Shown here one piece after another: positions 1 to 64,000 of a stretch of DNA of 64,000 nt; positions within the stretch are counted from its first letter, which is position 1, and the number at the start of each line of letters is the position of its first letter. Both the position numbers and the translations under genes were made by a program. Source of the DNA: Verrucomicrobiota bacterium (GTDB lineage: Bacteria; Verrucomicrobiota; Verrucomicrobiia; Opitutales; Seribacteraceae); the NCBI GenBank assembly GCA_027622665.1, contig JAQBYT010000005.1:32001-96000 (forward strand). The letters are read 5' to 3'. Below the pieces are notes generated by a model that saw nothing but the letters and a program-made list of their open reading frames with translations, had not been told where the DNA came from and made no database searches.

Positions 1-735
1 TAGATTTCCCGCTTGCATCTCGAGATAGACTGAGGTTGGAAGGACTTCAGTTCTCATGCGGGTGGATCCGGCAAATACTAAAATAGGGCCGAACTCGCCT
101 AGCGATCTCGCCCAAGCAAGGGTGCCCGCCGCCAGAATCCCTCTTTTCGCCTGAGGCATGACGACGAGCCAAAAGGCTTTGCCTCGGTTGCAGCCCAAGG
201 TAAGAGCCACTTTTTCATAACGGGTCGGTATCTGGTCGAATGAGATGCGCATGGCTCTTGCGGCAAAGGCGCATGCAACCATGAATTGAGCTAGAATGAC
301 TGCAGGGATTTCGAATACGACCCATTGGCTAGTCCACGAAAAAGGTGCAAAATTAAATAGTGCCAACAGAGATATGCCAATGACCAGAGGAGGCAATACG
401 ATCGGAATGTCCAAAACCGTATCAAGCAAGCGTTTTCCCGGGAAGTCGAAGCGGGAGGTTAGGTAGCCTAGCGGAACCGCGACCCATAGGGACAGTAACG
501 TAGAGAGAGAGCAAGAAAGTAGGCTAAGCCCAATGGAATATTGAATTTCTTTGCTTCGCAGGGCAGACAACATCGACTCGGCGTCCACGTAGGCAAGGTC
601 TGCCGCAATCATGGCGACGATGATCACTACATAGGTTCCGCTTAGGATTGAGAGCCCGACAATGAATGGTACGTCCGACCCCGGTCGAAAGCCGGGTGAG
701 TCTGTAACGACATTGCCGTTAGTCGATTGCATCAT
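1..735 (-). CDS. modB: Molybdate/tungstate ABC transporter permease (3' end runs off the window)
   Basis: Not in the ORF track. Manual translation from ATG 735 gives MMQSTNG...LLDTVLDIPIVLPPLVIG...YEKVALTLG...LAWARSLGEFGPILVFAG, with ModB/CysT motifs. It lies directly downstream of modA. Confidence 0.9.
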   Translation of the reverse strand, partial: MMQSTNGNVVTDSPGFRPGSDVPFIVGLSILSGTYVVIIVAMIAADLAYVDAESMLSALRSKEIQYSIGLSLLSCSLSTLLSLWVAVPLGYLTSRFDFPGKRLLDTVLDIPIVLPPLVIGISLLALFNFAPFSWTSQWVVFEIPAVILAQFMVACAFAARAMRISFDQIPTRYEKVALTLGCNRGKAFWLVVMPQAKRGILAAGTLAWARSLGEFGPILVFAGSTRMRTEVLPTSVYLEMQAGNL

Positions 736-750
736 CGAAAAGTTTCGACT

Positions 751-2331
751 TTAGTTTACTTTTGCATCCTCCGCTTTCCAGCGGAAGCCGGCATTCAGAA
801 AACGCGCTTTGGAGTCAAGGGAAGTTATGGCCTCGACTAGCCGTCCAGTCATATGGGGGAACGCACTGTTATCGTAAACGGCAATGTTTTGCGTTGCTCG
901 GGCGATAGGGTCATTGATGGCAATCGTCTCGAATTGGCCTTTGCTTAGGTTTTGGCAATTCGCCAGGTATACGAGGGCGATGTCCAGTTTGGGATGACCT
1001 TCCATTTGCAAAATTAATTCATGGGCCGTGGGAGTGGTTACTTCCCATGTTCCGTTTGCCTTGATTTTCTCGTTTACACCAGCCTTTGCAAGGAGCTGCC
1101 AGGTGAGGTCTCCCAGCGTGGAGATTTTTTGATCCGTGGTGCCTAGAGATAAATCTTGCCGACCGAGGTCTTCGAGAGTCCGTAAGTTCTTTGGGTTCCC
1201 TTTGCGGACAAGCATTACGATGTCCGTGCTTGAGACGTCGCGAGCACCGCTGAATAGCGAATCGACCTTCCCCATATAGGAGGCATCGCATGTGAGAAAG
1301 GCATCGGGCATGGCTGTCTTCGCTTTGCTCATGTCAATGGCTTTGATGTTGGCGACGAGCGAGCCACAGCCGGCAAATTGCTCGATGATCGCACAGCCTT
1401 CTCTCTTCTCAAAATCCCTCAAGGTTTGAGTAACTGCTTCTCGATTAACTCCGCCGCAATAAATGATTAGTTCGGGCTTCTCTTTCCATTTATCTCCTGC
1501 GACTCCCATGAAGTGATGTTTTGCGAAGTGCATTTGACCCTTCGATGGCGCAGCGAGATATCGAGCGAAAAAAAGAGCTTGTCTGGCTTTTTGCGAAGAA
1601 GATGAAACATTTGCCGTTATGCGGGAGCTAACGTTAGCCAATTCGGGAAGGTTGTGTATCTTGAGGCCGAATTGTTTTGCGGTGGTGTTCCAAAGAAAGC
1701 CGGCTTGCACGATATCTGAGGCGACGACCGCGGCCGCCGCATCGGTCACGCGAGGTGAAGCGGTTTTCTTTGCTGCGTCGAACATTTCCCACTTGCCGAG
1801 CTTTTCAAGAGTGGCCTTGGTTGTTTTTCCGACACCGGCAGCTTCATTGCAAAGAACAAAGGGCACTTCCAGCGCGAGGAATTCATCCAATGACGAAAAG
1901 GCTAAATTTTCTTTTGGGGATGAGGCTATAACGAGATTGAAAGAGGCCAACTGAATGGATTCGGCCGTGAGCCCTTTTTCTCGAGCTCGGTTGGCGAAAG
2001 ATAGATCGGCGGGGATATAAAGGTCAGCTCGGGATTTGTTGCTGTCCCGGTCAAGTTGCAATTTGCCCTCAAGCGCACCACTTGAATCGTAGTCGAGTGT
2101 TATCTTTACTCCGAATTCTTTCTGAAAAGCGATAGCTGCTGCTTCCACGGGCTTCCGTATTCCTGCCGCGCAATAGACGATCAAGTCTTCGGGCGAGGTT
2201 TCCACTTCGGGAAACTTGTGCCATACCGCGATCATCGAGGCTAGAACGAAAATGGATACGAGCGACAAAGTGACCCCGCCATACCATGGCGTTCGCCAAC
2301 GCTTGTCTTTGTCCGGATTGAAAGGATTCAC
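751..2331 (-). CDS. modA: Molybdate-type solute-binding protein with two tandem ModA domains and an N-terminal membrane anchor
   Basis: Two ModA-like starts: IVYCAAGIRKP..DYDSSGALE..ADLYIPAD and IIYCGGVNRE..FAGCGSLV..PDAFLTCD..VRKGNPKNLRTLEDL. Hydrophobic helix at about aa 18-37. Confidence 0.85.
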   Translation of the reverse strand: MNPFNPDKDKRWRTPWYGGVTLSLVSIFVLASMIAVWHKFPEVETSPEDLIVYCAAGIRKPVEAAAIAFQKEFGVKITLDYDSSGALEGKLQLDRDSNKSRADLYIPADLSFANRAREKGLTAESIQLASFNLVIASSPKENLAFSSLDEFLALEVPFVLCNEAAGVGKTTKATLEKLGKWEMFDAAKKTASPRVTDAAAAVVASDIVQAGFLWNTTAKQFGLKIHNLPELANVSSRITANVSSSSQKARQALFFARYLAAPSKGQMHFAKHHFMGVAGDKWKEKPELIIYCGGVNREAVTQTLRDFEKREGCAIIEQFAGCGSLVANIKAIDMSKAKTAMPDAFLTCDASYMGKVDSLFSGARDVSSTDIVMLVRKGNPKNLRTLEDLGRQDLSLGTTDQKISTLGDLTWQLLAKAGVNEKIKANGTWEVTTPTAHELILQMEGHPKLDIALVYLANCQNLSKGQFETIAINDPIARATQNIAVYDNSAFPHMTGRLVEAITSLDSKARFLNAGFRWKAEDAKVN

Positions 2332-2389
2332 AAGCTCCTTAATCTAAGGGATTGATCGGTTGTCCATCAATTGAAAAAGGGTGGATTTC

Positions 2390-3121
2390 CTAACTGCATA
2401 CGAGGCAGTCGACCCTGCGTGTCACATCGATTTTTCGTATATTGAACCGGTTGGCATCGATAAGCATCATCTTTCCTTGGCTGGTCGATCCAAAACCCGC
2501 GATCAGCTTTAGGCCCTCCATCACTCCGATGTTTGCGACGAGAGCGGAAACTGCTCCGAACACGGGAAATTGACGTTTCCAGTGGGGTGGCGTTTCAGGG
2601 AACAGGCAGGCCAGGCACGGGGTTTCACCCGGCACGATGGGCATGACATGCCCTTCGAGGCTGTACATTGCGCAATCGACCATAGTTTTGTTTTGTCGTA
2701 CGCACTCCCGGTTCATCAGGAATCGCTCTTCGAAAAGCGGTGCGCTGGCGAAGACGACGTCGGCTCTACTTACAAGCGCCGCCGCATTGGTTTCGCTGAA
2801 ATTTTCGTTATGAATCTCCACCTCCACTTTTGGATTAAAGGCGGCAAGGGTTTTGGCGGCACTTTCTACGCGTGGTTTCCCCAGCCCTTTCCATTGCATG
2901 AGGATTTGTCGATTCAGGTCATCCTTTCGCAGGTTGCCAGCGTGAACCAATATGAGTTTGCCGATGCCGGCTGCTGCTAAGGCGAAGGCGATGGGGCCTC
3001 CAATGCCCCCGACTCGGGATACGAGGGCAGTTGTGTTTCGAAGCTTCTCTTGGCCTTGTTCGCCGAACCCGGGCACATCCAGTTGCCATTCGTAAATGGC
3101 GCGATCTTCTTCAGTCAGCAT
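2390..3121 (-). CDS. HesA/MoeB/ThiF family E1-like adenylyltransferase (HesA-type)
   Basis: VGGIG nucleotide-binding loop, DDLNRQIL, GKPRV, and Zn-binding CLAC and C-terminal CLVC motifs. Confidence 0.9.
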   Translation of the reverse strand: MLTEEDRAIYEWQLDVPGFGEQGQEKLRNTTALVSRVGGIGGPIAFALAAAGIGKLILVHAGNLRKDDLNRQILMQWKGLGKPRVESAAKTLAAFNPKVEVEIHNENFSETNAAALVSRADVVFASAPLFEERFLMNRECVRQNKTMVDCAMYSLEGHVMPIVPGETPCLACLFPETPPHWKRQFPVFGAVSALVANIGVMEGLKLIAGFGSTSQGKMMLIDANRFNIRKIDVTRRVDCLVCS

Positions 3122-3193
3122 GGAGGTAGTCTAATTTCGGCAAAGAAGGGGGGAAGGCAAAAGGAAAGGAAGTTTGATTTTTGTCCTTAGATC

Positions 3194-3991
3194 CTAATTT
3201 TTTTCGTAAGTTGTCCAAGTTCCTTTTGCATAGTCCCAAAACTGCCGTGCGTTTTCTCTTTCCTTGTAGTAAAGCCATTCCGATGTGGAGTGACGGTAGA
3301 AAAATGGGTAAAGTGAGCTGCCCGTGTAAAGCCAACCAAGTTGCCCGTCCCACATCCATAGAGCCGATTCGTCGGCACCCGAAACGAATAGCCATCCGTG
3401 CTTGAGATGATAAGCCCATCCATCTCCATTGTCATAGAAATCTCCGAACCATTGTGAACTTTTAAATCCCGCGGCGAAGGTGTCCGTGGTGAGGTGGGAC
3501 CATGGGGAAGCGGCTTTAGCTTCTTCAATTTGCAGCATCAATGTGTAAGCCGAAGTCGACGGCCCTTCGCGATTTGGCCAACGGTACCCTGTGATTTGAA
3601 TTTGATATTCACCTGCCGAGGGAAGGGTTCCGGAGATGCTGGGGTTTGCGATGTCACCGTTGAAAGTTAAGCCGTCCGGCAAACCTTGGATAAGATAGCT
3701 TTGAGCTTGGTGCCGTAGAGTGTAAAATTCAAAGGAGTAGGAGTCCCCCGCCGAACCTGAAGCAGGGTTTTCGCTATTTGCTTTTACATAGGTAGTGGCT
3801 CCCGTTAGCGCGTGTGGCAGAGTTGTGGCCGCTGCTGCGGGCAAGAGAGCCCGAAGTGTTTTAACATGTGCGGCAATCGGAGCGAAAAAGGTCGAAAGGT
3901 GTTTACCGAATGGCAAGATCGGCAAGCGTTGAAGAAGCATGGCCAATGTCATGCATAGGATTTTTGCCCTACTTTTCATCTTTAGTTGCAT
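3194..3991 (-). CDS. Exported protein with a TGAT motif, a putative Ig (He_PIG-like) domain and a Trp/Gly/Tyr-rich C-terminal domain
   Basis: GLPDGLTF..ISGT.P.AGEY Ig signature; SQWFGDFY..GWAYHLKHGWLF..LWMWDGQLGWLYT repeats. Start overlaps the DUF4266 stop. Confidence 0.7.
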   Translation of the reverse strand: MQLKMKSRAKILCMTLAMLLQRLPILPFGKHLSTFFAPIAAHVKTLRALLPAAAATTLPHALTGATTYVKANSENPASGSAGDSYSFEFYTLRHQAQSYLIQGLPDGLTFNGDIANPSISGTLPSAGEYQIQITGYRWPNREGPSTSAYTLMLQIEEAKAASPWSHLTTDTFAAGFKSSQWFGDFYDNGDGWAYHLKHGWLFVSGADESALWMWDGQLGWLYTGSSLYPFFYRHSTSEWLYYKERENARQFWDYAKGTWTTYEKN

Positions 3992-4233
3992 CCGCAGCCA
4001 CCACCTCCTGCTCCGCGACCTCCTCGGGAGGCTTCCCGGCTGTAGAAGGCGTGATCATTCATCTTAACCGCCAATTTGTCTCGATCCGGTCGCATGAGGT
4101 AGTCGGCGAGGTATCCCCTTTGCAGGACGCTCACAGTGGGCTTGGGCGAGCAACCACCAAAGGTAATGGCCGTTAAGACGAATAGCAAAAGCCGCCAAGA
4201 TTTCTTAATTCCTTGTGTCGTGCAGGTATTCAT
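3982..4233 (-). CDS. DUF4266 small lipoprotein
   Basis: Lipobox FGGC; QRGYLADYLM..HAFYSREASRGG..GGGCGCN C-terminus. Start moved to ATG 4233. Confidence 0.85.
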   Translation of the reverse strand: MNTCTTQGIKKSWRLLLFVLTAITFGGCSPKPTVSVLQRGYLADYLMRPDRDKLAVKMNDHAFYSREASRGGRGAGGGGCGCN

Positions 4234-5191
4234 AAATGCCTTTTGTCCATTCAACGCCGTTTCGGTTTTGTATGCAACCTTCCGCTCCGAAAAACCTATC
4301 GATTCTAGCAAGCCCTCGATCCGTTCCATCAAGCAAGGCGCAGGTCGACAGAACACCTGCTTCCAGACAGGAGCGTGAGATGACGGTTGCCGACAGACAG
4401 TTGTTGCTCGTTGGGAAACCTGTGCGATGATCGATCAAGTGGCCGTACCTTTTGCCGTTCTTTTCGAAAAACCTTCGATAGTTCCCCGATGTCGCGACAG
4501 CCATGCCGGAAACCGAAAAAATCCGTTTTGCTTGGCCTTGCTTTCCAGGATCTTCAAGACCGACTCGCCATGCAGTCGCGTCGGGGGGAGAACCTTCGGC
4601 AAAAACATCGCCTCCAAAGTCGATGAGAAAATCTTCCAGCCCGTGCTCGCGGGCCAACTCGGTTACTCGGTCAACGGCATATTCTTTGCCAAAGCCTCCG
4701 AAATCTAGTCCCATCCCTGTTTCGGGCAGGAAGATGGAGTGGTTCTCTCGATGAACTTTCTTCCATCCGATTTTTGAAAGCGCCTCGCTGATTGCTGATT
4801 TGGAGGGGATCTGCGGATTCTCGGCTTTAAAATCCCAAAGGCGGGAAAGGGGAAGGGTGGTGGGATCAAAGAGCCCTTCCGTCAAAAAATGGAGGGTTTC
4901 GCACAGGTCGAAAAGGTGAATGTCTACCTCGTCGATTACAACGGGGTTCCGACCGGCGGCATCATTGATCCGGCATATTAGGCTGTCGTCCCTGAATCGG
5001 GAATAACGGGCCTCAAAACGGTGCACCCAATCGAGGGCGTTTTTTCGAAAGATATCGGCAGCGACCATCGAATTCGCCGTAAAGAGTATTTTGCAATGGG
5101 TGCCCATGGCAGGAAACTGCAGACGAAAGAGACCGTCAGCCAAGACTTCAGGAGGAATTTTAGATGAAGAGTGCATCCTCAGAACTCCCAT
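4205..5191 (-). CDS. apbE: FAD:protein FMN transferase
   Basis: AMGT, FDPT, LDFGGFGKEYAVD, DFGGD, ATSGNYRR and YGHLID motifs. Confidence 0.95.
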   Translation of the reverse strand: MGVLRMHSSSKIPPEVLADGLFRLQFPAMGTHCKILFTANSMVAADIFRKNALDWVHRFEARYSRFRDDSLICRINDAAGRNPVVIDEVDIHLFDLCETLHFLTEGLFDPTTLPLSRLWDFKAENPQIPSKSAISEALSKIGWKKVHRENHSIFLPETGMGLDFGGFGKEYAVDRVTELAREHGLEDFLIDFGGDVFAEGSPPDATAWRVGLEDPGKQGQAKRIFSVSGMAVATSGNYRRFFEKNGKRYGHLIDHRTGFPTSNNCLSATVISRSCLEAGVLSTCALLDGTDRGLARIDRFFGAEGCIQNRNGVEWTKGIYEYLHDTRN

Positions 5192-6336
5192 TGCAGGCCA
5201 ACGGTATAAATATCCGCGTCCGGATACATAAGGGGTGAGGTTACTCCGTCACGGCCTTTCATGTCGTACCTCTCGTAGGCCAAGTCTAGGTTGATGTTGT
5301 CACCTTTGAACATCGTCAGCTTCAGGCCGTAGGCGAGACTCTCCATTTTGGAAATCCGATAGTCTGCCGAATAATGGGGCCCCAACCCCGTGGGAGGAGC
5401 TCCGGAATTTATTTGGGATTCGTCCAAGATCGTGACGTAATAATCAGCCGCTGACTGATTATAGTATCTCAGCAAGGGTCGGACGACAAGATTTTCGCCA
5501 AAGCGCTGGAACCACTGTACTTCGAAGGTGTTGCCTCGAATACCGGAATCGTCGGCAAAGAATCGGTAACTGCCTTGGAGGCTAGAACGCAAGGACTCAA
5601 TGTAGCGAGTTCCCTCGACAAAGACGACGTATGCATTGCGGGCATCTGGGCGGTTTTCAGGTGTTTGCCGAAGAATTTTGGTGCCATGCACCGTTGCGTG
5701 GTAGGCAACGTTTTTGTACGGATCGCTCAAATAACCTGACGGGCGAGAATACGAAAGGTTCACCGCCAACGTAGTCTTGGGGTCGAGGACACGATGGGCA
5801 CCCAAGATGACCTCGGGGGTTCGCTTGGTTTGCTCGTCGAATCCCGGGTATCCTATCATTTGCGTATCCACGGTGTCGTCGAGGTAGGAAATCCCGGCGC
5901 TTAGAGTGAGAGTTTCTTCCGCATATTGACGAGCCAGTCGAACGGCATAACTACGCGAAAGGTAATCGGGTTCATGACTGAGTCCGAACTCGAATGATAA
6001 GTCGTATTCATCGGTTTCTTTCGAAAGGGTGACCACTCCGGCCCGTCTTGTCTCTTCGATCGGGTGGGAAAGCCAGTCGGATTCAGTGGGCGGCAAGCCT
6101 ATGGGAGTGGCCCCCGACCACGTATCCACAATGCCCACGACATCAAGGCTCCATTCTTCCGTGAGGGCTGTTTCCGCTTCGGCGTACCATGAGCGAACGT
6201 GAATCCTATCCCCTTCCTCGACCCATTCGCGATACTTGGCTCGCAATGCCTTTTCGGCGGTGCTCTTCCGGGTGACCAGTACGAGCAACGCGGCGACCGC
6301 CAAGAAGCGAATAGCTCTAATTGCGCTCGTCTTCAT
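5179..6336 (-). CDS. DUF3570 outer-membrane beta-barrel with a flavinylation motif
   Basis: DTWSGAT, HEPDYLS, GYLSDPYK, ENRPD.R and SADYR motifs; C-terminal QWEF; in an operon with apbE and DUF4266. Confidence 0.85.
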   Translation of the reverse strand: MKTSAIRAIRFLAVAALLVLVTRKSTAEKALRAKYREWVEEGDRIHVRSWYAEAETALTEEWSLDVVGIVDTWSGATPIGLPPTESDWLSHPIEETRRAGVVTLSKETDEYDLSFEFGLSHEPDYLSRSYAVRLARQYAEETLTLSAGISYLDDTVDTQMIGYPGFDEQTKRTPEVILGAHRVLDPKTTLAVNLSYSRPSGYLSDPYKNVAYHATVHGTKILRQTPENRPDARNAYVVFVEGTRYIESLRSSLQGSYRFFADDSGIRGNTFEVQWFQRFGENLVVRPLLRYYNQSAADYYVTILDESQINSGAPPTGLGPHYSADYRISKMESLAYGLKLTMFKGDNINLDLAYERYDMKGRDGVTSPLMYPDADIYTVGLQWEF

Positions 6337-6490
6337 TCGGGGAGAGCCTTGCGAAAGGGTGAGGTTCGGTCAAGCTCTGCAAGTCCGTATTGCTATCGGA
6401 TTGTCTGGACTTGTTTCTTTCCCTCAGTTGTCCTGCAATCCTATCTTGCCGAAATTCGGCTTACTCGCGAGGAATCGTTTACTTGATTAT

Positions 6491-7189
6491 ATGAATTGGA
6501 AAAAACGCATATTCGTTGTCGACGATGAGGAAGATCTTACCGACCTTCTGCAATTCCAATTGAAGCGCGAGGGATTCAAAGTGGAGACCGCGAACGATCC
6601 ATTCGTGGCTCTAAGCGTGGCCCGCGACTATGGGCCGGATTTAATCGTGCTGGACGTCATGATGCCCGACTTGGATGGCTACCAACTGCTGCGCATGTTC
6701 CGATCCGACCACCAGTTGACCGATGTTCCCGTGGTCATGCTCACGGCTCGAGCGGGGGTGGAAGACCGGATCAAGGGGCTTGAGAGCGGTGCCGACGATT
6801 ACATGTGCAAGCCATTCGAAACAAAGGAACTGATTCTGCGCATCCGTTCCATTTTGAAACGGAGCAGTGAACAAAACCGAGCTCATTCAGGGCGAATTGC
6901 CATAGGCAACGTCGCCATCGACGAGGAAGACCATTCCGTGAGCATTGGCGGTGTGGAGATTCCCTTTACTGTGACCGAGTTCAAGCTGCTTCAGTTTTTC
7001 CTTAAGCGTAAGGGTAGGGTGCAAACCCGCGAGAACCTCCTTTTGAGCGTTTGGAAGTTCGATGCCGAAGTCGAGACTCGCACCGTAGACGTTCATATTC
7101 GCCGACTGCGGAAAAAGATGGAGACGGCCGACTTAGAGATCGAGACGGTGCGTGGGGTTGGATATCGTTTGGCGGTAAAAGCAAAGTAG
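6491..7189 (+). CDS. phoB: OmpR/PhoB family response regulator (PhoB-like)
   Basis: VVDDE, LDVMMP, LTAR, GADDY.KPF, and wHTH RTVDVHIRRLRKK..IETVRGVGY. Phosphate-gene context. Start set at ATG 6491. Confidence 0.8.
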   Translation: MNWKKRIFVVDDEEDLTDLLQFQLKREGFKVETANDPFVALSVARDYGPDLIVLDVMMPDLDGYQLLRMFRSDHQLTDVPVVMLTARAGVEDRIKGLESGADDYMCKPFETKELILRIRSILKRSSEQNRAHSGRIAIGNVAIDEEDHSVSIGGVEIPFTVTEFKLLQFFLKRKGRVQTRENLLLSVWKFDAEVETRTVDVHIRRLRKKMETADLEIETVRGVGYRLAVKAK

Positions 7190-7195
7190 ATTGCC

Positions 7196-8038
7196 GTGTA
7201 TGTGGAACCATGGATCTTGTCGGCTGTCCTTCTCGGTTTTGTTTTGGTCTGTTCGGTACTTTGGCGCCGTCGGAGATCCATGGACGGAAAACCTGAAGAG
7301 CAAATTTTAGTTGATATTGGAAACGAGGAACTGAATCCTCACGATAATACCCGCAGGGATTTTGTGGCTAACGTATCGCATGAGTTGCGTACTCCGCTAG
7401 CCATTGTGAAAGGATTCGCGGAAACTCTGGACGACAGCTACGAGGAACTGTCAGGCAAGAAACGGCGAGAATTCATAGGAAAGATTCGAAAAAATTCGGA
7501 TCGTCTTTGCTCCTTGGTCGAGGATCTCCTCCATTTGGCGGAATTGGAGTCTCCTTCGCATGAACTGAGACTCGAACCCGGCAGTCTTTCAGTTGTTGTC
7601 CGTACCGTGGCAGACAGGTTGGGCGAGCGACTAGATCTGAATACCCAAAGAATACGACTGGAGCTTGCCGAGGAACGGAAGCCGATCTCCTTCGATCCCT
7701 TGAAGGTAGAGTGTGTCATCGAGAACCTTTTGAGCAATGCCCTTCGCTATGCCCGCGATTCCTCCGTTATAACTATTCGAACTATTTTTGATGAAGATCC
7801 AAAAGTGATCCGTTGTGAAGTTCAAGACGATGGCTGCGGCATTCCAGAGAAGGACGTTCCCCATCTTTTCGAGCGATTCTATCGTGTCGACAAGGGACGT
7901 TCCCGGGAGAGCGGTGGCACGGGCTTGGGTTTAAGCATCGTGAAGCATATCGTGGAATTGCATGGCGGCGCGGTATCCGTTCGGAGTGAGCTCGGTGAAG
8001 GAACGATCTTCTCCTTTAGCCTGCCCTGCGGTTCCTGA
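7196..8038 (+). CDS. phoR: Short PhoR-like histidine kinase (one TM, DHp and CA domains, no sensor or PAS domain)
   Basis: RRDFVANVSHELRTPL H-box, NLLSNA, DDGCGI, FERFYRVDKGRSRESGGTGLGLSIVKH. Confidence 0.8.
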   Translation: MYVEPWILSAVLLGFVLVCSVLWRRRRSMDGKPEEQILVDIGNEELNPHDNTRRDFVANVSHELRTPLAIVKGFAETLDDSYEELSGKKRREFIGKIRKNSDRLCSLVEDLLHLAELESPSHELRLEPGSLSVVVRTVADRLGERLDLNTQRIRLELAEERKPISFDPLKVECVIENLLSNALRYARDSSVITIRTIFDEDPKVIRCEVQDDGCGIPEKDVPHLFERFYRVDKGRSRESGGTGLGLSIVKHIVELHGGAVSVRSELGEGTIFSFSLPCGS

Positions 8039-8093
8039 ATTTACTACGCCTCTTCCCTCAATTGGGAAATTGGGAGTGAATCATCTCCTGCAT

Positions 8094-8126
8094 TTGTAAC
8101 GTTTTCTTCGCAAGATCGTAATTTTA
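8094..8126 (+). promoter_or_regulatory. Possible degenerate Pho-box array upstream of the porin
   Basis: GTAAC (8096), TTCGC (8107) and GTAAT (8118) at 11-bp periodicity, between phoR and the porin. Confidence 0.35.
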
Positions 8127-8179
8127 ATCTGCTATTATAAATGGAAACTTTAAACCATTCACAATCCGATAACAGTAAA

Positions 8180-9298
8180 ATGAACGGAAAAACCATAGCC
8201 ATTCTGCTATCGATCACTTGTTTTGCATCCGCGAGTGGACAGGACGCCAAGAAGTCCGGCTACGACAAAATCTGGAGCAAAGTGGTATGGTATGAGAATG
8301 AAGAGAACGACGTTCTTCAGAAGATTGCATTCACGGGTCGTCTGCAGGGAGACTATCATAGCTTCGATGATGACGCTGGAGGAACATCCGAAAGCGACTA
8401 CGATTGGCGACGTTTTCGAGTTGGCTTCAAAGCCTCTTTTTTTAATAGGCTGACCCTCCATTCGGAGGCCGACATGAACCTCAATGATCCTTCGCCTCTC
8501 TACAAGAAACTTACGGATACCAATCTTTCATGGACCACGGAAGGCGGGGTGAAGATCAAGATGGGAAAGCAATCGGCACCTTTTACTTTGCATGGTTCGA
8601 CGTCATCCAAAAAGCTTTACACTCTCGAAAGAGGTAAGGTTGCAAGTAATATCTGGTTTTCCAACGAATACTATTCCGGGCTTACCGTCTCAGGCAAAAA
8701 AGGTAGCTGGGAGTATTTCACCGGAATCTATTCGAGCGATCTTGGACCGGAGTTCGACGAGGCTTTTGACTACGGTTGCTTTGGTCTTTTTTCCTTGGGA
8801 TACAACTTCAAGGAAAATTTAGAATTGGATAACGCCTTGGTTCGCTTGGATTACGTCAAGCAACAGGAAAATACGGCGAATCCCTCAAAACAGCCTGATC
8901 ACAAGAATATAACTTCATTGGTAACCAAGTTCGAGAAGGATAATTTGCACCTTTGGGCAGACCTAAGCTTTTCCGATGGATATGGCTCCCAAACCGATCT
9001 ATTTGGTCTGCAGTTCATGCCCTTCTACGATATTACCGACAAGACCCAAGCGGTTTTTAGCTACACTTACTTAAAAAGCTCCGGCGGAGACGGTATCAAG
9101 CTAACCAAATACGAGAAGGATTTGTTTAGTGGCAAGGGCAACGAAACCAGTGAAAGCTTTCTCGGACTGAATCACTTCTTCTATGGGCATAAGTTGAAGT
9201 GGCAAAATGGAATCCAATACACTGAAATGGAGACCACCTCGGTTGGCGACAAGTACGATGGCTGGGGGTTTACCTCCGGAATCCGTATCAGTTGGTGA
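8180..9298 (+). CDS. Phosphate-selective porin OprO/OprP family
   Basis: Signal peptide; FTGRLQGDY, WRRFRVG, KMGKQ, TSSKKLYTLER; aromatic C-terminus. Located in the Pho locus. Confidence 0.8.
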   Translation: MNGKTIAILLSITCFASASGQDAKKSGYDKIWSKVVWYENEENDVLQKIAFTGRLQGDYHSFDDDAGGTSESDYDWRRFRVGFKASFFNRLTLHSEADMNLNDPSPLYKKLTDTNLSWTTEGGVKIKMGKQSAPFTLHGSTSSKKLYTLERGKVASNIWFSNEYYSGLTVSGKKGSWEYFTGIYSSDLGPEFDEAFDYGCFGLFSLGYNFKENLELDNALVRLDYVKQQENTANPSKQPDHKNITSLVTKFEKDNLHLWADLSFSDGYGSQTDLFGLQFMPFYDITDKTQAVFSYTYLKSSGGDGIKLTKYEKDLFSGKGNETSESFLGLNHFFYGHKLKWQNGIQYTEMETTSVGDKYDGWGFTSGIRISW

Positions 9299-9341
9299 AT
9301 GAAGTATCATTTTACCGAAACATCTAAACCTGGTCTGAAAA

Positions 9342-11174
9342 ATGGAACATATTGACTTTTGGGATTTCTTTGTGGGCTTCCTCTACGTATTGGGGGGGCT
9401 GGGCATCTTCCTATTCGGCATGAGGGTGATGAGCGAAGGCATTCAAAAAGTAGCGGGAGAGGGCATGCGCAGGATTATGGCGACGATGACCCAGAATCGT
9501 TTCTTCGGGCTCATGACGGGATTGACGGTCACCTGCCTCGTGCAATCTTCATCGGCAACGACCGTGATGGTGGTGAGCTTCGTAAATGCTCAGTTGCTCA
9601 CTTTGACCGAGTCAATAGGGGTTATAATGGGAGCGAACCTTGGCACTACGTTGACGGGTTGGATCATTGCGACCGTGGGCAAATTCAGTCTGTCCAAGAT
9701 CGCCCTGCCCATAATTGGAGTGGGCCTTCCCATGATTTTCGCGAGCAAGCCGAGGATAAAAAACTTGGGCGAGGTGCTAGTTGGTTTCGGTTTGCTTTTC
9801 TTTGGCCTTAGCGAACTGAAGGATGCTGTTCCCGACGTTAAAACCTTGCTCAGGAGTACTGAACAGGCAGACAAGTTCCTCGTTCAGGACATACAGGCCT
9901 TGATCGAGCAATTGAACAGTTTCGGGTTCGGATCCGTTCTGATCTTTCTCGGGATAGGCGTAGTCTTGACGCTTCTTGTTCAATCTTCGTCTGCCGCAAT
10001 GGGCATCACGATCATCGTGGCCATTAACGGTTGGATCAATTTCGAGATCGCTGCCGCTATTGTTCTTGGAGAAAACATAGGCACCACCGTTACTGCATGG
10101 CTGGCCTCTTTGGGAGCCAACTTGAACGCTAAGCGCGCGGCTCGTGTCCACTTTCTTTTCAATGTGGCGGGAGTTTGCTGGATGTTGCTCTTGTTTTACC
10201 CGTTTATCGCCATGGTGGACGGGGTCATGCCGGGTTCCATTCACCAAAAAGACGTTACGGCTCAAGAGATAGCGGTTTTTCGCAAAGTGCAATCCTTGGA
10301 AGCTGAGGGCATGGGCGACGAAAACATTAAGAAGGCGATTGTGGATTTGAACATCCCGCTCCACTTATCTTTGTTTCATACCCTCTTTAATCTCTGCAAT
10401 ATCGGTCTCCTGATTGGGTTCTCTCCGCATTTGGGGAGGTTGGCCGTGAAATTGGTGAATCCTCGAACATCTAATGGGAAGGAAGCTGTCCCTGGAAGTC
10501 TCGCCTCGATTCACTATGAGGGTTCGGGTCTGCTGCCCAAGACTGGCGAGCTAAATCTTGCCTTGGTCGAGGCGGAGGTCAATCGGCTTGCCGCCGTAAC
10601 TCGTTACATGTTCGAAGGGTTCGTCGACATATTCGAACACCCCGATGATGACAAGGGTCCGTTTATCAAGGAGCTTATCGAATTGGAGGATAAGTGCGAC
10701 GGACTCGCTTTCGAGATTACCCAAACGCTCATTTACTGCACGACCGAGAGTCTTGCCGGGGAAAGCGCATTGCACGTTACTTCCCTGCTGAGGGTGACTG
10801 CTGAACTGGAGGACATCGGTGACTGTTGCCACCGCTTGGTCCAATTGGCCCACCGGAAATACCGTAAGCAGCGTATTCTGCCCGAGGAAACCAAGAAGGA
10901 AATAAAGATTTTCTCGGAACAGATTCTTGACTTCATGGAGCTTTACCAGACCCACTTGAAGGACAATAGCATTCTTCCGGATATGGCCGAGGCTGAGCAA
11001 ATCGAGCAGCGCATCGACGCTTCCAGGAAGATGCTTCGCAAGGGTGCCGTTAAGCGAATGAAGGAATCGGAGAACGTGAAGGCGGAAATGATCTACGTGG
11101 ACATCCTCAACGAGATGGAGAGAATCGGCAACGACGCCCTAAACATCGTTCAAGCCCTCAACCACGTGGTCTGA
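9342..11174 (+). CDS. Na+/phosphate cotransporter with a C-terminal PhoU-like domain
   Basis: Two VQSSSA repeats, GANLGTT and GENIGTT; helical tail ELEDIGD..EMERIGN. Confidence 0.93.
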   Translation: MEHIDFWDFFVGFLYVLGGLGIFLFGMRVMSEGIQKVAGEGMRRIMATMTQNRFFGLMTGLTVTCLVQSSSATTVMVVSFVNAQLLTLTESIGVIMGANLGTTLTGWIIATVGKFSLSKIALPIIGVGLPMIFASKPRIKNLGEVLVGFGLLFFGLSELKDAVPDVKTLLRSTEQADKFLVQDIQALIEQLNSFGFGSVLIFLGIGVVLTLLVQSSSAAMGITIIVAINGWINFEIAAAIVLGENIGTTVTAWLASLGANLNAKRAARVHFLFNVAGVCWMLLLFYPFIAMVDGVMPGSIHQKDVTAQEIAVFRKVQSLEAEGMGDENIKKAIVDLNIPLHLSLFHTLFNLCNIGLLIGFSPHLGRLAVKLVNPRTSNGKEAVPGSLASIHYEGSGLLPKTGELNLALVEAEVNRLAAVTRYMFEGFVDIFEHPDDDKGPFIKELIELEDKCDGLAFEITQTLIYCTTESLAGESALHVTSLLRVTAELEDIGDCCHRLVQLAHRKYRKQRILPEETKKEIKIFSEQILDFMELYQTHLKDNSILPDMAEAEQIEQRIDASRKMLRKGAVKRMKESENVKAEMIYVDILNEMERIGNDALNIVQALNHVV

Positions 11175-11204
11175 CTCTGCCGCCGGTTTCCGTTTGGCAA
11201 AGCC

Positions 11205-11633
11205 TTATACGGTCGATTGCACCCACTGCTCGACTCTGTATCTGATGAGATCGCGGATTTCGCGGGTCCGCTCCAATTTTTCTTCCTCCGCGACTTGCAA
11301 GGTAGAGGGATCAGGGAATCCCCAATGCAATCGCTTGACTGCCTCCGGGAAGGTCGGGCATCTTTCCGCGGATGTCTCGTCGCAGACGGTTATTACATAG
11401 GTGAACTCTTGGGCCCGGCGAATAAAATGCTCGACGGAGTCGCAAGTGTTCTTCGAAATATCCAAACCCACTTCTTGCATGGCTTCGACGACGATGGGGT
11501 TCAGTTTGCCTGGCTCGATGCCTGCGCTTTCGGCTTCGAATCTTCCCTTGCCGAATTGATTGAGGAAAGCTTCCGCCATTTGTGAACGAGCACTGTTGTG
11601 AATGCATACGAATAAAACCTTTTGCATCCTCAT
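11205..11633 (-). CDS. arsC: Thioredoxin-coupled arsenate reductase (LMW-PTP fold)
   Basis: CIHNSARSQMAE P-loop, VITVCD..CP resolving cysteines, HWGFPDP. Confidence 0.9.
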   Translation of the reverse strand: MRMQKVLFVCIHNSARSQMAEAFLNQFGKGRFEAESAGIEPGKLNPIVVEAMQEVGLDISKNTCDSVEHFIRRAQEFTYVITVCDETSAERCPTFPEAVKRLHWGFPDPSTLQVAEEEKLERTREIRDLIRYRVEQWVQSTV

Positions 11634-11785
11634 ATACCAAAGCCTACTTATCTGAATGGTCAAGCCATGGAGATTGAGTATTGTGGTGGTAGTCTGTAAC
11701 TAATCCGTCTTTTTGAGGATCATATAAGCGATAAATCAAAAGTTTTGTTTCATCCGGCTTGCCACGATGAGCCTATATCGTTGCG

Positions 11786-12484
11786 ATGTTAGATGAAATT
11801 ATGCCCTTTCTGGAAGTCAGTCACTTACGCAAGAGCTTTGTTTCGCCTGATGGCGGGAAGTCTCTCGTTGTGGACGTAGAAAGTTTTTCCCTGACTGCCG
11901 GAGATCTCTTCGGCATGCGGGGCGAGAGTGGTTCGGGCAAGACGACGTTCCTTCATCTTTTGGCGGGTATACTTCGACCGGACGAGGGATCCGTCATTAT
12001 AGACGGGACCGAAGTGTCCGAATTGAACGAGGCCGCCCGCGATCACCTCCGGGCTTCTGCAATCGGTTACGTCTTCCAGTCTTTCAACCTTCTTCAGGGT
12101 TTTACCTGTCTCGAAAACATCATGCTCGCCATGTCCTTTGCCGGGAAGGTGGACGAGACTCGAGCCAAAGAGTTGCTCGATAGGGTAGGCCTTTCTCACC
12201 GTTTGGCTCATTATCCCCGTCAGCTTTCCATTGGGCAGCAGCAACGCGTGGCCCTCGCTCGGGCCTTGGCTAATCGTCCCAAGTTGGTATTGGCCGACGA
12301 GCCAACGGGCAACCTCGATCCCGGCAATGCTCGCAAGGCCCTCGCTCTCCTCCGAGAACTTTGCTCCGATGCCGGGTCGGCTCTCCTCCTCGTTAGTCAC
12401 GATGAGAACGTGATTGGCGGTTTTGAAGAAAATCTTGATTGGAGTGACCTCAACCGAGCCTTCGCCGAGGCGATGAACGATTGA
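11786..12484 (+). CDS. LolD/MacB-type ABC ATPase
   Basis: [33 protein letters not shown]. Confidence 0.93.
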   Translation: MLDEIMPFLEVSHLRKSFVSPDGGKSLVVDVESFSLTAGDLFGMRGESGSGKTTFLHLLAGILRPDEGSVIIDGTEVSELNEAARDHLRASAIGYVFQSFNLLQGFTCLENIMLAMSFAGKVDETRAKELLDRVGLSHRLAHYPRQLSIGQQQRVALARALANRPKLVLADEPTGNLDPGNARKALALLRELCSDAGSALLLVSHDENVIGGFEENLDWSDLNRAFAEAMND

Positions 12485-12488
12485 ACCG

Positions 12489-13709
12489 ATGTTGCGCTCC
12501 GGTCCATGGGTAATCCTCTTCCTTGCGATCCGCGGGTTGCGGCAATATGCCTTTTCCACGGCAGTGGCATCTCTTGCGATTGCCTTGGCGGGTGGCCTGT
12601 TTCTTGGAACTTGGAAAATCAAGGAGGAAGCTAAAAACGCTTTTTCTCGTTCTTCGGGTGGCTACGATGCCGTCCTCGGGCCAAGAGGTTCCAAGCTGCA
12701 ACTCGTACTCAACGGCCTTTTTCATCTCGAGGCCTCGCCTGGTAATCTTTCATGGGAACAGTATGAAATCATTCGTGATACTCGAGGCGTAAGCGAAGCC
12801 TACCCAATCGCCGTGGGTGACAACTATCTAGGCTTTCGTCTTGTCGGAACGCTTGCCGAGATGTTTGAAAAGCACGAATGGCGAAAAGATCGGAAATACG
12901 TTGTAGAATCAGGCGGTCGGCTTTTTACCGACAATGCGAAAGAAGCTCTTGTCGGAGCCTTTGTCGCTCGTAAGCTTGGATTGAAGGTGGGCGACAACTT
13001 TCATCCCTATCACGGTCTCACCTTCAAGGAAGAGGCGAAGCACAAGGATCTCTATGTCGTTGTCGGCATACTCGAGGCTACCGGTACCCCTGGCGACAAG
13101 GTTATATGGATTCCGATCAAGGGTATCCAGCTTATGGATGGGCATAACCCAAAGACCGCTACCGATGTCAGTGCCGTTCTTCTTAACCTCAAGGGTGCTG
13201 CCGGCTTCATGCTGGATATGAAGTACAACAAGCAAGGCAATGTAGCCACACTCGCTTGGCCTGTTGCGGGCACCCTTGCTAGTTTCTTCGAGCGACTCGT
13301 TTGGTTTCAGCGTGTGCTTGAGATTATAGCCTATCTTGTCGCCTTTGTGGCGGCCTGCGTCATTCTAGCTATTTTGCGAAACGCCATGAACGAGCGTCGG
13401 CGAGAGATCGCCATTTTGCGTAGTCTCGGCGCTCGGCGCTCTACGGTCACGGCGGTCGTTCTCGCCCAGGCCGGACTGATTACTCTGCTTGGGGTAGTGG
13501 GCGCCGCCTTCGCCTATTTGGGTATCGGCTTTCTCGCGGCTTCCGTGATACGCGAGCAAACGGGCGTGCTTCTCGAGCCTTTCACCTATGACCCGAGCTT
13601 CTTTTACGTTCCAATAGGTATGCTTGCCGTTGGGTTGTTAAGCGGTTTGTTGCCTTCTCTCCAAGCTTACCGGTCCGATGTAGCCAAGAACCTCGTCCAG
13701 CAGTCTTGA
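12489..13709 (+). CDS. FtsX/MacB-type ABC permease (ZrgC-like)
   Basis: GPRGSKLQLVLNGLFH, PIAVGDNY.GFRLVGT, HGL, NERRREIAILRSLGA. Confidence 0.88.
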   Translation: MLRSGPWVILFLAIRGLRQYAFSTAVASLAIALAGGLFLGTWKIKEEAKNAFSRSSGGYDAVLGPRGSKLQLVLNGLFHLEASPGNLSWEQYEIIRDTRGVSEAYPIAVGDNYLGFRLVGTLAEMFEKHEWRKDRKYVVESGGRLFTDNAKEALVGAFVARKLGLKVGDNFHPYHGLTFKEEAKHKDLYVVVGILEATGTPGDKVIWIPIKGIQLMDGHNPKTATDVSAVLLNLKGAAGFMLDMKYNKQGNVATLAWPVAGTLASFFERLVWFQRVLEIIAYLVAFVAACVILAILRNAMNERRREIAILRSLGARRSTVTAVVLAQAGLITLLGVVGAAFAYLGIGFLAASVIREQTGVLLEPFTYDPSFFYVPIGMLAVGLLSGLLPSLQAYRSDVAKNLVQQS

Positions 13710-13820
13710 ATAAGTGAAGTCAGTGAAAGTCCTTTAAGGCTATATTGTTCTAAGTGGTAGATGCTTTGCACCGCCCGATGCTTGCAATAAAGCCTCAAGT
13801 TCGATTAACTCTTCTACTTT

Positions 13821-14426
13821 GTGCATCACTTTGATTTTTCCGTGAAGACTTATTTTAAAGCATTCTATTGGAGATTGTTTTCGATCTCCGGACTTGCCTT
13901 TTTCTTGGGTGCTTGCGGCGCCGAGGACGGATTTGTGGATGAAGGGAAGAATGCCTCTCCATCGTCCCAACAGGATTACCTTCCCGAAATTGCCCGACCA
14001 TCCTTCCCCAAAGTCAATTTCGGAGTCCTTACGGGTTTTCGGTATAATGTGAATTGGGACACCGATGGCAGGAGTCCCGACCAAGCCGCCTTTGCGCGCC
14101 GCGTACCTTCTGCTGCCCGCAGCCTGCATGGTCGTCGGGTCTCTGTGGAAGGCTATATGATTCCCGTGACCCTTGTCGAAAATGATTCCAAGACTACCGA
14201 GTTTCTTTTGCTCCCCGACACCAAGGCATGTTGCGAAGGAAAGACCCCAAAGCAAAACGGTTGGATCCTCGTGAGTACTCCGCCCTTTGGCGAAAAGCCA
14301 CAAATAGACAAACTTTTGCGCGTCACCGGCGAATTCACAGTCAAGGAAAGGTGGAGCCCTGCAGACGGTTTCTTCAAGGGTCTGTATCATATGACTTGCG
14401 AAACGCTCGCTCCCGTTGCCTTATAA
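13821..14426 (+). CDS. DUF3299-like lipoprotein (ZrgD-like), paralog 1
   Basis: Lipobox LGAC; LHGRRVSVEGYMIP..TEFLLLPDTKACC..P..NGWILV. Confidence 0.75.
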   Translation: MHHFDFSVKTYFKAFYWRLFSISGLAFFLGACGAEDGFVDEGKNASPSSQQDYLPEIARPSFPKVNFGVLTGFRYNVNWDTDGRSPDQAAFARRVPSAARSLHGRRVSVEGYMIPVTLVENDSKTTEFLLLPDTKACCEGKTPKQNGWILVSTPPFGEKPQIDKLLRVTGEFTVKERWSPADGFFKGLYHMTCETLAPVAL

Positions 14427-14449
14427 CTGGAGTAACCGGAATTTTGAAA

Positions 14450-15280
14450 ATGAAGCCCTCAATAACCCTTACCGTTTTTATAACCTGTGGGTTCTTCCTC
14501 ATCAGTGGTTGTGGCGATGACGCTGGCGAAAATCATGCATCAGGCCCGCCACCAAAAGGGGATCCTATTGTCGGCGAACCGATTCAGGACGCTAAGGGAA
14601 ATTCAACTATTGCGGAAACCGAGGGTTTGCTTGGCCCAAAAGATAATCCCTCAAACACGAAGCCTTCACTTCCTGTTGAAGGTGAAGAGGTATCGGTCGT
14701 GGAAGGTGAAATTGCGAGTGTCGGAACGCCCGACGACCCTTTCGTTGCCCCCAAGGAAAAGGAAATCGTAGAACTGCCTTTCCCTCCTGGTTCGGACGCT
14801 AACGCTTCTACTGTCAATATTCCGGAACCAGTGGTTTCCCTCCTGCCCCCCTTGCCTAAGGGAAGCGGTTACGCTCCTCTAAGTTTTGCCAGTATGTCGA
14901 AGTTTGCCTACGAGGTCGACTGGGAACAGGACGGCATTAAATTTGACATCTCGGCCTTTGCTCGTCGCGTACCCGTTACGGTCCGTCAAATGGATGGGCT
15001 AGATGCAGCCGTTGAGGGCTTTATGATCCCCACAGTAGTCAACGAAGACAATAAGGTCACCGAGTTCTTGCTACTCCCCGACCAAATGAGTTGCTGTTTT
15101 GGCAAAGCTCCCGAGGCCAACGGTTGGGTTGTCGTGACGGCACCCAAGGGAGTTGAAATCATGATGGACAGGATTATTCGAGTGACCGGCACCATGGCCG
15201 TGGAGGAAAAGTGGGACGAAGAGTTCTTTGTAGGTCTCTACCATTTGACCTGCGACAAGATTACGGGCCCGGCGCTCTAA
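14450..15280 (+). CDS. DUF3299-like lipoprotein, paralog 2, with a Pro/Glu-rich linker
   Basis: Lipobox ISGC; VEGFMIP..TEFLLLPDQMSCCFG..P..NGWVVV. Start set at ATG 14450. Confidence 0.75.
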   Translation: MKPSITLTVFITCGFFLISGCGDDAGENHASGPPPKGDPIVGEPIQDAKGNSTIAETEGLLGPKDNPSNTKPSLPVEGEEVSVVEGEIASVGTPDDPFVAPKEKEIVELPFPPGSDANASTVNIPEPVVSLLPPLPKGSGYAPLSFASMSKFAYEVDWEQDGIKFDISAFARRVPVTVRQMDGLDAAVEGFMIPTVVNEDNKVTEFLLLPDQMSCCFGKAPEANGWVVVTAPKGVEIMMDRIIRVTGTMAVEEKWDEEFFVGLYHLTCDKITGPAL

Positions 15281-15289
15281 CTCTTGCCA

Positions 15290-15568
15290 TCATCCGCCTG
15301 ACATCGGGGTGATCAAAATTACCTCCGATTCGTCTTCTAGCGAAACATCGGCCCTAAGGTCGACTTGGGTGCCATTTACGGCTACGACCAAGGTCGGTAC
15401 TGGATTCCCGTCTTCATTCACAACGAATTTCGAAAATTCGGGACCATGCTGCTCGGAAAGATTTCTAAGTAAATCCACAAGCCCTACTCCATCGGCGAGC
15501 TCGATGCCTTCCTCGGAGGTTCCTGCAGCAGCAGCAAGCTGCGAAGTATAGCGAAGTGCGATTTTCAT
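15290..15568 (-). CDS. MoaD/ThiS family sulfur-carrier (ubiquitin-like) protein
   Basis: 92 aa, VAVNG, C-terminal TPMSGG. ATGA overlap with the ABC ATPase. Confidence 0.9.
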   Translation of the reverse strand: MKIALRYTSQLAAAAGTSEEGIELADGVGLVDLLRNLSEQHGPEFSKFVVNEDGNPVPTLVVAVNGTQVDLRADVSLEDESEVILITPMSGG

Positions 15569-16245
15569 GATACGCTTTCGGCGATACTTCCTTTCTCCAT
15601 CCGAATGGAACGGGATGCCCGTCCCGCCGCGCGTTTGTCGTGCGTGACCATGAGCACCGTGCCTCCTTCCTTAGCGAAGCCGGCAAGGTGATCAAGGATC
15701 GAATCGGCATTCTCGGGATCGAGATTGCCGGTCGGTTCGTCGGCCAACAAAAGTTGGGGTTCGAGAAGCAACGCTCGGGCGAGCGCTACTCGCTGCTGTT
15801 CGCCTACGCTTAAGCTGGATGGCACATGGTGTCGGCGATCGGTTAGGCCAAACTTTTCAAGTAAAGCCTTCGCCTTGTCTTCTGCTCCGGGAAGGGCTCG
15901 AGCTAGGGTGGGGGCGAGCACGTTGTCCAATGCGTCAAGGTAGGGGACGAGATGAAATTGTTGAAAGACAAAGCCGATGTGTTTCGCCCGGATGCTTGCT
16001 CTCCTTGCGGCGTCTATTTCGTAGGGCCGAGTTCCCATGATTTCCACTTCCCCTTGATCGGGTCTCAACAATCCTCCCGCGATCAAAAGAATGGTCGATT
16101 TTCCGCAACCACTGGGCCCGCCCAGAGCTACGAATTCGCCCGACGCGATCTCTAGACTCATGTCGTTCACTGCCGCTACGGACGTGCCTTTTGGCCCCGC
16201 AAACGTCTTGTGAACATTTGTCGCTCTCAGAGTAAAGTCACTCAT
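15565..16245 (-). CDS. LolD/MacB-type ABC ATPase
   Basis: [33 protein letters not shown]. Confidence 0.93.
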
Positions 16246-17551
16246 TGCGAAGGATGGTCGCTGGATCTCTGTTAGCGGCTTGCAGCGCGGGCAACCATGA
16301 TGCCGCGCAAGAGAGGACGGGTACGGATAAAAGGACTAGAGGAATATCTCCCCGAAGAGACCTTAGGTCGAATTCATGAAGTGTAGCTTTGAGGGTTTCG
16401 CTTAGGAGAAAAGCGAAAAGCAGTGTCAAGCCGGCCCCAAACAATCCAACGAGAAACGCTCGCCCCATCAACGCGCCCAAGATGGAACCCGTGGAAATTC
16501 CCATGGCTCGGAGGATGCCGATTTCAGCTTGACGATCTCGAGAGTTGGCAAAGGAGAGAAAGGAAACCCAAGCCATAGCACCAAGAATGACGACAGTGAG
16601 AAGAGCCGTGTACTTTTCCTTGTCCTCGAATCTTAGCTGGGTGCGGTCAGCTTGAAGTTTGATCGCTTCGGCCTTTTTAGAAGCAATGGAACTTTGACTA
16701 TGTTTCTTCGCCTTGTTTCGAGCTTCCGCTCGGGCTAGGGCTTTGCTTTCGGTTTCGATGACTTTCGTCCCAGGTAGTATACCAGCTATTTCACGACGAA
16801 TCTCCCCGAGGCGGTCAATTGTTGCGCAATTGCATTCCAGCGCCTTGATGGCATTGATGCGTCCCTCCTCCCCAAGCAGTTCCTGACATTCGCCGAGGTG
16901 CATCCAGACGGTGATGTCGTCCTTTGTGCCTCGTTCCGGATGACACTTGTCGACGATGAATTCGCGACCCATGAATACGGTGGCGTTCCCTTCCTTCAGA
17001 TCGAGCGATCGGTGGAGTTCGTGACCGAGTACGATCCGCCCTTTCCGCACGGGGTCAATGAGTGGTTTCTTTGGATCACGGTGCGCGATTGGCACTTCGC
17101 CGCGAATACCGATTAGGATGACGGTGCGTTCCCGCTCGGGCCACTTCAACTTGCGGGTAAGACTCGGCAGGAGATGGTTGACGGTTACGATGTTGCTTTC
17201 AGCCAAGGTGGCTGCATAGGACTCGGGCATTGTCTTTGAAGCGAACCCTTCTGCGTAAACTTCGCTAAGCTCTTGTCCTTCGGGAAAGATGAAGATGTTG
17301 AAACCGAGTCCCTTCATCGTTTTGCGGACATCGTCCTCGTAGGCTTTCATCTCTTTCGTGAACTTTGCTTCCATGGCGGAGGTTTCTTCGTTCATCCTCG
17401 TTAGCATTTTCGAAGTTCGCAAGTCGTGCGCGCCAAGTAACGCGACCACTGCTACAAGTCCGGCTACACTCGTTGCTATCGTTGCCACGGCGAGTCCGAA
17501 GCTTAGCTTGCGGTGCAAAATTTCCCGGCCGATAAGTCGCCTGAGGTTCAC
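16238..17551 (-). CDS. FtsX-like ABC permease with a periplasmic LECNC motif
   Basis: N-terminal TM, large periplasmic domain, DRQAEIGILRAMG, C-terminal ANRDPATILR. Confidence 0.85.
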   Translation of the reverse strand: MNLRRLIGREILHRKLSFGLAVATIATSVAGLVAVVALLGAHDLRTSKMLTRMNEETSAMEAKFTKEMKAYEDDVRKTMKGLGFNIFIFPEGQELSEVYAEGFASKTMPESYAATLAESNIVTVNHLLPSLTRKLKWPERERTVILIGIRGEVPIAHRDPKKPLIDPVRKGRIVLGHELHRSLDLKEGNATVFMGREFIVDKCHPERGTKDDITVWMHLGECQELLGEEGRINAIKALECNCATIDRLGEIRREIAGILPGTKVIETESKALARAEARNKAKKHSQSSIASKKAEAIKLQADRTQLRFEDKEKYTALLTVVILGAMAWVSFLSFANSRDRQAEIGILRAMGISTGSILGALMGRAFLVGLFGAGLTLLFAFLLSETLKATLHEFDLRSLRGDIPLVLLSVPVLSCAASWLPALQAANRDPATILRNE

Positions 17552-18756
17552 TGCTCGCGATTTTTGTTCAGTACAAAAGTGCCAATCAGCAAGATGCCCG
17601 AGACCAACACAACGGCAACGACGAGGCCGTTCGAAATGGGAGGTTCATCCGTTGCCGTCTCATGTTCGACTACCTCCGAAGAAGATGCGTTCGCCTCGGG
17701 TTCAGCACTGTTTGCTCCGGCATCATCTTTTGCGGGTTCGTTGGCCGCAATGAGATCTTCGACTCCCGTCAGCGGGGGCAGCTCCTTCTCGGCGATTACG
17801 GAGCTTCCTTCAAGGGCAGTCCACCAATCGGCTTTTACCAGTATGTCCATTCCCGGGTTTTGATTCTTAACTTGGCAAGAGCATGCGCCGCAAAGATAAC
17901 CGCAGTCGGCCAGTGCGTTTTCCTCGCTTATCCCGGCGCTGATAAGTGGGGGCAAGACACGACCTTTGCCAAATACCGGGAACAGCATCGGTTTGTCCTC
18001 CATTTCCTTGTCGAGAAGGTCGTCTTCCAAGTGCAGAAGCATTGCCCGCAATATGACTTCTTGAGGATCCTTGCGAGAGAGGCGCAAGATTGAAAAGGCG
18101 ATCTTGAGGGGAACGGAGGATTCCAGAATGTTTTCTTCGTCTCCGGGGCCGAGAAGAAGGTTTGGATCGTCAAGAGCACTTTGCTGAATAACGCCTTCAG
18201 GAACAGAAATCTCTTTTTCTGCAATCTTGGCGTATTTTTCCAGTGTTTTGAAAAGTGCTTCGTCTTCTTTCTGGTTCCCGCTTTCGAGGAAAAGCCAGAC
18301 TGCTGAATCGCCGGAAAGAATTCGTTTTACCAGTTCTCGCCGGATCGGAGAGTCCAGAATTTGGTTGATGTGATTTCTTGTGAAGTTCCCGTTCCAGATG
18401 GGATCAGCGTCCTGTTCGAAGGCTTCGAATGGGAAAAAAAGGTGAATAGAGACCGAAGCGTTTTGGTCACTGTGAAGTTTTTTCCATCGTGCAAATTGCT
18501 TTTCCTCCTTCGCCAGATCGAGAGCTTCGAAACGAAGGTTTATCATCGGGCCGTTCTGTCCGACTAAGTTTTCTTCCAAATAAGTGACGTTTGCTTGCTC
18601 CTCGCTAGTTAGGTTGCCGTCATGAACAATAACCAATTGGTAGTGATCGGGTTGCCATCGTTCCAAGGCGTAACGAAATACGGGCACCTGACAAGCTTCC
18701 GTGATCACAGCAGCAACTAGGAGAATTAAGCAAACTGTGGTTTTGCGAGCATTCAT
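17548..18756 (-). CDS. Exported, C-terminally anchored hypothetical protein with CQVPVFRYALERW and CGYLCGACSCQVK motifs
   Basis: Signal peptide ending in TEA-C, C-terminal TM helix, GTGA overlap with the permease. Confidence 0.75.
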   Translation of the reverse strand: MNARKTTVCLILLVAAVITEACQVPVFRYALERWQPDHYQLVIVHDGNLTSEEQANVTYLEENLVGQNGPMINLRFEALDLAKEEKQFARWKKLHSDQNASVSIHLFFPFEAFEQDADPIWNGNFTRNHINQILDSPIRRELVKRILSGDSAVWLFLESGNQKEDEALFKTLEKYAKIAEKEISVPEGVIQQSALDDPNLLLGPGDEENILESSVPLKIAFSILRLSRKDPQEVILRAMLLHLEDDLLDKEMEDKPMLFPVFGKGRVLPPLISAGISEENALADCGYLCGACSCQVKNQNPGMDILVKADWWTALEGSSVIAEKELPPLTGVEDLIAANEPAKDDAGANSAEPEANASSSEVVEHETATDEPPISNGLVVAVVLVSGILLIGTFVLNKNREQ

Positions 18757-18966
18757 GAATTGGATGTCCACTAAAGTGTCTCGTTCGGGATTTAGGAGGT
18801 CAAGCAGATCTTCCCCAAGACGAGTTTTTCCTTACCGAGGACTCCGAATGCACAATTTCCGAAATCCCGATGGATGAGAGAATCATGAGAATCATTCGAT
18901 TTCGGTGAGGTGAGATGAAATTTGGAGTATTGAATCTCGGTCGGAAATTAATTCAGTAAAAGCGGT

Positions 18967-19620
18967 TTACTTCGTCGGCTTTTTCTTCTTCCCCTTGATT
19001 TCCTTGGAGGATTTTCCCTCTCCCGAGGAAGCCTTCTTTGAGGATTTGGCAGCGGCGCCTAGGCTTACCTTTTTCATATGGTCGGGCTTTGTGACGGAAC
19101 CGCTGCCCGGGGCACCTCGCTTGATCTTGTCGACGAATTCCATGCCTTCCACGACCTGTCCCCATACCGTGTATTGGCCATCCAGAAAGTTGGCGTTGTC
19201 CAAACAGATGAAAAATTGGCTGTTGGCACTGTTCGGACTACTGGATCTAGCCATTGAGCAGGCACCTTTACCATGTTTGCGCTCGTTGAATTCTGCGGGG
19301 ATGTCGGGTTTGTCGGAGCCCCCCGTACCTACGCGACCTTCGTTGAGTTTTTTTATGTTGCCGAACTGTACGTCGCCAGTCTGGGCCATAAAACCATCTA
19401 TTACCCTGTGGAAGGCGACGCCGTCGTACTTTCCGGCTTTTGTTAGTTCTTTTATACGAGCAACGTGCTTGGGGGCGGTGTCGGGATACATCTCGATGAC
19501 GACTTGTCCGTCATCGAGGTCGATGAGCAAGGTGTTCTCGGGATCTATATCGGCCTTTGTTTTGGCTTCGGTCATTGTGATGGGAAGGATAAACGCGGCT
19601 ATCGCGAGTAGTTTCTTCAT
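18967..19620 (-). CDS. Periplasmic cyclophilin-type peptidyl-prolyl isomerase
   Basis: FHRVIDGFMAQTGD, SANSQFFI, FLDGQYTVWGQV; Lys-rich tail. Confidence 0.95.
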   Translation of the reverse strand: MKKLLAIAAFILPITMTEAKTKADIDPENTLLIDLDDGQVVIEMYPDTAPKHVARIKELTKAGKYDGVAFHRVIDGFMAQTGDVQFGNIKKLNEGRVGTGGSDKPDIPAEFNERKHGKGACSMARSSSPNSANSQFFICLDNANFLDGQYTVWGQVVEGMEFVDKIKRGAPGSGSVTKPDHMKKVSLGAAAKSSKKASSGEGKSSKEIKGKKKKPTK

Positions 19621-19663
19621 TGTAGTTTGGGTTGATGGTTAGCGACGGAGCAAGAAGGGTTGC

Positions 19664-20644
19664 TCAACCAGGATACCAGATCTTGCGGGCATCTTCGTGA
19701 GAACGTTGATAATTCCAAGCTTTGTCTATGAGTAGTTTCAAATCAATTTTCGGCCTCCAGTCGAGAAGGAACTTGGCTTTCGAGTTATCCAGCCAAGTAC
19801 TGTGGTAGGGCGTAGGAACGTTTACCGAGGGCAGTCCACGGCTTTCCTTCAGGTGGTCGGCTACTTTGCGGTAGTGTATGGGCTCGTCCATACAGATATT
19901 GAAAAGCTGTTGGCGGGCCTTTGGATTATCGATTGCAAGCATAATAGCGGATGCGAGATCCTCGACGTGAACGAAGTTGCGCTGAACAGGTTCTCCGGCG
20001 GGGTCCAGCATTACGGGGATAGTTTGAGCTGCCTCGAAACCGGCCGCTTTTTCGGGATCAACGAGATTTCGCCAAACAGGGCCTCCGAAGATGTCGTCGC
20101 CAAAGGAAAGCGTGTGCTTGAAGTCATCTTTTTCCATGATCCATGGGGCGCGAAGACAACAACCATTAAAATCGTACTGGGTGTAGTACTGCTCCAACAT
20201 GACTTCCTCCAGTACCTTTGAGAGAGCGTAGCATCCGGGGTAAGCCGAATGTTTTTGCGTTTCGGTAACGGGATCGGGATGGGGATAGAAGAAGTGCCCC
20301 ATGCCGGCATCCCCGCCGATCAAAATAAATTGTTTGAACGATGAGCTCATCCGGCATTCCTCCAGAAGCCAAAACAATCCCTTCACCGTGACGTCCATTA
20401 CTCCTTCGGGAGTCTCTTTGCAGGTGGCCAGATGCAGGACATGCGTAACCTCTCTCAACGCTTCCGCAACCAGACTGCGATCGGCAATACTCCCACGGAT
20501 TACTTCTAGTCGAGGTGTCTCTTCGAGAAGTCGGTTATGACAAAGTGCTCGAACTTTGGCATCGGAGAATTTTTCATCTTCAAGAAAACGTCCAAGAAAA
20601 TGCGAACCCACTTTCCCCGTCGCTCCGGTAAGGAGAATTTTCAT
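19664..20644 (-). CDS. NAD-dependent epimerase/dehydratase
   Basis: TGATGKVG Rossmann motif, YALSK, NFVHVEDLA. Confidence 0.9.
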   Translation of the reverse strand: MKILLTGATGKVGSHFLGRFLEDEKFSDAKVRALCHNRLLEETPRLEVIRGSIADRSLVAEALREVTHVLHLATCKETPEGVMDVTVKGLFWLLEECRMSSSFKQFILIGGDAGMGHFFYPHPDPVTETQKHSAYPGCYALSKVLEEVMLEQYYTQYDFNGCCLRAPWIMEKDDFKHTLSFGDDIFGGPVWRNLVDPEKAAGFEAAQTIPVMLDPAGEPVQRNFVHVEDLASAIMLAIDNPKARQQLFNICMDEPIHYRKVADHLKESRGLPSVNVPTPYHSTWLDNSKAKFLLDWRPKIDLKLLIDKAWNYQRSHEDARKIWYPG

Positions 20645-20718
20645 AGGTGTTGAGAGAGCAAATCTACAATGCCTTCTCTGTTCAAGGAAAGAGGGCGAGA
20701 ATGAAAACGTACGCTTCC

Positions 20719-22020
20719 TTACAGCAACTCGGTAAGGGGTTGGCCTTTGTCGGCGAGTGTAAAGGGTCTTCGGGTAGGGGAGTAGACGATCTCGTCGAGA
20801 GGTAGTCCCAGGGCATAGGCGATGGTGGCGTTGAAATCGGGAATCTCGACACGTTGGTCTACGACTTCGCGACCTTCTGGGTCGGTTTTACCCCAGACTT
20901 GTCCGCCCCGGATTCCGCCACCTGCAAGCATGGATGAGAATGCTTTTGGATAATGATCGCGACCCAAGTTGGCGTTAATGTTTGGCGTACGACCAAACTC
21001 AGTTGCCAGCACCACTAGGGTTTCGTCGAGCATGCCTCGCTTATCGAGGTCACCCAGGAGCGCGGCAAGCGCTTGATCGAGGATGGCGCAACGTTCGGGC
21101 GCTCTATCGAAGTTCAGTTGGTGAGTGTCCCAACCTCCGAGTTGTACCTCCACGAAACGAACGTGCCTTTCCACCAAACGTCGTGCCAGCAGTACGCCTT
21201 GACCAAACGTTTCTTCGCCATAAGCCTCTCGCGTTTCCGCAGACTCCTTATCTATGTCGAAAGCGTCGAGGTCTCCGCTTTTCATGAGGCGCACCGCATC
21301 CGCGTACATGTCTGAATAAGCCCTTACCTTCTTCAAATTGTATTTTTCTCGGAAGCCCTTGTCGAACTGATCGGCGAGAGATAGGCGTTTCTTGAATTCT
21401 TCCTCGGTGACGCCGGGATGCATTCTGCTGTTACGGAGTCCTTCGTCGGGTTTGCCAATGGCTAAAGGTTGGTGGGAGGATGGCAGGAATCCGGCGAGCG
21501 GATGCTGACTGCCTCCGCTTACGACAACCGCTCCGGGCAAGGTGGGATTGGAACGTTCGTCAAGTCGAGTCATCCAAGCTCCCATGCTTGGGTGCCGAAT
21601 CGTCGATCTGGGGGCATAGCTGGTATGCATGAAATAATTGCCTTGTTGATGTGCTCCCTTAGTCGAGGTCATACCACGGACTACGGCGATCTTGTCCGCG
21701 TGATTAGCGAGTAGTGGAAGGTTTTCGGCAAGTTGCACTCCGTCTGCATTGGTCTTGATGGCGGTTGTGGGCCCGCCGGTTTCCGTGCCGGGTTTTGGGT
21801 CGAACGTATCGATGTGAGTCATCCCTCCGGACATGTAGAGATAGATTACGTTGCGTGCCTTTGGAGCGTGGTTAAGGGGGCGATTGAGTCCTAAGCCTGC
21901 AGCTATGGCTTGCTTCGGCATTGCCCAAGGCAGAATGCTTACACCGAGAAAGGCTTTTGCGGCTTGTGTTACGAAGCGGCGTCTGGAGAATTCGTCTGCT
22001 TGGTTTAGAATGTTTTTCAT
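20719..22020 (-). CDS. DUF1501 protein with a Tat signal
   Basis: SRRRFV; YMSGGMTHIDTFDPKP, GGWDTH, TEFGRTP, GRDHYP. Start set at ATG 22020. Confidence 0.9.
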   Translation of the reverse strand: MKNILNQADEFSRRRFVTQAAKAFLGVSILPWAMPKQAIAAGLGLNRPLNHAPKARNVIYLYMSGGMTHIDTFDPKPGTETGGPTTAIKTNADGVQLAENLPLLANHADKIAVVRGMTSTKGAHQQGNYFMHTSYAPRSTIRHPSMGAWMTRLDERSNPTLPGAVVVSGGSQHPLAGFLPSSHQPLAIGKPDEGLRNSRMHPGVTEEEFKKRLSLADQFDKGFREKYNLKKVRAYSDMYADAVRLMKSGDLDAFDIDKESAETREAYGEETFGQGVLLARRLVERHVRFVEVQLGGWDTHQLNFDRAPERCAILDQALAALLGDLDKRGMLDETLVVLATEFGRTPNINANLGRDHYPKAFSSMLAGGGIRGGQVWGKTDPEGREVVDQRVEIPDFNATIAYALGLPLDEIVYSPTRRPFTLADKGQPLTELL

Positions 22021-22058
22021 AGTATTTGCTGGAATGGAGTTCTTATACAGTCTCGGTT

Positions 22059-24293
22059 TTATTGAATGAATGAGAACTGTCTTGTATTGAGTAAAGTCCA
22101 AGCAAGCCCTCGAATTCCTGGGTTCATGCCATATGAGCTCTTAGTTTTGGCTCTTTGGGCATAATGTTTTAATAGCTTTCGCTTTTTCTCCGTGGGAATA
22201 TTGGCGGGCATCCGCGAAGAGTGATCAGGGGTTTCATCTTTTGCCCTATCAATTTCATCGAGACAGGTTTCCTGCTCCTCTTTGGTTGGCTTTCGGTTAA
22301 GAATGGAAAGGAATAAAACGTCTACTTTATCCTTGATCGCATCAACTCGAGAAAGATCTTCGGCGAATGGTGCAGCAGGTTGTTTCAAGATAGCTTGATA
22401 AATGGAGCCATTCAGCAAACTGAGAGCTTGCGGCACGGAAGCTTCGCGACTGGCGTTTTCTATGACTTCTCTGTCCGACTGACCAAATTCTCTTAGGAAA
22501 TGACCGTTGGGTGCGGGTGATGGCATGTAGGAGGCTCTGACTAACTGTTTCGAAAAGCCTTTCCATCGATCCGTCGACGAGTCGCTTGAATTTTTACTGC
22601 TTGGCGCTCTGCCGTAAAGGGCTCCGCCATCGAAACCTTTTCCCATTATCAGGGAGGCATAGGATGCTCTTTGCTTATTGCGAAGCTGCCCGTACTCACG
22701 GCGTAAGCGGGACACGCTTTCAAGTTCGTTATTCTCCTGGGCTTCTCGCAATTTTTTTTGAATACCTAACATTTCATCGTTTGAGCTTTTGCTCATTCGC
22801 GCACCTTTTTTGGCTACCGACAGCATTTCTTTTCCTTTTAAATCATAAACTGTTTCCTCATAGGCGGAGAGTTGCTCTACCCGTGATTGGTGACGACTCA
22901 AGTCAGGCTTCCTTTCATCAACATAGGGAATCGATAAGGTGAGAAAGGAGTCCCACAACTGCTCTGCACTCATCCGTTGGAGGATAGGACCCGGGAAGTG
23001 ATAGGGTTCGCCGGATACGATTTCTTCCGTGGAAGTCTCGCGGCGAAAGGCTTTTACGTTGTAGAGGATTCGAAGGAACTGCTTGATGTCGTAGTTATGT
23101 TCGATCATCAGCTTTTCCAAGTGCGCCATTAGTTCGGGATTGGAGGGGGTCGTGTCGTCTCTAATGTCATCCACAGGTTCGATTACCCCGACCCCAAAGA
23201 CACGTTTCCAAAGACGGTTTGCAATGACTTTTGAAAAGCGTGGGTTTTCGGACGAAGTCATCCACTGGGCATAGCCTTCCACCGGATCCGTTTCCTGATC
23301 TAGTTTATCACTTTTTCCGAAAATGGGAGCTGCCGTAATTGATGCTTTTGGCTTGGCGTCTTCATATTGGTAATCGTGGGGCAGTTGCAACTTTCGGGGA
23401 TTGTGGGAGGCGCCGTATCGAAGGGGGCGCATGATCTCACTGGCGGCTTTGCGGAGCAGTTGGCCTTCCTTCGACTTGTAAGCCTTTTTTCTTTTTTCAG
23501 CATCGCTTCCCTTGAATTGGCTGAAAAAAGCGTTCTGCATTTCCTTTTGTTTCTCCCCTCCCATGCGCGCCTGAACGCCATAAGTGTAGGCAGCCATTTG
23601 GTAGTACTCCATTTGAGTCCACTTGTCGAATGGGTGGTTGTGACACTGAGCGCAAACCATTTGGGTGCCGAGGAAAACTTGTGTCGTATTGGACATGTTG
23701 TCCAAGGGCATTCCTGCGTCTCGCATGTAGTAGCCCACGGCACCATTGTTCCACGGATATCCTTTAGCCGTGATGAGCTTTCGCGCTACTTCGTCGAAAG
23801 ACATGTTTTGCCTAATGGCATCCATCATCCAAATGGCATAACTTACTCCACCGCCCACGTTGTTGGCCCCACCGCTTCTTGACGGGGATTGAATGCGAAG
23901 CAAATCCGCCCACCAATTGAAGGTATGGCTGCCATAGGCCTCGGAATTGAGAATCCGGTCGATCAAGGTGGAGTGCTTTTGTGGATCGTTGCTTTCCAGA
24001 AAACCTATGGTCTCTTGATAAGTGGGTATGCGACCCCCTACTTGAAGGTGTGCCCTGCGGACGAAAGTCGCATCATCCGCCAATGGCAAGGGTTTGACTT
24101 TATTCGTTGCGTAGCCTTTGGCCAATATGGCGTCGATCGCCTTGGCATCCTCAAGGATTTCTTTTAGCGGTCGGACCGCGTTCACTTCGGGAGCTTTTGC
24201 GTCGAGCGGAACGTATACGTTTCCAAATGCGTTTGCCACGCATGATAGCAAGCAAACAAGAATCGAGCCCATGCGGGCATTAATTATTTTCAT
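22059..24293 (-). CDS. DUF1549/DUF1553 (PSCyt2/PSD1) protein with a CxxCH motif
   Basis: DDATFVRR, FLGTQMVCAQCHNHPFDKW, NRLWKRVFGVG..EPVDD, PSNPEL, QALSLLN. Confidence 0.9.
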   Translation of the reverse strand: MKIINARMGSILVCLLSCVANAFGNVYVPLDAKAPEVNAVRPLKEILEDAKAIDAILAKGYATNKVKPLPLADDATFVRRAHLQVGGRIPTYQETIGFLESNDPQKHSTLIDRILNSEAYGSHTFNWWADLLRIQSPSRSGGANNVGGGVSYAIWMMDAIRQNMSFDEVARKLITAKGYPWNNGAVGYYMRDAGMPLDNMSNTTQVFLGTQMVCAQCHNHPFDKWTQMEYYQMAAYTYGVQARMGGEKQKEMQNAFFSQFKGSDAEKRKKAYKSKEGQLLRKAASEIMRPLRYGASHNPRKLQLPHDYQYEDAKPKASITAAPIFGKSDKLDQETDPVEGYAQWMTSSENPRFSKVIANRLWKRVFGVGVIEPVDDIRDDTTPSNPELMAHLEKLMIEHNYDIKQFLRILYNVKAFRRETSTEEIVSGEPYHFPGPILQRMSAEQLWDSFLTLSIPYVDERKPDLSRHQSRVEQLSAYEETVYDLKGKEMLSVAKKGARMSKSSNDEMLGIQKKLREAQENNELESVSRLRREYGQLRNKQRASYASLIMGKGFDGGALYGRAPSSKNSSDSSTDRWKGFSKQLVRASYMPSPAPNGHFLREFGQSDREVIENASREASVPQALSLLNGSIYQAILKQPAAPFAEDLSRVDAIKDKVDVLFLSILNRKPTKEEQETCLDEIDRAKDETPDHSSRMPANIPTEKKRKLLKHYAQRAKTKSSYGMNPGIRGLAWTLLNTRQFSFIQ

Positions 24294-24417
24294 TTTGCAG
24301 AAGGATATCAATTTATCATTATAAACTATGTTTCTCGCACAAAGTTTCAACAATGTTTCCGCATTCACTCCCAAATTGAATTTTTATGGAATTTCACCCG
24401 AGTAGACGCTGTTCTAC

Positions 24418-26589
24418 TTAAAACGAGTGCGACAAGGATACGATAAAATTACGACCGGGACCGTTGAGGCCGGAACCGTGCACCCGGTAGTCTTCGTCTC
24501 CGAGGTTCTCGGCAGCCAATGAGATCGCGGAGTTTTCGCCGATCGATCGTCCCCCGCGCAGACCGAAAAGAATGTAACCCGGGGTGCCGTTGGTAGGTAT
24601 ACGGGAGTCGTCGCTTTCGTCCTTAAGGGAAAGATCGTCCGCTCTGTCGACTGCAAGAATGGACAATTCCCCCCACCAAGGAGATGCAGGCGGGGCGTAG
24701 CGGGTAAGGAACTCCGCTTGAATTGGCATCAGGCGTGTGGTGGCACGGTCGACGGGCATGTAATTCCGCCCATCTATGGATACCGTTCCCGTTGCATTGT
24801 CATCCAATAACTGCTCGACCTCGCCGTCCATCCAGGAAAAACTCAGTTCAGAACTCCAAGAGGAAGTCCAATCGTAGCCCAGTTCGATCTCGATTCCTTG
24901 AATGAATCCGTCCCCGTTAGCCTTGAGGACGTCGGATTTACCGGATTCGATTGGGGAGCGAACGATCATATCGTTGATCCAAGTGTGATAAGCGGAAACC
25001 ATGAATTTCCAATCTCCCTCGGTTTTCCTTAAGCCGACTTCCAATTGGAGGAAGGTTTCTGAATCAAGTGAGGTGTTTGGGCTTTCCACGGCACTGGTTT
25101 CATCCGTTGAGGTCAGGTCGTATAAACTTGGCGGACGAAATCCTTGAGAGAGTCCCCCGAAAAGGAAGTTTCCATCCGAGATTTCCTTGCTGATCCTTAG
25201 TGACCCAATCAACTCTTCGTATTTCTTTGTTTTTGGATTTTGAATCGTCGAAGTATCGCTGTTCTTTAAATAGTATCGGCCGAGTTCGGCCTGGACGGAG
25301 GAAAAGCGGATGCCTGGCTCGAAGGTCCATCCGGAAGTCACCTCGTAGGTGTCGTTTACGTAAATGGCGTAACGATGATGCCGGGCTTCTGCGGCCAAGG
25401 GGCCTTGAGCATAGTCTCGTGCTATTCCTGAAGAATTGTTCAAGTCTGATCCAAAGGAAGAGACGTCCTCTAAATGACATTCAAAGCCATACGCGAGTCT
25501 GCCACCCCATGGGTCATCGGTTTCAAAACGAGAAGAAAATCCCAAATCATCGAGATCAAAACCCTGCTTGTCGTCAATAAGATGTGTGCCTGACTTTTCC
25601 CTTCTACGATGCCGCTCTTGGCCATGTTGGTGGAAGCTGAGAGTCAGCAAGCCGGCATCCGCCAAACCGCCGGCGCCCTCCCAAGCGAGCTTTCCATAAT
25701 AAAGGTTTCGTTCCTGATCGAGGCGTCGCCAGATCTCTTTGCCTTTGGAGAGACCTTCCCATTCCAATCCATCGACTGTCTTGTGGGTGCGAGGGACATC
25801 TTCCATGAAGACGCGCTGAAAGCCAAAAGTTATGCTAGAGTCCTCTCCGAGTCTTCGCGCTAGACGAAAATTGGTCCCGAGCACATCATAACCTGTATTT
25901 ATCTGTTTGCCGACCTGTCGTCCACCTTCCAAGTCCCCAAAACTTCTTTCGGCATGGGATAGCTCGGCGAACCAATTTTTTGTTGAAACTTCCCCTTTGA
26001 CATGTCCCGTCCACGAAGATTCGGCTGAAGAGAAACGAGCGAATGCCTCACCCTTAGAGAGAATTCCTTCATCTGTGAAATATGGATTTTCAGATATGAT
26101 GTTGACTACTCCTCCAATTGCATCTGCACCGTACGTTATTCCATTCGGTCCACGTACCAATTCGATGCGATCTGCCCCTAGAATTTCTACTGTGCTCCAG
26201 TATTGGTTTGGGCCGGAGCGCATGGCGGAATGATTGAGACGAATGCCATCAACGAGAAGTAGATTGTGGTAGCCCGTGAAGCCTCTTACATATGGAGATG
26301 ACTGCCCCAACGCCGTTTTTTGCACCATGACGGAGGGCAAGCCCGACAGTGCCTCGGGCATCGATCTTGCCGTAAGTCGAATATCGTTTACCTCCATCCT
26401 TTCCGTTGACCATGGCGAGCTAGCCATGGGTTCAGCAAACCCTCCTCGGGCAGTTACTACCATTGGCGCTAAAGCCTCAGTTTCATTTTTGTCAGCTCTC
26501 GAGAACTTGGCAACGAATAGACTGTAGATGGAGACACCAATTAGTAGAAAAGTTCGTGAGTAAATACGGCAAGCGAAAGCAAGGCCCAT
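24418..26589 (-). CDS. TonB-dependent receptor
   Basis: MVVTA TonB-box region; plug VQKTALGQSSPYVRG..IELVRGP..YGADAIGGVVN; C-terminal ENLGDEDY..PGRNF..SHSF. Start uncertain (26589-26631). Confidence 0.9.
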   Translation of the reverse strand: MGLAFACRIYSRTFLLIGVSIYSLFVAKFSRADKNETEALAPMVVTARGGFAEPMASSPWSTERMEVNDIRLTARSMPEALSGLPSVMVQKTALGQSSPYVRGFTGYHNLLLVDGIRLNHSAMRSGPNQYWSTVEILGADRIELVRGPNGITYGADAIGGVVNIISENPYFTDEGILSKGEAFARFSSAESSWTGHVKGEVSTKNWFAELSHAERSFGDLEGGRQVGKQINTGYDVLGTNFRLARRLGEDSSITFGFQRVFMEDVPRTHKTVDGLEWEGLSKGKEIWRRLDQERNLYYGKLAWEGAGGLADAGLLTLSFHQHGQERHRRREKSGTHLIDDKQGFDLDDLGFSSRFETDDPWGGRLAYGFECHLEDVSSFGSDLNNSSGIARDYAQGPLAAEARHHRYAIYVNDTYEVTSGWTFEPGIRFSSVQAELGRYYLKNSDTSTIQNPKTKKYEELIGSLRISKEISDGNFLFGGLSQGFRPPSLYDLTSTDETSAVESPNTSLDSETFLQLEVGLRKTEGDWKFMVSAYHTWINDMIVRSPIESGKSDVLKANGDGFIQGIEIELGYDWTSSWSSELSFSWMDGEVEQLLDDNATGTVSIDGRNYMPVDRATTRLMPIQAEFLTRYAPPASPWWGELSILAVDRADDLSLKDESDDSRIPTNGTPGYILFGLRGGRSIGENSAISLAAENLGDEDYRVHGSGLNGPGRNFIVSLSHSF

Positions 26590-26763
26590 TCTGATTGCAA
26601 TTGTTATTGCGTACATTTTGTTCGAAAACATCCTTAGGTTTAGTTCCCATTGGTTTCTGGATGGAAATTCCAGTAAAAGTTGATTTAAAGTTGAAATTAT
26701 TAGAAACCCATAAATTTACTGAGGTAGTTGACAATCTAAAATATAAGGTTTCTCTTTAATTCA

Positions 26764-27363
26764 ATGATCGAAGACCCCCTAAAGCAAGACGAGCCTCCCA
26801 AGCCCACCGGCAGACCTCCGAAGCCCGGAAAGCCTCCGTTGTTTAAGGATCGCCGGGCGCACAGGATCGAGTTGCGCAATAAGATCTCCGGATTCAAAGA
26901 AGAAATCAATGAACTCAAGGCTTTCAAGACGGACGACGAATCCAAGAAAGCCGAGATTCAACAGAGAATGTCGGTTTTGAAGACGCGACTCAAGGAATGC
27001 GAAATGGAGAAAGAGTCGATCGAGCAATTCAACCATACCCAGTTCGTAAAGAACGTTGAGAAGAGCCGCGAAGACGAATCACGTTTCGATAAGGAGTCAC
27101 ATGGGCAGACTCGTTTTTTCAAAAATCTTACTAAGGATGCGGAATCCGAGGACACAACTGTAGGTTCCGGATGGGATTCCACCGGGGGTGACAATAAAGA
27201 GGCGACTCATGCTTTACTTGAGGAGGCGAAGCCGGAAGCAGTTTCCTCGCCCGAGCCTGAAGTTCAATCCACAGAACCCCTTACGGAAGAGGAGACATCC
27301 CCAAAAGTGGAAACCGAGGCACCCTTGCCTCAAATCGAAATACCTCCGAATACAATTGTCTAG
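26764..27363 (+). CDS. Hypothetical protein (Pro-rich start, coiled coil, acidic tail)
   Basis: 199-aa ORF filling the gap, with a charged heptad-like segment; no family recognised. Confidence 0.6.
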   Translation: MIEDPLKQDEPPKPTGRPPKPGKPPLFKDRRAHRIELRNKISGFKEEINELKAFKTDDESKKAEIQQRMSVLKTRLKECEMEKESIEQFNHTQFVKNVEKSREDESRFDKESHGQTRFFKNLTKDAESEDTTVGSGWDSTGGDNKEATHALLEEAKPEAVSSPEPEVQSTEPLTEEETSPKVETEAPLPQIEIPPNTIV

Positions 27364-27378
27364 GTTTGCTCGAGACAC

Positions 27379-28866
27379 CTACTCGTAGCGCCACTTCATG
27401 ACCCACGGATCGTTGGTCAGTTCTTGAAAGGCTTTCAGCTTTTTCTTTAGTCGGTCAAGAAGCTCTTCATGTTTTGAGGATTTGGCGAGGTTGTTTCCTT
27501 CGTGAGGGTCTTCTTGTAAGTCGTATAGCTCGAATGCGGGTCGGTGGATGTAGCTTCGTACGGTCTTTGCCCCGTAGGGAGCGCTCATTCCCTGTTTCCA
27601 TTGCGCCTGCCATGTGGGAGCTCTCCAAAGGTCTGATGCGAAAGGGTAGGGTAGGCCATGGGCGATGTTCCAAATCAACTTGTATCGCCTTTCCCGAACT
27701 ACGCGCATGGGGTAATACATCGTGATTTCATGAAAGGTATGGGAGGCGTTTACTTGATCCCAACCAGTGGTTTTTTCTTTTTCCAAAACCGAAAGGAACG
27801 AGCGACCATGGAACTTGCCCGGGGTTAATCCCCGACCGTTTTGCTCCCCTTTGACCTTGGCGATACCGAGGCTTTGTGCGGTGGACGGGTTGAGCTTCCC
27901 CTTATCGTCGAGCACATTGGCAAATTGAAGAATGGTTGGGGCAAGATCCACCCAACTGACCATGGCATCGGTCGCGATGCCCCTTTTGTTCAAGTAGGGG
28001 TTCCTCACTAGACAGGGTGAGTGCATGCCGCCTTCATAAAGCGTGGTCTTGGCTCCCGGCATAGCTATGCCGTGATCCGCAATGAAGAGAAAAAGGGTGT
28101 CTTCCCATTTATTCGTTTCCTTGAGAATTTCGATGAGTCGACCGATCCCTTGGTCCACGCGTGAAACAGACTGGTAGTATTGAGCAATCTCTGCTCGGCA
28201 GGTCGGTGTGTCCGGCAGAAAGCCGGGAACGCTTACCTTGGCGGGATCGTAGATCACTTCCTTGATTCCGGGATAGCCCTTGGATCCTGGTTTTGGGTTG
28301 CCGAAGCGGTCGGGTTTGTAGGGAAGTTCATTGGCGAAACCGCCTCCCCGATGCGGATCGGAGGTGCAGATGTAGAGAAAGAACGGTTTTTCCGAATCTT
28401 CGGCGAGAAAGGCTTTTGAGTTTTCCGCCATTTCTACAGGGCTACGGGAGTTCCCGGGAATGGCTTGGCCGAACTTGTAGATACTTTCGGGAGCCACATG
28501 GTATTTGCCGCAACGAGCGGTTCGATAGCCGCCATGAGAAAGGTATACGGGAAGGCTGATAAGGTTTCCGTAGCTGTTGAACTTGTGGTAACTATGCTGA
28601 TGGCCGTAGTGACCGTTGGCATGGTTGTGGAGACCCGAAAGGATAACGGACCGGCTGGCCGAGCAGCTGGCGGTCGTGCAGAAGGCGTTCTTGAAGAGAG
28701 TTCCATCGGCGGCGAGAGCATCGAGATTCGGAGTTTTTAGCGCCGGGTTCCCGTATGCGCCGAAATCGGGACTCTGGTCGTCGGTTACGAACAAGACGAC
28801 ATTGCGCTTTGCGGCTTGGGCGATGCCTAGGCAAAGCAAGAAAATCAAAGACGTAAAAGTTTTCAT
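27379..28866 (-). CDS. Sulfatase, N-sulfoglucosamine sulfohydrolase-like
   Basis: NVVLFVTDD, CSASRSVILSG, GKYHV, DPHR, SHTFHEITMYYPMR, ELYDL..DPHE. Confidence 0.92.
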   Translation of the reverse strand: MKTFTSLIFLLCLGIAQAAKRNVVLFVTDDQSPDFGAYGNPALKTPNLDALAADGTLFKNAFCTTASCSASRSVILSGLHNHANGHYGHQHSYHKFNSYGNLISLPVYLSHGGYRTARCGKYHVAPESIYKFGQAIPGNSRSPVEMAENSKAFLAEDSEKPFFLYICTSDPHRGGGFANELPYKPDRFGNPKPGSKGYPGIKEVIYDPAKVSVPGFLPDTPTCRAEIAQYYQSVSRVDQGIGRLIEILKETNKWEDTLFLFIADHGIAMPGAKTTLYEGGMHSPCLVRNPYLNKRGIATDAMVSWVDLAPTILQFANVLDDKGKLNPSTAQSLGIAKVKGEQNGRGLTPGKFHGRSFLSVLEKEKTTGWDQVNASHTFHEITMYYPMRVVRERRYKLIWNIAHGLPYPFASDLWRAPTWQAQWKQGMSAPYGAKTVRSYIHRPAFELYDLQEDPHEGNNLAKSSKHEELLDRLKKKLKAFQELTNDPWVMKWRYE

Positions 28867-28940
28867 GGTACTGATAAGTTGGGTCTGGGGTGATGATTAA
28901 TTAAATCACCATTGCGTCTGTCGAGTTCCAATCGACTCTT

Positions 28941-28977
28941 AAAATAGAAAAACCAGCGTCGAGTGATGCTGGCTTTT
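28941..28977 (-). terminator. Rho-independent terminator (possibly bidirectional) after the oxidoreductase operon
   Basis: Stem CCAGCGTC-gagt-GATGCTGG flanked by an A-run and a T-run. Confidence 0.65.
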
Positions 28978-29042
28978 CGGGATGTGGTGGAGATTTTTAA
29001 GCCTTGCGGGATAGGCTTTTCCGGAACTTATTTGCCTGCTAT

Positions 29043-30128
29043 TTATCCAATCGAGACAGGTAGCCCGGTACGGGCTGATTCGTAGGTTGCATCAATGGTT
29101 TTCATTAGCGACAAAGCTTGGTCCGGAGTGTTCAGTGGTGCTTCGGCGCCTTCTATGGAAAGAATGAAGTTTTGGGCGGCGCGGATACGTCCCATATCCT
29201 CGTTTGCCTCGGTGATAATGGAGCGATTCACGGAGCGACCATTCTCCTGTACGTAGAGCTCGCAATTGTCGATTGCCGTCTCATCGAGACCATCCGAACC
29301 AAAAAGTCTGCGGATCATCCCACCTGCCTTTGTGCCCTGAAAGGTGACGGAGACTTCCTCACGTTTATTCATTTCGGCCCAAGAGACCTGAAAGGAAAGA
29401 ACTTGCCCGGTTGCGAAGCGTACGAAACCGTGGGCCGCGCTCTCGACATCCGTCGCGCCATCGACAACGTCTGGTATTCCCCAAGGTCCCTTGAATGATT
29501 TATCGGTGATGAATTCATCAAAGGTTTGAGCGAGAACATATTGTGGTTCAGGGTAGTCCATGTAGTACATGGCGAGGTCTACCATATGTAAAAGGTCGAT
29601 GAGAGGGCCCCCTCCGGATAGTTCCTTATTGGTAAACCAACCCCCAAATCCAGGTATGCCCGTACGCCGAATCCATTTGGCTTGCGCGGAATTTATGCGA
29701 CCTACTTCGCCTCCCTTGATGTAATCCCGCAAGGCGTAGGACTCAGGTCTTGCCCGGTTGTTGAAATTAAACATCAAGGTTTTGCCCGCAGCCTCCGCGG
29801 CATCCTTCATTTGGGCTACTTCCACGGCATTCAGTGCGGGAGGTTTTTCACAGAAGACATGCTTGCCCGCTTCTAAGAGTTGAACGCTCAGTGGTTTGTG
29901 AAAGCGATTGGGGGTGATCACGCTTACGGCTTCCAGGTCGGGTTGCTGCTCAAGCATTTCCGCGACGTCGCTGAACACATTGGCAACATCGAATTCTTTC
30001 GCTGCTTTTGCGGCGGCGGCCTCGTTTGTATCGCAAATTGCGATTATGTCGGCATCGGCTTTTCTAAAGCCAGCCGCATGGTATTGGAGCATACCGCCCG
30101 CACCGATGATTCCTACTTTGGTAGCCAT
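29043..30128 (-). CDS. Gfo/Idh/MocA family oxidoreductase
   Basis: GIIGAGG, HVFCEKP, IPGFGGWFT..SGGGPLIDL.H. Confidence 0.92.
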   Translation of the reverse strand: MATKVGIIGAGGMLQYHAAGFRKADADIIAICDTNEAAAAKAAKEFDVANVFSDVAEMLEQQPDLEAVSVITPNRFHKPLSVQLLEAGKHVFCEKPPALNAVEVAQMKDAAEAAGKTLMFNFNNRARPESYALRDYIKGGEVGRINSAQAKWIRRTGIPGFGGWFTNKELSGGGPLIDLLHMVDLAMYYMDYPEPQYVLAQTFDEFITDKSFKGPWGIPDVVDGATDVESAAHGFVRFATGQVLSFQVSWAEMNKREEVSVTFQGTKAGGMIRRLFGSDGLDETAIDNCELYVQENGRSVNRSIITEANEDMGRIRAAQNFILSIEGAEAPLNTPDQALSLMKTIDATYESARTGLPVSIG

Positions 30129-30133
30129 AGTTT

Positions 30134-31294
30134 TTAGATGCGGGGAAATTTGACCCACTTTTCGTTTGCCTTTGAGCTTTTTACGACAGTCTCGATAAAG
30201 GCCATTCCAATTATGCCGTCCTTGATGTCGGGAAAGTCGTAACCGCTTTTGCGGGGGAACTTGCCCGCTATCTCATCCCGAATGGCGACGCCGGCGGCGT
30301 TGTATACATTGGCGAAAGCCTCTATGAATCCTTCGGGGTGTCCGAATGGAATGCGCGTGTTTGCGGCTGCGGCTCCCGTAATGTATCCGTTGCCTCTTCT
30401 ATAAATCATGCGTGGGGCTCTGGCGTCTTTGACTAAAAGTTCGTTTGGATCTTCCTGATGCCATTCGAGAGACTTTTTGGTGCCGTACACTCTAATGTTA
30501 AGGTCGTTCTCGTCGCCGTTGGAGACCTGTGATGCGTAAATTATACCCTTCGCGCCACCTTTAAAGCGAACGAGGACATTGCCATCGTCGTCGAGGGTCC
30601 GTCCCGGAATGTTTACGGACAGATCGGCGCAGAGCTTGTCGATTTCCAGTCCCGTTATGTAGTGGACAAGGTTTTCGGCATGCGTGCCGATATCTCCCAT
30701 GCAATTGGAAATGCCCGAAATTTTTGGATCGGCTCTCCAGTTGGCGATTGCCTTGTCTTCTCCCGTCAGTGCGGTGATCGCATATCCTTGGGGATATTCG
30801 CAGACAACCTTTATAATTTCACCAAGTTCACCCTTTTTTACCATGTCACGGGCCAATTTCACCATTGGGTAGCCAGTATAGTTGTGGGTAAGAGCGAAGA
30901 CCTTTTTCGACTTATTGACGATCTTGCGAAGCTCACGCGCTTGCTCGAGGTCGTAGGTGACCGGCTTGTCGCAGATCACGTTGAAGCCAGCCTCGAGGAA
31001 GGTTTTGGCTACTTCGAAGTGCAAGTAGTTCTGCACCACTATGGTCACGAAGTCGATACGCTCGTTTTCGGGTAGCGCGGCTTCCTTTTCGGCCATCTCT
31101 TGATAGCTTGCGTAAGTTCGCTTTGGGTCGACGTAGAAGTCTTTGCCGGAGAGTTTTGATTTTTTTGGGTCCGAGGAGAACGCTCCTGCAACAAGTTCGA
31201 ATTGTCCGTCTAGGTTTGCGGCTGCTCTGTGAACACCTCCAATGAAGGCTCCGCGACCTCCGCCGACCATTCCCATGCGTAGTTTACGTTTCAT
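30134..31294 (-). CDS. Gfo/Idh/MocA family oxidoreductase
   Basis: MGMVGGGRGAFIGGVHR, ICDKP, HNYTGYPMV, DIGTHA, GHPEGFIEAFAN. Confidence 0.92.
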   Translation of the reverse strand: MKRKLRMGMVGGGRGAFIGGVHRAAANLDGQFELVAGAFSSDPKKSKLSGKDFYVDPKRTYASYQEMAEKEAALPENERIDFVTIVVQNYLHFEVAKTFLEAGFNVICDKPVTYDLEQARELRKIVNKSKKVFALTHNYTGYPMVKLARDMVKKGELGEIIKVVCEYPQGYAITALTGEDKAIANWRADPKISGISNCMGDIGTHAENLVHYITGLEIDKLCADLSVNIPGRTLDDDGNVLVRFKGGAKGIIYASQVSNGDENDLNIRVYGTKKSLEWHQEDPNELLVKDARAPRMIYRRGNGYITGAAAANTRIPFGHPEGFIEAFANVYNAAGVAIRDEIAGKFPRKSGYDFPDIKDGIIGMAFIETVVKSSKANEKWVKFPRI

Positions 31295-31341
31295 ATCATT
31301 ATTTTTCCGGCAGGCTAATTATATGGCTTGATCCGACATCG

Positions 31342-32385
31342 TCACTGGTTGTCTTTGTCGAATGCTGAGTCGAATGCCATTTCATTGGGTTTGAAATCAA
31401 GATCCCTAACGAAATCGCACGATTCCTCGCCCCCATGAAAGCGATCCATTCTGCTGTCTTCCCATTCGACTGAAAGCGGGCCCTTATAGCCGACGTCGTT
31501 GAGGGCTACGATAATCTCTTCGAAGTCGATGTCGCCTCGACCAACCGACCGAAAATCCCAAAAGCGTCGCGGGTCGGCGAATGTGGTGTGGCCGCCGAAT
31601 ATCCCAACGGAACCATCTCCATGACCCCACCAAGCATCCTTCATATGGACATGATAGATACGGTCCGCGAAGTCTCGGATGAACTTCACGTAGTCTACTC
31701 CTTGATACCCTAGGTGGGAAGGATCGTAGTTGAAGCCGAAACGCTTATGGTTCTTAAGGGCCTTTAACGCTCGTTCGGCGCTGGCGATGTCAAAAGCTAT
31801 TTCAGTCGGGTGGACTTCCAAGCCAAAGTTGACGTTATGCTTTTCGAACTCCTCCATGATGGGGCCGAAGCGTATAGCAAAATCTTCAAAGCCTTTTTCC
31901 CAATAAGCTTGGTCGGTGGGCGGAAACGCATAGATTGAGTGCCAGATGCTCGATCCCGTAAAGCCGTTCACCACCGCGGGGAAATCATCCTTTTTGCCGC
32001 GCCCGGGTTTGCAATTGATGAAATTTCGGCAGGCCTTGGCGGTCTTGGCCATCTTCTTTGCTGCGCGACGACGAACCTTCTCGGGATCACCTTCGCCCCA
32101 TACGTCTTCCGGCAAAATAGCTTTGTGACGATCGTCGATGAGGTCGCAAATGGCTTGGCCGACAAGGTGACTGGAAATGGCGAAACTGGTCAGCCCGTGG
32201 TCGCTCAGGATTTCCCACCGCTCGTTGCAGTACTTCTTGGAGACTGCTGCCTTGTCCACGTCGAAGTGGTCGCCCCAGCAGGCAAGCTCTAAGCCGTCGT
32301 AACCCATTTCAGCTGCCTTTTCGGCTAAGTCGGGAAGTGAAAGGTCGGCCCACTGGCCGGTGAATAAGGTGACTGGTCTCGCCAT
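31342..32385 (-). CDS. Xylose-isomerase-like TIM-barrel (sugar phosphate isomerase/epimerase family)
   Basis: [45 protein letters not shown]. Confidence 0.9.
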
Positions 32386-32548
32386 AATTCGGGTTGTTTG
32401 GAGATGTTGTTTGAGGTCGAAAAAAAGGGAGAATCATCTTGAGGGAAAACAAATGGTCTGCAAAGACTTTTTTTCTCTTTTGCTTAATTCCACATGTTTC
32501 AAGAACTGCATTTTGGCGACCTGCGGGGACTATGCCAATTATCCAAAA

Positions 32549-33208
32549 CTAGCTTGAGACTAAAATCTTTTTGGCTGCTTTCGAACCTAGAGTGAAAGGC
32601 TTACCCTTACCCACTCCCAATTCTACCGCATCAGAAATTAAATCGCGGTTGGTAACTTCCACCGCGGTTCCGGGCACTAAACCCTTTCTTCTGGCGAAGT
32701 TCAGAAAATCGGTGCTCTGGTCAGTCAAAAGTTTGATTGTGCACGGTTGCTTACTTTGGCACTCCAGCAAGTTGCGGATTCGCCGTTCTGCAAATTTTCC
32801 GTCCTTTGTCGGGATGGGGTCGCCGTGAGGATCGAATTCAGGTCGCCCGAGGAATTCATCCAGTCGATCGAGGACTTTGTCCGATATGGCGTGCTCCAAT
32901 TCCTCGGCTTCTTGATGAACTTCCGTCCAGTCCAACCCTAAGGTTTCCACCAAGAAGGTTTCCACGAGTCGATGTCGCCTCAGCATGTCCATGCCCAACT
33001 TTCGGCCTTTTGCGGTGAGCGTTACTCCTTGTCTCGATTTGTAGCGCACCAACTTTTCTCGTTCCAAAGTTTTAATCATTGAGGTGGCGGTTCCCGCTGC
33101 TACATCAAGTCCCTTGGCGATTTCTCCCATACCCACTTGTCCCTCGCTCGTTTCTAGAGACAGGACGAGAATCTTTTTGACGTAATTTTCTACCGTTGCG
33201 CTGGGCAT
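32549..33208 (-). CDS. DtxR/MntR family metalloregulator (TroR-like) with a FeoA domain
   Basis: TVENYVK, RRHRLVETFL, EVHQEAEELEH, DPHGDPIP; divergent from troA. Confidence 0.93.
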   Translation of the reverse strand: MPSATVENYVKKILVLSLETSEGQVGMGEIAKGLDVAAGTATSMIKTLEREKLVRYKSRQGVTLTAKGRKLGMDMLRRHRLVETFLVETLGLDWTEVHQEAEELEHAISDKVLDRLDEFLGRPEFDPHGDPIPTKDGKFAERRIRNLLECQSKQPCTIKLLTDQSTDFLNFARRKGLVPGTAVEVTNRDLISDAVELGVGKGKPFTLGSKAAKKILVSS

Positions 33209-33239
33209 GCTAAGACTTGATCAAAGTGTACCAAAAGGG

Positions 33240-33310
33240 TTGACACAAGATTATTCGATGACGAGACTTTGACTAATCAAAACCAAATCTTTCACTACAG
33301 AAAATGAAAC
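33240..33310 (+). promoter_or_regulatory. Sigma70 promoter plus TroR/DtxR-type operator of the tro operon
   Basis: TTGACA (33240)-17 bp-GAGACT. Inverted repeat TTTGA-CTAA-TCAAA at 33268-33281; weaker TTTC-ACTACA-GAAA 22 bp downstream. Confidence 0.75.
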
Positions 33311-33338
33311 CCTGTTTTATTTTGCCCGGAGTCAACTT

Positions 33339-34265
33339 ATGCAACTTCTTGGACTTGGATCAATCTTTACGATCTTGTTTTTAGCAGGATGCGATGCAGG
33401 CGATTCGGATGGGAAGCTGGTTGTTGTAACAACGACCACTCATGTTACGGACATGGTGAAGTTTGTAGCTGGTGACCGTTTGGATGTGATTGCGCTCATG
33501 GGGCCGGGCGTAGACCCCCACTTATACAAGCCATCTGCTGGAGATGCGGCTACCTTGGCCAAGGCTGATTTGATTTTCTTTAGTGGCCTGATGCTGGAAG
33601 GTCGTATGGCCGACGTTTTTGCAAAAGTCTCTCGCCGGGGAACCAAAGCTTATGCGGTAACCGAGAACGTGTCCGAAAAATCACTTCTCGAACCTGAAGA
33701 GTTTGAGGGACACTGGGATCCTCACGTATGGTTCGATCCCGCGATCTGGTCAAAGTGCGTTGACGTCGTCAGTGATGCCCTCTCTGAAAATGATCCTGAG
33801 GGCAAGGTTGGCTATACCGAAAGGGCAGAGGCACTGAAGACCGAGTATCTCGCCGTGACCCACTGGGCACAGGCGCGCTTAAGCGGTTTGCCCGAAGAAT
33901 CTCGTTATCTTGTTACCAGTCACGATGCCTTCAATTACTTCGGGCGTGCTTTTGGTCTCGAAGTCCTCGCCGTTCAAGGTGTTTCTACCGCTACCGAAGC
34001 AGGGCTTGCCGATCGAGTGGCCATGGTTGACTTCGTGAAGAAGCATGGCGTTAAGGCAATCTTTGTGGAAAGCAGTGTTAATCCTGCGATAATTGAGGGC
34101 ATCGCCAAGGAAGCCGGCGTGAAGATCGGAGGAGAATTGTTTTCCGACGCCATGGGCCAACCGGGTCGTTTGGAAAAGGGACCTGATGGCGAACAATACG
34201 ACATAGGCACTTGGGCTGGAATGATGAGGCATAACGTGAACACTATCGTAGAAGGGTTGAAGTAA
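33339..34265 (+). CDS. troA: Mn/Zn/Fe ABC transporter solute-binding lipoprotein
   Basis: Lipobox LAGC; GVDPHLY, DPHVWFD, TSHDAFNYF, LFSDAMG. Confidence 0.92.
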   Translation: MQLLGLGSIFTILFLAGCDAGDSDGKLVVVTTTTHVTDMVKFVAGDRLDVIALMGPGVDPHLYKPSAGDAATLAKADLIFFSGLMLEGRMADVFAKVSRRGTKAYAVTENVSEKSLLEPEEFEGHWDPHVWFDPAIWSKCVDVVSDALSENDPEGKVGYTERAEALKTEYLAVTHWAQARLSGLPEESRYLVTSHDAFNYFGRAFGLEVLAVQGVSTATEAGLADRVAMVDFVKKHGVKAIFVESSVNPAIIEGIAKEAGVKIGGELFSDAMGQPGRLEKGPDGEQYDIGTWAGMMRHNVNTIVEGLK

Positions 34266-34269
34266 TAAT

Positions 34270-35061
34270 ATGGCTCATCCCCCCCCACTGGAGATTCACG
34301 ACCTCACGGTTTCCTATGATCGCAAGCCAGTCCTTTATGGGGTGGATGTCGTTGTTGAGACTGGTTCGTTGGTCGGCGTGGTAGGGCCGAACGGGGCTGG
34401 TAAGTCTACCCTGATCAAGACCATCATGGGCATCGTGCAGCCTAATGGCGGATGGGTGAAAATCTTTGGCCAACCATACAGGAAAGCAGTCACGCGTGTC
34501 GGTTACGTTCCGCAGCGCGAATCGGTAGATTGGGACTTTCCCGTGAGCGTTATGGATGTTGTTCTTATGGGGCGATATGGTCATGCTGGGTTCATGCGGC
34601 GAGTCAGTAAGCGAGATCGCCGGATCGCTTCCGAATGTTTGGAAAAAGTGAATATGCAGCCTTTTTCGGATCGCCAGATCGGCAATCTATCGGGCGGGCA
34701 GCAGCAGCGTGTCTTTCTTGCCCGAGCCCTTGCTCAAGAGAGCGACCTTTATCTTATGGACGAACCTTTTGCCGGGGTCGACGCCGCTACCGAGACAGCG
34801 ATTGTAGAGTTATTGCGTGATTTGAAGGAGCGGGGCAAAACCCTCATCGTAGTCCATCACGACCTTTCCTCTGCCCGCGAATATTTTGATAAGCTTATGC
34901 TGCTCAACATGCGACTTGTTGCTTATGGGGAAATGGAGGAAACCTTCACTCCCGATCTTCTGCAAAAAACCTACGGAGGGCGTCTCACCATCCTGTCGGA
35001 TGTCGCCGGTCAAGCGGCTGGTCGCTCGGAGTTCGAGCAAGAAGGCACTCCCAAGCTATAA
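34270..35061 (+). CDS. troB: Mn/Zn/Fe ABC transporter ATPase
   Basis: GPNGAGKST, YVPQRESVDWDFP, LSGGQQQRVFLARAL, VHHDL. Confidence 0.93.
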   Translation: MAHPPPLEIHDLTVSYDRKPVLYGVDVVVETGSLVGVVGPNGAGKSTLIKTIMGIVQPNGGWVKIFGQPYRKAVTRVGYVPQRESVDWDFPVSVMDVVLMGRYGHAGFMRRVSKRDRRIASECLEKVNMQPFSDRQIGNLSGGQQQRVFLARALAQESDLYLMDEPFAGVDAATETAIVELLRDLKERGKTLIVVHHDLSSAREYFDKLMLLNMRLVAYGEMEETFTPDLLQKTYGGRLTILSDVAGQAAGRSEFEQEGTPKL

Positions 35062-35062
35062 A

Positions 35063-36558
35063 TGAAAGTTCTACGAACGATCCCGGTTTTTGTATTGCTG
35101 GTCTTTTTTGCCTTTCCTGCGTTAGTTCATGCCGCCCGTATCGGGGACGTGACCGATACGGATTGGGGTGAGCAAACCTTTCGCTTCCTCAGCTTGCGTG
35201 ACGCCGCCGTCCGCAATGCAGTCCTTGGTTCCGTCTTCATGGGTGTCGGTTGTGGTCTTTTCGGTGGATATGTGGTGGCCCGACGTTTGGCATTGTTTGG
35301 CGATACCTTGTCGCACGCGGTGCTCCCGGGAGTGGCTCTCGGCTTCCTTTGGAGTCGCTCGAAAGATCCCGTGGCCATTTTTATCGGAGCTACGGTGGCT
35401 GGGTTGTTGGGAACGTTTGTGGTTGCTTGGATACGCAAAACCACAAGGGTGAAAGAGGACAGTGCCTTGGGTCTCGTCCTTTCCGGATTCTATGCGGTGG
35501 GCATTTGTATTCTGACGGTTATTCAGCAGATGGAGTTCGGCAACCAGTCCGGCATCGACAAATTTCTTTTCGGGCAAGCTGCCGCCCTTTCGTCCGAGGA
35601 CGTGAGTCTGATGGGAGTAGTTGCCATAGGGGCGCTGATGATGGTCACTCTTTTTAACAAGGAGCTTCTCGTAACGAGTTTCGACGAAGGCTTTGCTCGC
35701 TCCGTGGGCGTACCCGTTGAGTTTATTCGTTACGTACTCCTCGTCGGTCTCACTTTTGCGGTGGTCACCTCGCTGCAGGCGGTGGGCGTGGTTCTTGTTT
35801 CCGCCCTTCTCATTACCCCCGCAGCCACCGCCTACTTGCTGACCGATCGGATGGGAACCTTGCTGTTGCTTTCGGCTCTGTTTGGGGTTGCGGGCGGATT
35901 GCTCGGTTCGTACGGCTCTTTTCTCGGCAATAATCTGCCAACGGGTCCTTTCATGGTTCTTGCCTGTACTTCTTTCTTTGCCATCGCCTTTTTTTGCGGT
36001 CCCAAGCATGGGTTGGTCTCCAAGTGGCTAAGGCGACGAAACCGAGTTCGTCAAGTGAGTTTGGAGAATACAATGAAGGCTGCCTATCAAGTGCTCGAGG
36101 CGGGCGATTTTGCTAAAGAGTCCGTAACCGTTGGAGCTCTGGCCGCTCGGAGACGGACAAGCGTGACCGAGGCTCGACGAGAGGCGGATGATCTCGTGAA
36201 CGCCGGTTTCGCGAGCATGCTCGGTTCCGACGACCCTGGTCCTCGTTATTCTCAAGACGCCAGACTCTCCCTTACTCCCGCCGGTTGGGAACGAGCCTGC
36301 CAAATTGTTCGTAACCACCGCCTTTGGGAACTCTACTTGACCAACGAGGTGCGCTATGCCGCCGATCACGTTCATGAGGATGCCGAAAAGATCGAGCATG
36401 TTTTGGGCGAAAAAGTTGTGCGTCATCTCGAGCGCATCCTAAAGGACCCCCAACGCGATCCTCACGGTTCAGTCATCCCCAGTCTCGAGGACATAGAACG
36501 TGGCTCTGGCTTATCGACCAATCCTGCATCCGCGACAGGGTACTTCCAGCAAAATTAA
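35063..36558 (+). CDS. troC: Metal ABC permease fused to a C-terminal DtxR-type repressor domain (YtgCR-like)
   Basis: GDTLSHAVLPG ABC-3 permease followed by LENTMKAAY..LTPAGW..RNHRLWELYL..HVHEDAEKIEH..DPHGSVIP. Start within a base or two of the troB stop. Confidence 0.88.
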
Positions 36559-36563
36559 AAACG

Positions 36564-37547
36564 ATGCGCGAAGAGTTTTTTCCGACCTTTGACTCCGGGT
36601 CCGTTTTTGTGGATCCTTGGTTGTCCGGTTTCGAGAGCACCTTTCAGGTGGTCCTAATGGGTTTTTTTGTATGCTTGGCTTGCGGTGTCATAGGAAATTT
36701 CGTGGTTGCCCGTCGTCTTGCCTTGGTGGGCGACGCCATCAGCCACAGCCTGCTGCCTGGTATTGCCATTGCCTTTGTCTTCACTTCCTCACATTCGTTG
36801 CCTGCAATGTTGATTGGAGCTGCCGTCGCGGGTGTTCTTACCACGGTTCTGATCGAGCTGATTCACCGCAAGTCAAGGGTGAAGCCCGACGCAGCCATTG
36901 GGATCGTCTTCACTACCCTCTTTGCGGTGGGTGTGGTGGTAATCAGCATTTGGCTGGACAATGTCCACCTCGATGCAGATTGCGTGCTTTATGGTGAGAT
37001 CGGCCTAGTTCCATTACGGGAAAGCTTCATCTTGAGCGGAGCGAATCTTGGTCCGCTGCCAATCGCTATTATGGGCGCAGTAGCCCTGTTGGACATACTT
37101 CTAGTTATTGTTTTTTACAGGGTGCTCCTTGTCACGTCTTTCGATGCCGGGCTTGCTCGATCGCTGGGAATGCCCGTGAACACCACACATTATGGGCTTA
37201 TGATTGCCTTGGCGCTTACCATTGTGGCGGCCTTCGAGGCAGTGGGAGTTGTCCTGGTCGTTGCCATGCTTATTTTCCCCGCAGTCACGGTCGGTTTCTT
37301 TTTCGAGCGTTTACCGGCATTGCTGTTTGGTGTGGCGCCTCTTTCCTTGGCATATTCCCTCGGTGGTTTCCACCTCGCCAGGTGGTTGGACTGTTCAATC
37401 GCAGGGGCTATGGTGGTAACGGCCGGCGCATTATTTGTCGTGGCTTGGTTTTTCGGACCCAAGGGTGGCTTAATTTATCGCTCACGCGCGCTAGGTTTCC
37501 TTTTTGCAACATCCAAGCAGAAGATATCCCCGCAGATTGTCGGGTGA
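36564..37547 (+). CDS. troD: Metal ABC transporter second permease
   Basis: GDAISHSLLPG, VHLDADCVLYGE, AAFEAVGVVLVVAML. Confidence 0.9.
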   Translation: MREEFFPTFDSGSVFVDPWLSGFESTFQVVLMGFFVCLACGVIGNFVVARRLALVGDAISHSLLPGIAIAFVFTSSHSLPAMLIGAAVAGVLTTVLIELIHRKSRVKPDAAIGIVFTTLFAVGVVVISIWLDNVHLDADCVLYGEIGLVPLRESFILSGANLGPLPIAIMGAVALLDILLVIVFYRVLLVTSFDAGLARSLGMPVNTTHYGLMIALALTIVAAFEAVGVVLVVAMLIFPAVTVGFFFERLPALLFGVAPLSLAYSLGGFHLARWLDCSIAGAMVVTAGALFVVAWFFGPKGGLIYRSRALGFLFATSKQKISPQIVG

Positions 37548-37650
37548 TATTCCGTTGAGGACTCTGCGGTGAACTTTTCCATCTGCGCCACTCTTTCTCA
37601 TTGAATTAACCGCAAGGTTTGTTTTCCTCTGATTCACTTGAGTTAACGGT

Positions 37651-38040
37651 ATGCTACGCAAAACCTGCATTCTTCTTTCATTACTTGCCGCCCTAACGGC
37701 GGCTCGCTTGCCTCTTGGCTTTGTTCAATTGGGGTCTTGGTCCGGAATGTTTTTAGATTACGTGGAACAGACTGGATCCGTTCCGGTTTCCTTGGCCTGG
37801 ACGTTTGACGGGGATCACCGATGTGGCGGATGCGTTTACGTCGGTGAAGCAACTGCAAACGCAGAAGATCAGGAGAAGTCTGCAACGGTTGAAACTTCCT
37901 TAAAAATCCCTTTCGCCTTACTGGACCTTCAGATTGTCGTAGTGGGACCCTCAAAGGTTTTGGGTGACTTGTCGGAGGAGTTTTGTCTTCTGCCCCTCTC
38001 TGTTCCGGAAACTTCCGTTCCGCCCCCGCGAATTTCCTAA
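37651..38040 (+). CDS. Small membrane protein with CxxC and C-terminal PPPR (DUF2946/CruR-like architecture)
   Basis: Hydrophobic N-terminus, TFDGDHRCGGC, C-terminal SVPPPRIS; 181 bp upstream of a beta-barrel gene. Confidence 0.65.
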   Translation: MLRKTCILLSLLAALTAARLPLGFVQLGSWSGMFLDYVEQTGSVPVSLAWTFDGDHRCGGCVYVGEATANAEDQEKSATVETSLKIPFALLDLQIVVVGPSKVLGDLSEEFCLLPLSVPETSVPPPRIS

Positions 38041-38221
38041 GGTCCGAGTGGCTTTAGGCGAGCGACTGCGTCCTTTCTTGATTTCAAGGTCGTGTCCGTT
38101 GCCCATCCCTGCTCGTGAACTTTTTCTTGTGCAAGGTGCGACTATGTTCGCATGACGTGCTCGAACGATCGCCCAATCCGCAACCCATTTAATACTAAAG
38201 AAACTTTAATCCCAAAATCTA

Positions 38222-39241
38222 ATGAAAAAACTGACGACAAAACTTCTCCTCCTTGCGACATCCGTAAGTATCCTCAACGCGCATGAAGGGCCTTGGACTG
38301 CCGGTCGCCCCGATGGACATGCCCCCATCACCGTGATGGGCGGCCATATGCACGCCATGGGCGAATGGATGCTCTCCTACCGTTTCATGACCATGGATAT
38401 GGAAGGATTACTCGATGGTTCGTCCGGCACGAGTGCAGCTTCGGCTGTAACGAATTATGGTTTCAAAGATATGATGATGCTGCCCAAAGAAATGACCATG
38501 GACATGCACATGCTCGGTGCCATGTACGCCATTTCCGACAAATGGACCCTTATGGGCATGCTCAATTATCTAGACAACGACATGACCATGCAGAATGACA
38601 TGTCCATGGAATCGAATGGTCTTGGCGATCTCAAACTTAGCGGCCTCTACGATCTCGCTTCTTGGGATAACGGCCGCCGCGTGCATTTGAACGTTGGTAT
38701 CAGTGCCCCCACCGGAGCAATCGACGAACGAAAGGCCGACGGAACAACGATTCTTCCTTATGGAATGCAGCTTGGTTCGGGCACTTGGGACTTTCTTCCT
38801 GCTCTTACTTTTCTTGGGCAAACTGATAATTATTCGTGGGGTGCCCAAGTTGGCGGCGCCTTGCGCATGGGTGACAACGATCGAGATTACAGCCTTGGCA
38901 ATCGTTTTGACGCCGCTCTATGGGGTGGTCGCAAGTTGAGCGATTCCTTTAGCCTCTCCGCAAAATTCGATTATTTCAGCCAAGGTGAAGTCGATGGAGA
39001 GGACAAATACGTGACGGCTAAGCCTATGATGACCAAGAATATGTCTTCTGGTTATCGTGCTGACCACCAAGGCCGCGATCTCAGCACTTTTGGGCTCGGG
39101 CTCAATTACTATTGTCGAAACGGGATTTTCAAGGGTCATCGTTTAGCCCTCGAGTGGGAAACCCCGATGAGTGAGGAGGTAAACGGTGTTCAGCTCGAAA
39201 CCGATTCCATCTGGAGCCTTGGTTGGCAGTATGCCTGGTAG
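38222..39241 (+). CDS. Met/His-rich outer-membrane beta-barrel ('transporter' family)
   Basis: Signal peptide; RPDGHAPITVMGGHMHAMGEWMLSYRFMTMDM, GLGD, PYGMQLGSGTWD; C-terminal WQYAW. Confidence 0.8.
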   Translation: MKKLTTKLLLLATSVSILNAHEGPWTAGRPDGHAPITVMGGHMHAMGEWMLSYRFMTMDMEGLLDGSSGTSAASAVTNYGFKDMMMLPKEMTMDMHMLGAMYAISDKWTLMGMLNYLDNDMTMQNDMSMESNGLGDLKLSGLYDLASWDNGRRVHLNVGISAPTGAIDERKADGTTILPYGMQLGSGTWDFLPALTFLGQTDNYSWGAQVGGALRMGDNDRDYSLGNRFDAALWGGRKLSDSFSLSAKFDYFSQGEVDGEDKYVTAKPMMTKNMSSGYRADHQGRDLSTFGLGLNYYCRNGIFKGHRLALEWETPMSEEVNGVQLETDSIWSLGWQYAW

Positions 39242-39288
39242 TACTTTGTCTTGGTTTGGCTAAGGATATTTGAACAAGCCATTTGAGG

Positions 39289-39323
39289 TGGGGTAGTTAA
39301 AAGGCTACACGACCCCATTTTTT
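39289..39323 (+). terminator. Probable intrinsic terminator
   Basis: Bulged stem TGGGGTAG..CTAC-acga-CCCCA followed by a T-run. Confidence 0.45.
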
Positions 39324-39395
39324 CATAGCGTGCTTGAACCTTGCCATAGAGCTCATTTTTACTATTTTCAGAATCTTTCCCCAATATACAAACCC

Positions 39396-40100
39396 ATGGG
39401 TACTCAATATAAGAAGGTTATAAAGCGCAAGCGGCGTAAGGCATATTTGGCTCGCCGCAAGGCGTCATTAAAAGAATCTCTCCCCGCTACCAAGAAGGGC
39501 CGCAAAGCTGCGGCCGCAAAGCCAAAGTCTAAACGCAAGGCGTCTCCAAAGAAGGCTGCTCCCGAGGAAGTGAAGGAAGAAGTCGCCGAGGAGGCTGTTG
39601 CCGACAAAGCCTCGGCTGTCGATATACTAGGAGTAGATTCCGTGAAGGAGCAGGAGACTCCAAGCGAAGAGACTCAGTCTCCGGAACCAGTAGAGGAAGC
39701 CGCTGTCGAGGAAACTCCTGGCGAAGAGGTTGCGGCCAAAGAAAAGCCGTCTGAAGATTCTGCTGAACAAGCCGAGCCTGAAGCCGAGGCTACCGAAACT
39801 GAGGAACCCGTTGCCGAGGAACCCGCTGAGGAGGAAGAATCTTCCGAATCTAGTGAGGAAGCCGAGGCGAAAGCTGACGATGTGAGCGACAATCAAGAGC
39901 CAGACGCAGAGGTAGCCGAAATCGAGGAACCCATTGCTGAGGAACCAGCCGAAGCAGGAGAATCTTCAGATGCCGAGGAACCAGAAGCTAAGGCGGAAGT
40001 CGCCACTGCCGATGATTCCGTAGAATCCGAAGAGTCCACGGAAGCCGAATCTGATGCTGAGTCCGTGGATGCTGCGGAGGAAGAGAAGAAAGAGGATTGA
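39396..40100 (+). CDS. Hypothetical protein with a very basic N-terminus and a long acidic disordered tail
   Basis: MGTQYKKVIKRKRRKAYLARRK.., then a Glu/Ala/Ser/Pro-rich tail with an internal repeat. Start set at ATG 39396. Confidence 0.75.
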   Translation: MGTQYKKVIKRKRRKAYLARRKASLKESLPATKKGRKAAAAKPKSKRKASPKKAAPEEVKEEVAEEAVADKASAVDILGVDSVKEQETPSEETQSPEPVEEAAVEETPGEEVAAKEKPSEDSAEQAEPEAEATETEEPVAEEPAEEEESSESSEEAEAKADDVSDNQEPDAEVAEIEEPIAEEPAEAGESSDAEEPEAKAEVATADDSVESEESTEAESDAESVDAAEEEKKED

Positions 40101-40120
40101 TTGTTTCCTCGGCGATTTTC

Positions 40121-40618
40121 ATGAAACGCCGAGCCCTTTTATTTTTCTGCGCGATTCACTTGGCCGCCTTGTCGGCTCTCCATGCGTTTGAGTTTCGTCA
40201 TGTCGCCCATAGGTATGTCGAGGCGAAATCGTTCAAGAGAATCAGCGAATACTTTACCGGCCGGGAAAATCCGGGCAATCGTTTGCTTTGTCGTTCGCGT
40301 CCCGTGGAAAGGGCGGGTCTCTACTTCATCCTCTCGCTAAACGAACATTCCCGCAAACTGCCGCAGGGGGCTCAATTCGTTGTTGAGTTTATCCGACCCG
40401 ATGACCCCGAAACCAAAACGATTCGCGTTCCGGTTCCCGAACATCGTCCACGCGGCAAAGAAATCTACCTCGGGTTAACCGGAGATGACTGGCCCGATAA
40501 GATTGCTCGTCCTGTTGCTTGGCGTTTGCGTTTGGTCGATGCCTCCGGCGAGGTTCTCGCCCAGAGAAAAAGCTTTCTCTGGGAACATCCTGCCGACAGG
40601 TTCGAGCGCGGATCGTGA
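40121..40618 (+). CDS. Exported hypothetical protein
   Basis: Signal peptide ending in ALHA; FKRISEYFTGREN..GLYF..GLTGDDW..SFLW. Confidence 0.7.
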   Translation: MKRRALLFFCAIHLAALSALHAFEFRHVAHRYVEAKSFKRISEYFTGRENPGNRLLCRSRPVERAGLYFILSLNEHSRKLPQGAQFVVEFIRPDDPETKTIRVPVPEHRPRGKEIYLGLTGDDWPDKIARPVAWRLRLVDASGEVLAQRKSFLWEHPADRFERGS

Positions 40619-41472
40619 TCTTCACCCCTTGGCGTAGCCTGGGAAAGAAAACTGGTTTCACCGAATATTCCCTCGCGGAGACCCTAGAAGGAGGCCAATC
40701 CTTCCTTTGGGCAAAAACGGCCTCCGGATCATGGCTGGGGACTTGGGGGGACAATATTACCGAGTTAAGAATCGTGTCGGGTTCTCTCGAGTGGCGAACT
40801 CCTAAACAACGAACTGTGGAAAGAAAGGAAATCGTTCGTTATCTCGCCATCGATTCCGAATACGATGCAATATGCAACTCATTGCCTTGGCGAAGCGATC
40901 CTGTTCTTGCCGATGCAATGAAGAGATTTCGTGGTCTTAGAATCCTTAGGCAACCCCTTTCCGAGACCTTGTTTTGCTTCCTGCTAAGCTCAGTCAAAAG
41001 CATTCCTCAAATAAAAGACCTGTGCCTAAATACAGCCCGGGAATTCGGAGAAGAACTTGTTCCGGGCATACATGCAATTCCTACTTGGGAGAGACTTGCC
41101 GAGGTGGCTGAACCAGACTTAAGGGCTCTCAAGTATGGCTATCGCGCAAAGTACGTTGCTGCAACAGCTGAACGACTCGCAGGCGAGCCTGACTTTTTTG
41201 AAAATTGCTTAGCGATGCCTTACGTTGATGCGCGATCTAAGCTTATTGAGTTGCCAGGCGTGGGTGGTAAGGTGGCCGATTGCGCCCTGCTTTTTGGAGG
41301 GGCCAAGCTCGAGGCATTTCCGGTCGACACTTGGATAGCCAAGGTAATGTCCGACAGATATGGAATGGCGGGGTGGAACCTCGATCAGATCGCCTCTTTC
41401 GGTCGTATCCATTTTGGACCACATGCAGGACTAGCCCAGCAATTTCTGTTTTCGGCGGTGAGGGCAGGGTAG
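40615..41472 (+). CDS. 8-oxoguanine DNA glycosylase (OGG1-like, HhH-GPD)
   Basis: TLEGGQSF.W, GLRILRQ, GYRAKY, LPGVGGKVADC, FPVDTW, AGLAQQFLF. GTG start overlaps the upstream stop. Confidence 0.88.
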   Translation: MIFTPWRSLGKKTGFTEYSLAETLEGGQSFLWAKTASGSWLGTWGDNITELRIVSGSLEWRTPKQRTVERKEIVRYLAIDSEYDAICNSLPWRSDPVLADAMKRFRGLRILRQPLSETLFCFLLSSVKSIPQIKDLCLNTAREFGEELVPGIHAIPTWERLAEVAEPDLRALKYGYRAKYVAATAERLAGEPDFFENCLAMPYVDARSKLIELPGVGGKVADCALLFGGAKLEAFPVDTWIAKVMSDRYGMAGWNLDQIASFGRIHFGPHAGLAQQFLFSAVRAG

Positions 41473-41657
41473 GGGACTTTCTTTAATTTCTTCACACGCC
41501 TTCTTTATATTAATGTCTTAAATCTCGAACTATTTGATATTTGAGAGGTAGTTGGCATTTAAACTTTAGCCCGTTTAAAGCTTTAAGAATCAATGTCCTT
41601 TCCTCTCTTGCACTTCAAAGTTGAATCTATCACTTCATAAATTTCATATTGATCCTC

Positions 41658-42446
41658 ATGAAAACCTTCATCTCTTCACTTGCCTCAATTCTTTTGCTTA
41701 TGATTGTCGCTCAAGCCGAAAAGCTTGATGATGGCTTTTCATCCTATGTTCCCGTCACATTGGGAGACTCTTCCAAAACCGCCTTCAATTATCGATGGCG
41801 TGCACCCGACAAGGTGGAACCTGGAAATAAGTATCCTCTTCTTTTTTTCCTACATGGAGCTGGTGGACGGGGGAATGACAATAAGGGCCAACTGAACGAT
41901 GCGGGCGGCATCAAGGCCTTCGTCAAGCAAGGCGTTTCTACAAGCCGAGAATCCTATGTCTTTGCCGGTCAAGTGCCTAATGGCCAGCGCTGGGTGGATG
42001 TTCACTGGGGTACTTTGGAGCACAAGATGCCCAAGGCTTCCAAATCGATGGCTATGGCACTCGAAGCTCTCGAAACATTCATCGGCGATAAGAAAAACCA
42101 AGTCGATCCTGATCGCGTCTACGTCATGGGGCTTTCCATGGGTGGCTACGGTACCTGGGACGCTATCCAGCGTCGCCCTGATCTTTTTGCCGCGGCCGTC
42201 CCAATTTGTGGAGGTGGCGACAAAAGCCTTGGTCAGAAAATTGCCAAGCTACCCGTCTGGGCATGGCACGGGGATAAGGACGGGGTTATCAAGGTCAGTC
42301 GTTCTCGCGATATGATCGAAGCGATCAAGGTGGCGGGCGGCTCTCCCAAATACTCCGAGATCAAGGGACGCGGCCACAATGCCTGGACCGATGTTTGGAA
42401 CTCGAATGAGCTTTGGGACTGGTTGTATTCTCAAAAGAGAAAGTAA
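41658..42446 (+). CDS. Exported esterase/peptidase (alpha/beta hydrolase)
   Basis: FLHGAGGRG.DN, GLSMGGYG, PICGGG, HGDKD, GHNAW. Confidence 0.88.
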   Translation: MKTFISSLASILLLMIVAQAEKLDDGFSSYVPVTLGDSSKTAFNYRWRAPDKVEPGNKYPLLFFLHGAGGRGNDNKGQLNDAGGIKAFVKQGVSTSRESYVFAGQVPNGQRWVDVHWGTLEHKMPKASKSMAMALEALETFIGDKKNQVDPDRVYVMGLSMGGYGTWDAIQRRPDLFAAAVPICGGGDKSLGQKIAKLPVWAWHGDKDGVIKVSRSRDMIEAIKVAGGSPKYSEIKGRGHNAWTDVWNSNELWDWLYSQKRK

Positions 42447-42593
42447 AAGAAAGAATCTCTGTCTTTTTAGGGTTTGCCAGTCATTTTTACGGGACGGCAT
42501 TTTGGAGGGATTGCTCGTCTTTTTATAAAAAAATGAAAAAAAAGTCGGCTATTTTCCGTTGAGCGTAACTTAGTATGCATAGAATCTTTTTCC

Positions 42594-42758
42594 ATGCCCA
42601 CTGATAATTCCATTACCTCTCAACATGAAGATTTCGTCTCGCTCTACGTTCCACACGAACCGGGTGTGTTTTCCTTCGTTTTCGGCATCGCGGGGAAAAC
42701 CGTGGATGCCGAGGATGTGACGCAACGGGTTCCCCAAAGATGCTTTAATCTACAATGA
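42594..42758 (+). pseudogene. Truncated ECF sigma-70 factor (region-2 remnant)
   Basis: Manual translation gives MPTDNSITSQHEDFVSLYVPHEPGVFSFVFGIAGKTVDAEDVTQR.., stopping after 54 aa. Confidence 0.65.
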
Positions 42759-44933
42759 CAACCTTCCAATTTATCCCTAGCCCTAACGATCTGTTGGGTT
42801 GCGGTATCGGCTCAATCCAAGAAACCGAATGTCATCCTATTTATGGCGGACGACATGGGCATCGGTGATACCAGTGCCTACCTAGGGGTGAAACTGATCC
42901 CTCAGACCGAGGCGATTGGGAAAACTCTTAAGACGCCCAATATCGAGAAGCTAAGCAATCAGGGCATGATCTTCACGGATGCCCCCGCCTCCATGTGCAG
43001 CTCGACGCGCTATTCCCTCCTTACGGGGCGGCTCTCGCATCGTTCCTACCTTAAAAAGCAAGGTTGGCTTCCGAACGGTCCCAGTCGGCCCATGATTCAC
43101 CGAGAATTGACTACCCTTCCCGAGATGCTGAAAGGAACGGTTACGCCACAGCGGCGATCGGGAAGTACCATGTCGGGATGGATTTCGACGATGGGTACGG
43201 AGCACCTGCTGATGAGTTCGACTTCCATGACGTTGACTTCACCAAGTCCATCCTGGACGGGCCGACTCACCATGGCTTTGATGAATTCTTCAGGATGCCG
43301 GGAAACACCGAGGACCCCCTTGACTCCGAACCCAGAGTGTACCTTCGCAACGACCGGTGGACCTTTTCGAACCGCTCGAAAATGAGGTTGATCGGAATGA
43401 AGCACAGGGAAGGTCGCGTCCTCGCGGATCCGGACTGGAACCTTGCTGACCTCGAGGCCGATTACCTGCGCGAGGCCTTAGGCTTCGTGAAGAGGCAGGC
43501 CAAGGAAGAGAAGCCCTTCTTCCTCTACTACGTACCCAATGCAAACCATTACCAGCGAAACCCGACCGGGGAGTACGCCGTGCCCGAAGCCATTGCCGGC
43601 ACTAAGATCAAGGGAGAGAGCGTATATTCCGACGGCACCAAGGGAGGCGACCGCGAGGACATGGTTCTGGAAAACGACACTGCTTTCGGGGCATTGCTCA
43701 AGACGCTCCGAGAGACGGACGATCCTCGTCAACCAGGCCATAAACTGATCGACAACACCTTGGTGATCTTCACTAGTGACAACGGCTCAAATGTGGGTGA
43801 AAACAAAGGCCGAAACCAGGAAAGCGGGGGGTTGCGGGGCAAAAAGGCAAAGATTTGGGAAGGTGGACACCGCGTACCTTTTGTTCTCTTCTGGAAGGGA
43901 CATTTCTAGGGTAACCGGATCAACCGGAATCTGTTCTCGCTCACGGATCTCTTCGCCACCCTCGCCCGCGTCGTCGGGGACAAGCTCAATCCTTTCGAGG
44001 CCCAAGACAGCTTGGATTCGCTCGCATACTGGAAGGCCCCCGAGTGCGCGCTATTTCTTTTGCCACCTCGGACCGCCCTACGGAAACGACGCCATCGCAA
44101 TAAGGCAATCATCCCAAAAACTCATCTTTCAAGGTGGTCTTGCACATCCATGGGCAGACTCTTGAACTAAAGGGTCTACGGAAGCACTTGTCTCTTATGA
44201 ACTAAGTGAAAACCCGTACGAGGAAGGAGATTTTTCCGATAAGGACGGGAGCGAGAAAGCAACGAGAATGGCTGCCGATTTGTTAAAGATCCATAACCGT
44301 GGCCATCTGCGAGAACTCGATCCGCAAGACGACGGAAACCTGATTCTTGACGACGGATGGCACAACTTGAGAAACGACCTGACCGGAGTAATCGGATTCG
44401 AGTTCGAGCTTCTGGAAAAACGCACAGCCACCCACCTAGGAATGTGGGACGACCATGACCGCGAAAAGCCTGTCCGTTCCGCACGCGGAATTCCCACCGA
44501 GGAGCAACGGGACCAACCAAGCCGGATTGGGAAAAACCCAAGAACCATACAAAGCCCGCCTTCAATTGCCCTCTGGAGGCTCGATGGAGGCTTTCCGGAA
44601 GAACTCATCCGCATGAAAATGGCACCAGGCAAATCAGGCGAACTTGAAGGCGAGTTTCGATACTTGAAGGTCGACAGGCCCATTGCCCTTGAAAAGGGAG
44701 CCAAGTACCTGCTCACCATGTCCACTATTGCGGGTGACGGGGATCATTTTCACGACCCCGCCGCCTACGACGGTATATCCCCGCTGATCAATCCCAAGGT
44801 CAGGGTCCTCCGAAGCGTCCTTTTCAGGAATGAGGATATGGAACGGGCATTGGCAATTCCCTCATTCGCTGATCTACGTTCCGACTACTCTTTATTTCGA
44901 ATCCCCGTCGGCCCGACCATCCGATTCCAATAG
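42755..44933 (+). pseudogene. Fragmented sulfatase with an extra C-terminal domain
   Basis: KPNVILFMADDMG, CSSTRYSLLTGR, then a frameshift near 43130 to GYATAAIGKYH..FTSDNG..RGKK..WEGGHRVP. In-frame TAG at 43907-43909, further shifts, and LYELSENPYE leading into ORF 44268-44933. Confidence 0.85.
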
Positions 44934-45030
44934 AACCCTTATGGAAAAGCTTTCGCGTAATAATGAACTGCGTATCCCAATAGAGCACATGGTTGAGATT
45001 TAATATTCTCTTCTGCTTCACTCCTTGCTA

Positions 45031-45568
45031 ATGAAACACACACCTTTGCCTTTCCTCGCTTGTGTTCTCCCTGACAGGACATGCCTCCATTGAGCCCGTT
45101 CCCTTCCACGAAGTCGAGATGACGAGCGAGTTTTGGCGCCCGCGTCTCATCACCCAGCGAAAGGTGCTGGTTCCCTTCGCCTTCGAAAAGACCGCACAGG
45201 GCGTGGCCCACCTGCAGGCAGCGGCCGACTTTTTGGAAGGGAAAAAAGTGGAGGAGCATCGTCCCCACAGGTTCATCGATTCCGACCTTTACAAGGTCAT
45301 GGAAGGCGCCGCCTACCTGGCCCAATTACAGGACGACCCCGAATTGGAAGCCGCCTACCCTCAGCTTTTCGTCACAAACGAGGAGATAACGAAGAATCGA
45401 GACCAAGCGAGAAAAGCCCTCAAGGAAAACGCGCACTTCAAGAAGCTCACCGATGACCGGGCTGCCGCCTACCGGGCTCAACAGGACCACCTCTACGAAA
45501 ACGACGAAAGACTAGCAGAGCTCAAGGAATTAGTGGAAAACGAGAAAGCGCAGTCCAAAAACAAATAA
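45031..45568 (+). pseudogene. GH127 (DUF1680) N-terminal fragment fused to an unrelated helical C-terminus
   Basis: EPVPFHEVEM..FWRPRL..FIDSDLYKVMEGAAYL..DPELEA, then an abrupt change. The signal-peptide ATG 45031 is out of frame. Confidence 0.75.
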
Positions 45569-45690
45569 CCCTCGGATCCAAATTTTCGATTCGTATTGAG
45601 AGCAATTAAATCGAAAGCCATTTAGCGGCGTAATTGTTATCGATTGAAAATTGCCAGCCCGAATCGTTGTCGGTAAAGATATTCGTGATC

Positions 45691-47064
45691 ATGGACATCA
45701 TTGAAATGAATCAGCTTCGAATGAACGAGTTGGCCGCATGCAGCCCACAACTTGCCGAACAAGTGAAGGCCCTTGATTGGATCGAAATGCAAGCCGCCTT
45801 GGACGAATGCATTTTCAAGAAGGATCAAATCGGGTTGCCCGAAGAGTATGGCCCAGCCTCCTACTTCCCATTAATACCGGGAAATCCGGAACAGGAAAAA
45901 CTCTATGTACAAGCCTTTGAGCATGGAGAGTCACTCATTCGGGCAGGCAAGACCGCCGCCTTTACGGTAGCCGGGGGGCAGGGGACACGCTTGGGATACG
46001 ATGGTCCGAAGGGCACCTTGCCCGTCAGCCCTATCAAGGGGAAACCGCTCTTTCAGCTCTTCGCCGAACAAATTGCGGGGATAGGTGAAAAGTATGACGT
46101 CACCATCCCTTGGTACGTCATGTGCAGTCCGCTCAACTTGGAGGCTACCCTAGCTCACTTTGAAGAAAACGGCTATTATGGGCTGAACCAAGAAAACCTT
46201 GCCTTCTTTGCCCAAGGCGTGATGCCGGCAACCGATTTCGAGGGCAACCTTCTCCTCACCAACCCAGACAGCCTAGCCCTCTCCCCCAATGGTCATGGCG
46301 GATCTCTCAAGGCCCTGATTGACTCCGGTTCCGTTGCCGACATGGCCCAAAGAGGCATCGAGCACGTCTCTTACTTTCAGGTAGACAATCCCTTGGTCGG
46401 CATCATCAACCCGCTTTTTATTGGACTTCACGACCTGCAAAAATCCGACATGTCAAGCCGATCGCTGACCAAGACCGGACCCTTTGAGAAACTCGGCAAC
46501 TTCGTTTCCATTGGCGATCGTGTAACCATCATCGAGTATTCGGATTTGCCCGATGAAAAGGCTTTGGAAAAAGAGGATGACGGGCGGATCAAGTACCGGG
46601 CAGGAAGTCCGGCCATTCATGTTCTGCGCCGTGACTTCATCGAGCAATTCGCCAGCGGAGAGATCAAGCTTCCGTACCACCGGGCGGAAAAGAAAGTTGC
46701 TTGCTTGAGCGACACCGGGGAATCCGTCACTCCCGAACAACCCAATGCAGTTAAATTCGAGACCTTCGTCTTCGACGCTCTGCCCCTCGCCAAGAACCCT
46801 TTGATTCTCGAAGCCGACCGGTTGGAGGAATTTTCCCCGGTCAAGAACATGACCGGGATCGATTCCTTGGAAAGCTCGCAGGCCGATCAAATAAAAAGGG
46901 CCAAGCGATGGCTCGCTAACTCGGGTCATGCCATCAGGGAAGACGCCATCGTGGAAATCTGTCCTCGGGCTTTTCCCAGCGAACGGGACCTCCTTATCGC
47001 AAACCCGGAAAAGTGCGACCTCGAGGCTGATTTGGTTTACCTGAGTACGGCCGATCGCTCTTGA
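45691..47064 (+). CDS. UDPGP-family UDP-N-acetylhexosamine/UDP-sugar pyrophosphorylase
   Basis: AGGQGTRLGYDGPKG, SPNGHGG, QVDNPL, IEYSD, KFETFVFD, EFSPVKN. Confidence 0.9.
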   Translation: MDIIEMNQLRMNELAACSPQLAEQVKALDWIEMQAALDECIFKKDQIGLPEEYGPASYFPLIPGNPEQEKLYVQAFEHGESLIRAGKTAAFTVAGGQGTRLGYDGPKGTLPVSPIKGKPLFQLFAEQIAGIGEKYDVTIPWYVMCSPLNLEATLAHFEENGYYGLNQENLAFFAQGVMPATDFEGNLLLTNPDSLALSPNGHGGSLKALIDSGSVADMAQRGIEHVSYFQVDNPLVGIINPLFIGLHDLQKSDMSSRSLTKTGPFEKLGNFVSIGDRVTIIEYSDLPDEKALEKEDDGRIKYRAGSPAIHVLRRDFIEQFASGEIKLPYHRAEKKVACLSDTGESVTPEQPNAVKFETFVFDALPLAKNPLILEADRLEEFSPVKNMTGIDSLESSQADQIKRAKRWLANSGHAIREDAIVEICPRAFPSERDLLIANPEKCDLEADLVYLSTADRS

Positions 47065-47069
47065 AAAAG

Positions 47070-47843
47070 TTAAGGGGTGTCTCCGTTTGTGTGATCTCCA
47101 GTTGCTCCTTCAGATTCGACCCGCTTGAAACGGCCGCTCTCAATGAAGCTCAGGCAATGCTCGAAGGTATCCTTGCAATTCATGATGAAGGTATGACTGT
47201 GGTGCAGAAGCAACCAGTCGTTCATTCCTTCGAGCTCGGTAGACTTAACGGCCACTAACCCATCATTTGGTTCCGAAAAGGTAAGGCTCTGACCCTTGTC
47301 CCCTGCCAGAATGCCAAAGGGTACCGTCGGAACCGGCAAGTCACGGTAAAAGATTTCTTCTGATAGTTTTTGACCACTATCTCCCGCTAACCAACGATAG
47401 AGAAGGTTCTTCTTGAAGCGCTTTGCCAAGTGGGCCGGTTGGTTGGGAGGGGCAAGCATCACGACCTTTCCCAAGCCGGAGGGATATTCTTTCCGAAACG
47501 CATTGCGGATAATGACGTTTCCCAGCGAATGTCCGATGAGGTGATAGTTGGAAGTCTTTACTTTTTTCCCTATGAATTCAACCAGTTGTTCAGATATTTC
47601 ATCGAGAGAATCGCTTTTCTGGTTATATGTAAAGTTCGCCGTTTTATAGCCCGCCGATCGAAATCGCATGCTCAAAACCAACATGGAAAGCCTCGTGCGC
47701 CCTTGTCCGGGCAAGAGAACGATGGACTCGTTCTTTTTCATGGCAATGTTAGAAGGCTCATCTTTTTTTGAATCCATACGGCTTGCGGTAACGCAACTGG
47801 ACAAAGGAATACAAGCAAGCAGGAAAGCCGGAACGTTTTTCAT
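47070..47843 (-). CDS. Lipase/esterase-like alpha/beta hydrolase (putative lipoprotein)
   Basis: GHSLG nucleophile elbow, MLAPPN, NDGLV, HTFIM. Confidence 0.85.
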   Translation of the reverse strand: MKNVPAFLLACIPLSSCVTASRMDSKKDEPSNIAMKKNESIVLLPGQGRTRLSMLVLSMRFRSAGYKTANFTYNQKSDSLDEISEQLVEFIGKKVKTSNYHLIGHSLGNVIIRNAFRKEYPSGLGKVVMLAPPNQPAHLAKRFKKNLLYRWLAGDSGQKLSEEIFYRDLPVPTVPFGILAGDKGQSLTFSEPNDGLVAVKSTELEGMNDWLLLHHSHTFIMNCKDTFEHCLSFIESGRFKRVESEGATGDHTNGDTP

Positions 47844-47978
47844 ATGCTTGCCGGAACTTCAAGCAAATCAATTAGTCTTCCCAAAAAGGTGATCATCTTG
47901 AAAACCATTGCATTGACAATATCGAGCCAAAGGCAAGGAAAAGCTTGCTCAGGGTAAGGTTCGCTTCGATAAGAAATT

Positions 47979-48854
47979 ATGGCTACCAAATTCCTTACTC
48001 CATTCCTCGCCCTTTTTCTTTTCGCGCCACTCTTCGCCCAGAAGATCGAGCCGACCTACAAGCACGTTGCCTACGGGGCACACAAGGACATGAAGCTCAA
48101 TTTCTGGAAGATCGAGTCCAAGGAACCCACACCGCTGCTCGTTCATATCCACGGGGGAGGCTGGCTTGGGGGCAAGAAAAACGAAACCTACGATTCCACC
48201 CAGAGACATGGTTACAGCTATGCCTCGATCGACTACCGTCTGGCCGGCACTGAACTTCTGCCCGCCGCCGTGCACGACGCTGCCAGAGCCATCCAATTCT
48301 TGCGAACCAAGGCAAAGGAATGGAATTTCGACCCGAAGCGCATCGCCGTGACCGGTGGTTCCGCCGGGGCCGCCTCCAGCTTGTGGCTCGCCTACCATGA
48401 CGACCTTGCCGACCCCAAGAGCAAGGACCCCGTCCTGCGCCAATCCTCACGCGTCTGCGGAGCCGTGGCTATGGGCGGACAAACCACGCTCGACCCCTTC
48501 CTTCTCAAAGAAAAGATCGGCTTAGCCTGTATCCGTCATCCCATGATCTGGAAGACCGTGGGTGCGATCAGCCACGAGCATCTGATGAAGGACTGGGACA
48601 AATACAAAGCTATTTCGATCGAGTGCTCTCCCCTTACTCATGTCACCAAGGACGACCCACCCGTCTGGATACGCTACGGCAAGCCCGCTCCCGTGCCCGT
48701 GATCAAGGGCGACGGCATACACCACGCCGGTTTCGGGCGTCTGCTCAAGGAAAAGTGCGAAAAAGTCGGCATCAAGTGCCATGTATCGGTTACTGGTCAC
48801 GAGCAACCGGAGATCAACAACACCGATTTCCTCAAGCAGGTCTTTGCAAAGTAG
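47979..48854 (+). CDS. Exported carboxylesterase (HSL-like alpha/beta hydrolase)
   Basis: HIHGGGW, IDYRL, GGSAGA. Confidence 0.88.
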   Translation: MATKFLTPFLALFLFAPLFAQKIEPTYKHVAYGAHKDMKLNFWKIESKEPTPLLVHIHGGGWLGGKKNETYDSTQRHGYSYASIDYRLAGTELLPAAVHDAARAIQFLRTKAKEWNFDPKRIAVTGGSAGAASSLWLAYHDDLADPKSKDPVLRQSSRVCGAVAMGGQTTLDPFLLKEKIGLACIRHPMIWKTVGAISHEHLMKDWDKYKAISIECSPLTHVTKDDPPVWIRYGKPAPVPVIKGDGIHHAGFGRLLKEKCEKVGIKCHVSVTGHEQPEINNTDFLKQVFAK

Positions 48855-48923
48855 AGGCTTCCGCGGGGCACGGTTAATCGGGATTTGGCGCGAGCCAATA
48901 ATCCGTGGCCATCTGGCTTTAGT

Positions 48924-49592
48924 TTATTTCTTGATTCGAAAGTGACCTGTAATTGGAAAATCGAACAGTCGGTTTTCTTCCTGAGCGCCACTGCCGATAT
49001 TGTGGATTACGAATGGAACCCCGGTGGGGGTCTTCTTGTCGCTCACTATCATTATATGCGCCAAATTACGGCCCACCGTGCATATGACTAAGTCGCCTGG
49101 CAGATAGTCCTTCGCTTTCCGAGTCACGACTAAGGAGCAACCCCGACGCTTGAAATAGGTCTTGAGGTTAGGGACGCGTCGATGGTCGATGTTGGGGTCG
49201 GGTTTCTTGAGGCCCCAGATATTTGGGTATGCGGAAAAGGCAGTTTTCATATCCTCATGCAAAAGTTTCCGCAGGTCGATCTTGCATGCATCGCGTAAAG
49301 CTCGAATCACGACGTCCGTACAAACTCCCGTTTCAATGGGGAGGTCACCATTTGGATACGCCAATCCGACGTAAGTGGGATAATAACTTAGTGTTTTCCC
49401 AATCTGACTGCGGGCTGCCGTAACGATTGGGGATGCGGTTGCCTCGCGTTTTGTCTTAGGTGTTGCGGAATTGCCGTCTCCTAGTGTCGGGCCTTGGTCG
49501 CAACCAACCACGAACCAGGCAATCATGGCCAAAAGCCAAGTGGCGCTTCTGAACCGTGTTCGGCAATTTGTCCGTGTCGCCTGCTTCAACAT
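48924..49592 (-). CDS. DUF1287 (YijF-like) putative lipoprotein
   Basis: YPNGD..GVCTDVVIRALR, PDPNIDHRRVPNL, HIMIVSD, IHNIG. Start uncertain. Confidence 0.85.
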   Translation of the reverse strand: MLKQATRTNCRTRFRSATWLLAMIAWFVVGCDQGPTLGDGNSATPKTKREATASPIVTAARSQIGKTLSYYPTYVGLAYPNGDLPIETGVCTDVVIRALRDACKIDLRKLLHEDMKTAFSAYPNIWGLKKPDPNIDHRRVPNLKTYFKRRGCSLVVTRKAKDYLPGDLVICTVGRNLAHIMIVSDKKTPTGVPFVIHNIGSGAQEENRLFDFPITGHFRIKK

Positions 49593-49861
49593 TAGTAAAG
49601 ACCCCAATGCAATGGATAGTTTTTTGTTAATGATGCGGTATTCGTTTACCAATGTATCGTCACATGATTTGAATTTATTCTGATAACACACTTTAGAAGT
49701 AAACGGCAAGTTTGCCCAAAGCAGAATCATCAACAGGGGGAGGTTTCCGGAAGTCCCTCCATCCCAAAGAATCAAAAAATCGCGCGAAATGACTGGAAGT
49801 AGATCCAATCTGGCGCTAATTGATTTCGACCATCCGATAACACACAACCTAGAAGTTACCA

Positions 49862-52693
49862 ATGACCACCTTACGATTCACCTGCATTGCCCTGTCACTT
49901 TCTTTGGCGAGCGCCTTTGGCCAGAGCCAGTTGCCGCCGCTGGAAAAATCTGTTGAGGATCCCTCAACGGGACTCAACGTCCAACCGGGCTTCGAAGTCG
50001 ACCTGATCTACAAGGTGGATAAGAGAAAGTATGGCTCTTGGATAGCGATGGCCTTTGACGGCCAAGGCCGCTTGTCGGTATCCGACCAAGGAGGGGCCGG
50101 CACCTTCTCGGTCGAGATACCCAAGCCAGGCGAGGCCTTCGACGAAAGCAAGATCAAGAAGCTCGACGTCAAGTCGTCCCAGTGGGGCATGCTCTATGCC
50201 TTCGATCACCTCTACATGATGGGCAATCGCAGCCTTTCCCGGGCCAAGGTCCTGCCAAATGGAGATTTAGGACCAACTGAATTCCTCGCGGAAATGAATG
50301 GGGGCGGCGAACACGGACCCCACTCCATCGTTGTCTCTCCCGACGGCAAAAGCCTGTACGTCATAGCGGGAAACATGACCCCGCTGCCAAAGTACCAGAA
50401 GACCCGCATACGGGACAGCTGGAAGGACGACTACCTTCTGCAAAATTACGCCTATGGACACAATGGAGGAGGTCAGGCTCCCGGTGGCTGGGTCTTGAAA
50501 GTGAGTCCGGACGGCAAGGAACGGGAAGTCCTCAATATGGGCTATCGCAACCCGGTCGACTTCGCCTTGAATCGGGACGGCGAGCTCTTCGTCTACGATG
50601 CCGACATGGAATGGGACATCGGCGCCCCGTGGTACCGCCCGACCCGCGTCAATCACGGCGTTTCCGGAGGCGAAAGCGGTTGGCGGGCCACCTCCAAGAA
50701 ATGGCGGGAATATTTCCCGGACACCGTGGGTTCGGTGGTCGACGTCGGACCCGGTTGCCCGACCGGCGTAATCGCAGGCACCGACACGAAATTTCCCACC
50801 CATTACCGCGACGCCCTATTCATCTGTGACTGGACCTTCGCCACCATGTACTCGATCCACCTGAAGCCGCAAGGATCGTCCTATGTCGGCGAAAAACGCG
50901 AGTTCATCTCCAACACCAAGGGCTCGCTGTCACTGACCGACATCGATATAGGCCCGGATGGCCACATGTACTTCTGCGTCGGCGGCCGCGGTGGGCAATC
51001 CTACCTTTACCGCGTATCCTACAAAGGAACGGCATCCACTGCCTTGTCAAAACTGGACAGCACTAGCTCCCACGCGGAGGCACGCGGAACCCGTCACATG
51101 CTTGAGGCTTTTCATGGTCATCCCGACCCAAAAGCTGTGGATGCAGCCTGGCCCTATCTGAGCAGCGCGGATTACCATTTGCGTTATGCCGCCCGCATTG
51201 CCATGGAGTGGCAGGATACCAAGATATGGGCGGATAAAGCCTATTCGGAAAAGGACGACGTTGCGGCCATTCACGCCCTGCTTGGTCTGGCCCGAAGCGA
51301 TCTCGAAGCCAGCTTGGCGCCCAGCGTCAAGCGCCTCCTGAAAGTCGACTTCGACAAACTGGACAAAACGGGCCAGCTGGCTCTGTTGCGAACCTATGGA
51401 GTGATTATGAGCCGTGGCGGAAAGCCGGAAGCCGGCCAAGTAAAAGCCATCGGCGACCAACTGGATCCTCACTTCCCCTCCAAGGACGACAACCTCAACG
51501 AGGAACTCTGTCGCGTGCTCTGCTACTTGCAGCACCCGTTGGTGGTCGAGAAGACCGTAGCCCTCATGCAAACCACAAAGGCCAAGATTCCCGACTTCGA
51601 CGCAGAGGTGATGAAGCGCCACAAGGGCTATGGCGGTAGTATCCTGAGCTCGATGGAATCCGCTCCCAATATCCTCAACATACATTTTCTCTTTTGCCTG
51701 AAGGACGTTCAGGAAGGTTGGACCATGGATCATCGCAAGGTCTACCTCGCCGAACTGAAAACTCTAATGAGCAAGAAGGGCGGCAACATGTTTACCGGTT
51801 ACATCCAGAAGATCAGGGATTCCGCGATCGCTTCCGTCCCCGAAAAGGACAGGCCCTCCTTGCAGTATCTGATGGGTGACATAAAGAGCATCGACATCTC
51901 CAAGCTGCCCAAGGCCAAAGGGCCCGGTGTTGTCTGGACGGTGGATTCCGCCCTCAAGATGCTCAAGGAGGAACCTCTCGCAGGACGCAGCTTGGCCAAT
52001 GGCAAGAAGATGTTTTCGGCCGGATTGTGCGTGGCCTGCCACCGCGTTGGCCCCGAGGGTGGCGGAATTGGACCCGACCTGACGAACCTGGCCAAACGCA
52101 GCGACTACAAAGCCATGTTGGAATCCACTTTGCAACCCAACTTGGTGGTATCCGACCAGTTCGAACAACACGAGCTGAAGATGAAGGACGGTGCCGTGGT
52201 CATGGGTCGCATCGTGGTGGATGAAAAAGACTCCTATTCCTTGGTCCAGTCCGGACTCGAGCCCTTGAAGCTCAAGAAGGTCATGAAAGCGGATGTCGCC
52301 TCCAAGAAAGGCTCCAAAATCTCCATGATGCCTCCCGGCTTGGCCAACTCGATGAATGCGGATGAACTGAAGGATCTCATTGCCTATTTCGTCTCCCAGG
52401 GAAACAACCGTCATCCGGTTTACAAAAGACCCAAGTCCAACAAGAAGCTGGATATCGAAATCATCAGTGCGATCTATGGAGTGAAAGGAAACGCTCAGAG
52501 GAGCATGGATGTCAGCAAGGCCATCGAGCAGTACCTCGATGCCCGGGAATACGAATTTGAGATCACCAATGTTTTTGCAGGTCGAGACCCGGCCGGCGGC
52601 ACAGCCAAGGTGCTGGTGCTCGAGTATAAGTTCAACGGCAAGAAAATCAGTAAAACGATTAATGAGAACGGTCTCGTTTCTTTCTACGAATAG
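49862..52693 (+). CDS. PVC-type heme-binding protein (beta-propeller, HEAT repeats, cytochrome c, C-terminal beta domain)
   Basis: GEHGPH, GYRNP.D, YDADMEWD.G.PWYRPTR, CVACH..GPDLT, SMMPPGL. Confidence 0.88.
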   Translation: MTTLRFTCIALSLSLASAFGQSQLPPLEKSVEDPSTGLNVQPGFEVDLIYKVDKRKYGSWIAMAFDGQGRLSVSDQGGAGTFSVEIPKPGEAFDESKIKKLDVKSSQWGMLYAFDHLYMMGNRSLSRAKVLPNGDLGPTEFLAEMNGGGEHGPHSIVVSPDGKSLYVIAGNMTPLPKYQKTRIRDSWKDDYLLQNYAYGHNGGGQAPGGWVLKVSPDGKEREVLNMGYRNPVDFALNRDGELFVYDADMEWDIGAPWYRPTRVNHGVSGGESGWRATSKKWREYFPDTVGSVVDVGPGCPTGVIAGTDTKFPTHYRDALFICDWTFATMYSIHLKPQGSSYVGEKREFISNTKGSLSLTDIDIGPDGHMYFCVGGRGGQSYLYRVSYKGTASTALSKLDSTSSHAEARGTRHMLEAFHGHPDPKAVDAAWPYLSSADYHLRYAARIAMEWQDTKIWADKAYSEKDDVAAIHALLGLARSDLEASLAPSVKRLLKVDFDKLDKTGQLALLRTYGVIMSRGGKPEAGQVKAIGDQLDPHFPSKDDNLNEELCRVLCYLQHPLVVEKTVALMQTTKAKIPDFDAEVMKRHKGYGGSILSSMESAPNILNIHFLFCLKDVQEGWTMDHRKVYLAELKTLMSKKGGNMFTGYIQKIRDSAIASVPEKDRPSLQYLMGDIKSIDISKLPKAKGPGVVWTVDSALKMLKEEPLAGRSLANGKKMFSAGLCVACHRVGPEGGGIGPDLTNLAKRSDYKAMLESTLQPNLVVSDQFEQHELKMKDGAVVMGRIVVDEKDSYSLVQSGLEPLKLKKVMKADVASKKGSKISMMPPGLANSMNADELKDLIAYFVSQGNNRHPVYKRPKSNKKLDIEIISAIYGVKGNAQRSMDVSKAIEQYLDAREYEFEITNVFAGRDPAGGTAKVLVLEYKFNGKKISKTINENGLVSFYE

Positions 52694-52735
52694 CCTAGTA
52701 GAAAAAGTAGGCGGCTTCTTAGGCAAGATCAACCT

Positions 52736-54772
52736 TCAAGGCTTGGATTCCTGTTTCTCGTCCAATTTTTCAAGCTCGACCGAGTCCTTGATTGCTCCTT
52801 GAAACTCCTTGTCAAAGGAGACCCGGTTTCCTGATTCGGTCTTTCCTCTGTTTTGATGTGGATGGGGGCGGAAAATCATCTTTCCTCCTAGCCATTCAAG
52901 CTTCGCAAGCCTGGGGGGCTTGCCATTCCAATTGCTCTTCCTTGCCCGCGGATCCTCCGTGCGGTTGGCCGGGGAAAGCAGAAGCTCGGTCGCTTCATCC
53001 CAATCCTTCATCGCTTGCCCTTTCGCATTACTGAACTGTGACACTTGCAGACTTAATTTGTGCACACCCCCTTTTGGCAAATCGACCAAGGCCACAAAAG
53101 TATCCCGCTTTCTTCCGGTATACCCCTGCCAATGATTCACATTGATTTGCACGCCGAGCTGGTTGCCATCTCCAAAGGTTTCGATTTCCACACCTAGCTC
53201 TCCCTGCTTGGGCCCGATCCAAGATGGATCGACAATCTTGCGGGTGGCATACTTCCAATGATGCGGATTTCTCCAACTCAAGCGATACCAGTCCTGCCAA
53301 CCTCTTGAGAAATCATCGATCAAGCGACTTGGTCTTTCGGTCGGTTTTGTTTTCGATTTCCTTAAATCCTCGGGATAAGCCGTCCGGTACTCGGAACTGA
53401 GGGTCAGAAGCTTGGTCGCCTCGGTTCCCGGACGGGGTGGAAGAGCCCTTGGCATCTCGTAGGTAAGGTTGGCAAAGGCGAAGAGCGGTTCTGCACTGTC
53501 GAACACCGGGCATTCCCCTTCGTAAACCTTCCCGGACTTTCGAACCTCGGCACCCCGCCAGAAACGAATGCGCGGATCCCTGGCATACCCGTAGTAGATC
53601 TCCACTTCCTTCACCGGCAAACCGCTTGATTGATCAACCTGCACCCGAAAGAGCGGAACCCCGTTATCCGTATTCAGAACCAATTCCGCGGGCGAGACTT
53701 TGGGAAACCGAAAGCTTTTCTTGAGGCGGGCTTCCATCCACATGAAACGGGCGGCAGAGGTTTGATCGGTAAAGCGATGATTCAAATGAGGAGCCAACAC
53801 GAGCATCCTCTCCGTTTCAGGAGGCAACTCGGACATGCCCTTGACCACCCATTCCGTCGGGGAGTTGAAATCATTGGTCGATCCGAGAAAAAGGATCGGG
53901 GCGGTGACGTGGGGCCAATGAGACTGGGCGGAGACACATTTGCGATAAAGGGCCAAACCGTCTTCCTTGGTCATTCTTCGGGCGCTCCCTGGCAAGCCCC
54001 ACAGGTCATCGTAGAGATATCCGCTCCCTCCTACGGAAGGTGAGGCCGCCTTGACCCGCGGGTCGATGCATGAAATTACGGTGGAACGCCCCCCCATCGA
54101 GTGCCCCTCCACACCAAGCTTGTCAGGGTCTACCCCTTCGGTTTGCTCAAGCATCGTCAAGGCCCGCCGCACGCAAATTGAGATTAAATTCCAACTGCTG
54201 TTCAGGGGGTGAGGTTCTTTGAAGAGGGTATTCGGATCGGGTCTGACGGTGTTGTGATGATCCAGTTGATCTGCCTTGGTCACCCCCGGACGAATGAAGC
54301 CCGCCGCCAAACCATCCCAGTCCGTGTTAGGCGTATCCGCTTTTTCCAAAACTTTTCCTCCCCAATTGATGCTCACGCACGCATATCCCATCTCCATCCA
54401 GTCCTCCACCCGTCTACGGTTTGCCCGCTGCCCACCTCCGTGAACGTGAACGATGCCCGGCTTGGACTCCTTTCCTTTGGGCAAGCCCAAATAGGCGGCA
54501 ACGACTGGCCTGGCGGATTTGTTACTCCCTTGAAGCTTGCCCAAAGAATAAAGAACGAGCCTTACATCGCCCTGTTCCGTTTGCCAGGATTCGACGACCC
54601 GGACGTTAAGTGGCTCCTTGCGGGCATCATAGCTCATCCAGAAATCGAGCATGTTGGAAACCAAATTTCTTCCGCCGAAAGACGGTATCCCCGTCTCACC
54701 GAAGGTTGAGAGGGGGGACAAGAAAATCAGCCCTAGCTTGAAAAGGAAACCGGTTTTGGGTTTGAAACTCAT
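52736..54772 (-). CDS. Exported esterase (dienelactone hydrolase-like) with a C-terminal carbohydrate-binding-like domain
   Basis: HVHGGGQ, INWGG, GHSMGG, PHLNH, LIDDF..GWQDW. Confidence 0.75.
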   Translation of the reverse strand: MSFKPKTGFLFKLGLIFLSPLSTFGETGIPSFGGRNLVSNMLDFWMSYDARKEPLNVRVVESWQTEQGDVRLVLYSLGKLQGSNKSARPVVAAYLGLPKGKESKPGIVHVHGGGQRANRRRVEDWMEMGYACVSINWGGKVLEKADTPNTDWDGLAAGFIRPGVTKADQLDHHNTVRPDPNTLFKEPHPLNSSWNLISICVRRALTMLEQTEGVDPDKLGVEGHSMGGRSTVISCIDPRVKAASPSVGGSGYLYDDLWGLPGSARRMTKEDGLALYRKCVSAQSHWPHVTAPILFLGSTNDFNSPTEWVVKGMSELPPETERMLVLAPHLNHRFTDQTSAARFMWMEARLKKSFRFPKVSPAELVLNTDNGVPLFRVQVDQSSGLPVKEVEIYYGYARDPRIRFWRGAEVRKSGKVYEGECPVFDSAEPLFAFANLTYEMPRALPPRPGTEATKLLTLSSEYRTAYPEDLRKSKTKPTERPSRLIDDFSRGWQDWYRLSWRNPHHWKYATRKIVDPSWIGPKQGELGVEIETFGDGNQLGVQINVNHWQGYTGRKRDTFVALVDLPKGGVHKLSLQVSQFSNAKGQAMKDWDEATELLLSPANRTEDPRARKSNWNGKPPRLAKLEWLGGKMIFRPHPHQNRGKTESGNRVSFDKEFQGAIKDSVELEKLDEKQESKP

Positions 54773-54854
54773 GTAGCCAACCTAAACCATCTCAGGCAAA
54801 GGTTAAGCTCAGAAGCATTCGTTTGATTGGTTTCTTAGCCGACAAGCCGGACGG

Positions 54855-55682
54855 CTACCATCTGCGTGTGAACCCAAAGAATAGACCAAAATCCTCCGAC
54901 GTATTGTTCAAGCCAACCTGAGTTCCAAGATCAAGTACAAGATCTTCGTGTACGGTGTAGGTAAAGCCACCTGCCCCGAAAGCCCGATAGGACGGATCAC
55001 CCTCTATCCCGACGTACTCTACGAAGGAACCGAACCGTTGGTTCAGGTCGAAACCGAGCACGGCTGAGTGCAGAAACTCGAAGTCGTGGTCTTTGCGAAC
55101 CGCATCGTAGATGACGTCGAATTCAGCCATCAGGCCAAGGCCTATTCCTCCGGAAATTTCCGTAGCATAAGGAATGATCAAGCCACCCTCCCATTCGTCA
55201 TTGCTGAATTGCGCAGTCGTGGGGATTTTCACGAAGGGGAAAAGGGCGAGAGCGGAATCACCTCCGTCATTACCCCAAAGGTTGTATTTGAGCCTTAACT
55301 GGACATCGCCGAAGCCCTCTGAGTCCTTACCGACCTTCGGGTCTTCCCTGGTGTAGGTATCGAAAACGATCTGCAAATCCACATCGTTGGAGAGACCGAT
55401 TTTGAAGTTGGTCGACAGAAGGGTGTGAGTATCGCTTCCATCGTTTCTTCGCCAATCAAAGACACTGGTCTCTATCACGAAATGACCTGCATCCACGGTC
55501 AATGGACTTTCCGTCGCATCCGGTCGGTCGGGGGATAGCTCGCGCATGAGCTCACGGGGCGTCGGATTGAGGAGGGTGTATTGGCTCTTTGAACCAGACA
55601 CTGGCAAGCTATTCTCGGCAGCAACTTCCGGAAAGGGAGTTGATCCGATGGTAAGGCTAACAAGGATGGGGATAAGTTTCAT
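54855..55682 (-). CDS. Outer-membrane beta-barrel ('transporter', MetA-pathway/CoxB-like)
   Basis: Signal peptide; RELSPDRPDATESPLTVDAGHF, GFGD..LRLKYNLWGND, PFVKIPT; C-terminal FTRRW. Confidence 0.8.
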   Translation of the reverse strand: MKLIPILVSLTIGSTPFPEVAAENSLPVSGSKSQYTLLNPTPRELMRELSPDRPDATESPLTVDAGHFVIETSVFDWRRNDGSDTHTLLSTNFKIGLSNDVDLQIVFDTYTREDPKVGKDSEGFGDVQLRLKYNLWGNDGGDSALALFPFVKIPTTAQFSNDEWEGGLIIPYATEISGGIGLGLMAEFDVIYDAVRKDHDFEFLHSAVLGFDLNQRFGSFVEYVGIEGDPSYRAFGAGGFTYTVHEDLVLDLGTQVGLNNTSEDFGLFFGFTRRW

Positions 55683-55746
55683 TTTTTCTAGTGAAAGATC
55701 AGATTTTGATTAATCAAAGTATCGTCCTCGAATGATCTTGTGTCAA
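55676..55746 (-). promoter_or_regulatory. Promoter/operator nearly identical to the tro promoter
   Basis: The reverse complement matches 33240-33310 at 62/71 with no gaps. TTGACA-17-GATACT; perfect palindrome TTTGATTAATCAAA at 55705-55718. Confidence 0.85.
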
Positions 55747-55786
55747 TCGTTGACGGCCTTGTTTTAAGCAGGTGCTTGGGCTTTAT

Positions 55787-57868
55787 TTACTCCGGCAAGG
55801 CAAAGGCCACCAAGCTGCCACCTTTTGGCCGACCGGATTTCCCGCCGCTCGCGGAGATCACAACGAATTGCCGACCCTTCACCATGTAGGTACTGGGTGT
55901 AGAGTTGCCGCTGAAGGGCAACTTTGCTTGGAAGAGCGTCTTGCCGTTCTCCTTGTCGAAAACACGGAAAGTTTCGTCCGCCGTCGCACCGATGAAGATC
56001 AAGCCTGATGCTGTCACCAAGGGGCCGCCGTAGTTTTCAGTCCCGGTCGGAGGTATTCCTCGGGCAGTCAGTTCCGGGTACTCGCCGAGGATCACCTTCC
56101 ACTTGATTTCGCCCGTGTTGAGGTCGACCGCGTTGAGGGTTCCCCAAGGCGGCTTGATGGCAGGATATCCTTCGGGGTCCAGCCAGCGTCGGAAACCTCC
56201 GAAGGCATAGGCAGGCGGTTGTTTTTTGTCTACCTTCGGGTCAGGCGCTCCCGTCTCGGGTCGTGAGGCGCTGGGCGCCTTGTAGTTCAATACGTAGTCG
56301 AGGATGGCCTTACGCTTGCCTTCCGGCATGACCGCGTAACCGGGCATGCGCCCTCCGCCCTGCCGTGTGATCAACTCGATTTCCTCACGGGTCTTCCGCT
56401 CGCCGATGCCAAGCAAGGGTGGAAATCCAGCCAGCAGGTTTCCTTTGCGGTCCAAGCCATGGCAAGCACCGCAAAAGATCATGTAGTCACGCTCCCCGCG
56501 AACCAGCTTGGACCCATCGGCCTTGCGCGTCTCGATCATCTGCAACAACCAAGGCATTTCATTGATATTGACGTAATAGATGCCATCCGGATCGGCTGCC
56601 CCACCACCCCATTCCATTCCGCCATCGTAGCCCGGAAACATTACCGTTTCCTTCAAGCTCGGGGCAGGAAAGGGCCCAAAGTTGGGCGAGGCCTTGATAC
56701 GATCCAAAGTAAGCTGATGGGTCTGCGGAGAAATGTTTGATGCATCGGCCTCGGTGTACTTCTGGCGCATGAGCGGCGGGGGCTTGGTTGGAAACGGCTG
56801 GGTCGGCCAAGCTTTTTCTCCTTCAAGGTCGGAGGCCTGCACCGGGCGTTCCTCGATCGGCCAGAGGGGTTCACCCGTTTCACGATTAAAGACAAACAGT
56901 AGGCCGTGCTTGGTTCCCTGGGCTACCGCATCGATCTTTTTCCCCTTGTGCGTGACCGTCACCAGTACCGGCGGACAGGGCAGATCTTTGTCCAGCAGGT
57001 CATGGTGCACGATTTGGTAGTGCCAGATGTGCTTCCCGGTCGCTGCGTTCAAGGCAAGCACGCAGTTGGCGAACAGGTTCTCTCCATGCCGCCGTCCACC
57101 ATAGAAATCAGGTTCGGCGGTCTTCGTCGCCACGTAGACGATGCCCCGTTTCTCGTCGAGCGACTGGCCGCACCAAGGCATCAGGCCGGTGGCGGTCTTG
57201 TAGGCATCCTTGGGCCAGGTGTGGTAGCCTACTTCACCGGGCCGTGGAATCAGATGAAAAATCCAGCGTTGGGATCCCGTGCGCACGTCGTAGGCCCGCA
57301 CCGCACCCTTGCCTCCAACGCCCCCGACGATGACGAGGTCCTTGTAGACCACGCCCGGTGTGTTCAAGCCCGAACCAAGCTTGATCGCCCCTTCCTTTCC
57401 AAAATCCTTGATCACCTTGCCGGTCGCCGGGTCCAAGGCAAAGAGCATCCCCGCAACCGCGGTGAACAATCGCCGCTCGGCGCCTTTCTCATTTTCCCAA
57501 TAGACCAAGCCCCGCTGCCGGGCGCTCCCTTTGCCCGGACCGTCCTTGGCCGGGTCCCAGATCCAGCGTACCGTTCCTGTCGCACCATCAAGGGCAATTA
57601 CTTTTCGAGTGGGAGTCGGTGTGTACACGATCCCATCAACAATCAGGTTGTTCGCCTGGTACTCGGCTTTGTCCCCAGTTTCATACCGCCATGCAATCCG
57701 GAGCTTCGACACGTTGTCCCGGTTGATATGCTCCAATGAAGAATACAGGTTGCGGCCTTTTCCGCCGAGGTACTCTCGCCAATCAGCGTTTTCTTTGGTG
57801 TCAGCCGACAGAGAACCAACGGCGAGGAATAGAGTGGTAGTCAATATATATGTCGTCCGGATGAGCAT
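55787..57868 (-). CDS. PQQ-dependent dehydrogenase (glucose/quinate type) with an inserted cytochrome c domain
   Basis: YSSLEHINRDNV, WHYQIVHHD..D.D, PTQPFP, CGACHG..RMPG, KPPWGTL.AVDL, GTENYGGP. Confidence 0.88.
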   Translation of the reverse strand: MLIRTTYILTTTLFLAVGSLSADTKENADWREYLGGKGRNLYSSLEHINRDNVSKLRIAWRYETGDKAEYQANNLIVDGIVYTPTPTRKVIALDGATGTVRWIWDPAKDGPGKGSARQRGLVYWENEKGAERRLFTAVAGMLFALDPATGKVIKDFGKEGAIKLGSGLNTPGVVYKDLVIVGGVGGKGAVRAYDVRTGSQRWIFHLIPRPGEVGYHTWPKDAYKTATGLMPWCGQSLDEKRGIVYVATKTAEPDFYGGRRHGENLFANCVLALNAATGKHIWHYQIVHHDLLDKDLPCPPVLVTVTHKGKKIDAVAQGTKHGLLFVFNRETGEPLWPIEERPVQASDLEGEKAWPTQPFPTKPPPLMRQKYTEADASNISPQTHQLTLDRIKASPNFGPFPAPSLKETVMFPGYDGGMEWGGGAADPDGIYYVNINEMPWLLQMIETRKADGSKLVRGERDYMIFCGACHGLDRKGNLLAGFPPLLGIGERKTREEIELITRQGGGRMPGYAVMPEGKRKAILDYVLNYKAPSASRPETGAPDPKVDKKQPPAYAFGGFRRWLDPEGYPAIKPPWGTLNAVDLNTGEIKWKVILGEYPELTARGIPPTGTENYGGPLVTASGLIFIGATADETFRVFDKENGKTLFQAKLPFSGNSTPSTYMVKGRQFVVISASGGKSGRPKGGSLVAFALPE

Positions 57869-57898
57869 ATTGTGAGCTTAGGGTCTGTCGCTGCATCG

Positions 57899-58509
57899 CG
57901 GCAAGTTCAGACCATGCGAGACTGACCTAATCCTTGATTGGGCGTGACCACCGGCCGACGCCATGTCCACGGGAAATCATGATCGCCTGGAGGTTGCCTG
58001 AATTATGAATGAATCTTTCGCCCCACAGGCTTCATGGAACTCCTGAATTACCGGTGCGGCAGCGGCCGGCTCCCATTCTGGATGAACCCCGTCACTTGCA
58101 GGAGAGTAAGAATAGAATACACGCGGTGCAATGGCCGCAAACGCATCCGGTTTCATCGCCAGACCTGCAAAGGGAATTGCAATCCCCCCCCGTCCTCTCG
58201 TCTACCTGAATGTTCGTGGCGCCATCTAGACCTTTGAGGTGAAACCTTCGATGCTCTTTTAGCCCGTACTGCAAATATTACGCGTCGAACAAAGTCCCCG
58301 ACGCGCCAAGCATGATCCGACCAAAACTATGGGCACCGCGGTCGGCCTTGATTTCTACATCGCTCGTCGAAGCCAGAAAATCAAACAGATGCAGAAATGT
58401 GGCATGCTTCCAAATCTCGTCATTCAATTTTCCATCGATCGCCCTCACTCGGCAAGTTAAGAGCATGGCAACTGATCTAATCCTTGATTGGGTGCGACCA
58501 TCGCCTGAC
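57899..58509. repeat. Imperfect direct repeat of about 60 bp (57899-57959 and 58450-58509)
   Basis: 50/61 identity with one gap; shared core CTAATCCTTGATTGGG. Confidence 0.8.
57990..58440 (-). pseudogene. Remnant of a CBM9/DOMON-like sugar-binding domain gene
   Basis: Fragments IDGKLNDEIWKHA and IAIPFAGLA in different frames; boundaries approximate. Confidence 0.45.
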
Positions 58510-58514
58510 CGAGG

Positions 58515-59747
58515 TCATTGTCTGGCCGCGACGGCCTTCCAGATCAGGCCCAACGCGATCAGGCTCAGACCAGTCAACAGGACGCGCCACTCCACGAAGA
58601 AGGCCAGCGAAAGACAGGTCAATAGGCCGAGGTAGGCCGTCCATACGGGGTACAATCGTTCCTCTGGTTTCAATCGGATGGCGCACAGGTTCGTGATGGC
58701 ATAATAGATCAGGACGGTGAAGGCGCTGAAGCTCCAGGTGAGTTTTACGTCGCCGACGCAGACCAGTCCGCTAACCATCACCGCGATCAACACCGTGGCC
58801 ACTTCGGGCACCTTGGTGGATTCGTTGATCCGTCCGCTGGCCTTGGGCAAATCACCCCGCCGACCCATCGCCAAGGCTACCCGAGACAAGCCCAGAAGAA
58901 GGTTGAGCAAGACGCTCAGTAAGGCAAGGGCTGCCCCCGCAGTCAGGGCCATGCCAAAAGAAGTTCCACCCATTTTTTCGGCGAGAAGTGAGAGCGACTG
59001 AAAGCCTTGGCCATCGGCATGCACTAGGCTCACTGCGCTTACGCCGAGGTGAAGCAAGGTGGCCAACCCTAGCGTGAGGATGATCGCCACGGGGATGGTC
59101 CGGCGCGGTTCGCGAACCTCCTCCCCCAAGGTGGCGATACGACCATAACCGGTGTACGCCACGAACATGAGAGCCGTGGCCTCGAGCAATTCGGACATCC
59201 GGGTGGAATCGAAGAAAGGTTTGAGAAGTTCGCTGTTGGTTTTCAAAGCCGAGGAGCCCACCGCCACGAAAGCAAGCAAGGTCAGCAGGACAGCGGATAC
59301 GATAACGGCATTCACGGCTTTGCTCTGTTGCATGCCGGTTAGGGTAATCAGCGTGAGTCCCACCACCGTGGCCAAACTGACTGGCAAAAGGTAATTAGGG
59401 GTCAAATACATGGCAAAAGCGAGGGCCGCCGTAGCGGCGGAGGCGGACTTGGCGCAAAGGAACATCCAGCCTGCGGTAAAGCCGAGGGACGGAGTCAGCC
59501 AGCGGTGCCCGTATTCGTAGGTGCCTCCGCTGACCGGATGATTGGCCGCCAACTGGGCGCTGCTCAGTCCATTGCAGGTAGCCACGACCGCAGCGAGAGC
59601 CAAGGCCAGCAGCAAGGAGGGTCCCGCAATCTGCTCTCCCATCCCGAGGCTGACAAACACCCCGGCCCCCATGATCGAGCCAAGGCCCATCAAAATGGAT
59701 CCGGGCAAGCCGATCACGCGAAGAAGGGGAGGAGAGGAAGAGGTCAC
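58515..59747 (-). CDS. APC family amino-acid permease
   Basis: GLGSIMGAGVF, HPVSGGTYEYG, FVAYTGYGRIATLGEEV; many TM helices. Confidence 0.9.
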   Translation of the reverse strand: MTSSSPPLLRVIGLPGSILMGLGSIMGAGVFVSLGMGEQIAGPSLLLALALAAVVATCNGLSSAQLAANHPVSGGTYEYGHRWLTPSLGFTAGWMFLCAKSASAATAALAFAMYLTPNYLLPVSLATVVGLTLITLTGMQQSKAVNAVIVSAVLLTLLAFVAVGSSALKTNSELLKPFFDSTRMSELLEATALMFVAYTGYGRIATLGEEVREPRRTIPVAIILTLGLATLLHLGVSAVSLVHADGQGFQSLSLLAEKMGGTSFGMALTAGAALALLSVLLNLLLGLSRVALAMGRRGDLPKASGRINESTKVPEVATVLIAVMVSGLVCVGDVKLTWSFSAFTVLIYYAITNLCAIRLKPEERLYPVWTAYLGLLTCLSLAFFVEWRVLLTGLSLIALGLIWKAVAARQ

Positions 59748-61201
59748 TTTCGTCGAGGCGCGGGCTTCGCCTTCTTCCTGAGAAATTGGATGGGACCATC
59801 GTGCTTAGGCACGACGACGGCTCGATAAGTGCCTATGCCCTGCATTTGGTTGAGAAGCCGGGTTTCGCCGAGGTCGGGATCTAAAATATGAACAAGCAAA
59901 GCGTCCTTGTCGACGACGACGGACTCGAGCTTGGGCGTGACGTACATGCTGTTTGCCCGCACGGCCACCAGCATCATGTGTTTGCCGAAGTCGATGGGCG
60001 GCTTCTGCAGCAAAGGATCCTTGCTCGGTGGGGCCGGGTTAGTCTTGGAGATCGTTTGCTTCGGGATCTTGCGAAGGAAGGCCTCGTAGTCGGTCTGCGT
60101 CTTGATGATCATTTCGGTCGGGCCGGTGTCGCGGAAGTTGTGGTCGAAACCCGTCGCCCGGATGCGCCCCTCGTAGGAGGCGACGACGGGGACACCTGGC
60201 TTGGCCTTGTTTTCGGTTTTCAGCGGCAACCAGGTGAAGCGGCCCCAGTTTCTTCTCGGCGGAACGATGGGCAATGCCTTGTCCCCGGAAGCGGAACCCA
60301 CCATGACGACGGGCGCTCCTCTCTTGGGATCGGGAAACGCTCTCGTGACAAATCCGTCGGGCGACCAAGTGGGGTCGTCCCCACGTCCTGCCTTGCGACG
60401 GTTATTGCCGTCGCTTCCGACCACCCAGACGTGAAAGGTACTCGCAATCATTTGGTCCCGCTGGGGGTGGGGAACCCCGGTGAACTTGCTCATGTGAATC
60501 ATCTCGACGCCTTCCCAATGGGCGATCCATTTTCCGTCCGGAGACCAGGCGGGCACCTTTTGCTCGAACGGCGCCTTGATCTGTTTGTGGTACTCCATCT
60601 CCGGCTTGGACACGAGCTTGGCGTCACTTCCATCCAGTGCGCTCATCCAGACCCGCATGTCGCCACTGCGGTTGGAGACGAATGCGATGCGGTCCCCTTG
60701 CGATGAAACCACCGGCATGGCGTTGCTGTGCTTCAATTGCTCCTTGTCGGTAAAGAGCCTCCGGGCCTTCCCCGTCCTGACGTTGACGAGGTGTATCTGG
60801 GCATTACGGGCCGGGTCTTGCTTTGGCTGGGGCTTCACCTTCATCCAGACCAGTTGCTCCGAGTCAGGCAACCAGGAGGGGAACAGGTTCATGCCTTCCT
60901 TGATCAGGGTGCGGACGTTTTGGCCATCGGGGTCGGAGATACGAATGGCCAACGCATGTCCAACCTGTTCCACATATGCCAACTTTGTGCCGTCGGGTGA
61001 GCAACTCGGCTGGCGACACCCGTGCTTGGATTGCGTGAGTTGCCGACTACTCGTCCCGTCCTCCTTCATCCGATAGAGTTGAAGGACACCCTTTTCATCG
61101 GCATGGCTGACGATCACTTCGCGCAACGCCGCAACGCCGAACAGTGGCGAGGTAAGTAGGCTTGTAATGAGAGCGATCGCGACAAGAGTAAATGGCTTCA
61201 T
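59744..61201 (-). CDS. Exported TolB-like (PD40) beta-propeller with a C-terminal PrcB-like domain
   Basis: SPDG repeats, IAFVSNRSG, C-terminal PPIDFGKHMMLVAV. Confidence 0.75.
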   Translation of the reverse strand: MKPFTLVAIALITSLLTSPLFGVAALREVIVSHADEKGVLQLYRMKEDGTSSRQLTQSKHGCRQPSCSPDGTKLAYVEQVGHALAIRISDPDGQNVRTLIKEGMNLFPSWLPDSEQLVWMKVKPQPKQDPARNAQIHLVNVRTGKARRLFTDKEQLKHSNAMPVVSSQGDRIAFVSNRSGDMRVWMSALDGSDAKLVSKPEMEYHKQIKAPFEQKVPAWSPDGKWIAHWEGVEMIHMSKFTGVPHPQRDQMIASTFHVWVVGSDGNNRRKAGRGDDPTWSPDGFVTRAFPDPKRGAPVVMVGSASGDKALPIVPPRRNWGRFTWLPLKTENKAKPGVPVVASYEGRIRATGFDHNFRDTGPTEMIIKTQTDYEAFLRKIPKQTISKTNPAPPSKDPLLQKPPIDFGKHMMLVAVRANSMYVTPKLESVVVDKDALLVHILDPDLGETRLLNQMQGIGTYRAVVVPKHDGPIQFLRKKAKPAPRRK

Positions 61202-61269
61202 TGCGGAATGGATGAAATCGTGGAGAAATATGGTTACCAGACTGCGCCCAAACTGTCAGTTCGAGTGAT

Positions 61270-62367
61270 TCAGTTTCCCTGATTGATTCGAATGAGTTTG
61301 CCGATCATTTGGTCGCACGTCGGATGAGAGTTGTCATCGCGGGAGTTCGTTGCCACCAGAAAAGCGCGGTCCAGCTGGGGAGCCACCCAGACGAGGGCGT
61401 ACCACATGGTGTTGCTTCCGCTGTGGTTCAGCACGGTGCCTTTCCCCCAAGGGCGCTTGGTCACTCTCCAGCCACCTGCATAGTTGCCCGTGGGCGTAAT
61501 CAATTTGTCCAAGATCTTGCGGTCCAGCCCGAGGTTCTTGCCACCTGGCAGTTGCATGGCGAGGAACTTCCCCCAATCCGCAAAGGATGCGTGCACGCGA
61601 CCGGCCGGGCCCAAGGCTTCCGCATTGTCGAATTGGCGGGGACGCCAGCCCTCACCGGAGCGAACGTGACCCCACGGCTGCTCCGTCTTCCCTAAAACGC
61701 CCGGAGGACCAAAGCCGGCCGAGTCCATGCCAAGCGGATCGAAGATGCGTTTTCGCATCAAGGACTCCCAAGTCGAGCCGGTGACCTTTTCCGCCATGCA
61801 TCCGGCGATCAAGTACCCCAAGTTGGAATAGTGATACTCCCCCTGCTTGCTGGTCGGCGCCTCCTTGAGGTTCTCCTGGAGGATCGCCAGGCGTCTTTTC
61901 TTAAGCTCCATCTTGCCGTGGGCCCACCAGTTCGCTGCGTTGGCCTCCACTCCCGCCCGATGGGTGAGCAATTGCCAGACGGTGATGGCGTGATAGTCAG
62001 GATGTATCTTACCCTTGAGCTCGGGCAGGACGTCGATCAATGAGGTCTCCCACGTGAGTTTGCCCTCGGCGATCAAGGTGGCCAGCAAGACGGAGGTCAT
62101 GGCCTTGGTGCAGGAACCCAAATGAATATGATCCTGCTCCGTCAGTTTCGTATCGGCTTCGATCTTGCGAACCCCGGCGGACCCGATCGCGAGGACTCCT
62201 TTCGAGGAAGTGATCGCGGCTACCATCCCCGGGACTTTCTCTTGGGCCACTGTTTCTACGAGAGCCTCTTGAATCTTCTTGAATTGCGCCTGTTCCTGAG
62301 ACGTCTCCGGATAGGCTGTTTGGATCAGCAAAAACAGCGGTACGATAGAGATTAGCTTCTTAGGCAT
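61270..62367 (-). CDS. Serine hydrolase, beta-lactamase class C-like family
   Basis: GSCTK (SxxK), LLTHRAG, YSNLGY, HSGSN. Confidence 0.9.
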   Translation of the reverse strand: MPKKLISIVPLFLLIQTAYPETSQEQAQFKKIQEALVETVAQEKVPGMVAAITSSKGVLAIGSAGVRKIEADTKLTEQDHIHLGSCTKAMTSVLLATLIAEGKLTWETSLIDVLPELKGKIHPDYHAITVWQLLTHRAGVEANAANWWAHGKMELKKRRLAILQENLKEAPTSKQGEYHYSNLGYLIAGCMAEKVTGSTWESLMRKRIFDPLGMDSAGFGPPGVLGKTEQPWGHVRSGEGWRPRQFDNAEALGPAGRVHASFADWGKFLAMQLPGGKNLGLDRKILDKLITPTGNYAGGWRVTKRPWGKGTVLNHSGSNTMWYALVWVAPQLDRAFLVATNSRDDNSHPTCDQMIGKLIRINQGN

Positions 62368-62377
62368 TACGAAAAAC

Positions 62378-62803
62378 TTATATCTTATAGACATTCCTCG
62401 TCATTTTAACATGCGGGATGCCAGCCTCCAAGAACTCTGGGCCAACCTTATTAAAACTGCACTTCTCATAGAAGGAAATCGCATGAGCCTGAGCGTGCAA
62501 GAAAACCTCTCGAAAATTTTCCTTTTCCGCCGTTTCCAGAAGAGCTTGCAGCATCTTCTCCCCTGTACCTTGCCCTCTCCATGAATCCAGAACGGCAAGG
62601 CGTCCAATTTTTCCATCCGGTTGCATTCTACCGGTTCCGATCGGATTGTCATCATCATCAGTTGCCACTACCTGAATGGACTGACTGTCCTTTCCGTCCC
62701 AATCAACTTCTCTCTCAACATTCTGTTCCTCTCCGAATACGATATCGCGTATGAAACGAATCTCTTTCTCGGCGTCTCTGAAAGAACGGATTGTGACGTC
62801 CAT
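62378..62803 (-). CDS. GNAT acetyltransferase (ElaA/YjcF-like)
   Basis: IRDIVFGEEQ, IGRLAV..RGQGTG, LHAQ..FY..EAGIPHVKM. Confidence 0.92.
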   Translation of the reverse strand: MDVTIRSFRDAEKEIRFIRDIVFGEEQNVEREVDWDGKDSQSIQVVATDDDDNPIGTGRMQPDGKIGRLAVLDSWRGQGTGEKMLQALLETAEKENFREVFLHAQAHAISFYEKCSFNKVGPEFLEAGIPHVKMTRNVYKI

Positions 62804-62818
62804 GAATTGAATACCCTG

Positions 62819-63802
62819 CTACGGGAATCGTCTTGGGCGAGGAGGAGGTCTGTGGCGATGGCCGTCGGAATGGGGAGGGCCACCTCTCAGTTTTAGTGGG
62901 GTTGCCTTGAAGTTTCGCGGTATTACCGGCCATCCTTCCGTTAGGAAATAGGCATAGGTTCCTTCGGGGTACTCTGCGGTAATGGTAAAGCGACCGTTGC
63001 ATTCGTCCAAATCTCCGGCTCCCTCGACGTATTCGTAATCCTTGGCAAAGGTTCCATCATACTTTCCGCCGGGATCCCGAGCAGATCGCGGGCGCATTCC
63101 TTTCTTAAACTTGTAGCTGCTTTTGAGTTTCTCGATCAATGACTTCGAGTCCTTCGGATCCTTGAACCCGTAAAGGGAATAAATAGGGTAACCATCCATT
63201 GCATAGCCAATCAAGGGGGAGTGCTCTTTGTCATTCACCTTAAGTGCCTCGAGCAAGCCTTTGGGCAAGCCATGGTAATGGTACGCTCCGTTCGGTTGCA
63301 CGTGTGCGTTATTGGCGTCCACGCCTAGTGGAACGGCTCCGCTTAGGGCCTCGTAATTCCAATCGGAGCGGCGATCCCCATTGTAGAACTCGGCCGTACC
63401 CGGATCGAAGAGCACTCCGTTTATCGCAATGCCAAATGGCGTGTTCGGAGGACCGAATCCAGTGTCATTGTGAAGTGGCGTAATGTTGCGACTCGCTTGC
63501 TGATTGGCCCGGACGACGAAATCATATGCCTGCTCGCTGATCGTGTGTGGGTTCCCTCGGTTGGGAAATCGCCCGACCTTGTGCCTAGGGATACCATTGG
63601 CCTCGACCTTTATTTCCTTATGTCCTTTTTCAAAAGTGCTCTTGCTTTCAAACCGAGGGGGTTTCCTTGCAGGAACCGGATGCCATTCCTTCTTTTGCGT
63701 TATGGTGTGCTTCCGCATGGGGGGTCTCCCTCGACCTGGTTGTTGGGCGGAAAGCGAGCAGGAAACCTGAAGTGTCGTAATAACAATCCACAAGGGTTTC
63801 AA
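62819..63802 (-). CDS. YHYH domain exported protein
   Basis: ANGIP.H, GIAINGV, AHVQPNGAYHYHG, GYAMDGYPIY, GDLDECNG. Confidence 0.9.
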   Translation of the reverse strand: MKPLWIVITTLQVSCSLSAQQPGRGRPPMRKHTITQKKEWHPVPARKPPRFESKSTFEKGHKEIKVEANGIPRHKVGRFPNRGNPHTISEQAYDFVVRANQQASRNITPLHNDTGFGPPNTPFGIAINGVLFDPGTAEFYNGDRRSDWNYEALSGAVPLGVDANNAHVQPNGAYHYHGLPKGLLEALKVNDKEHSPLIGYAMDGYPIYSLYGFKDPKDSKSLIEKLKSSYKFKKGMRPRSARDPGGKYDGTFAKDYEYVEGAGDLDECNGRFTITAEYPEGTYAYFLTEGWPVIPRNFKATPLKLRGGPPHSDGHRHRPPPRPRRFP

Positions 63803-64000
63803 AGATCGAATGGTTTGCCGTATGATGATTGTTTCTCTTTTAGGGTTATTATGGCTCTTTGCAAAGTATCAAACGAGGTCGCTAAGACAAAGTTGCATTC
63901 GATTTCCGTTTCTTGATGGCAAAAGCGACTCCATTGGCTGCAAAGCCTCAAACAAGGAGGGTTACGATAAATGGAATGCTGCCCACAACCCCTGTTCGGC

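Follow-up and report, generated by a model that had tools for sequence, protein, structure and literature searches.

Biology uses molybdenum and tungsten almost entirely by way of pterin cofactors or nitrogenase clusters. The MoaD-MoeB-MoaE and ThiS-ThiF-ThiG relays pair a Gly-Gly sulfur carrier with a protein of the E1 fold, and NosDFY-NosL, the maturation system of the nitrous oxide reductase NosZ, combines an ABC machine with a periplasmic Cys-bearing carrier and equips a secreted beta-propeller with a metal-sulfur site. HesA of cyanobacterial and Paenibacillus nif clusters serves nitrogenase; the accessible part of one study assigns it to a pterin-free Mo-S cofactor, and describes a Paenibacillus hesA mutant that is partially rescued by molybdate or cystine, is not fully rescued by moeB, and keeps its nitrate reductase activity (PMC6361004).

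The window analysed here, a 64,000-nucleotide stretch of a Verrucomicrobiota genome taken at its full length, carries two operons (Table 1) that the first-pass annotation had proposed to be halves of one pathway, and all of the genes it named in them are present. Those of operon 1 are co-oriented, with gaps of 58 and about 15 bp and a sole overlap at ModB/ModC, and the stop/start overlaps claimed for operon 2 are confirmed at its junctions (GTGA, ATGA and ATGA). The E1 and MoaD genes are 12.2 kb apart in this genome, and the 12 kb between the two halves is occupied by unrelated operons. One of these, an ABC-FtsX-DUF3299 operon, was considered as part of the system and rejected; its FtsX has no CxC, and in L008 and L011, two Opitutia relatives, no such operon lies between the genes. 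DUF3299 corresponds to zrgE of a zinc-regulated operon, according to the accessible part of the source (PMC9817125).

Table 1. Genes of the two operons; positions are those of the window except where a contig is named.
Feature	Position	Strand	Matches and remarks
ModB-type permease	1..735	-	BPD_transp_1; runs 96 bp past window edge
ModC	C61:31267-31908		just outside window, after ModB; best match WtpC, 212 bits, below cut-off
Double ModA-type binding protein, N-terminal membrane anchor	751..2331	-	two SBP_bac_11 stretches
HesA-related E1-like protein, altered nucleotide site	2390..3121	-	Pfam ThiF, 161 bits
MoaD/ThiS-fold sulfur carrier, C-terminus PMSGG	15290..15568	-	ThiS family; moaD_arch 44 bits, below cut-off of 49.5
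LolD/MacB-type ABC ATPase	15565..16245	-	Pfam/NCBIfam family matches
FtsX/MacB-type permease, CxC (C240, C242) in periplasmic domain	16238..17551	-	FtsX family
CysP, predicted exported, C-terminally anchored, two thioredoxin-like domains	17548..18756	-	no Pfam/NCBIfam match

That these eight genes form a single gene system, conserved in Verrucomicrobia and Planctomycetes and divided in two in this genome, is strongly supported. Both halves are contiguous in L008 and L011, in G080, and in several Planctomycetota, and CysP is accompanied by the importer, MoaD and E1 in two phyla and in many gene orders. Of 49 CysP loci, many of them truncated by contig ends, 37 have an FtsX within 12 kb, 20 a ModA, 17 a MoaD, 17 a ModB, 14 an E1, and 12 a four-Cys propeller (see below); at 11 loci CysP, FtsX, MoaD, E1, ModA and ModB all fall within this distance, and a canonical MoeZ is frequently encoded beside the cluster MoaD. 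Among 301 genomes of the window's phylum CysP occurs in 18, and every genome with the HesA-like E1 is CysP-positive (8/8), as are 13 of the 18 with a cluster-type ModB; cluster-type ModB was not found in the CysP genomes G227, G262, G278, G293 and G295. Of 201 Planctomycetota, the CysP-positive genomes include 18/22 with E1 and 23/33 with a propeller, rising to 21/22 and 30/33 with divergent CysP included, two of the seven added being weak matches; the divergent model gives 0/17 matches in control Planctomycetota. E1 matches weaker than 1e-60 (G001 and G023; G342 and G324) were dropped as MoeZ-like frames of 332-476 aa, at a threshold set afterwards at a gap in the scores. E1 is present in only 8/18 (phylum sample) and 18/28 (Planctomycetota) of the CysP genomes, and the distribution of CysP follows that of the propeller more closely than that of E1.

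The contiguity in relatives and the tight co-occurrence thus support the proposal of two halves of one pathway, for which synteny across genomes had been named as the check. It could instead be supposed that an unrelated exporter and an ordinary ModABC have by accident come to lie near a spare carrier for Moco or thiamine, as the 12-kb separation and the presence of Moco genes and one Mo enzyme (YdeP/FdhF-like) in this genome might suggest; this is largely refuted, and very improbable, given the contiguous operons in two phyla, the co-occurrence (8/8 and 21/22), the housekeeping carriers encoded separately, and the invariant substitutions peculiar to this E1 clade.

Our best reading, to which we give a probability of about 0.43, is that the system carries out a pterin-free Mo/W-sulfur maturation of secreted four-Cys propellers encoded elsewhere in the genome; we infer the metal, the direction and the client. 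If so, this use of Mo/W would lie outside the known molybdenum cofactors. Molybdate or tungstate would be imported by the double ModA-ModB-ModC, MoaD would be thiocarboxylated, perhaps by canonical MoeZ, and the HesA-like E1 would bind MoaD and join sulfur and metal as a thiometalate, a role resembling the one proposed for nif HesA in the incorporation of Mo and S into FeMo-co. The MacB-type ABC would then transport or pass on a metal-thiol species via its periplasmic CxC, and CysP would hold this species by C22 and its own CxC and load the propeller site. Since many propellers have lectin domains (LamG, malectin), their substrates would be glycans or other compounds outside the cell. We propose that CysP, FtsX/ABC and the propeller form the core, with the importer and MoaD/E1 as a supply module that is absent from some genomes. 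The proposed system is like NosDFY-NosL in its ABC machine, its periplasmic Cys-bearing carrier and its secreted beta-propeller target, but its ABC belongs to the MacB/FtsX type and its carrier to the thioredoxin fold, Cys residues are the candidate ligands, and it comes with a Mod importer and MoaD/E1; no NosD, NosY, NosL or NosZ family is among the Pfam/NCBIfam matches of the cluster parts or the propellers.

The importer has the ModA, ModB, ModC order and families in common with ModABC/WtpABC importers, but differs in its binding protein, a double fusion that carries a conserved Cys pair, in scoring below curated cut-offs, and in being retained in genomes without detected Moco genes. All of its parts stay below the molybdate and tungstate cut-offs of NCBIfam: the best ModB match is TIGR01581 (187 bits, cut-off 210), with modB at 141 (cut-off 183) and WtpB at 122; ModA scores 51 with modA (cut-off 62.5); and ModC scores 212 with WtpC (cut-off 440) and 170 with modC (cut-off 285). 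For all three proteins the molybdate/tungstate family scores exceed those of the sulfate families, and the nearest solved sequence to ModA is ModA 2h5y, with which domain 1 aligns, including the S-S-x-A-L stretch. The Cys pair is in domain 2, with C322 at the position of the invariant S84 of domain 1 and C348 as its partner, and is found in 23/24 homologues. The substrate is likely to be molybdate or tungstate. This genome has no ModA-type binding protein other than the double ModA, which therefore likely also serves Moco for the YdeP/FdhF-like enzyme.

The HesA-like E1 had been described as an adenylyltransferase; its ThiF fold is borne out by the profile match, but the activity label is unproven because the equivalent of MoeB Asp130 is absent. 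Alignment to MoeB (1jw9) places W12, R36, H60 and P128 at R14, G38, D62 and D130, all four being present in 29/29 PVC homologues, and there is no C187, a WK-R-x-F-P loop taking the place of the Cys187 loop. The glycine-rich loop and N-x-x-R-Q are retained (G38, G41, N70, R71 and Q72 in 29/29), as are the Zn-binding CxxC pairs, the terminal CxxC being present in 26/29. For MoeB Asp130 Mg chelation is predicted, and its Tcd2 equivalent is essential and the Arg finger dispensable (PMC13139853). The E1 forms a sister clade to two cyanobacterial HesA (support 99/97) in a midpoint-rooted tree of 39 rows that contains only these two HesA and carries a long-branch warning, and it groups with nif- and mod-linked HesA. 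It is 44% identical to nif HesA, and both lack equivalents of MoeB D130 and C187, have D-x-N-R-Q, and are tied to Mo transport genes. However, W12, R36 and P128 of the PVC members are replaced by R, G and H in the two HesA, the two HesA loci viewed show no dedicated MoaD such as that paired with the PVC E1, and nitrogenase is absent from this genome and from most of the carriers tested (PF00148: none in this genome, 0/5 carriers, and 2/26 over cut-off). Nitrogenase was accordingly rejected as the client, although G080 and G350 have it.

The MoaD of operon 2 is the third ThiS-family carrier of this genome, and is distinct from the housekeeping carriers with which it might have grouped, namely a MoaD-MoaE on contig C55 and a ThiS-MoeZ on C40. 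The genome's only MoeA match and a moaE are both on C55, in agreement with their reported absence from the window. The cluster's MoaD/E1 thus has the Gly-Gly carrier and E1 fold of the MoaD-MoeB-MoaE and ThiS-ThiF-ThiG relays, but both relays are encoded elsewhere in the genome and the catalytic residues of the cluster E1 are altered.

CysP has 1307 homologues, and 0/35 members of its alignment match Pfam. Its description in the first-pass annotation as an exported, Cys-rich protein holds as to predicted export but not as to Cys content: the only invariant Cys, by alignment columns, are C22, C292 and C294, so that it is better called a Cys-motif protein, and it also has a C-terminal membrane anchor (372-399). 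C22 directly follows the signal-like stretch, and the second motif is G-x-C292-S-C294; the motifs are kept in 114 and 115 of 120 homologues. The predicted model (pLDDT 84) has thioredoxin folds at residues 37-135 and 136-292, with middling Z values (best 8.9, rmsd 2.6 over 100 residues). The top fold matches are PDI/ERp57 b-b' fragments (Foldseek to ERp57 b-b', E 4e-4) and thioredoxins, and a copper-bound Sco protein is among the matches (Z 7.5). FtsX has hydrophobic segments at 16-43 and then from 314 on, and its CxC is present in 50/54 rows, some of which are one gene from overlapping loci. Conserved Cys motifs thus occur in four extracytoplasmic parts (CysP, FtsX, ModA domain 2 and the propeller), with no internal stops in any match that would indicate selenocysteine.

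Cys pairs in the periplasm commonly form ordinary disulfides, and the thioredoxin fold is compatible with a folding catalyst. A PDI-like CysP could therefore act with the FtsX CxC to form or reshuffle propeller disulfides, of which the four Cys could make two, or to export a thiol, with the importer and MoaD/E1 being a co-inherited, separable module mostly for Moco. The fold matches of CysP, its closer tracking of the propeller than of E1, and the occurrence of MoaC in most E1 genomes (6/8 and 19/22) agree with this, but we consider it unlikely, though the foremost of the alternatives: CysP lacks the CxxC of Dsb/PDI thiol oxidoreductases at the usual active-site position, the start of the first helix, and the presence of importer, MoaD and E1 beside CysP in two phyla and many gene orders is left unexplained, as are the importer in six Moco-less genomes and the ModA domain-2 Cys pair.

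In the preferred maturation reading the candidate clients are secreted PQQ-like propellers with four invariant Cys, a family of >1,600 proteins that databases label only BamB or PQQ-like. They occur in 12/301 genomes of the window's phylum, of which 12/12 are CysP-positive, or 8/8 when the genome studied here and three model-seeding genomes are left out; six CysP genomes of this sample gave no propeller match among the 13 candidates scored per genome, and G278 holds a split one. In 107 sequences, all close matches of one query at 40% identity or more, C590, C628, C648 and C650 (C-x35/38-C-x19/20-CxC) and R274, H275, R277, H550, R603 and R625 are invariant (107/107). The fold is that of the eight-bladed BamB, YxaL, Rv3035, tetrathionate hydrolase and PQQ dehydrogenases at 12-19% identity, but the candidate client differs in its four invariant Cys, methyltransferase-like domain, second propeller and lectin domains. 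The fold scores are Z 28.3 to YxaL, 27.8 to Rv3035 and 25.1 to BamB, and PQQ dehydrogenases match in fold at Z about 20-21 (14-15% identity). Rv3035-FecB was rejected as a precedent for metal uptake, as the accessible parts of its papers deal with the support of arabinosyltransferases.

Foldseek ranks tetrathionate hydrolase first among the matches of the propeller (E 9.5e-18), which raises the question of another cargo for the same pipeline: the importer could take a sulfur oxyanion (thiosulfate, sulfate) or other anion, and a persulfide or a non-Mo metal-sulfur site such as Cu-S could be made on sulfur-handling propeller enzymes. This would account directly for the Moco-less genomes and accords with the importer scores below all Mo/W cut-offs, the Sco match and the sulfatases near some loci. 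We rank it next, as improbable, since the importer proteins score higher with the molybdate/tungstate than with the sulfate families, the nearest E1 relatives are Mo-linked HesA, and tetrathionate hydrolase is only 16-17% identical and falls below YxaL, Rv3035 and BamB by VIA-align.

TonB-dependent receptors adjoin several CysP loci, and the invariant Arg/His set of the propellers could bind an oxyanion. Propellers and receptors might then catch scarce Mo/W, or a thio-metallophore made by MoaD/E1, which CysP and FtsX would strip and ModABC import, and the importer is likely the sole Mo uptake route of this genome. Pseudomonads make thioacid metallophores with E1/sulfur-carrier pairs, which also counts for such scavenging. 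We regard it as less probable again, however, as in six genomes no Mo user that it could feed was detected, the propeller paralogues (up to 13 or more per genome, with varied lectin domains) resemble an enzyme family and not a single receptor, and in a non-systematic look no acyl-ligase or JAB gene recurs among annotated loci.

The genomes that bear most directly on maturation without pterin are G089, G140, G250, G253, G269 and G299 (89-95% complete), which have importer and CysP with no MoaC, MoeA or nitrogenase over cut-off. A propeller is present in 5/6, adjoining ModA in G253, and E1 in only 2/6, G089 and G299, which carry the MoaD-E1 pair without MoaC, MoeA or MoaE. MoaE was also not found in G269, G314 or G350; G350, which has MoeA as well as nitrogenase, and G355, with a molybdopterin enzyme, are not counted as Moco-less. 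The six are among 13 CysP importer genomes, and all CysP-negative importer genomes have MoaC (5/5), a small contrast (6/13 versus 0/5, p=0.11) among incomplete assemblies of non-independent kin. The suggested delivery of a metal-sulfur cofactor to an extracytoplasmic protein has thus gained a candidate client and support from these genomes, with metal, sulfur transfer and direction still conjectural, whereas a suggested link to AOR-family enzymes fails here, no AFOR_C being found in this genome (93.5% complete).

Retention of a molybdate-type importer without detected Moco or nitrogenase genes points to another use of Mo/W, and the cluster offers a candidate user in a large, multi-copy, unannotated secreted propeller family of major polysaccharide degraders. 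A bolder form, which is possible but doubtful, is a third Mo/W route beside Moco and FeMo-co, in which a thiometalate is formed by a HesA-like E1 together with a private sulfur carrier, its delivery beyond the cytoplasm falls to a tandem-thioredoxin chaperone and a MacB-type ABC with a CxC, and the >1,600 propellers of PVC bacteria work on glycans as metalloenzymes. The old question of the role of HesA becomes testable with a relative that has its own sulfur carrier and no nitrogenase, and even with a cargo other than Mo/W the cluster would still supply a maturation machine specific to the propeller proteins and a starting point for their study. No description of the cluster was found in the literature searched, mostly the main text of papers outside subscription journals; there is reportedly a 2009 survey of E1-enzyme gene neighbourhoods, and the supplements of such surveys could list it. 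The novelty lies in an undescribed gene combination and two families without a specific family model; the mechanism is a proposed one.

Three further observations concern the region and its relatives. G001 has a double ModA importer and no CysP, which counts against the preferred reading. There is no Rfam match to an RNA regulator in positions 1-20000. Four metatranscriptome runs gave contigs that span 15-28 of 30 bins, at a low and flat depth for which DNA carry-over is a possible source.

The window's contig, C61, is part of a 4.5 Mb genome (93.5% complete) whose close relatives are Opitutales MAGs. Its two operons, with GTGA/ATGA overlaps at the gene junctions of operon 2, are separated by an ApbE-DUF3570-DUF4266 cluster, PhoBR-porin-Na/Pi genes, ArsC and an ABC-FtsX-DUF3299 operon. 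The first-pass annotation took them for halves of one pathway, and they are joined elsewhere: the order CysP-FtsX-ABC-MoaD-E1-ModAA-ModB-ModC is unbroken in loci L008 and L011, and in L010 a DUF3299 operon interrupts the cluster. Genome G080 has two copies (MoeZ-CysP-FtsX-ABC-ModAA-ModB-ModC-E1-MoaD), and the complete set is present in differing gene orders in the Planctomycetota G375, G400, G459 and G354.

Features of the window
Feature	Position	Strand	Description
Operon 1, ModB	from 735	minus	permease of the importer
Operon 1, ModAA	751-2331	minus	double ModA-type binding protein
Operon 1, E1	2390-3121	minus	HesA-related ThiF-fold protein
Operon 1, ModC	just beyond window edge	minus
Operon 2, MoaD	15290-15568	minus	ThiS-family carrier ending PMSGG
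Operon 2, FtsX, then ABC ATPase	between CysP and MoaD	minus	MacB-type permease; LolD/MacB-type ATPase
Operon 2, CysP	17548-18756	minus	predicted exported, C-terminally anchored Cys-motif protein
DUF3570-ApbE-DUF4266 cluster	3194-6336	minus	directly upstream of E1, same strand
265-aa protein	3194-3991	minus	no Pfam match
PhoB/PhoR-like pair	6494-11174	plus	with phosphate-selective porin and Na/Pi cotransporter
ABC-FtsX-2xDUF3299 operon	11786-15280	plus	resembles zinc-regulated zrgBCE
Deep metatranscriptome stretch	18549-19000		no Rfam match
DtxR-type regulator and ABC operon	32552-37544		regulator adjoins the ZnuA-type operon
PQQ dehydrogenase	55790-57868		with cytochrome c domain

Within 12 kb of CysP at 49 loci, many of them cut by contig ends, we find FtsX in 37, ModA in 20, MoaD in 17, ModB in 17, E1 in 14 and a PQQ-like propeller protein in 12, with six parts together at 11 loci from 10 genomes. 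CysP is present in 18 of 301 genomes of the window's phylum and E1 (E<1e-60, leaving out two weaker matches) in eight, all CysP-positive. Among 201 Planctomycetota, CysP occurs in 28, E1 in 22 (two weaker matches again left out) and both in 18; three of the four E1-positive, CysP-negative genomes do encode a divergent CysP, which precedes FtsX and shows the same arrangement of Cys residues. Fisher values for this co-occurrence are overstated, because related genomes are not independent. E1 is missing from 10/18 phylum and 10/28 planctomycete CysP genomes, and window-type ModB from five of the 18. We are confident that both operons represent one gene cluster and one system; a chance association is very improbable. 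Nor is the window MoaD/E1 pair the housekeeping relay. The genome has two further ThiS-family carriers, one within moaC-mobA-moaD-moaE on contig C55, which also carries MoeA, and one on C40, where the surrounding thiamine-like cluster includes a 377-aa MoeZ and genes that are presumably thiG and thiH.

CysP has 1307 homologues, and none of the 35 alignment members has a Pfam match. C22, straight after a signal-like stretch, and a G-x-C-S-C motif are invariant, and the predicted model (pLDDT 84) has two thioredoxin-like domains lacking CxxC. The FtsX periplasmic domain contains C240-x-C242 in 50 of 54 rows (some are duplicates from overlapping loci, and several exceptions are second paralogues), and 23 of 24 homologues share the C322/C348 pair of ModA domain 2. 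Hydrophobicity suggests signal cleavage and a periplasmic location for these parts. Among rival readings of the system, disulfide folding with the importer hitch-hiking is unlikely, and inward scavenging slightly more so. At L040 and L042 CysP is followed by two tandem FtsX paralogues, of which one has the CxC and the other lacks its second Cys, possibly a heterodimeric permease; L008:7601-11175 contains two tandem double-ModA genes, one without the domain-2 Cys pair.

Relative to E. coli MoeB (1jw9), E1 has R14 replaced by W, G38 by R, D62 by H and D130 by P, together with a replaced C187 loop; the four substitutions are present in 29/29 PVC homologues, with N-R-Q retained. Its best plasmid matches are two cyanobacterial HesA proteins; the gene of one belongs to nifW-hesA-hesB, and that of the other has modAB and molybdate-binding genes around it. 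In a 39-row tree, midpoint-rooted and subject to a long-branch warning, the PVC sequences form a clade (95/94) that groups with these two HesA as its sister (99/97), apart from MoeZ. Plain adenylation of MoaD by this E1 is doubtful, because Asp130 is a predicted Mg binder in MoeB and Tcd2 cannot do without the equivalent residue, in contrast to the Arg finger, which is dispensable (available text of PMC13139853). A canonical MoeZ or ThiS-ThiF fusion adjoins the MoaD-E1 pair in G080, G284, G035, G495, G089 and G355; ThiS-like-ThiF fusion genes lie directly upstream at L079:10451-11314 (G089) and L091:3759-4529 (G355). In Paenibacillus, nitrogenase requires HesA and nitrate reductase does not, with partial bypass by molybdate or cystine (PMC6361004, in part), and cyanobacterial nif clusters contain hesAB (PMC4284476, in part).

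No importer part reaches a curated family cut-off. Window-type ModB occurs in 18/301 genomes, 13 of them CysP-positive. The five CysP-negative importer genomes have MoaC (5/5) and mostly MoeA (4/5), and six of the 13 CysP-positive ones lack both and have no nitrogenase over the cut-off, a small contrast (p=0.11). In three of them (G089, G269 and G299) MoaE and PF00384 enzymes are missing as well, and G089 (95% complete, 7 contigs) has CysP, FtsX, importer, MoaD, E1 and propeller. Absence from incomplete assemblies is not proof, yet two to four independent markers are jointly missing in six genera. E1 is present in only two of these six genomes, so not every carrier can rely on a thiometalate step through MoaD/E1. 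MoaC accompanies E1 in most genomes (6/8 in the phylum, 19/22 in Planctomycetota), and the window genome's importer likely also supplies Moco; a YdeP/FdhF-like enzyme near FdhD is the one clear Mo enzyme found there, and searches for AOR and nitrogenase families found neither.

Giant PQQ-like proteins, with attached LamG or malectin domains, repeatedly adjoin CysP. They have a C-x35/38-C-x19/20-C-x-C motif, whose four Cys, like a set of Arg and His residues, do not vary in 107/107 close homologues, taken from 1695 matches at E<=1e-30 (8000 scored). The predicted model (pLDDT 91) combines a methyltransferase-like domain and a propeller whose fold matches, 12-19% identical, are YxaL, Rv3035, BamB and tetrathionate hydrolase. 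The window genome has four such genes (C4, C10, C31 and C44) and G223 at least 13. Propeller model A2 matches 12/301 phylum genomes, all CysP-positive (8/8 without the own and seeding genomes), and 33/201 Planctomycetota: 23 CysP-positive, seven with a divergent CysP (two matches weak; the divergent-CysP model covered 30 genomes) and three without CysP. The propellers are probably clients of CysP-FtsX-ABC. If so, the cargo is rather likely Mo/W-sulfur; to one system with propeller clients and Mo/W-sulfur cargo together we assign a probability of about 0.43. As a rival to that combined reading, a system with another cargo is unlikely. The proposed system would work like NosDFY-NosL/NosZ maturation joined to a HesA-type supply step, as a member of neither. 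The main texts of the literature searched yielded no description of the cluster.

The DUF3570-ApbE-DUF4266 cluster is of the extracytosolic flavinylation type (PMC8238504, in part) and is not seen upstream of E1 in L008, L010 or L011. The C-terminal ~90 residues of the 265-aa protein recur at about 30 further sites across the genome, possibly as a sorting or anchoring domain. In two metatranscriptome runs, contigs over the deep stretch reach depths of 33 and 72, far above elsewhere, and may represent a cyclophilin transcript. As to the ABC-FtsX-2xDUF3299 operon, the relatives L003, L004, L006, L007 and L010 have an additional partial FtsX copy, absent from the window, and PhoBR comes directly after ModC in L008 and L011.

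Follow-up and report, generated by a model that had tools for sequence, protein, structure and literature searches.

Outer-membrane channels of the COG4313 type have been described for the uptake of hydrophobic molecules (PMC4493636 and PMC9581022), and the three channels discussed in the first of these sources were assigned to hydrophobic solutes; Pput2725 (PDB 4RL8) was a poor channel for polar solutes, of which only glycine passed clearly (PMC4493636). The family has also been described for amyloid export by FapF (PDB 5O65), the plug of which is pinned by salt bridges involving E98, E111, R157 and K401 (PMC5557850). Manganese is taken across the outer membrane by other proteins: MnoP of Bradyrhizobium japonicum, treated as distant from the rhizobial porins (PMC6011978), lets Mn into proteoliposomes and is required when Mn is scarce (PMC9334652); OmpU and MnoT are further routes (PMC9334652), and an MntR-controlled TonB-dependent protein is a candidate (PMC13217887). 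DtxR-family repressors such as SloR of Streptococcus mutans bind adjacent sites cooperatively over 72–76 bp (PMC11566000). In the full-text literature nothing was found that links the PF13557/COG4313 family to manganese, a zinc regulon or metal (subscription journals, supplementary tables and regulon databases lay outside the scope of this search), or that describes outer-membrane manganese uptake with a DtxR protein in Verrucomicrobia; an earlier in-silico assignment may exist.

The window analysed here (the whole stretch of 64,000 nucleotides from a bacterium of the Verrucomicrobiota) contained a tro locus and, some distance away, a barrel gene behind a similar promoter. The tro locus comprised the following features.

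32549..33208, minus strand: troR, DtxR-family repressor of three domains (DNA-binding, metal/dimer, FeoA), by domain search.
33240..33310, plus strand: tro promoter/operator, inferred source of the copy, from the 71-mer match and comparison with sister species.
33266..33283, no strand assigned: main tro operator, scoring 24.0 bits, the runner-up genome-wide.
33288..33305, no strand assigned: downstream operator-like site at the tro locus, by matrix score.
33304..33384, plus strand: putative 26-codon ORF from the shared ATG, overlapping the troA start and out of frame with troA.
33339..34265, plus strand: troA, metal-binding lipoprotein PF01297, by domain search.
34270..35061, plus strand: troB, ABC ATPase, by domain search.
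35062..36558, plus strand: troC, ABC-3 permease with a C-terminal DtxR-type metal-binding domain, YtgC-like, by domain search.
36564..37547, plus strand: troD, ABC-3 permease, by domain search.

The repressor gene is divergent from troA-troB-troC-troD, and the genome-wide search gave one troA and one stand-alone DtxR-family repressor. TroR shares its three-domain build with TroR of Treponema denticola (PMC2628430); in Treponema, however, troR lies downstream, and the host regulon would differ further in including an outer-membrane barrel, the T. denticola TroR paper (PMC2628430) making no mention of the outer membrane. The permease–repressor fusion is common to TroC and to YtgC of Chlamydia ytgABCD (PMC5599777). 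In the present genome the fusion coexists with a separate stand-alone troR.

The barrel locus comprised the following features.

54855..55682, minus strand: 275-aa outer-membrane beta-barrel, PF13557/COG4313, by Pfam match and predicted structure.
55676..55746, minus strand: 71-bp promoter/operator copy before the barrel, by inverted repeat and match to the tro promoter.
55681..55698, no strand assigned: weaker operator-like site of the barrel, 22 bp downstream of the main one and reaching the start codon, by matrix score.
55703..55720, no strand assigned: main TroR-type operator of the barrel, 18 bp, overlapping the –10, 31.4 bits, the best in the genome.
55718..55746, minus strand: sigma-70-type promoter of the barrel, TTGACA-17 bp-GATACT, with 10 of 12 consensus matches.

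The reverse complement of 55676–55746 was identical to 33240–33310 at 62 of 71 positions by sequence comparison, gap-free; the match, reported in the first-pass annotation, was confirmed by this comparison and by a genome scan, and the pair (plus strand at tro, minus strand at the barrel) was the longest inverted repeat in the window. Identity by segment was: –35, 6/6; spacer, 15/17; –10, 5/6; rest of the operator, 13/15; downstream part, 17/21; tail, 6/6. A gap-free scan of the 4.5-Mb assembly gave two copies only, the runners-up reaching 38 and 40 of 71; the match is expected by chance about 1e-16 times or less per genome, and the flanks of the two 71-mers were unrelated on either side. With only two copies there is no repeat family; a widespread dispersed repeat, named at first pass as a finding that would undo the reading, or a mobile element, was accordingly rejected. 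Both loci were present on near-identical contigs of two further seawater metagenomes (X13 and X14), so that the pair is not an assembly artefact. In these metagenomes contig depth was 6–8 at the barrel locus and 36–38 at the tro locus, which fits an accessory gene, depth not being equal to share of cells. Short contigs from RNA libraries (X15 and X16) covered parts of the barrel and its promoter; they are not proof of transcription, strand or regulation.

The match had been said to include the ATG, and this stood for one side only: the ATG starts the 275-aa barrel but at 33304 is out of frame with troA, the listed start of which is at 33339. In six sister species (L119–L124) troA seems to begin at an ATG that immediately follows the operator; compared over 33282–33341, this codon is ACC in the host genome and ATC in a conspecific population. 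The listed troA start lies 57 bases downstream of the lost ATG, and the next in-frame ATG has GGAG upstream. That the shared ATG is the true troA start, masked by a frameshift error, was rejected on the grounds that the region is collinear with the sisters and that contigs of two other metagenomes carry no indel there.

The promoter of the barrel is a consensus match, and shuffled sequences yield 1.1 such sites on average. Its palindrome was compared by eye with the TroR operator oligonucleotides in Table 2 of PMC2628430 and matched that of T. pallidum at 16 of 18 positions and that of T. denticola at 15 of 18; the operator overlaps the –10, as in T. pallidum (PMC2628430), and the Treponema core TTTGA-N4-TCAAA, given at first pass, was right. 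The core was found upstream of troA in 29 of 29 relatives (taken from the best 30 of 70 matches, one of them the own genome). A matrix built from the troA promoter sites of these 29 relatives, the host genome being left out, ranked the barrel operator first in the whole genome (31.4 bits), the troA operator second (24.0) and a site at G000:C47:80553 third (19.5). A weak operator-like match at 25237–25254 (14.9 bits) inside a TonB-dependent receptor gene (24418–26631) is probably due to chance. The site 22 bp downstream of the main operator scored a mean of 0.9 bits over 30 promoters vs –32 (sd 6.5) at other offsets. In comparison with the tandem sites of SloR, two sites only are supported here, the second at 22 bp from the first; a third operator at –22, looked for with SloR in mind, scored –17.5 and –19.9, was absent from the top family-wide offsets and was dropped as unsupported. 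A vestigial divergent troR –10 in the spacer, broken in the barrel copy, fitted 10 of 30 promoters, mostly of close kin, and was set aside as speculation.

The host genome holds the cognate DtxR-family repressor and has the same operator type at its own tro operon. The operator match and the genome-top matrix score thus bear out the proposal that the barrel belongs to the TroR regulon, and TroR very probably binds and represses at the barrel promoter. Terminator-like sites were sought on both sides of the barrel (54772–54855 and 55746–55787) and none was found; without a terminator between the upstream PQQ gene and the barrel promoter, read-through could blunt repression. The downstream esterase-like gene (52736–54772) may fall under TroR control as well. 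A 39-nt direct repeat (85%) occurs at 57921–57959 and 58471–58509, upstream of the PQQ/cytochrome c gene.

For the history of the copied segment, the barrel copy was compared with tro promoters: 62 of 71 bases matched the own promoter, 54–58 those of six sister species and 46 at most those of 23 more distant relatives, and indel-tolerant anchoring gave the same order. The spacer followed suit, with 15 of 17 matches to the own tro promoter, 14–15 to the sisters and 12 at most in the 23 distant relatives. Seven bases were common to the barrel copy and the own tro promoter and absent from all six sisters; similar bases occur in distant genera, and some of the seven may be ancestral. The barrel was found in 3 of 76 family genomes and troA in 68 of 76. 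None of eight genomes of the same genus (51–97% complete) gave a barrel, and in four of that genus different sequence comes after the PQQ gene. One barrel, P0004, is 88% identical with the same N-terminus; that of G459 has 85% DNA identity over the body, together with another signal peptide and promoter and its own operator at nearly equal distance from the start. By inspection, the barrel and troA of G459 have the operator in common, and neither the –35 nor the spacer; in five further genomes with an operator as the sole link, the barrel and troA promoters agreed in 31–41 of 65–71 bases only. Promoter copying as a general rule was therefore rejected, being absent from five of five other operator-only barrels and from G459. 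Regulon membership therefore predates the copy: in G459 and the five other cases of a stand-alone barrel, the operator is all that the barrel and tro promoters have in common. The association with the regulon is old, and the close match is peculiar to the host lineage.

The promoter core was, in our judgement, quite likely copied from the host tro promoter to the barrel. Convergence of two promoters under one repressor, with no copying at all, has in its favour that about 45 of the 71 bases belong to the –35, the –10 or operator sites and that the second operator site is conserved family-wide; it is, however, hardly credible and largely refuted, in view of the spacer values and of the low agreement of the five other co-regulated pairs and of the G459 pair given above. 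The first-pass annotation had offered promoter duplication or the splitting of an ancestral operon as the origin of the identity in the spacer. The former stands as far as copying from tro is concerned but not as the first recruitment, relatives with unrelated promoters also carrying the operator.

The latter is disfavoured. It supposes that the barrel was once the first tro gene and moved away with the promoter or, in a related version, that the 5' end of the barrel converted the 3' part of the tro promoter, overwriting tro sequence and destroying the old start codon of troA. The order troR–divergent barrel–troA is common elsewhere, the homology stops 4 bases past the barrel ATG, and the troA ATG of the sisters is lost here, all of which suits such events; yet the troR–troA interval is collinear with that of six barrel-less sister species, with the same spacing and without indel or scar, and this speaks against a former position of the barrel in the interval. 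Conversion is not needed to account for fast change, since 31 bases beyond the copied segment are also much diverged from the sisters, and under conversion the –35 and spacer must still derive from a tro promoter of the host genus. Taken together, operon splitting and conversion are regarded as unlikely, and conversion of the last 25 or so bases of the tro-side segment is conceivable.

The barrel gene is single-copy in the genome. Its product, called uncharacterised at first pass, is not without a family: it scored 61 bits against PF13557 (curated cut-off 22); no NCBIfam family was found for it, and sequence and profile searches of PDB chains gave nothing significant. The signal peptide was judged by eye. 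An AlphaFold2 model (mean pLDDT 88.7) showed 12 long strands; the closest fold was FapF (5O65; Z 22.8, rmsd 2.5, 217 aligned, 17% identity), nearly tied with Pput2725 (4RL8; Z 22.6, rmsd 2.2, 217 aligned, 12% identity), and residues 49–55 onward aligned with the N-terminal parts of both structures, residues 51–60 having pLDDT 74. The mature barrel has 40 acidic and 19 basic residues and an N-terminal segment of about 45 aa; its branch is marked by a DRPDxTES segment, almost invariant, ahead of strand 1 and by charged strand residues that are conserved. Judged from their spacing, E58, E71, R130 and R274 probably correspond to the plug-pinning E98, E111, R157 and K401 of FapF, so that part of the charge conservation would be structural. 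No Mn-specific residues separated metal-linked from chemotaxis-linked homologs (five homologs so grouped), and as the invariant charges are equally kept in the latter, structure neither proves nor excludes metal transport. A homolog at L007:7347–8075 (G015) is without the entire DKSxY...DRPD segment and without a clear operator; it keeps synteny with the downstream esterase-like gene and is possibly an unplugged or decaying version.

The likeness to FapF, in fold and, by inference, in plug and wall charges, gives some room to a FapF-like pore for export, which would release surplus metal or a peptide that scavenges metal. FapF and Pput2725 are level as the closest folds, and on Hymenobacter plasmids two homologs (L171 and L172, 37–38%) precede a DUF6660 gene and a CusA/CzcA efflux pump. 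The barrel is, however, without the long periplasmic coiled-coil N-terminus of FapF; no fap-like operon was seen, no conserved small secreted partner was noticed among the ORFs other than short ones, and barrels are co-oriented with importers, behind operators overlapping the –10. Export is accordingly considered very improbable.

Gene neighbourhoods were surveyed with a profile made from 57 of 120 listed homologs; it matched in 32 of 401 phylum genomes (own genome included) and in 86 of 401 class genomes, while a search of genome contigs with the single protein gave 2 loci only. The family comprises 647 clusters at 50% identity with E<=1e-30, and the named species Roseibacillus persicicus carries a 61%-identical homolog. 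The census covered 97 loci from 91 genomes of Verrucomicrobiota, related and not independent, with flanks of 1.5–2 kb; four second-copy barrels adjoining counted loci were excluded, and a partner was scored as linked within 1.3 kb on the same strand. A TroABCD-type gene was co-oriented with the barrel at 39 of 97 loci and an NRAMP gene at 17 of 97 (56 with an importer); a DtxR-family repressor was the only link at 7 and an operator at 5; the remaining 29, without Mn link, fell into 4 kdp operons, 5 chemotaxis/VanY loci and 20 others, two of these 20 lying near contig ends upstream. Two repressor-only loci had first been scored ABC; L223 was moved on Pfam evidence and L239 on a repressor match without Pfam confirmation. 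All four NRAMP partners tested were above the NCBIfam MntH cut-off. TroABCD as the partner of the barrel, proposed at first pass, is thus borne out at 39 of 97 loci but is not the sole partner, an MntH-type NRAMP taking its place at 17. In the five operator-only genomes the barrel and a troA-like gene had the same operator type (5/5); the type varied by genome, TTAG-N6-CTAA in four and the TroR type in one.

Barrel homologs inside tro operons were looked for and found in several gene orders: among the best 80 of 215 metagenome loci the barrel stood in the troA/troB or the troC/troD gap, behind troD, ahead of troA, or by itself across from the repressor, and at two loci of the same 80 it followed a ZIP-like permease, one of these below the Pfam cut-off. 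A clustered count gave a tro neighbour in 40 of 59 clusters, leniently, any single member sufficing. In a FastTree tree (one short row, L237, dropped) ABC and NRAMP contexts alternated between close branches, which points to a link of the barrel with importer function and not with one inherited operon; the tree of metagenome loci was a quick one, with 2 short rows skipped.

Other contexts were also met. In one clade (L234, L235, L238 and L240) the barrel stands between kdpC and kdpD in three cases and between a BBP2 porin and kdpA in one, which suggests a cation-channel role beyond Mn. The neighbours at L093, L095, L099, L102 and L203 are chemotaxis receptor, CheW or VanY genes; no operator was seen at these barrel homologs, for which a non-metal use is possible. 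At L106, L107, L111 and L112 a second, divergent PF13557 barrel adjoins the first, in tandem or across the repressor. Outside the phylum, six of nine plasmid matches were inspected. Two precede a CusA/CzcA efflux gene; a third is close to a cation transporter, and a fourth, interrupted by a transposase, to a heavy-metal ATPase; the other two had no clear metal neighbour.

The barrel thus differs from Pput2725, TcpY and SphA in having metal importers and DtxR-family repressors as neighbours rather than genes of aromatic or sphingosine catabolism, besides its 12% identity to 4RL8 and the lack of a sequence-level PDB match; this gene context argues against the uptake of hydrophobic solutes by the present barrel. 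The barrel is considered likely to admit a divalent metal, most probably Mn2+. The reading as a whole, namely a plugged 12-strand COG4313 entry barrel for Mn2+, repressed by TroR from a copied tro promoter, is held with somewhat less confidence, as the more probable one. With Mn plentiful, TroR dimers would sit, at both loci, on the operator that covers the –10 and on the second site, 22 bp away from it on the downstream side; with Mn scarce, the barrel and troABCD would be derepressed together, the polar lumen of the barrel would pass the cation (Mn2+ likely, possibly also Fe2+ or Zn2+) via a narrow gated pore into the periplasm, to TroA, and TroABCD, or MntH in other genomes, would then move it over the inner membrane. 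Ancestors of the barrel, a patchily distributed accessory gene in the family, would already have been under DtxR-family control when a 71-bp piece of the host's tro promoter was copied to a place before it, ending 4 bases past the start codon. The first-pass proposal of an entry route feeding TroABCD would hold in this form, but not as a required route, in view of the 3 barrels against 68 troA genes in 76 family genomes; the barrel would be an optional high-affinity route and not the sole one. The role proposed is that of MnoP, to which the barrel is likened by role, not by sequence. MnoP is under Fur/Mur control, is not known to answer to a DtxR protein, and probably belongs to a different barrel family.

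A metal-regulated barrel could instead carry a metal–ligand complex (Mn with a small organic anion or metallophore) or a small organic solute. Characterised COG4313 members take organic solutes (PMC4493636), and the conserved set is rich in basic residues (R47, R53, K94, R130, K132 and R274) besides acidic ones. At two loci (L062 and L080) the gene directly after the barrel encodes a product of 700 aa that has a MauG-like domain of the di-haem cytochrome c peroxidase kind, which would suit such a cargo. The partners of the barrel, TroA-type proteins and MntH, however, take the free ion itself; no recurring ligand-synthesis gene was found among the adjacent ORFs scanned, and the related clade in kdp K+ operons suits a plain cation pore. 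Passage of a complex or organic solute is therefore thought rather unlikely, and the free divalent ion is preferred.

As to which ion, Mn is favoured over Fe or Zn because MntH-type NRAMP is the alternative partner, replacing TroABCD at 17 loci, and because TroR has Glu, in HQEAEELEH, at the position of DtxR Cys102/MntR Glu99 (placed by eye; metal site as defined in PMC4805248). Other observations leave room for Fe or Zn: TroR of T. denticola answers to Fe as well as Mn (PMC2628430), the best NCBIfam match of TroA is the zinc protein AztC, below cut-off, and the barrel stands with a ZIP-like permease at the two loci mentioned; the Chlamydia relative of the tro system is iron-linked (PMC5599777).

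The feature is real, and is probably an Mn-linked variant of a known channel fold combined with a lineage-specific promoter capture. Routes of dilute Mn2+ over the outer membrane are known for few bacteria (MnoP, OmpU, MnoT; PMC9334652), and the barrel branch, with its 647 clusters and its presence in 86 of 401 class genomes, R. persicicus among its named carriers, is a candidate outer-membrane Mn channel family; if this is true, metal uptake would become the role of some members of a Pfam family that now carries the label 'phenol degradation'. On a wider reading, to which we give an even chance, the DRPDxTES branch of COG4313 would be a large and hitherto undescribed group of gated channels that carry inorganic cations over the outer membrane, chiefly Mn2+ in partnership with TroABCD or MntH throughout Verrucomicrobiota, with offshoots by the Kdp K+ pump and by Zn/Co/Cd systems, encoded by a mobile accessory gene that recaptures the operator-promoter of its host; the capture would here have been caught while the copies are still 87% identical. 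The promoter pair would offer a clear natural case of a mobile accessory gene gaining a complete regulated promoter in a single step.
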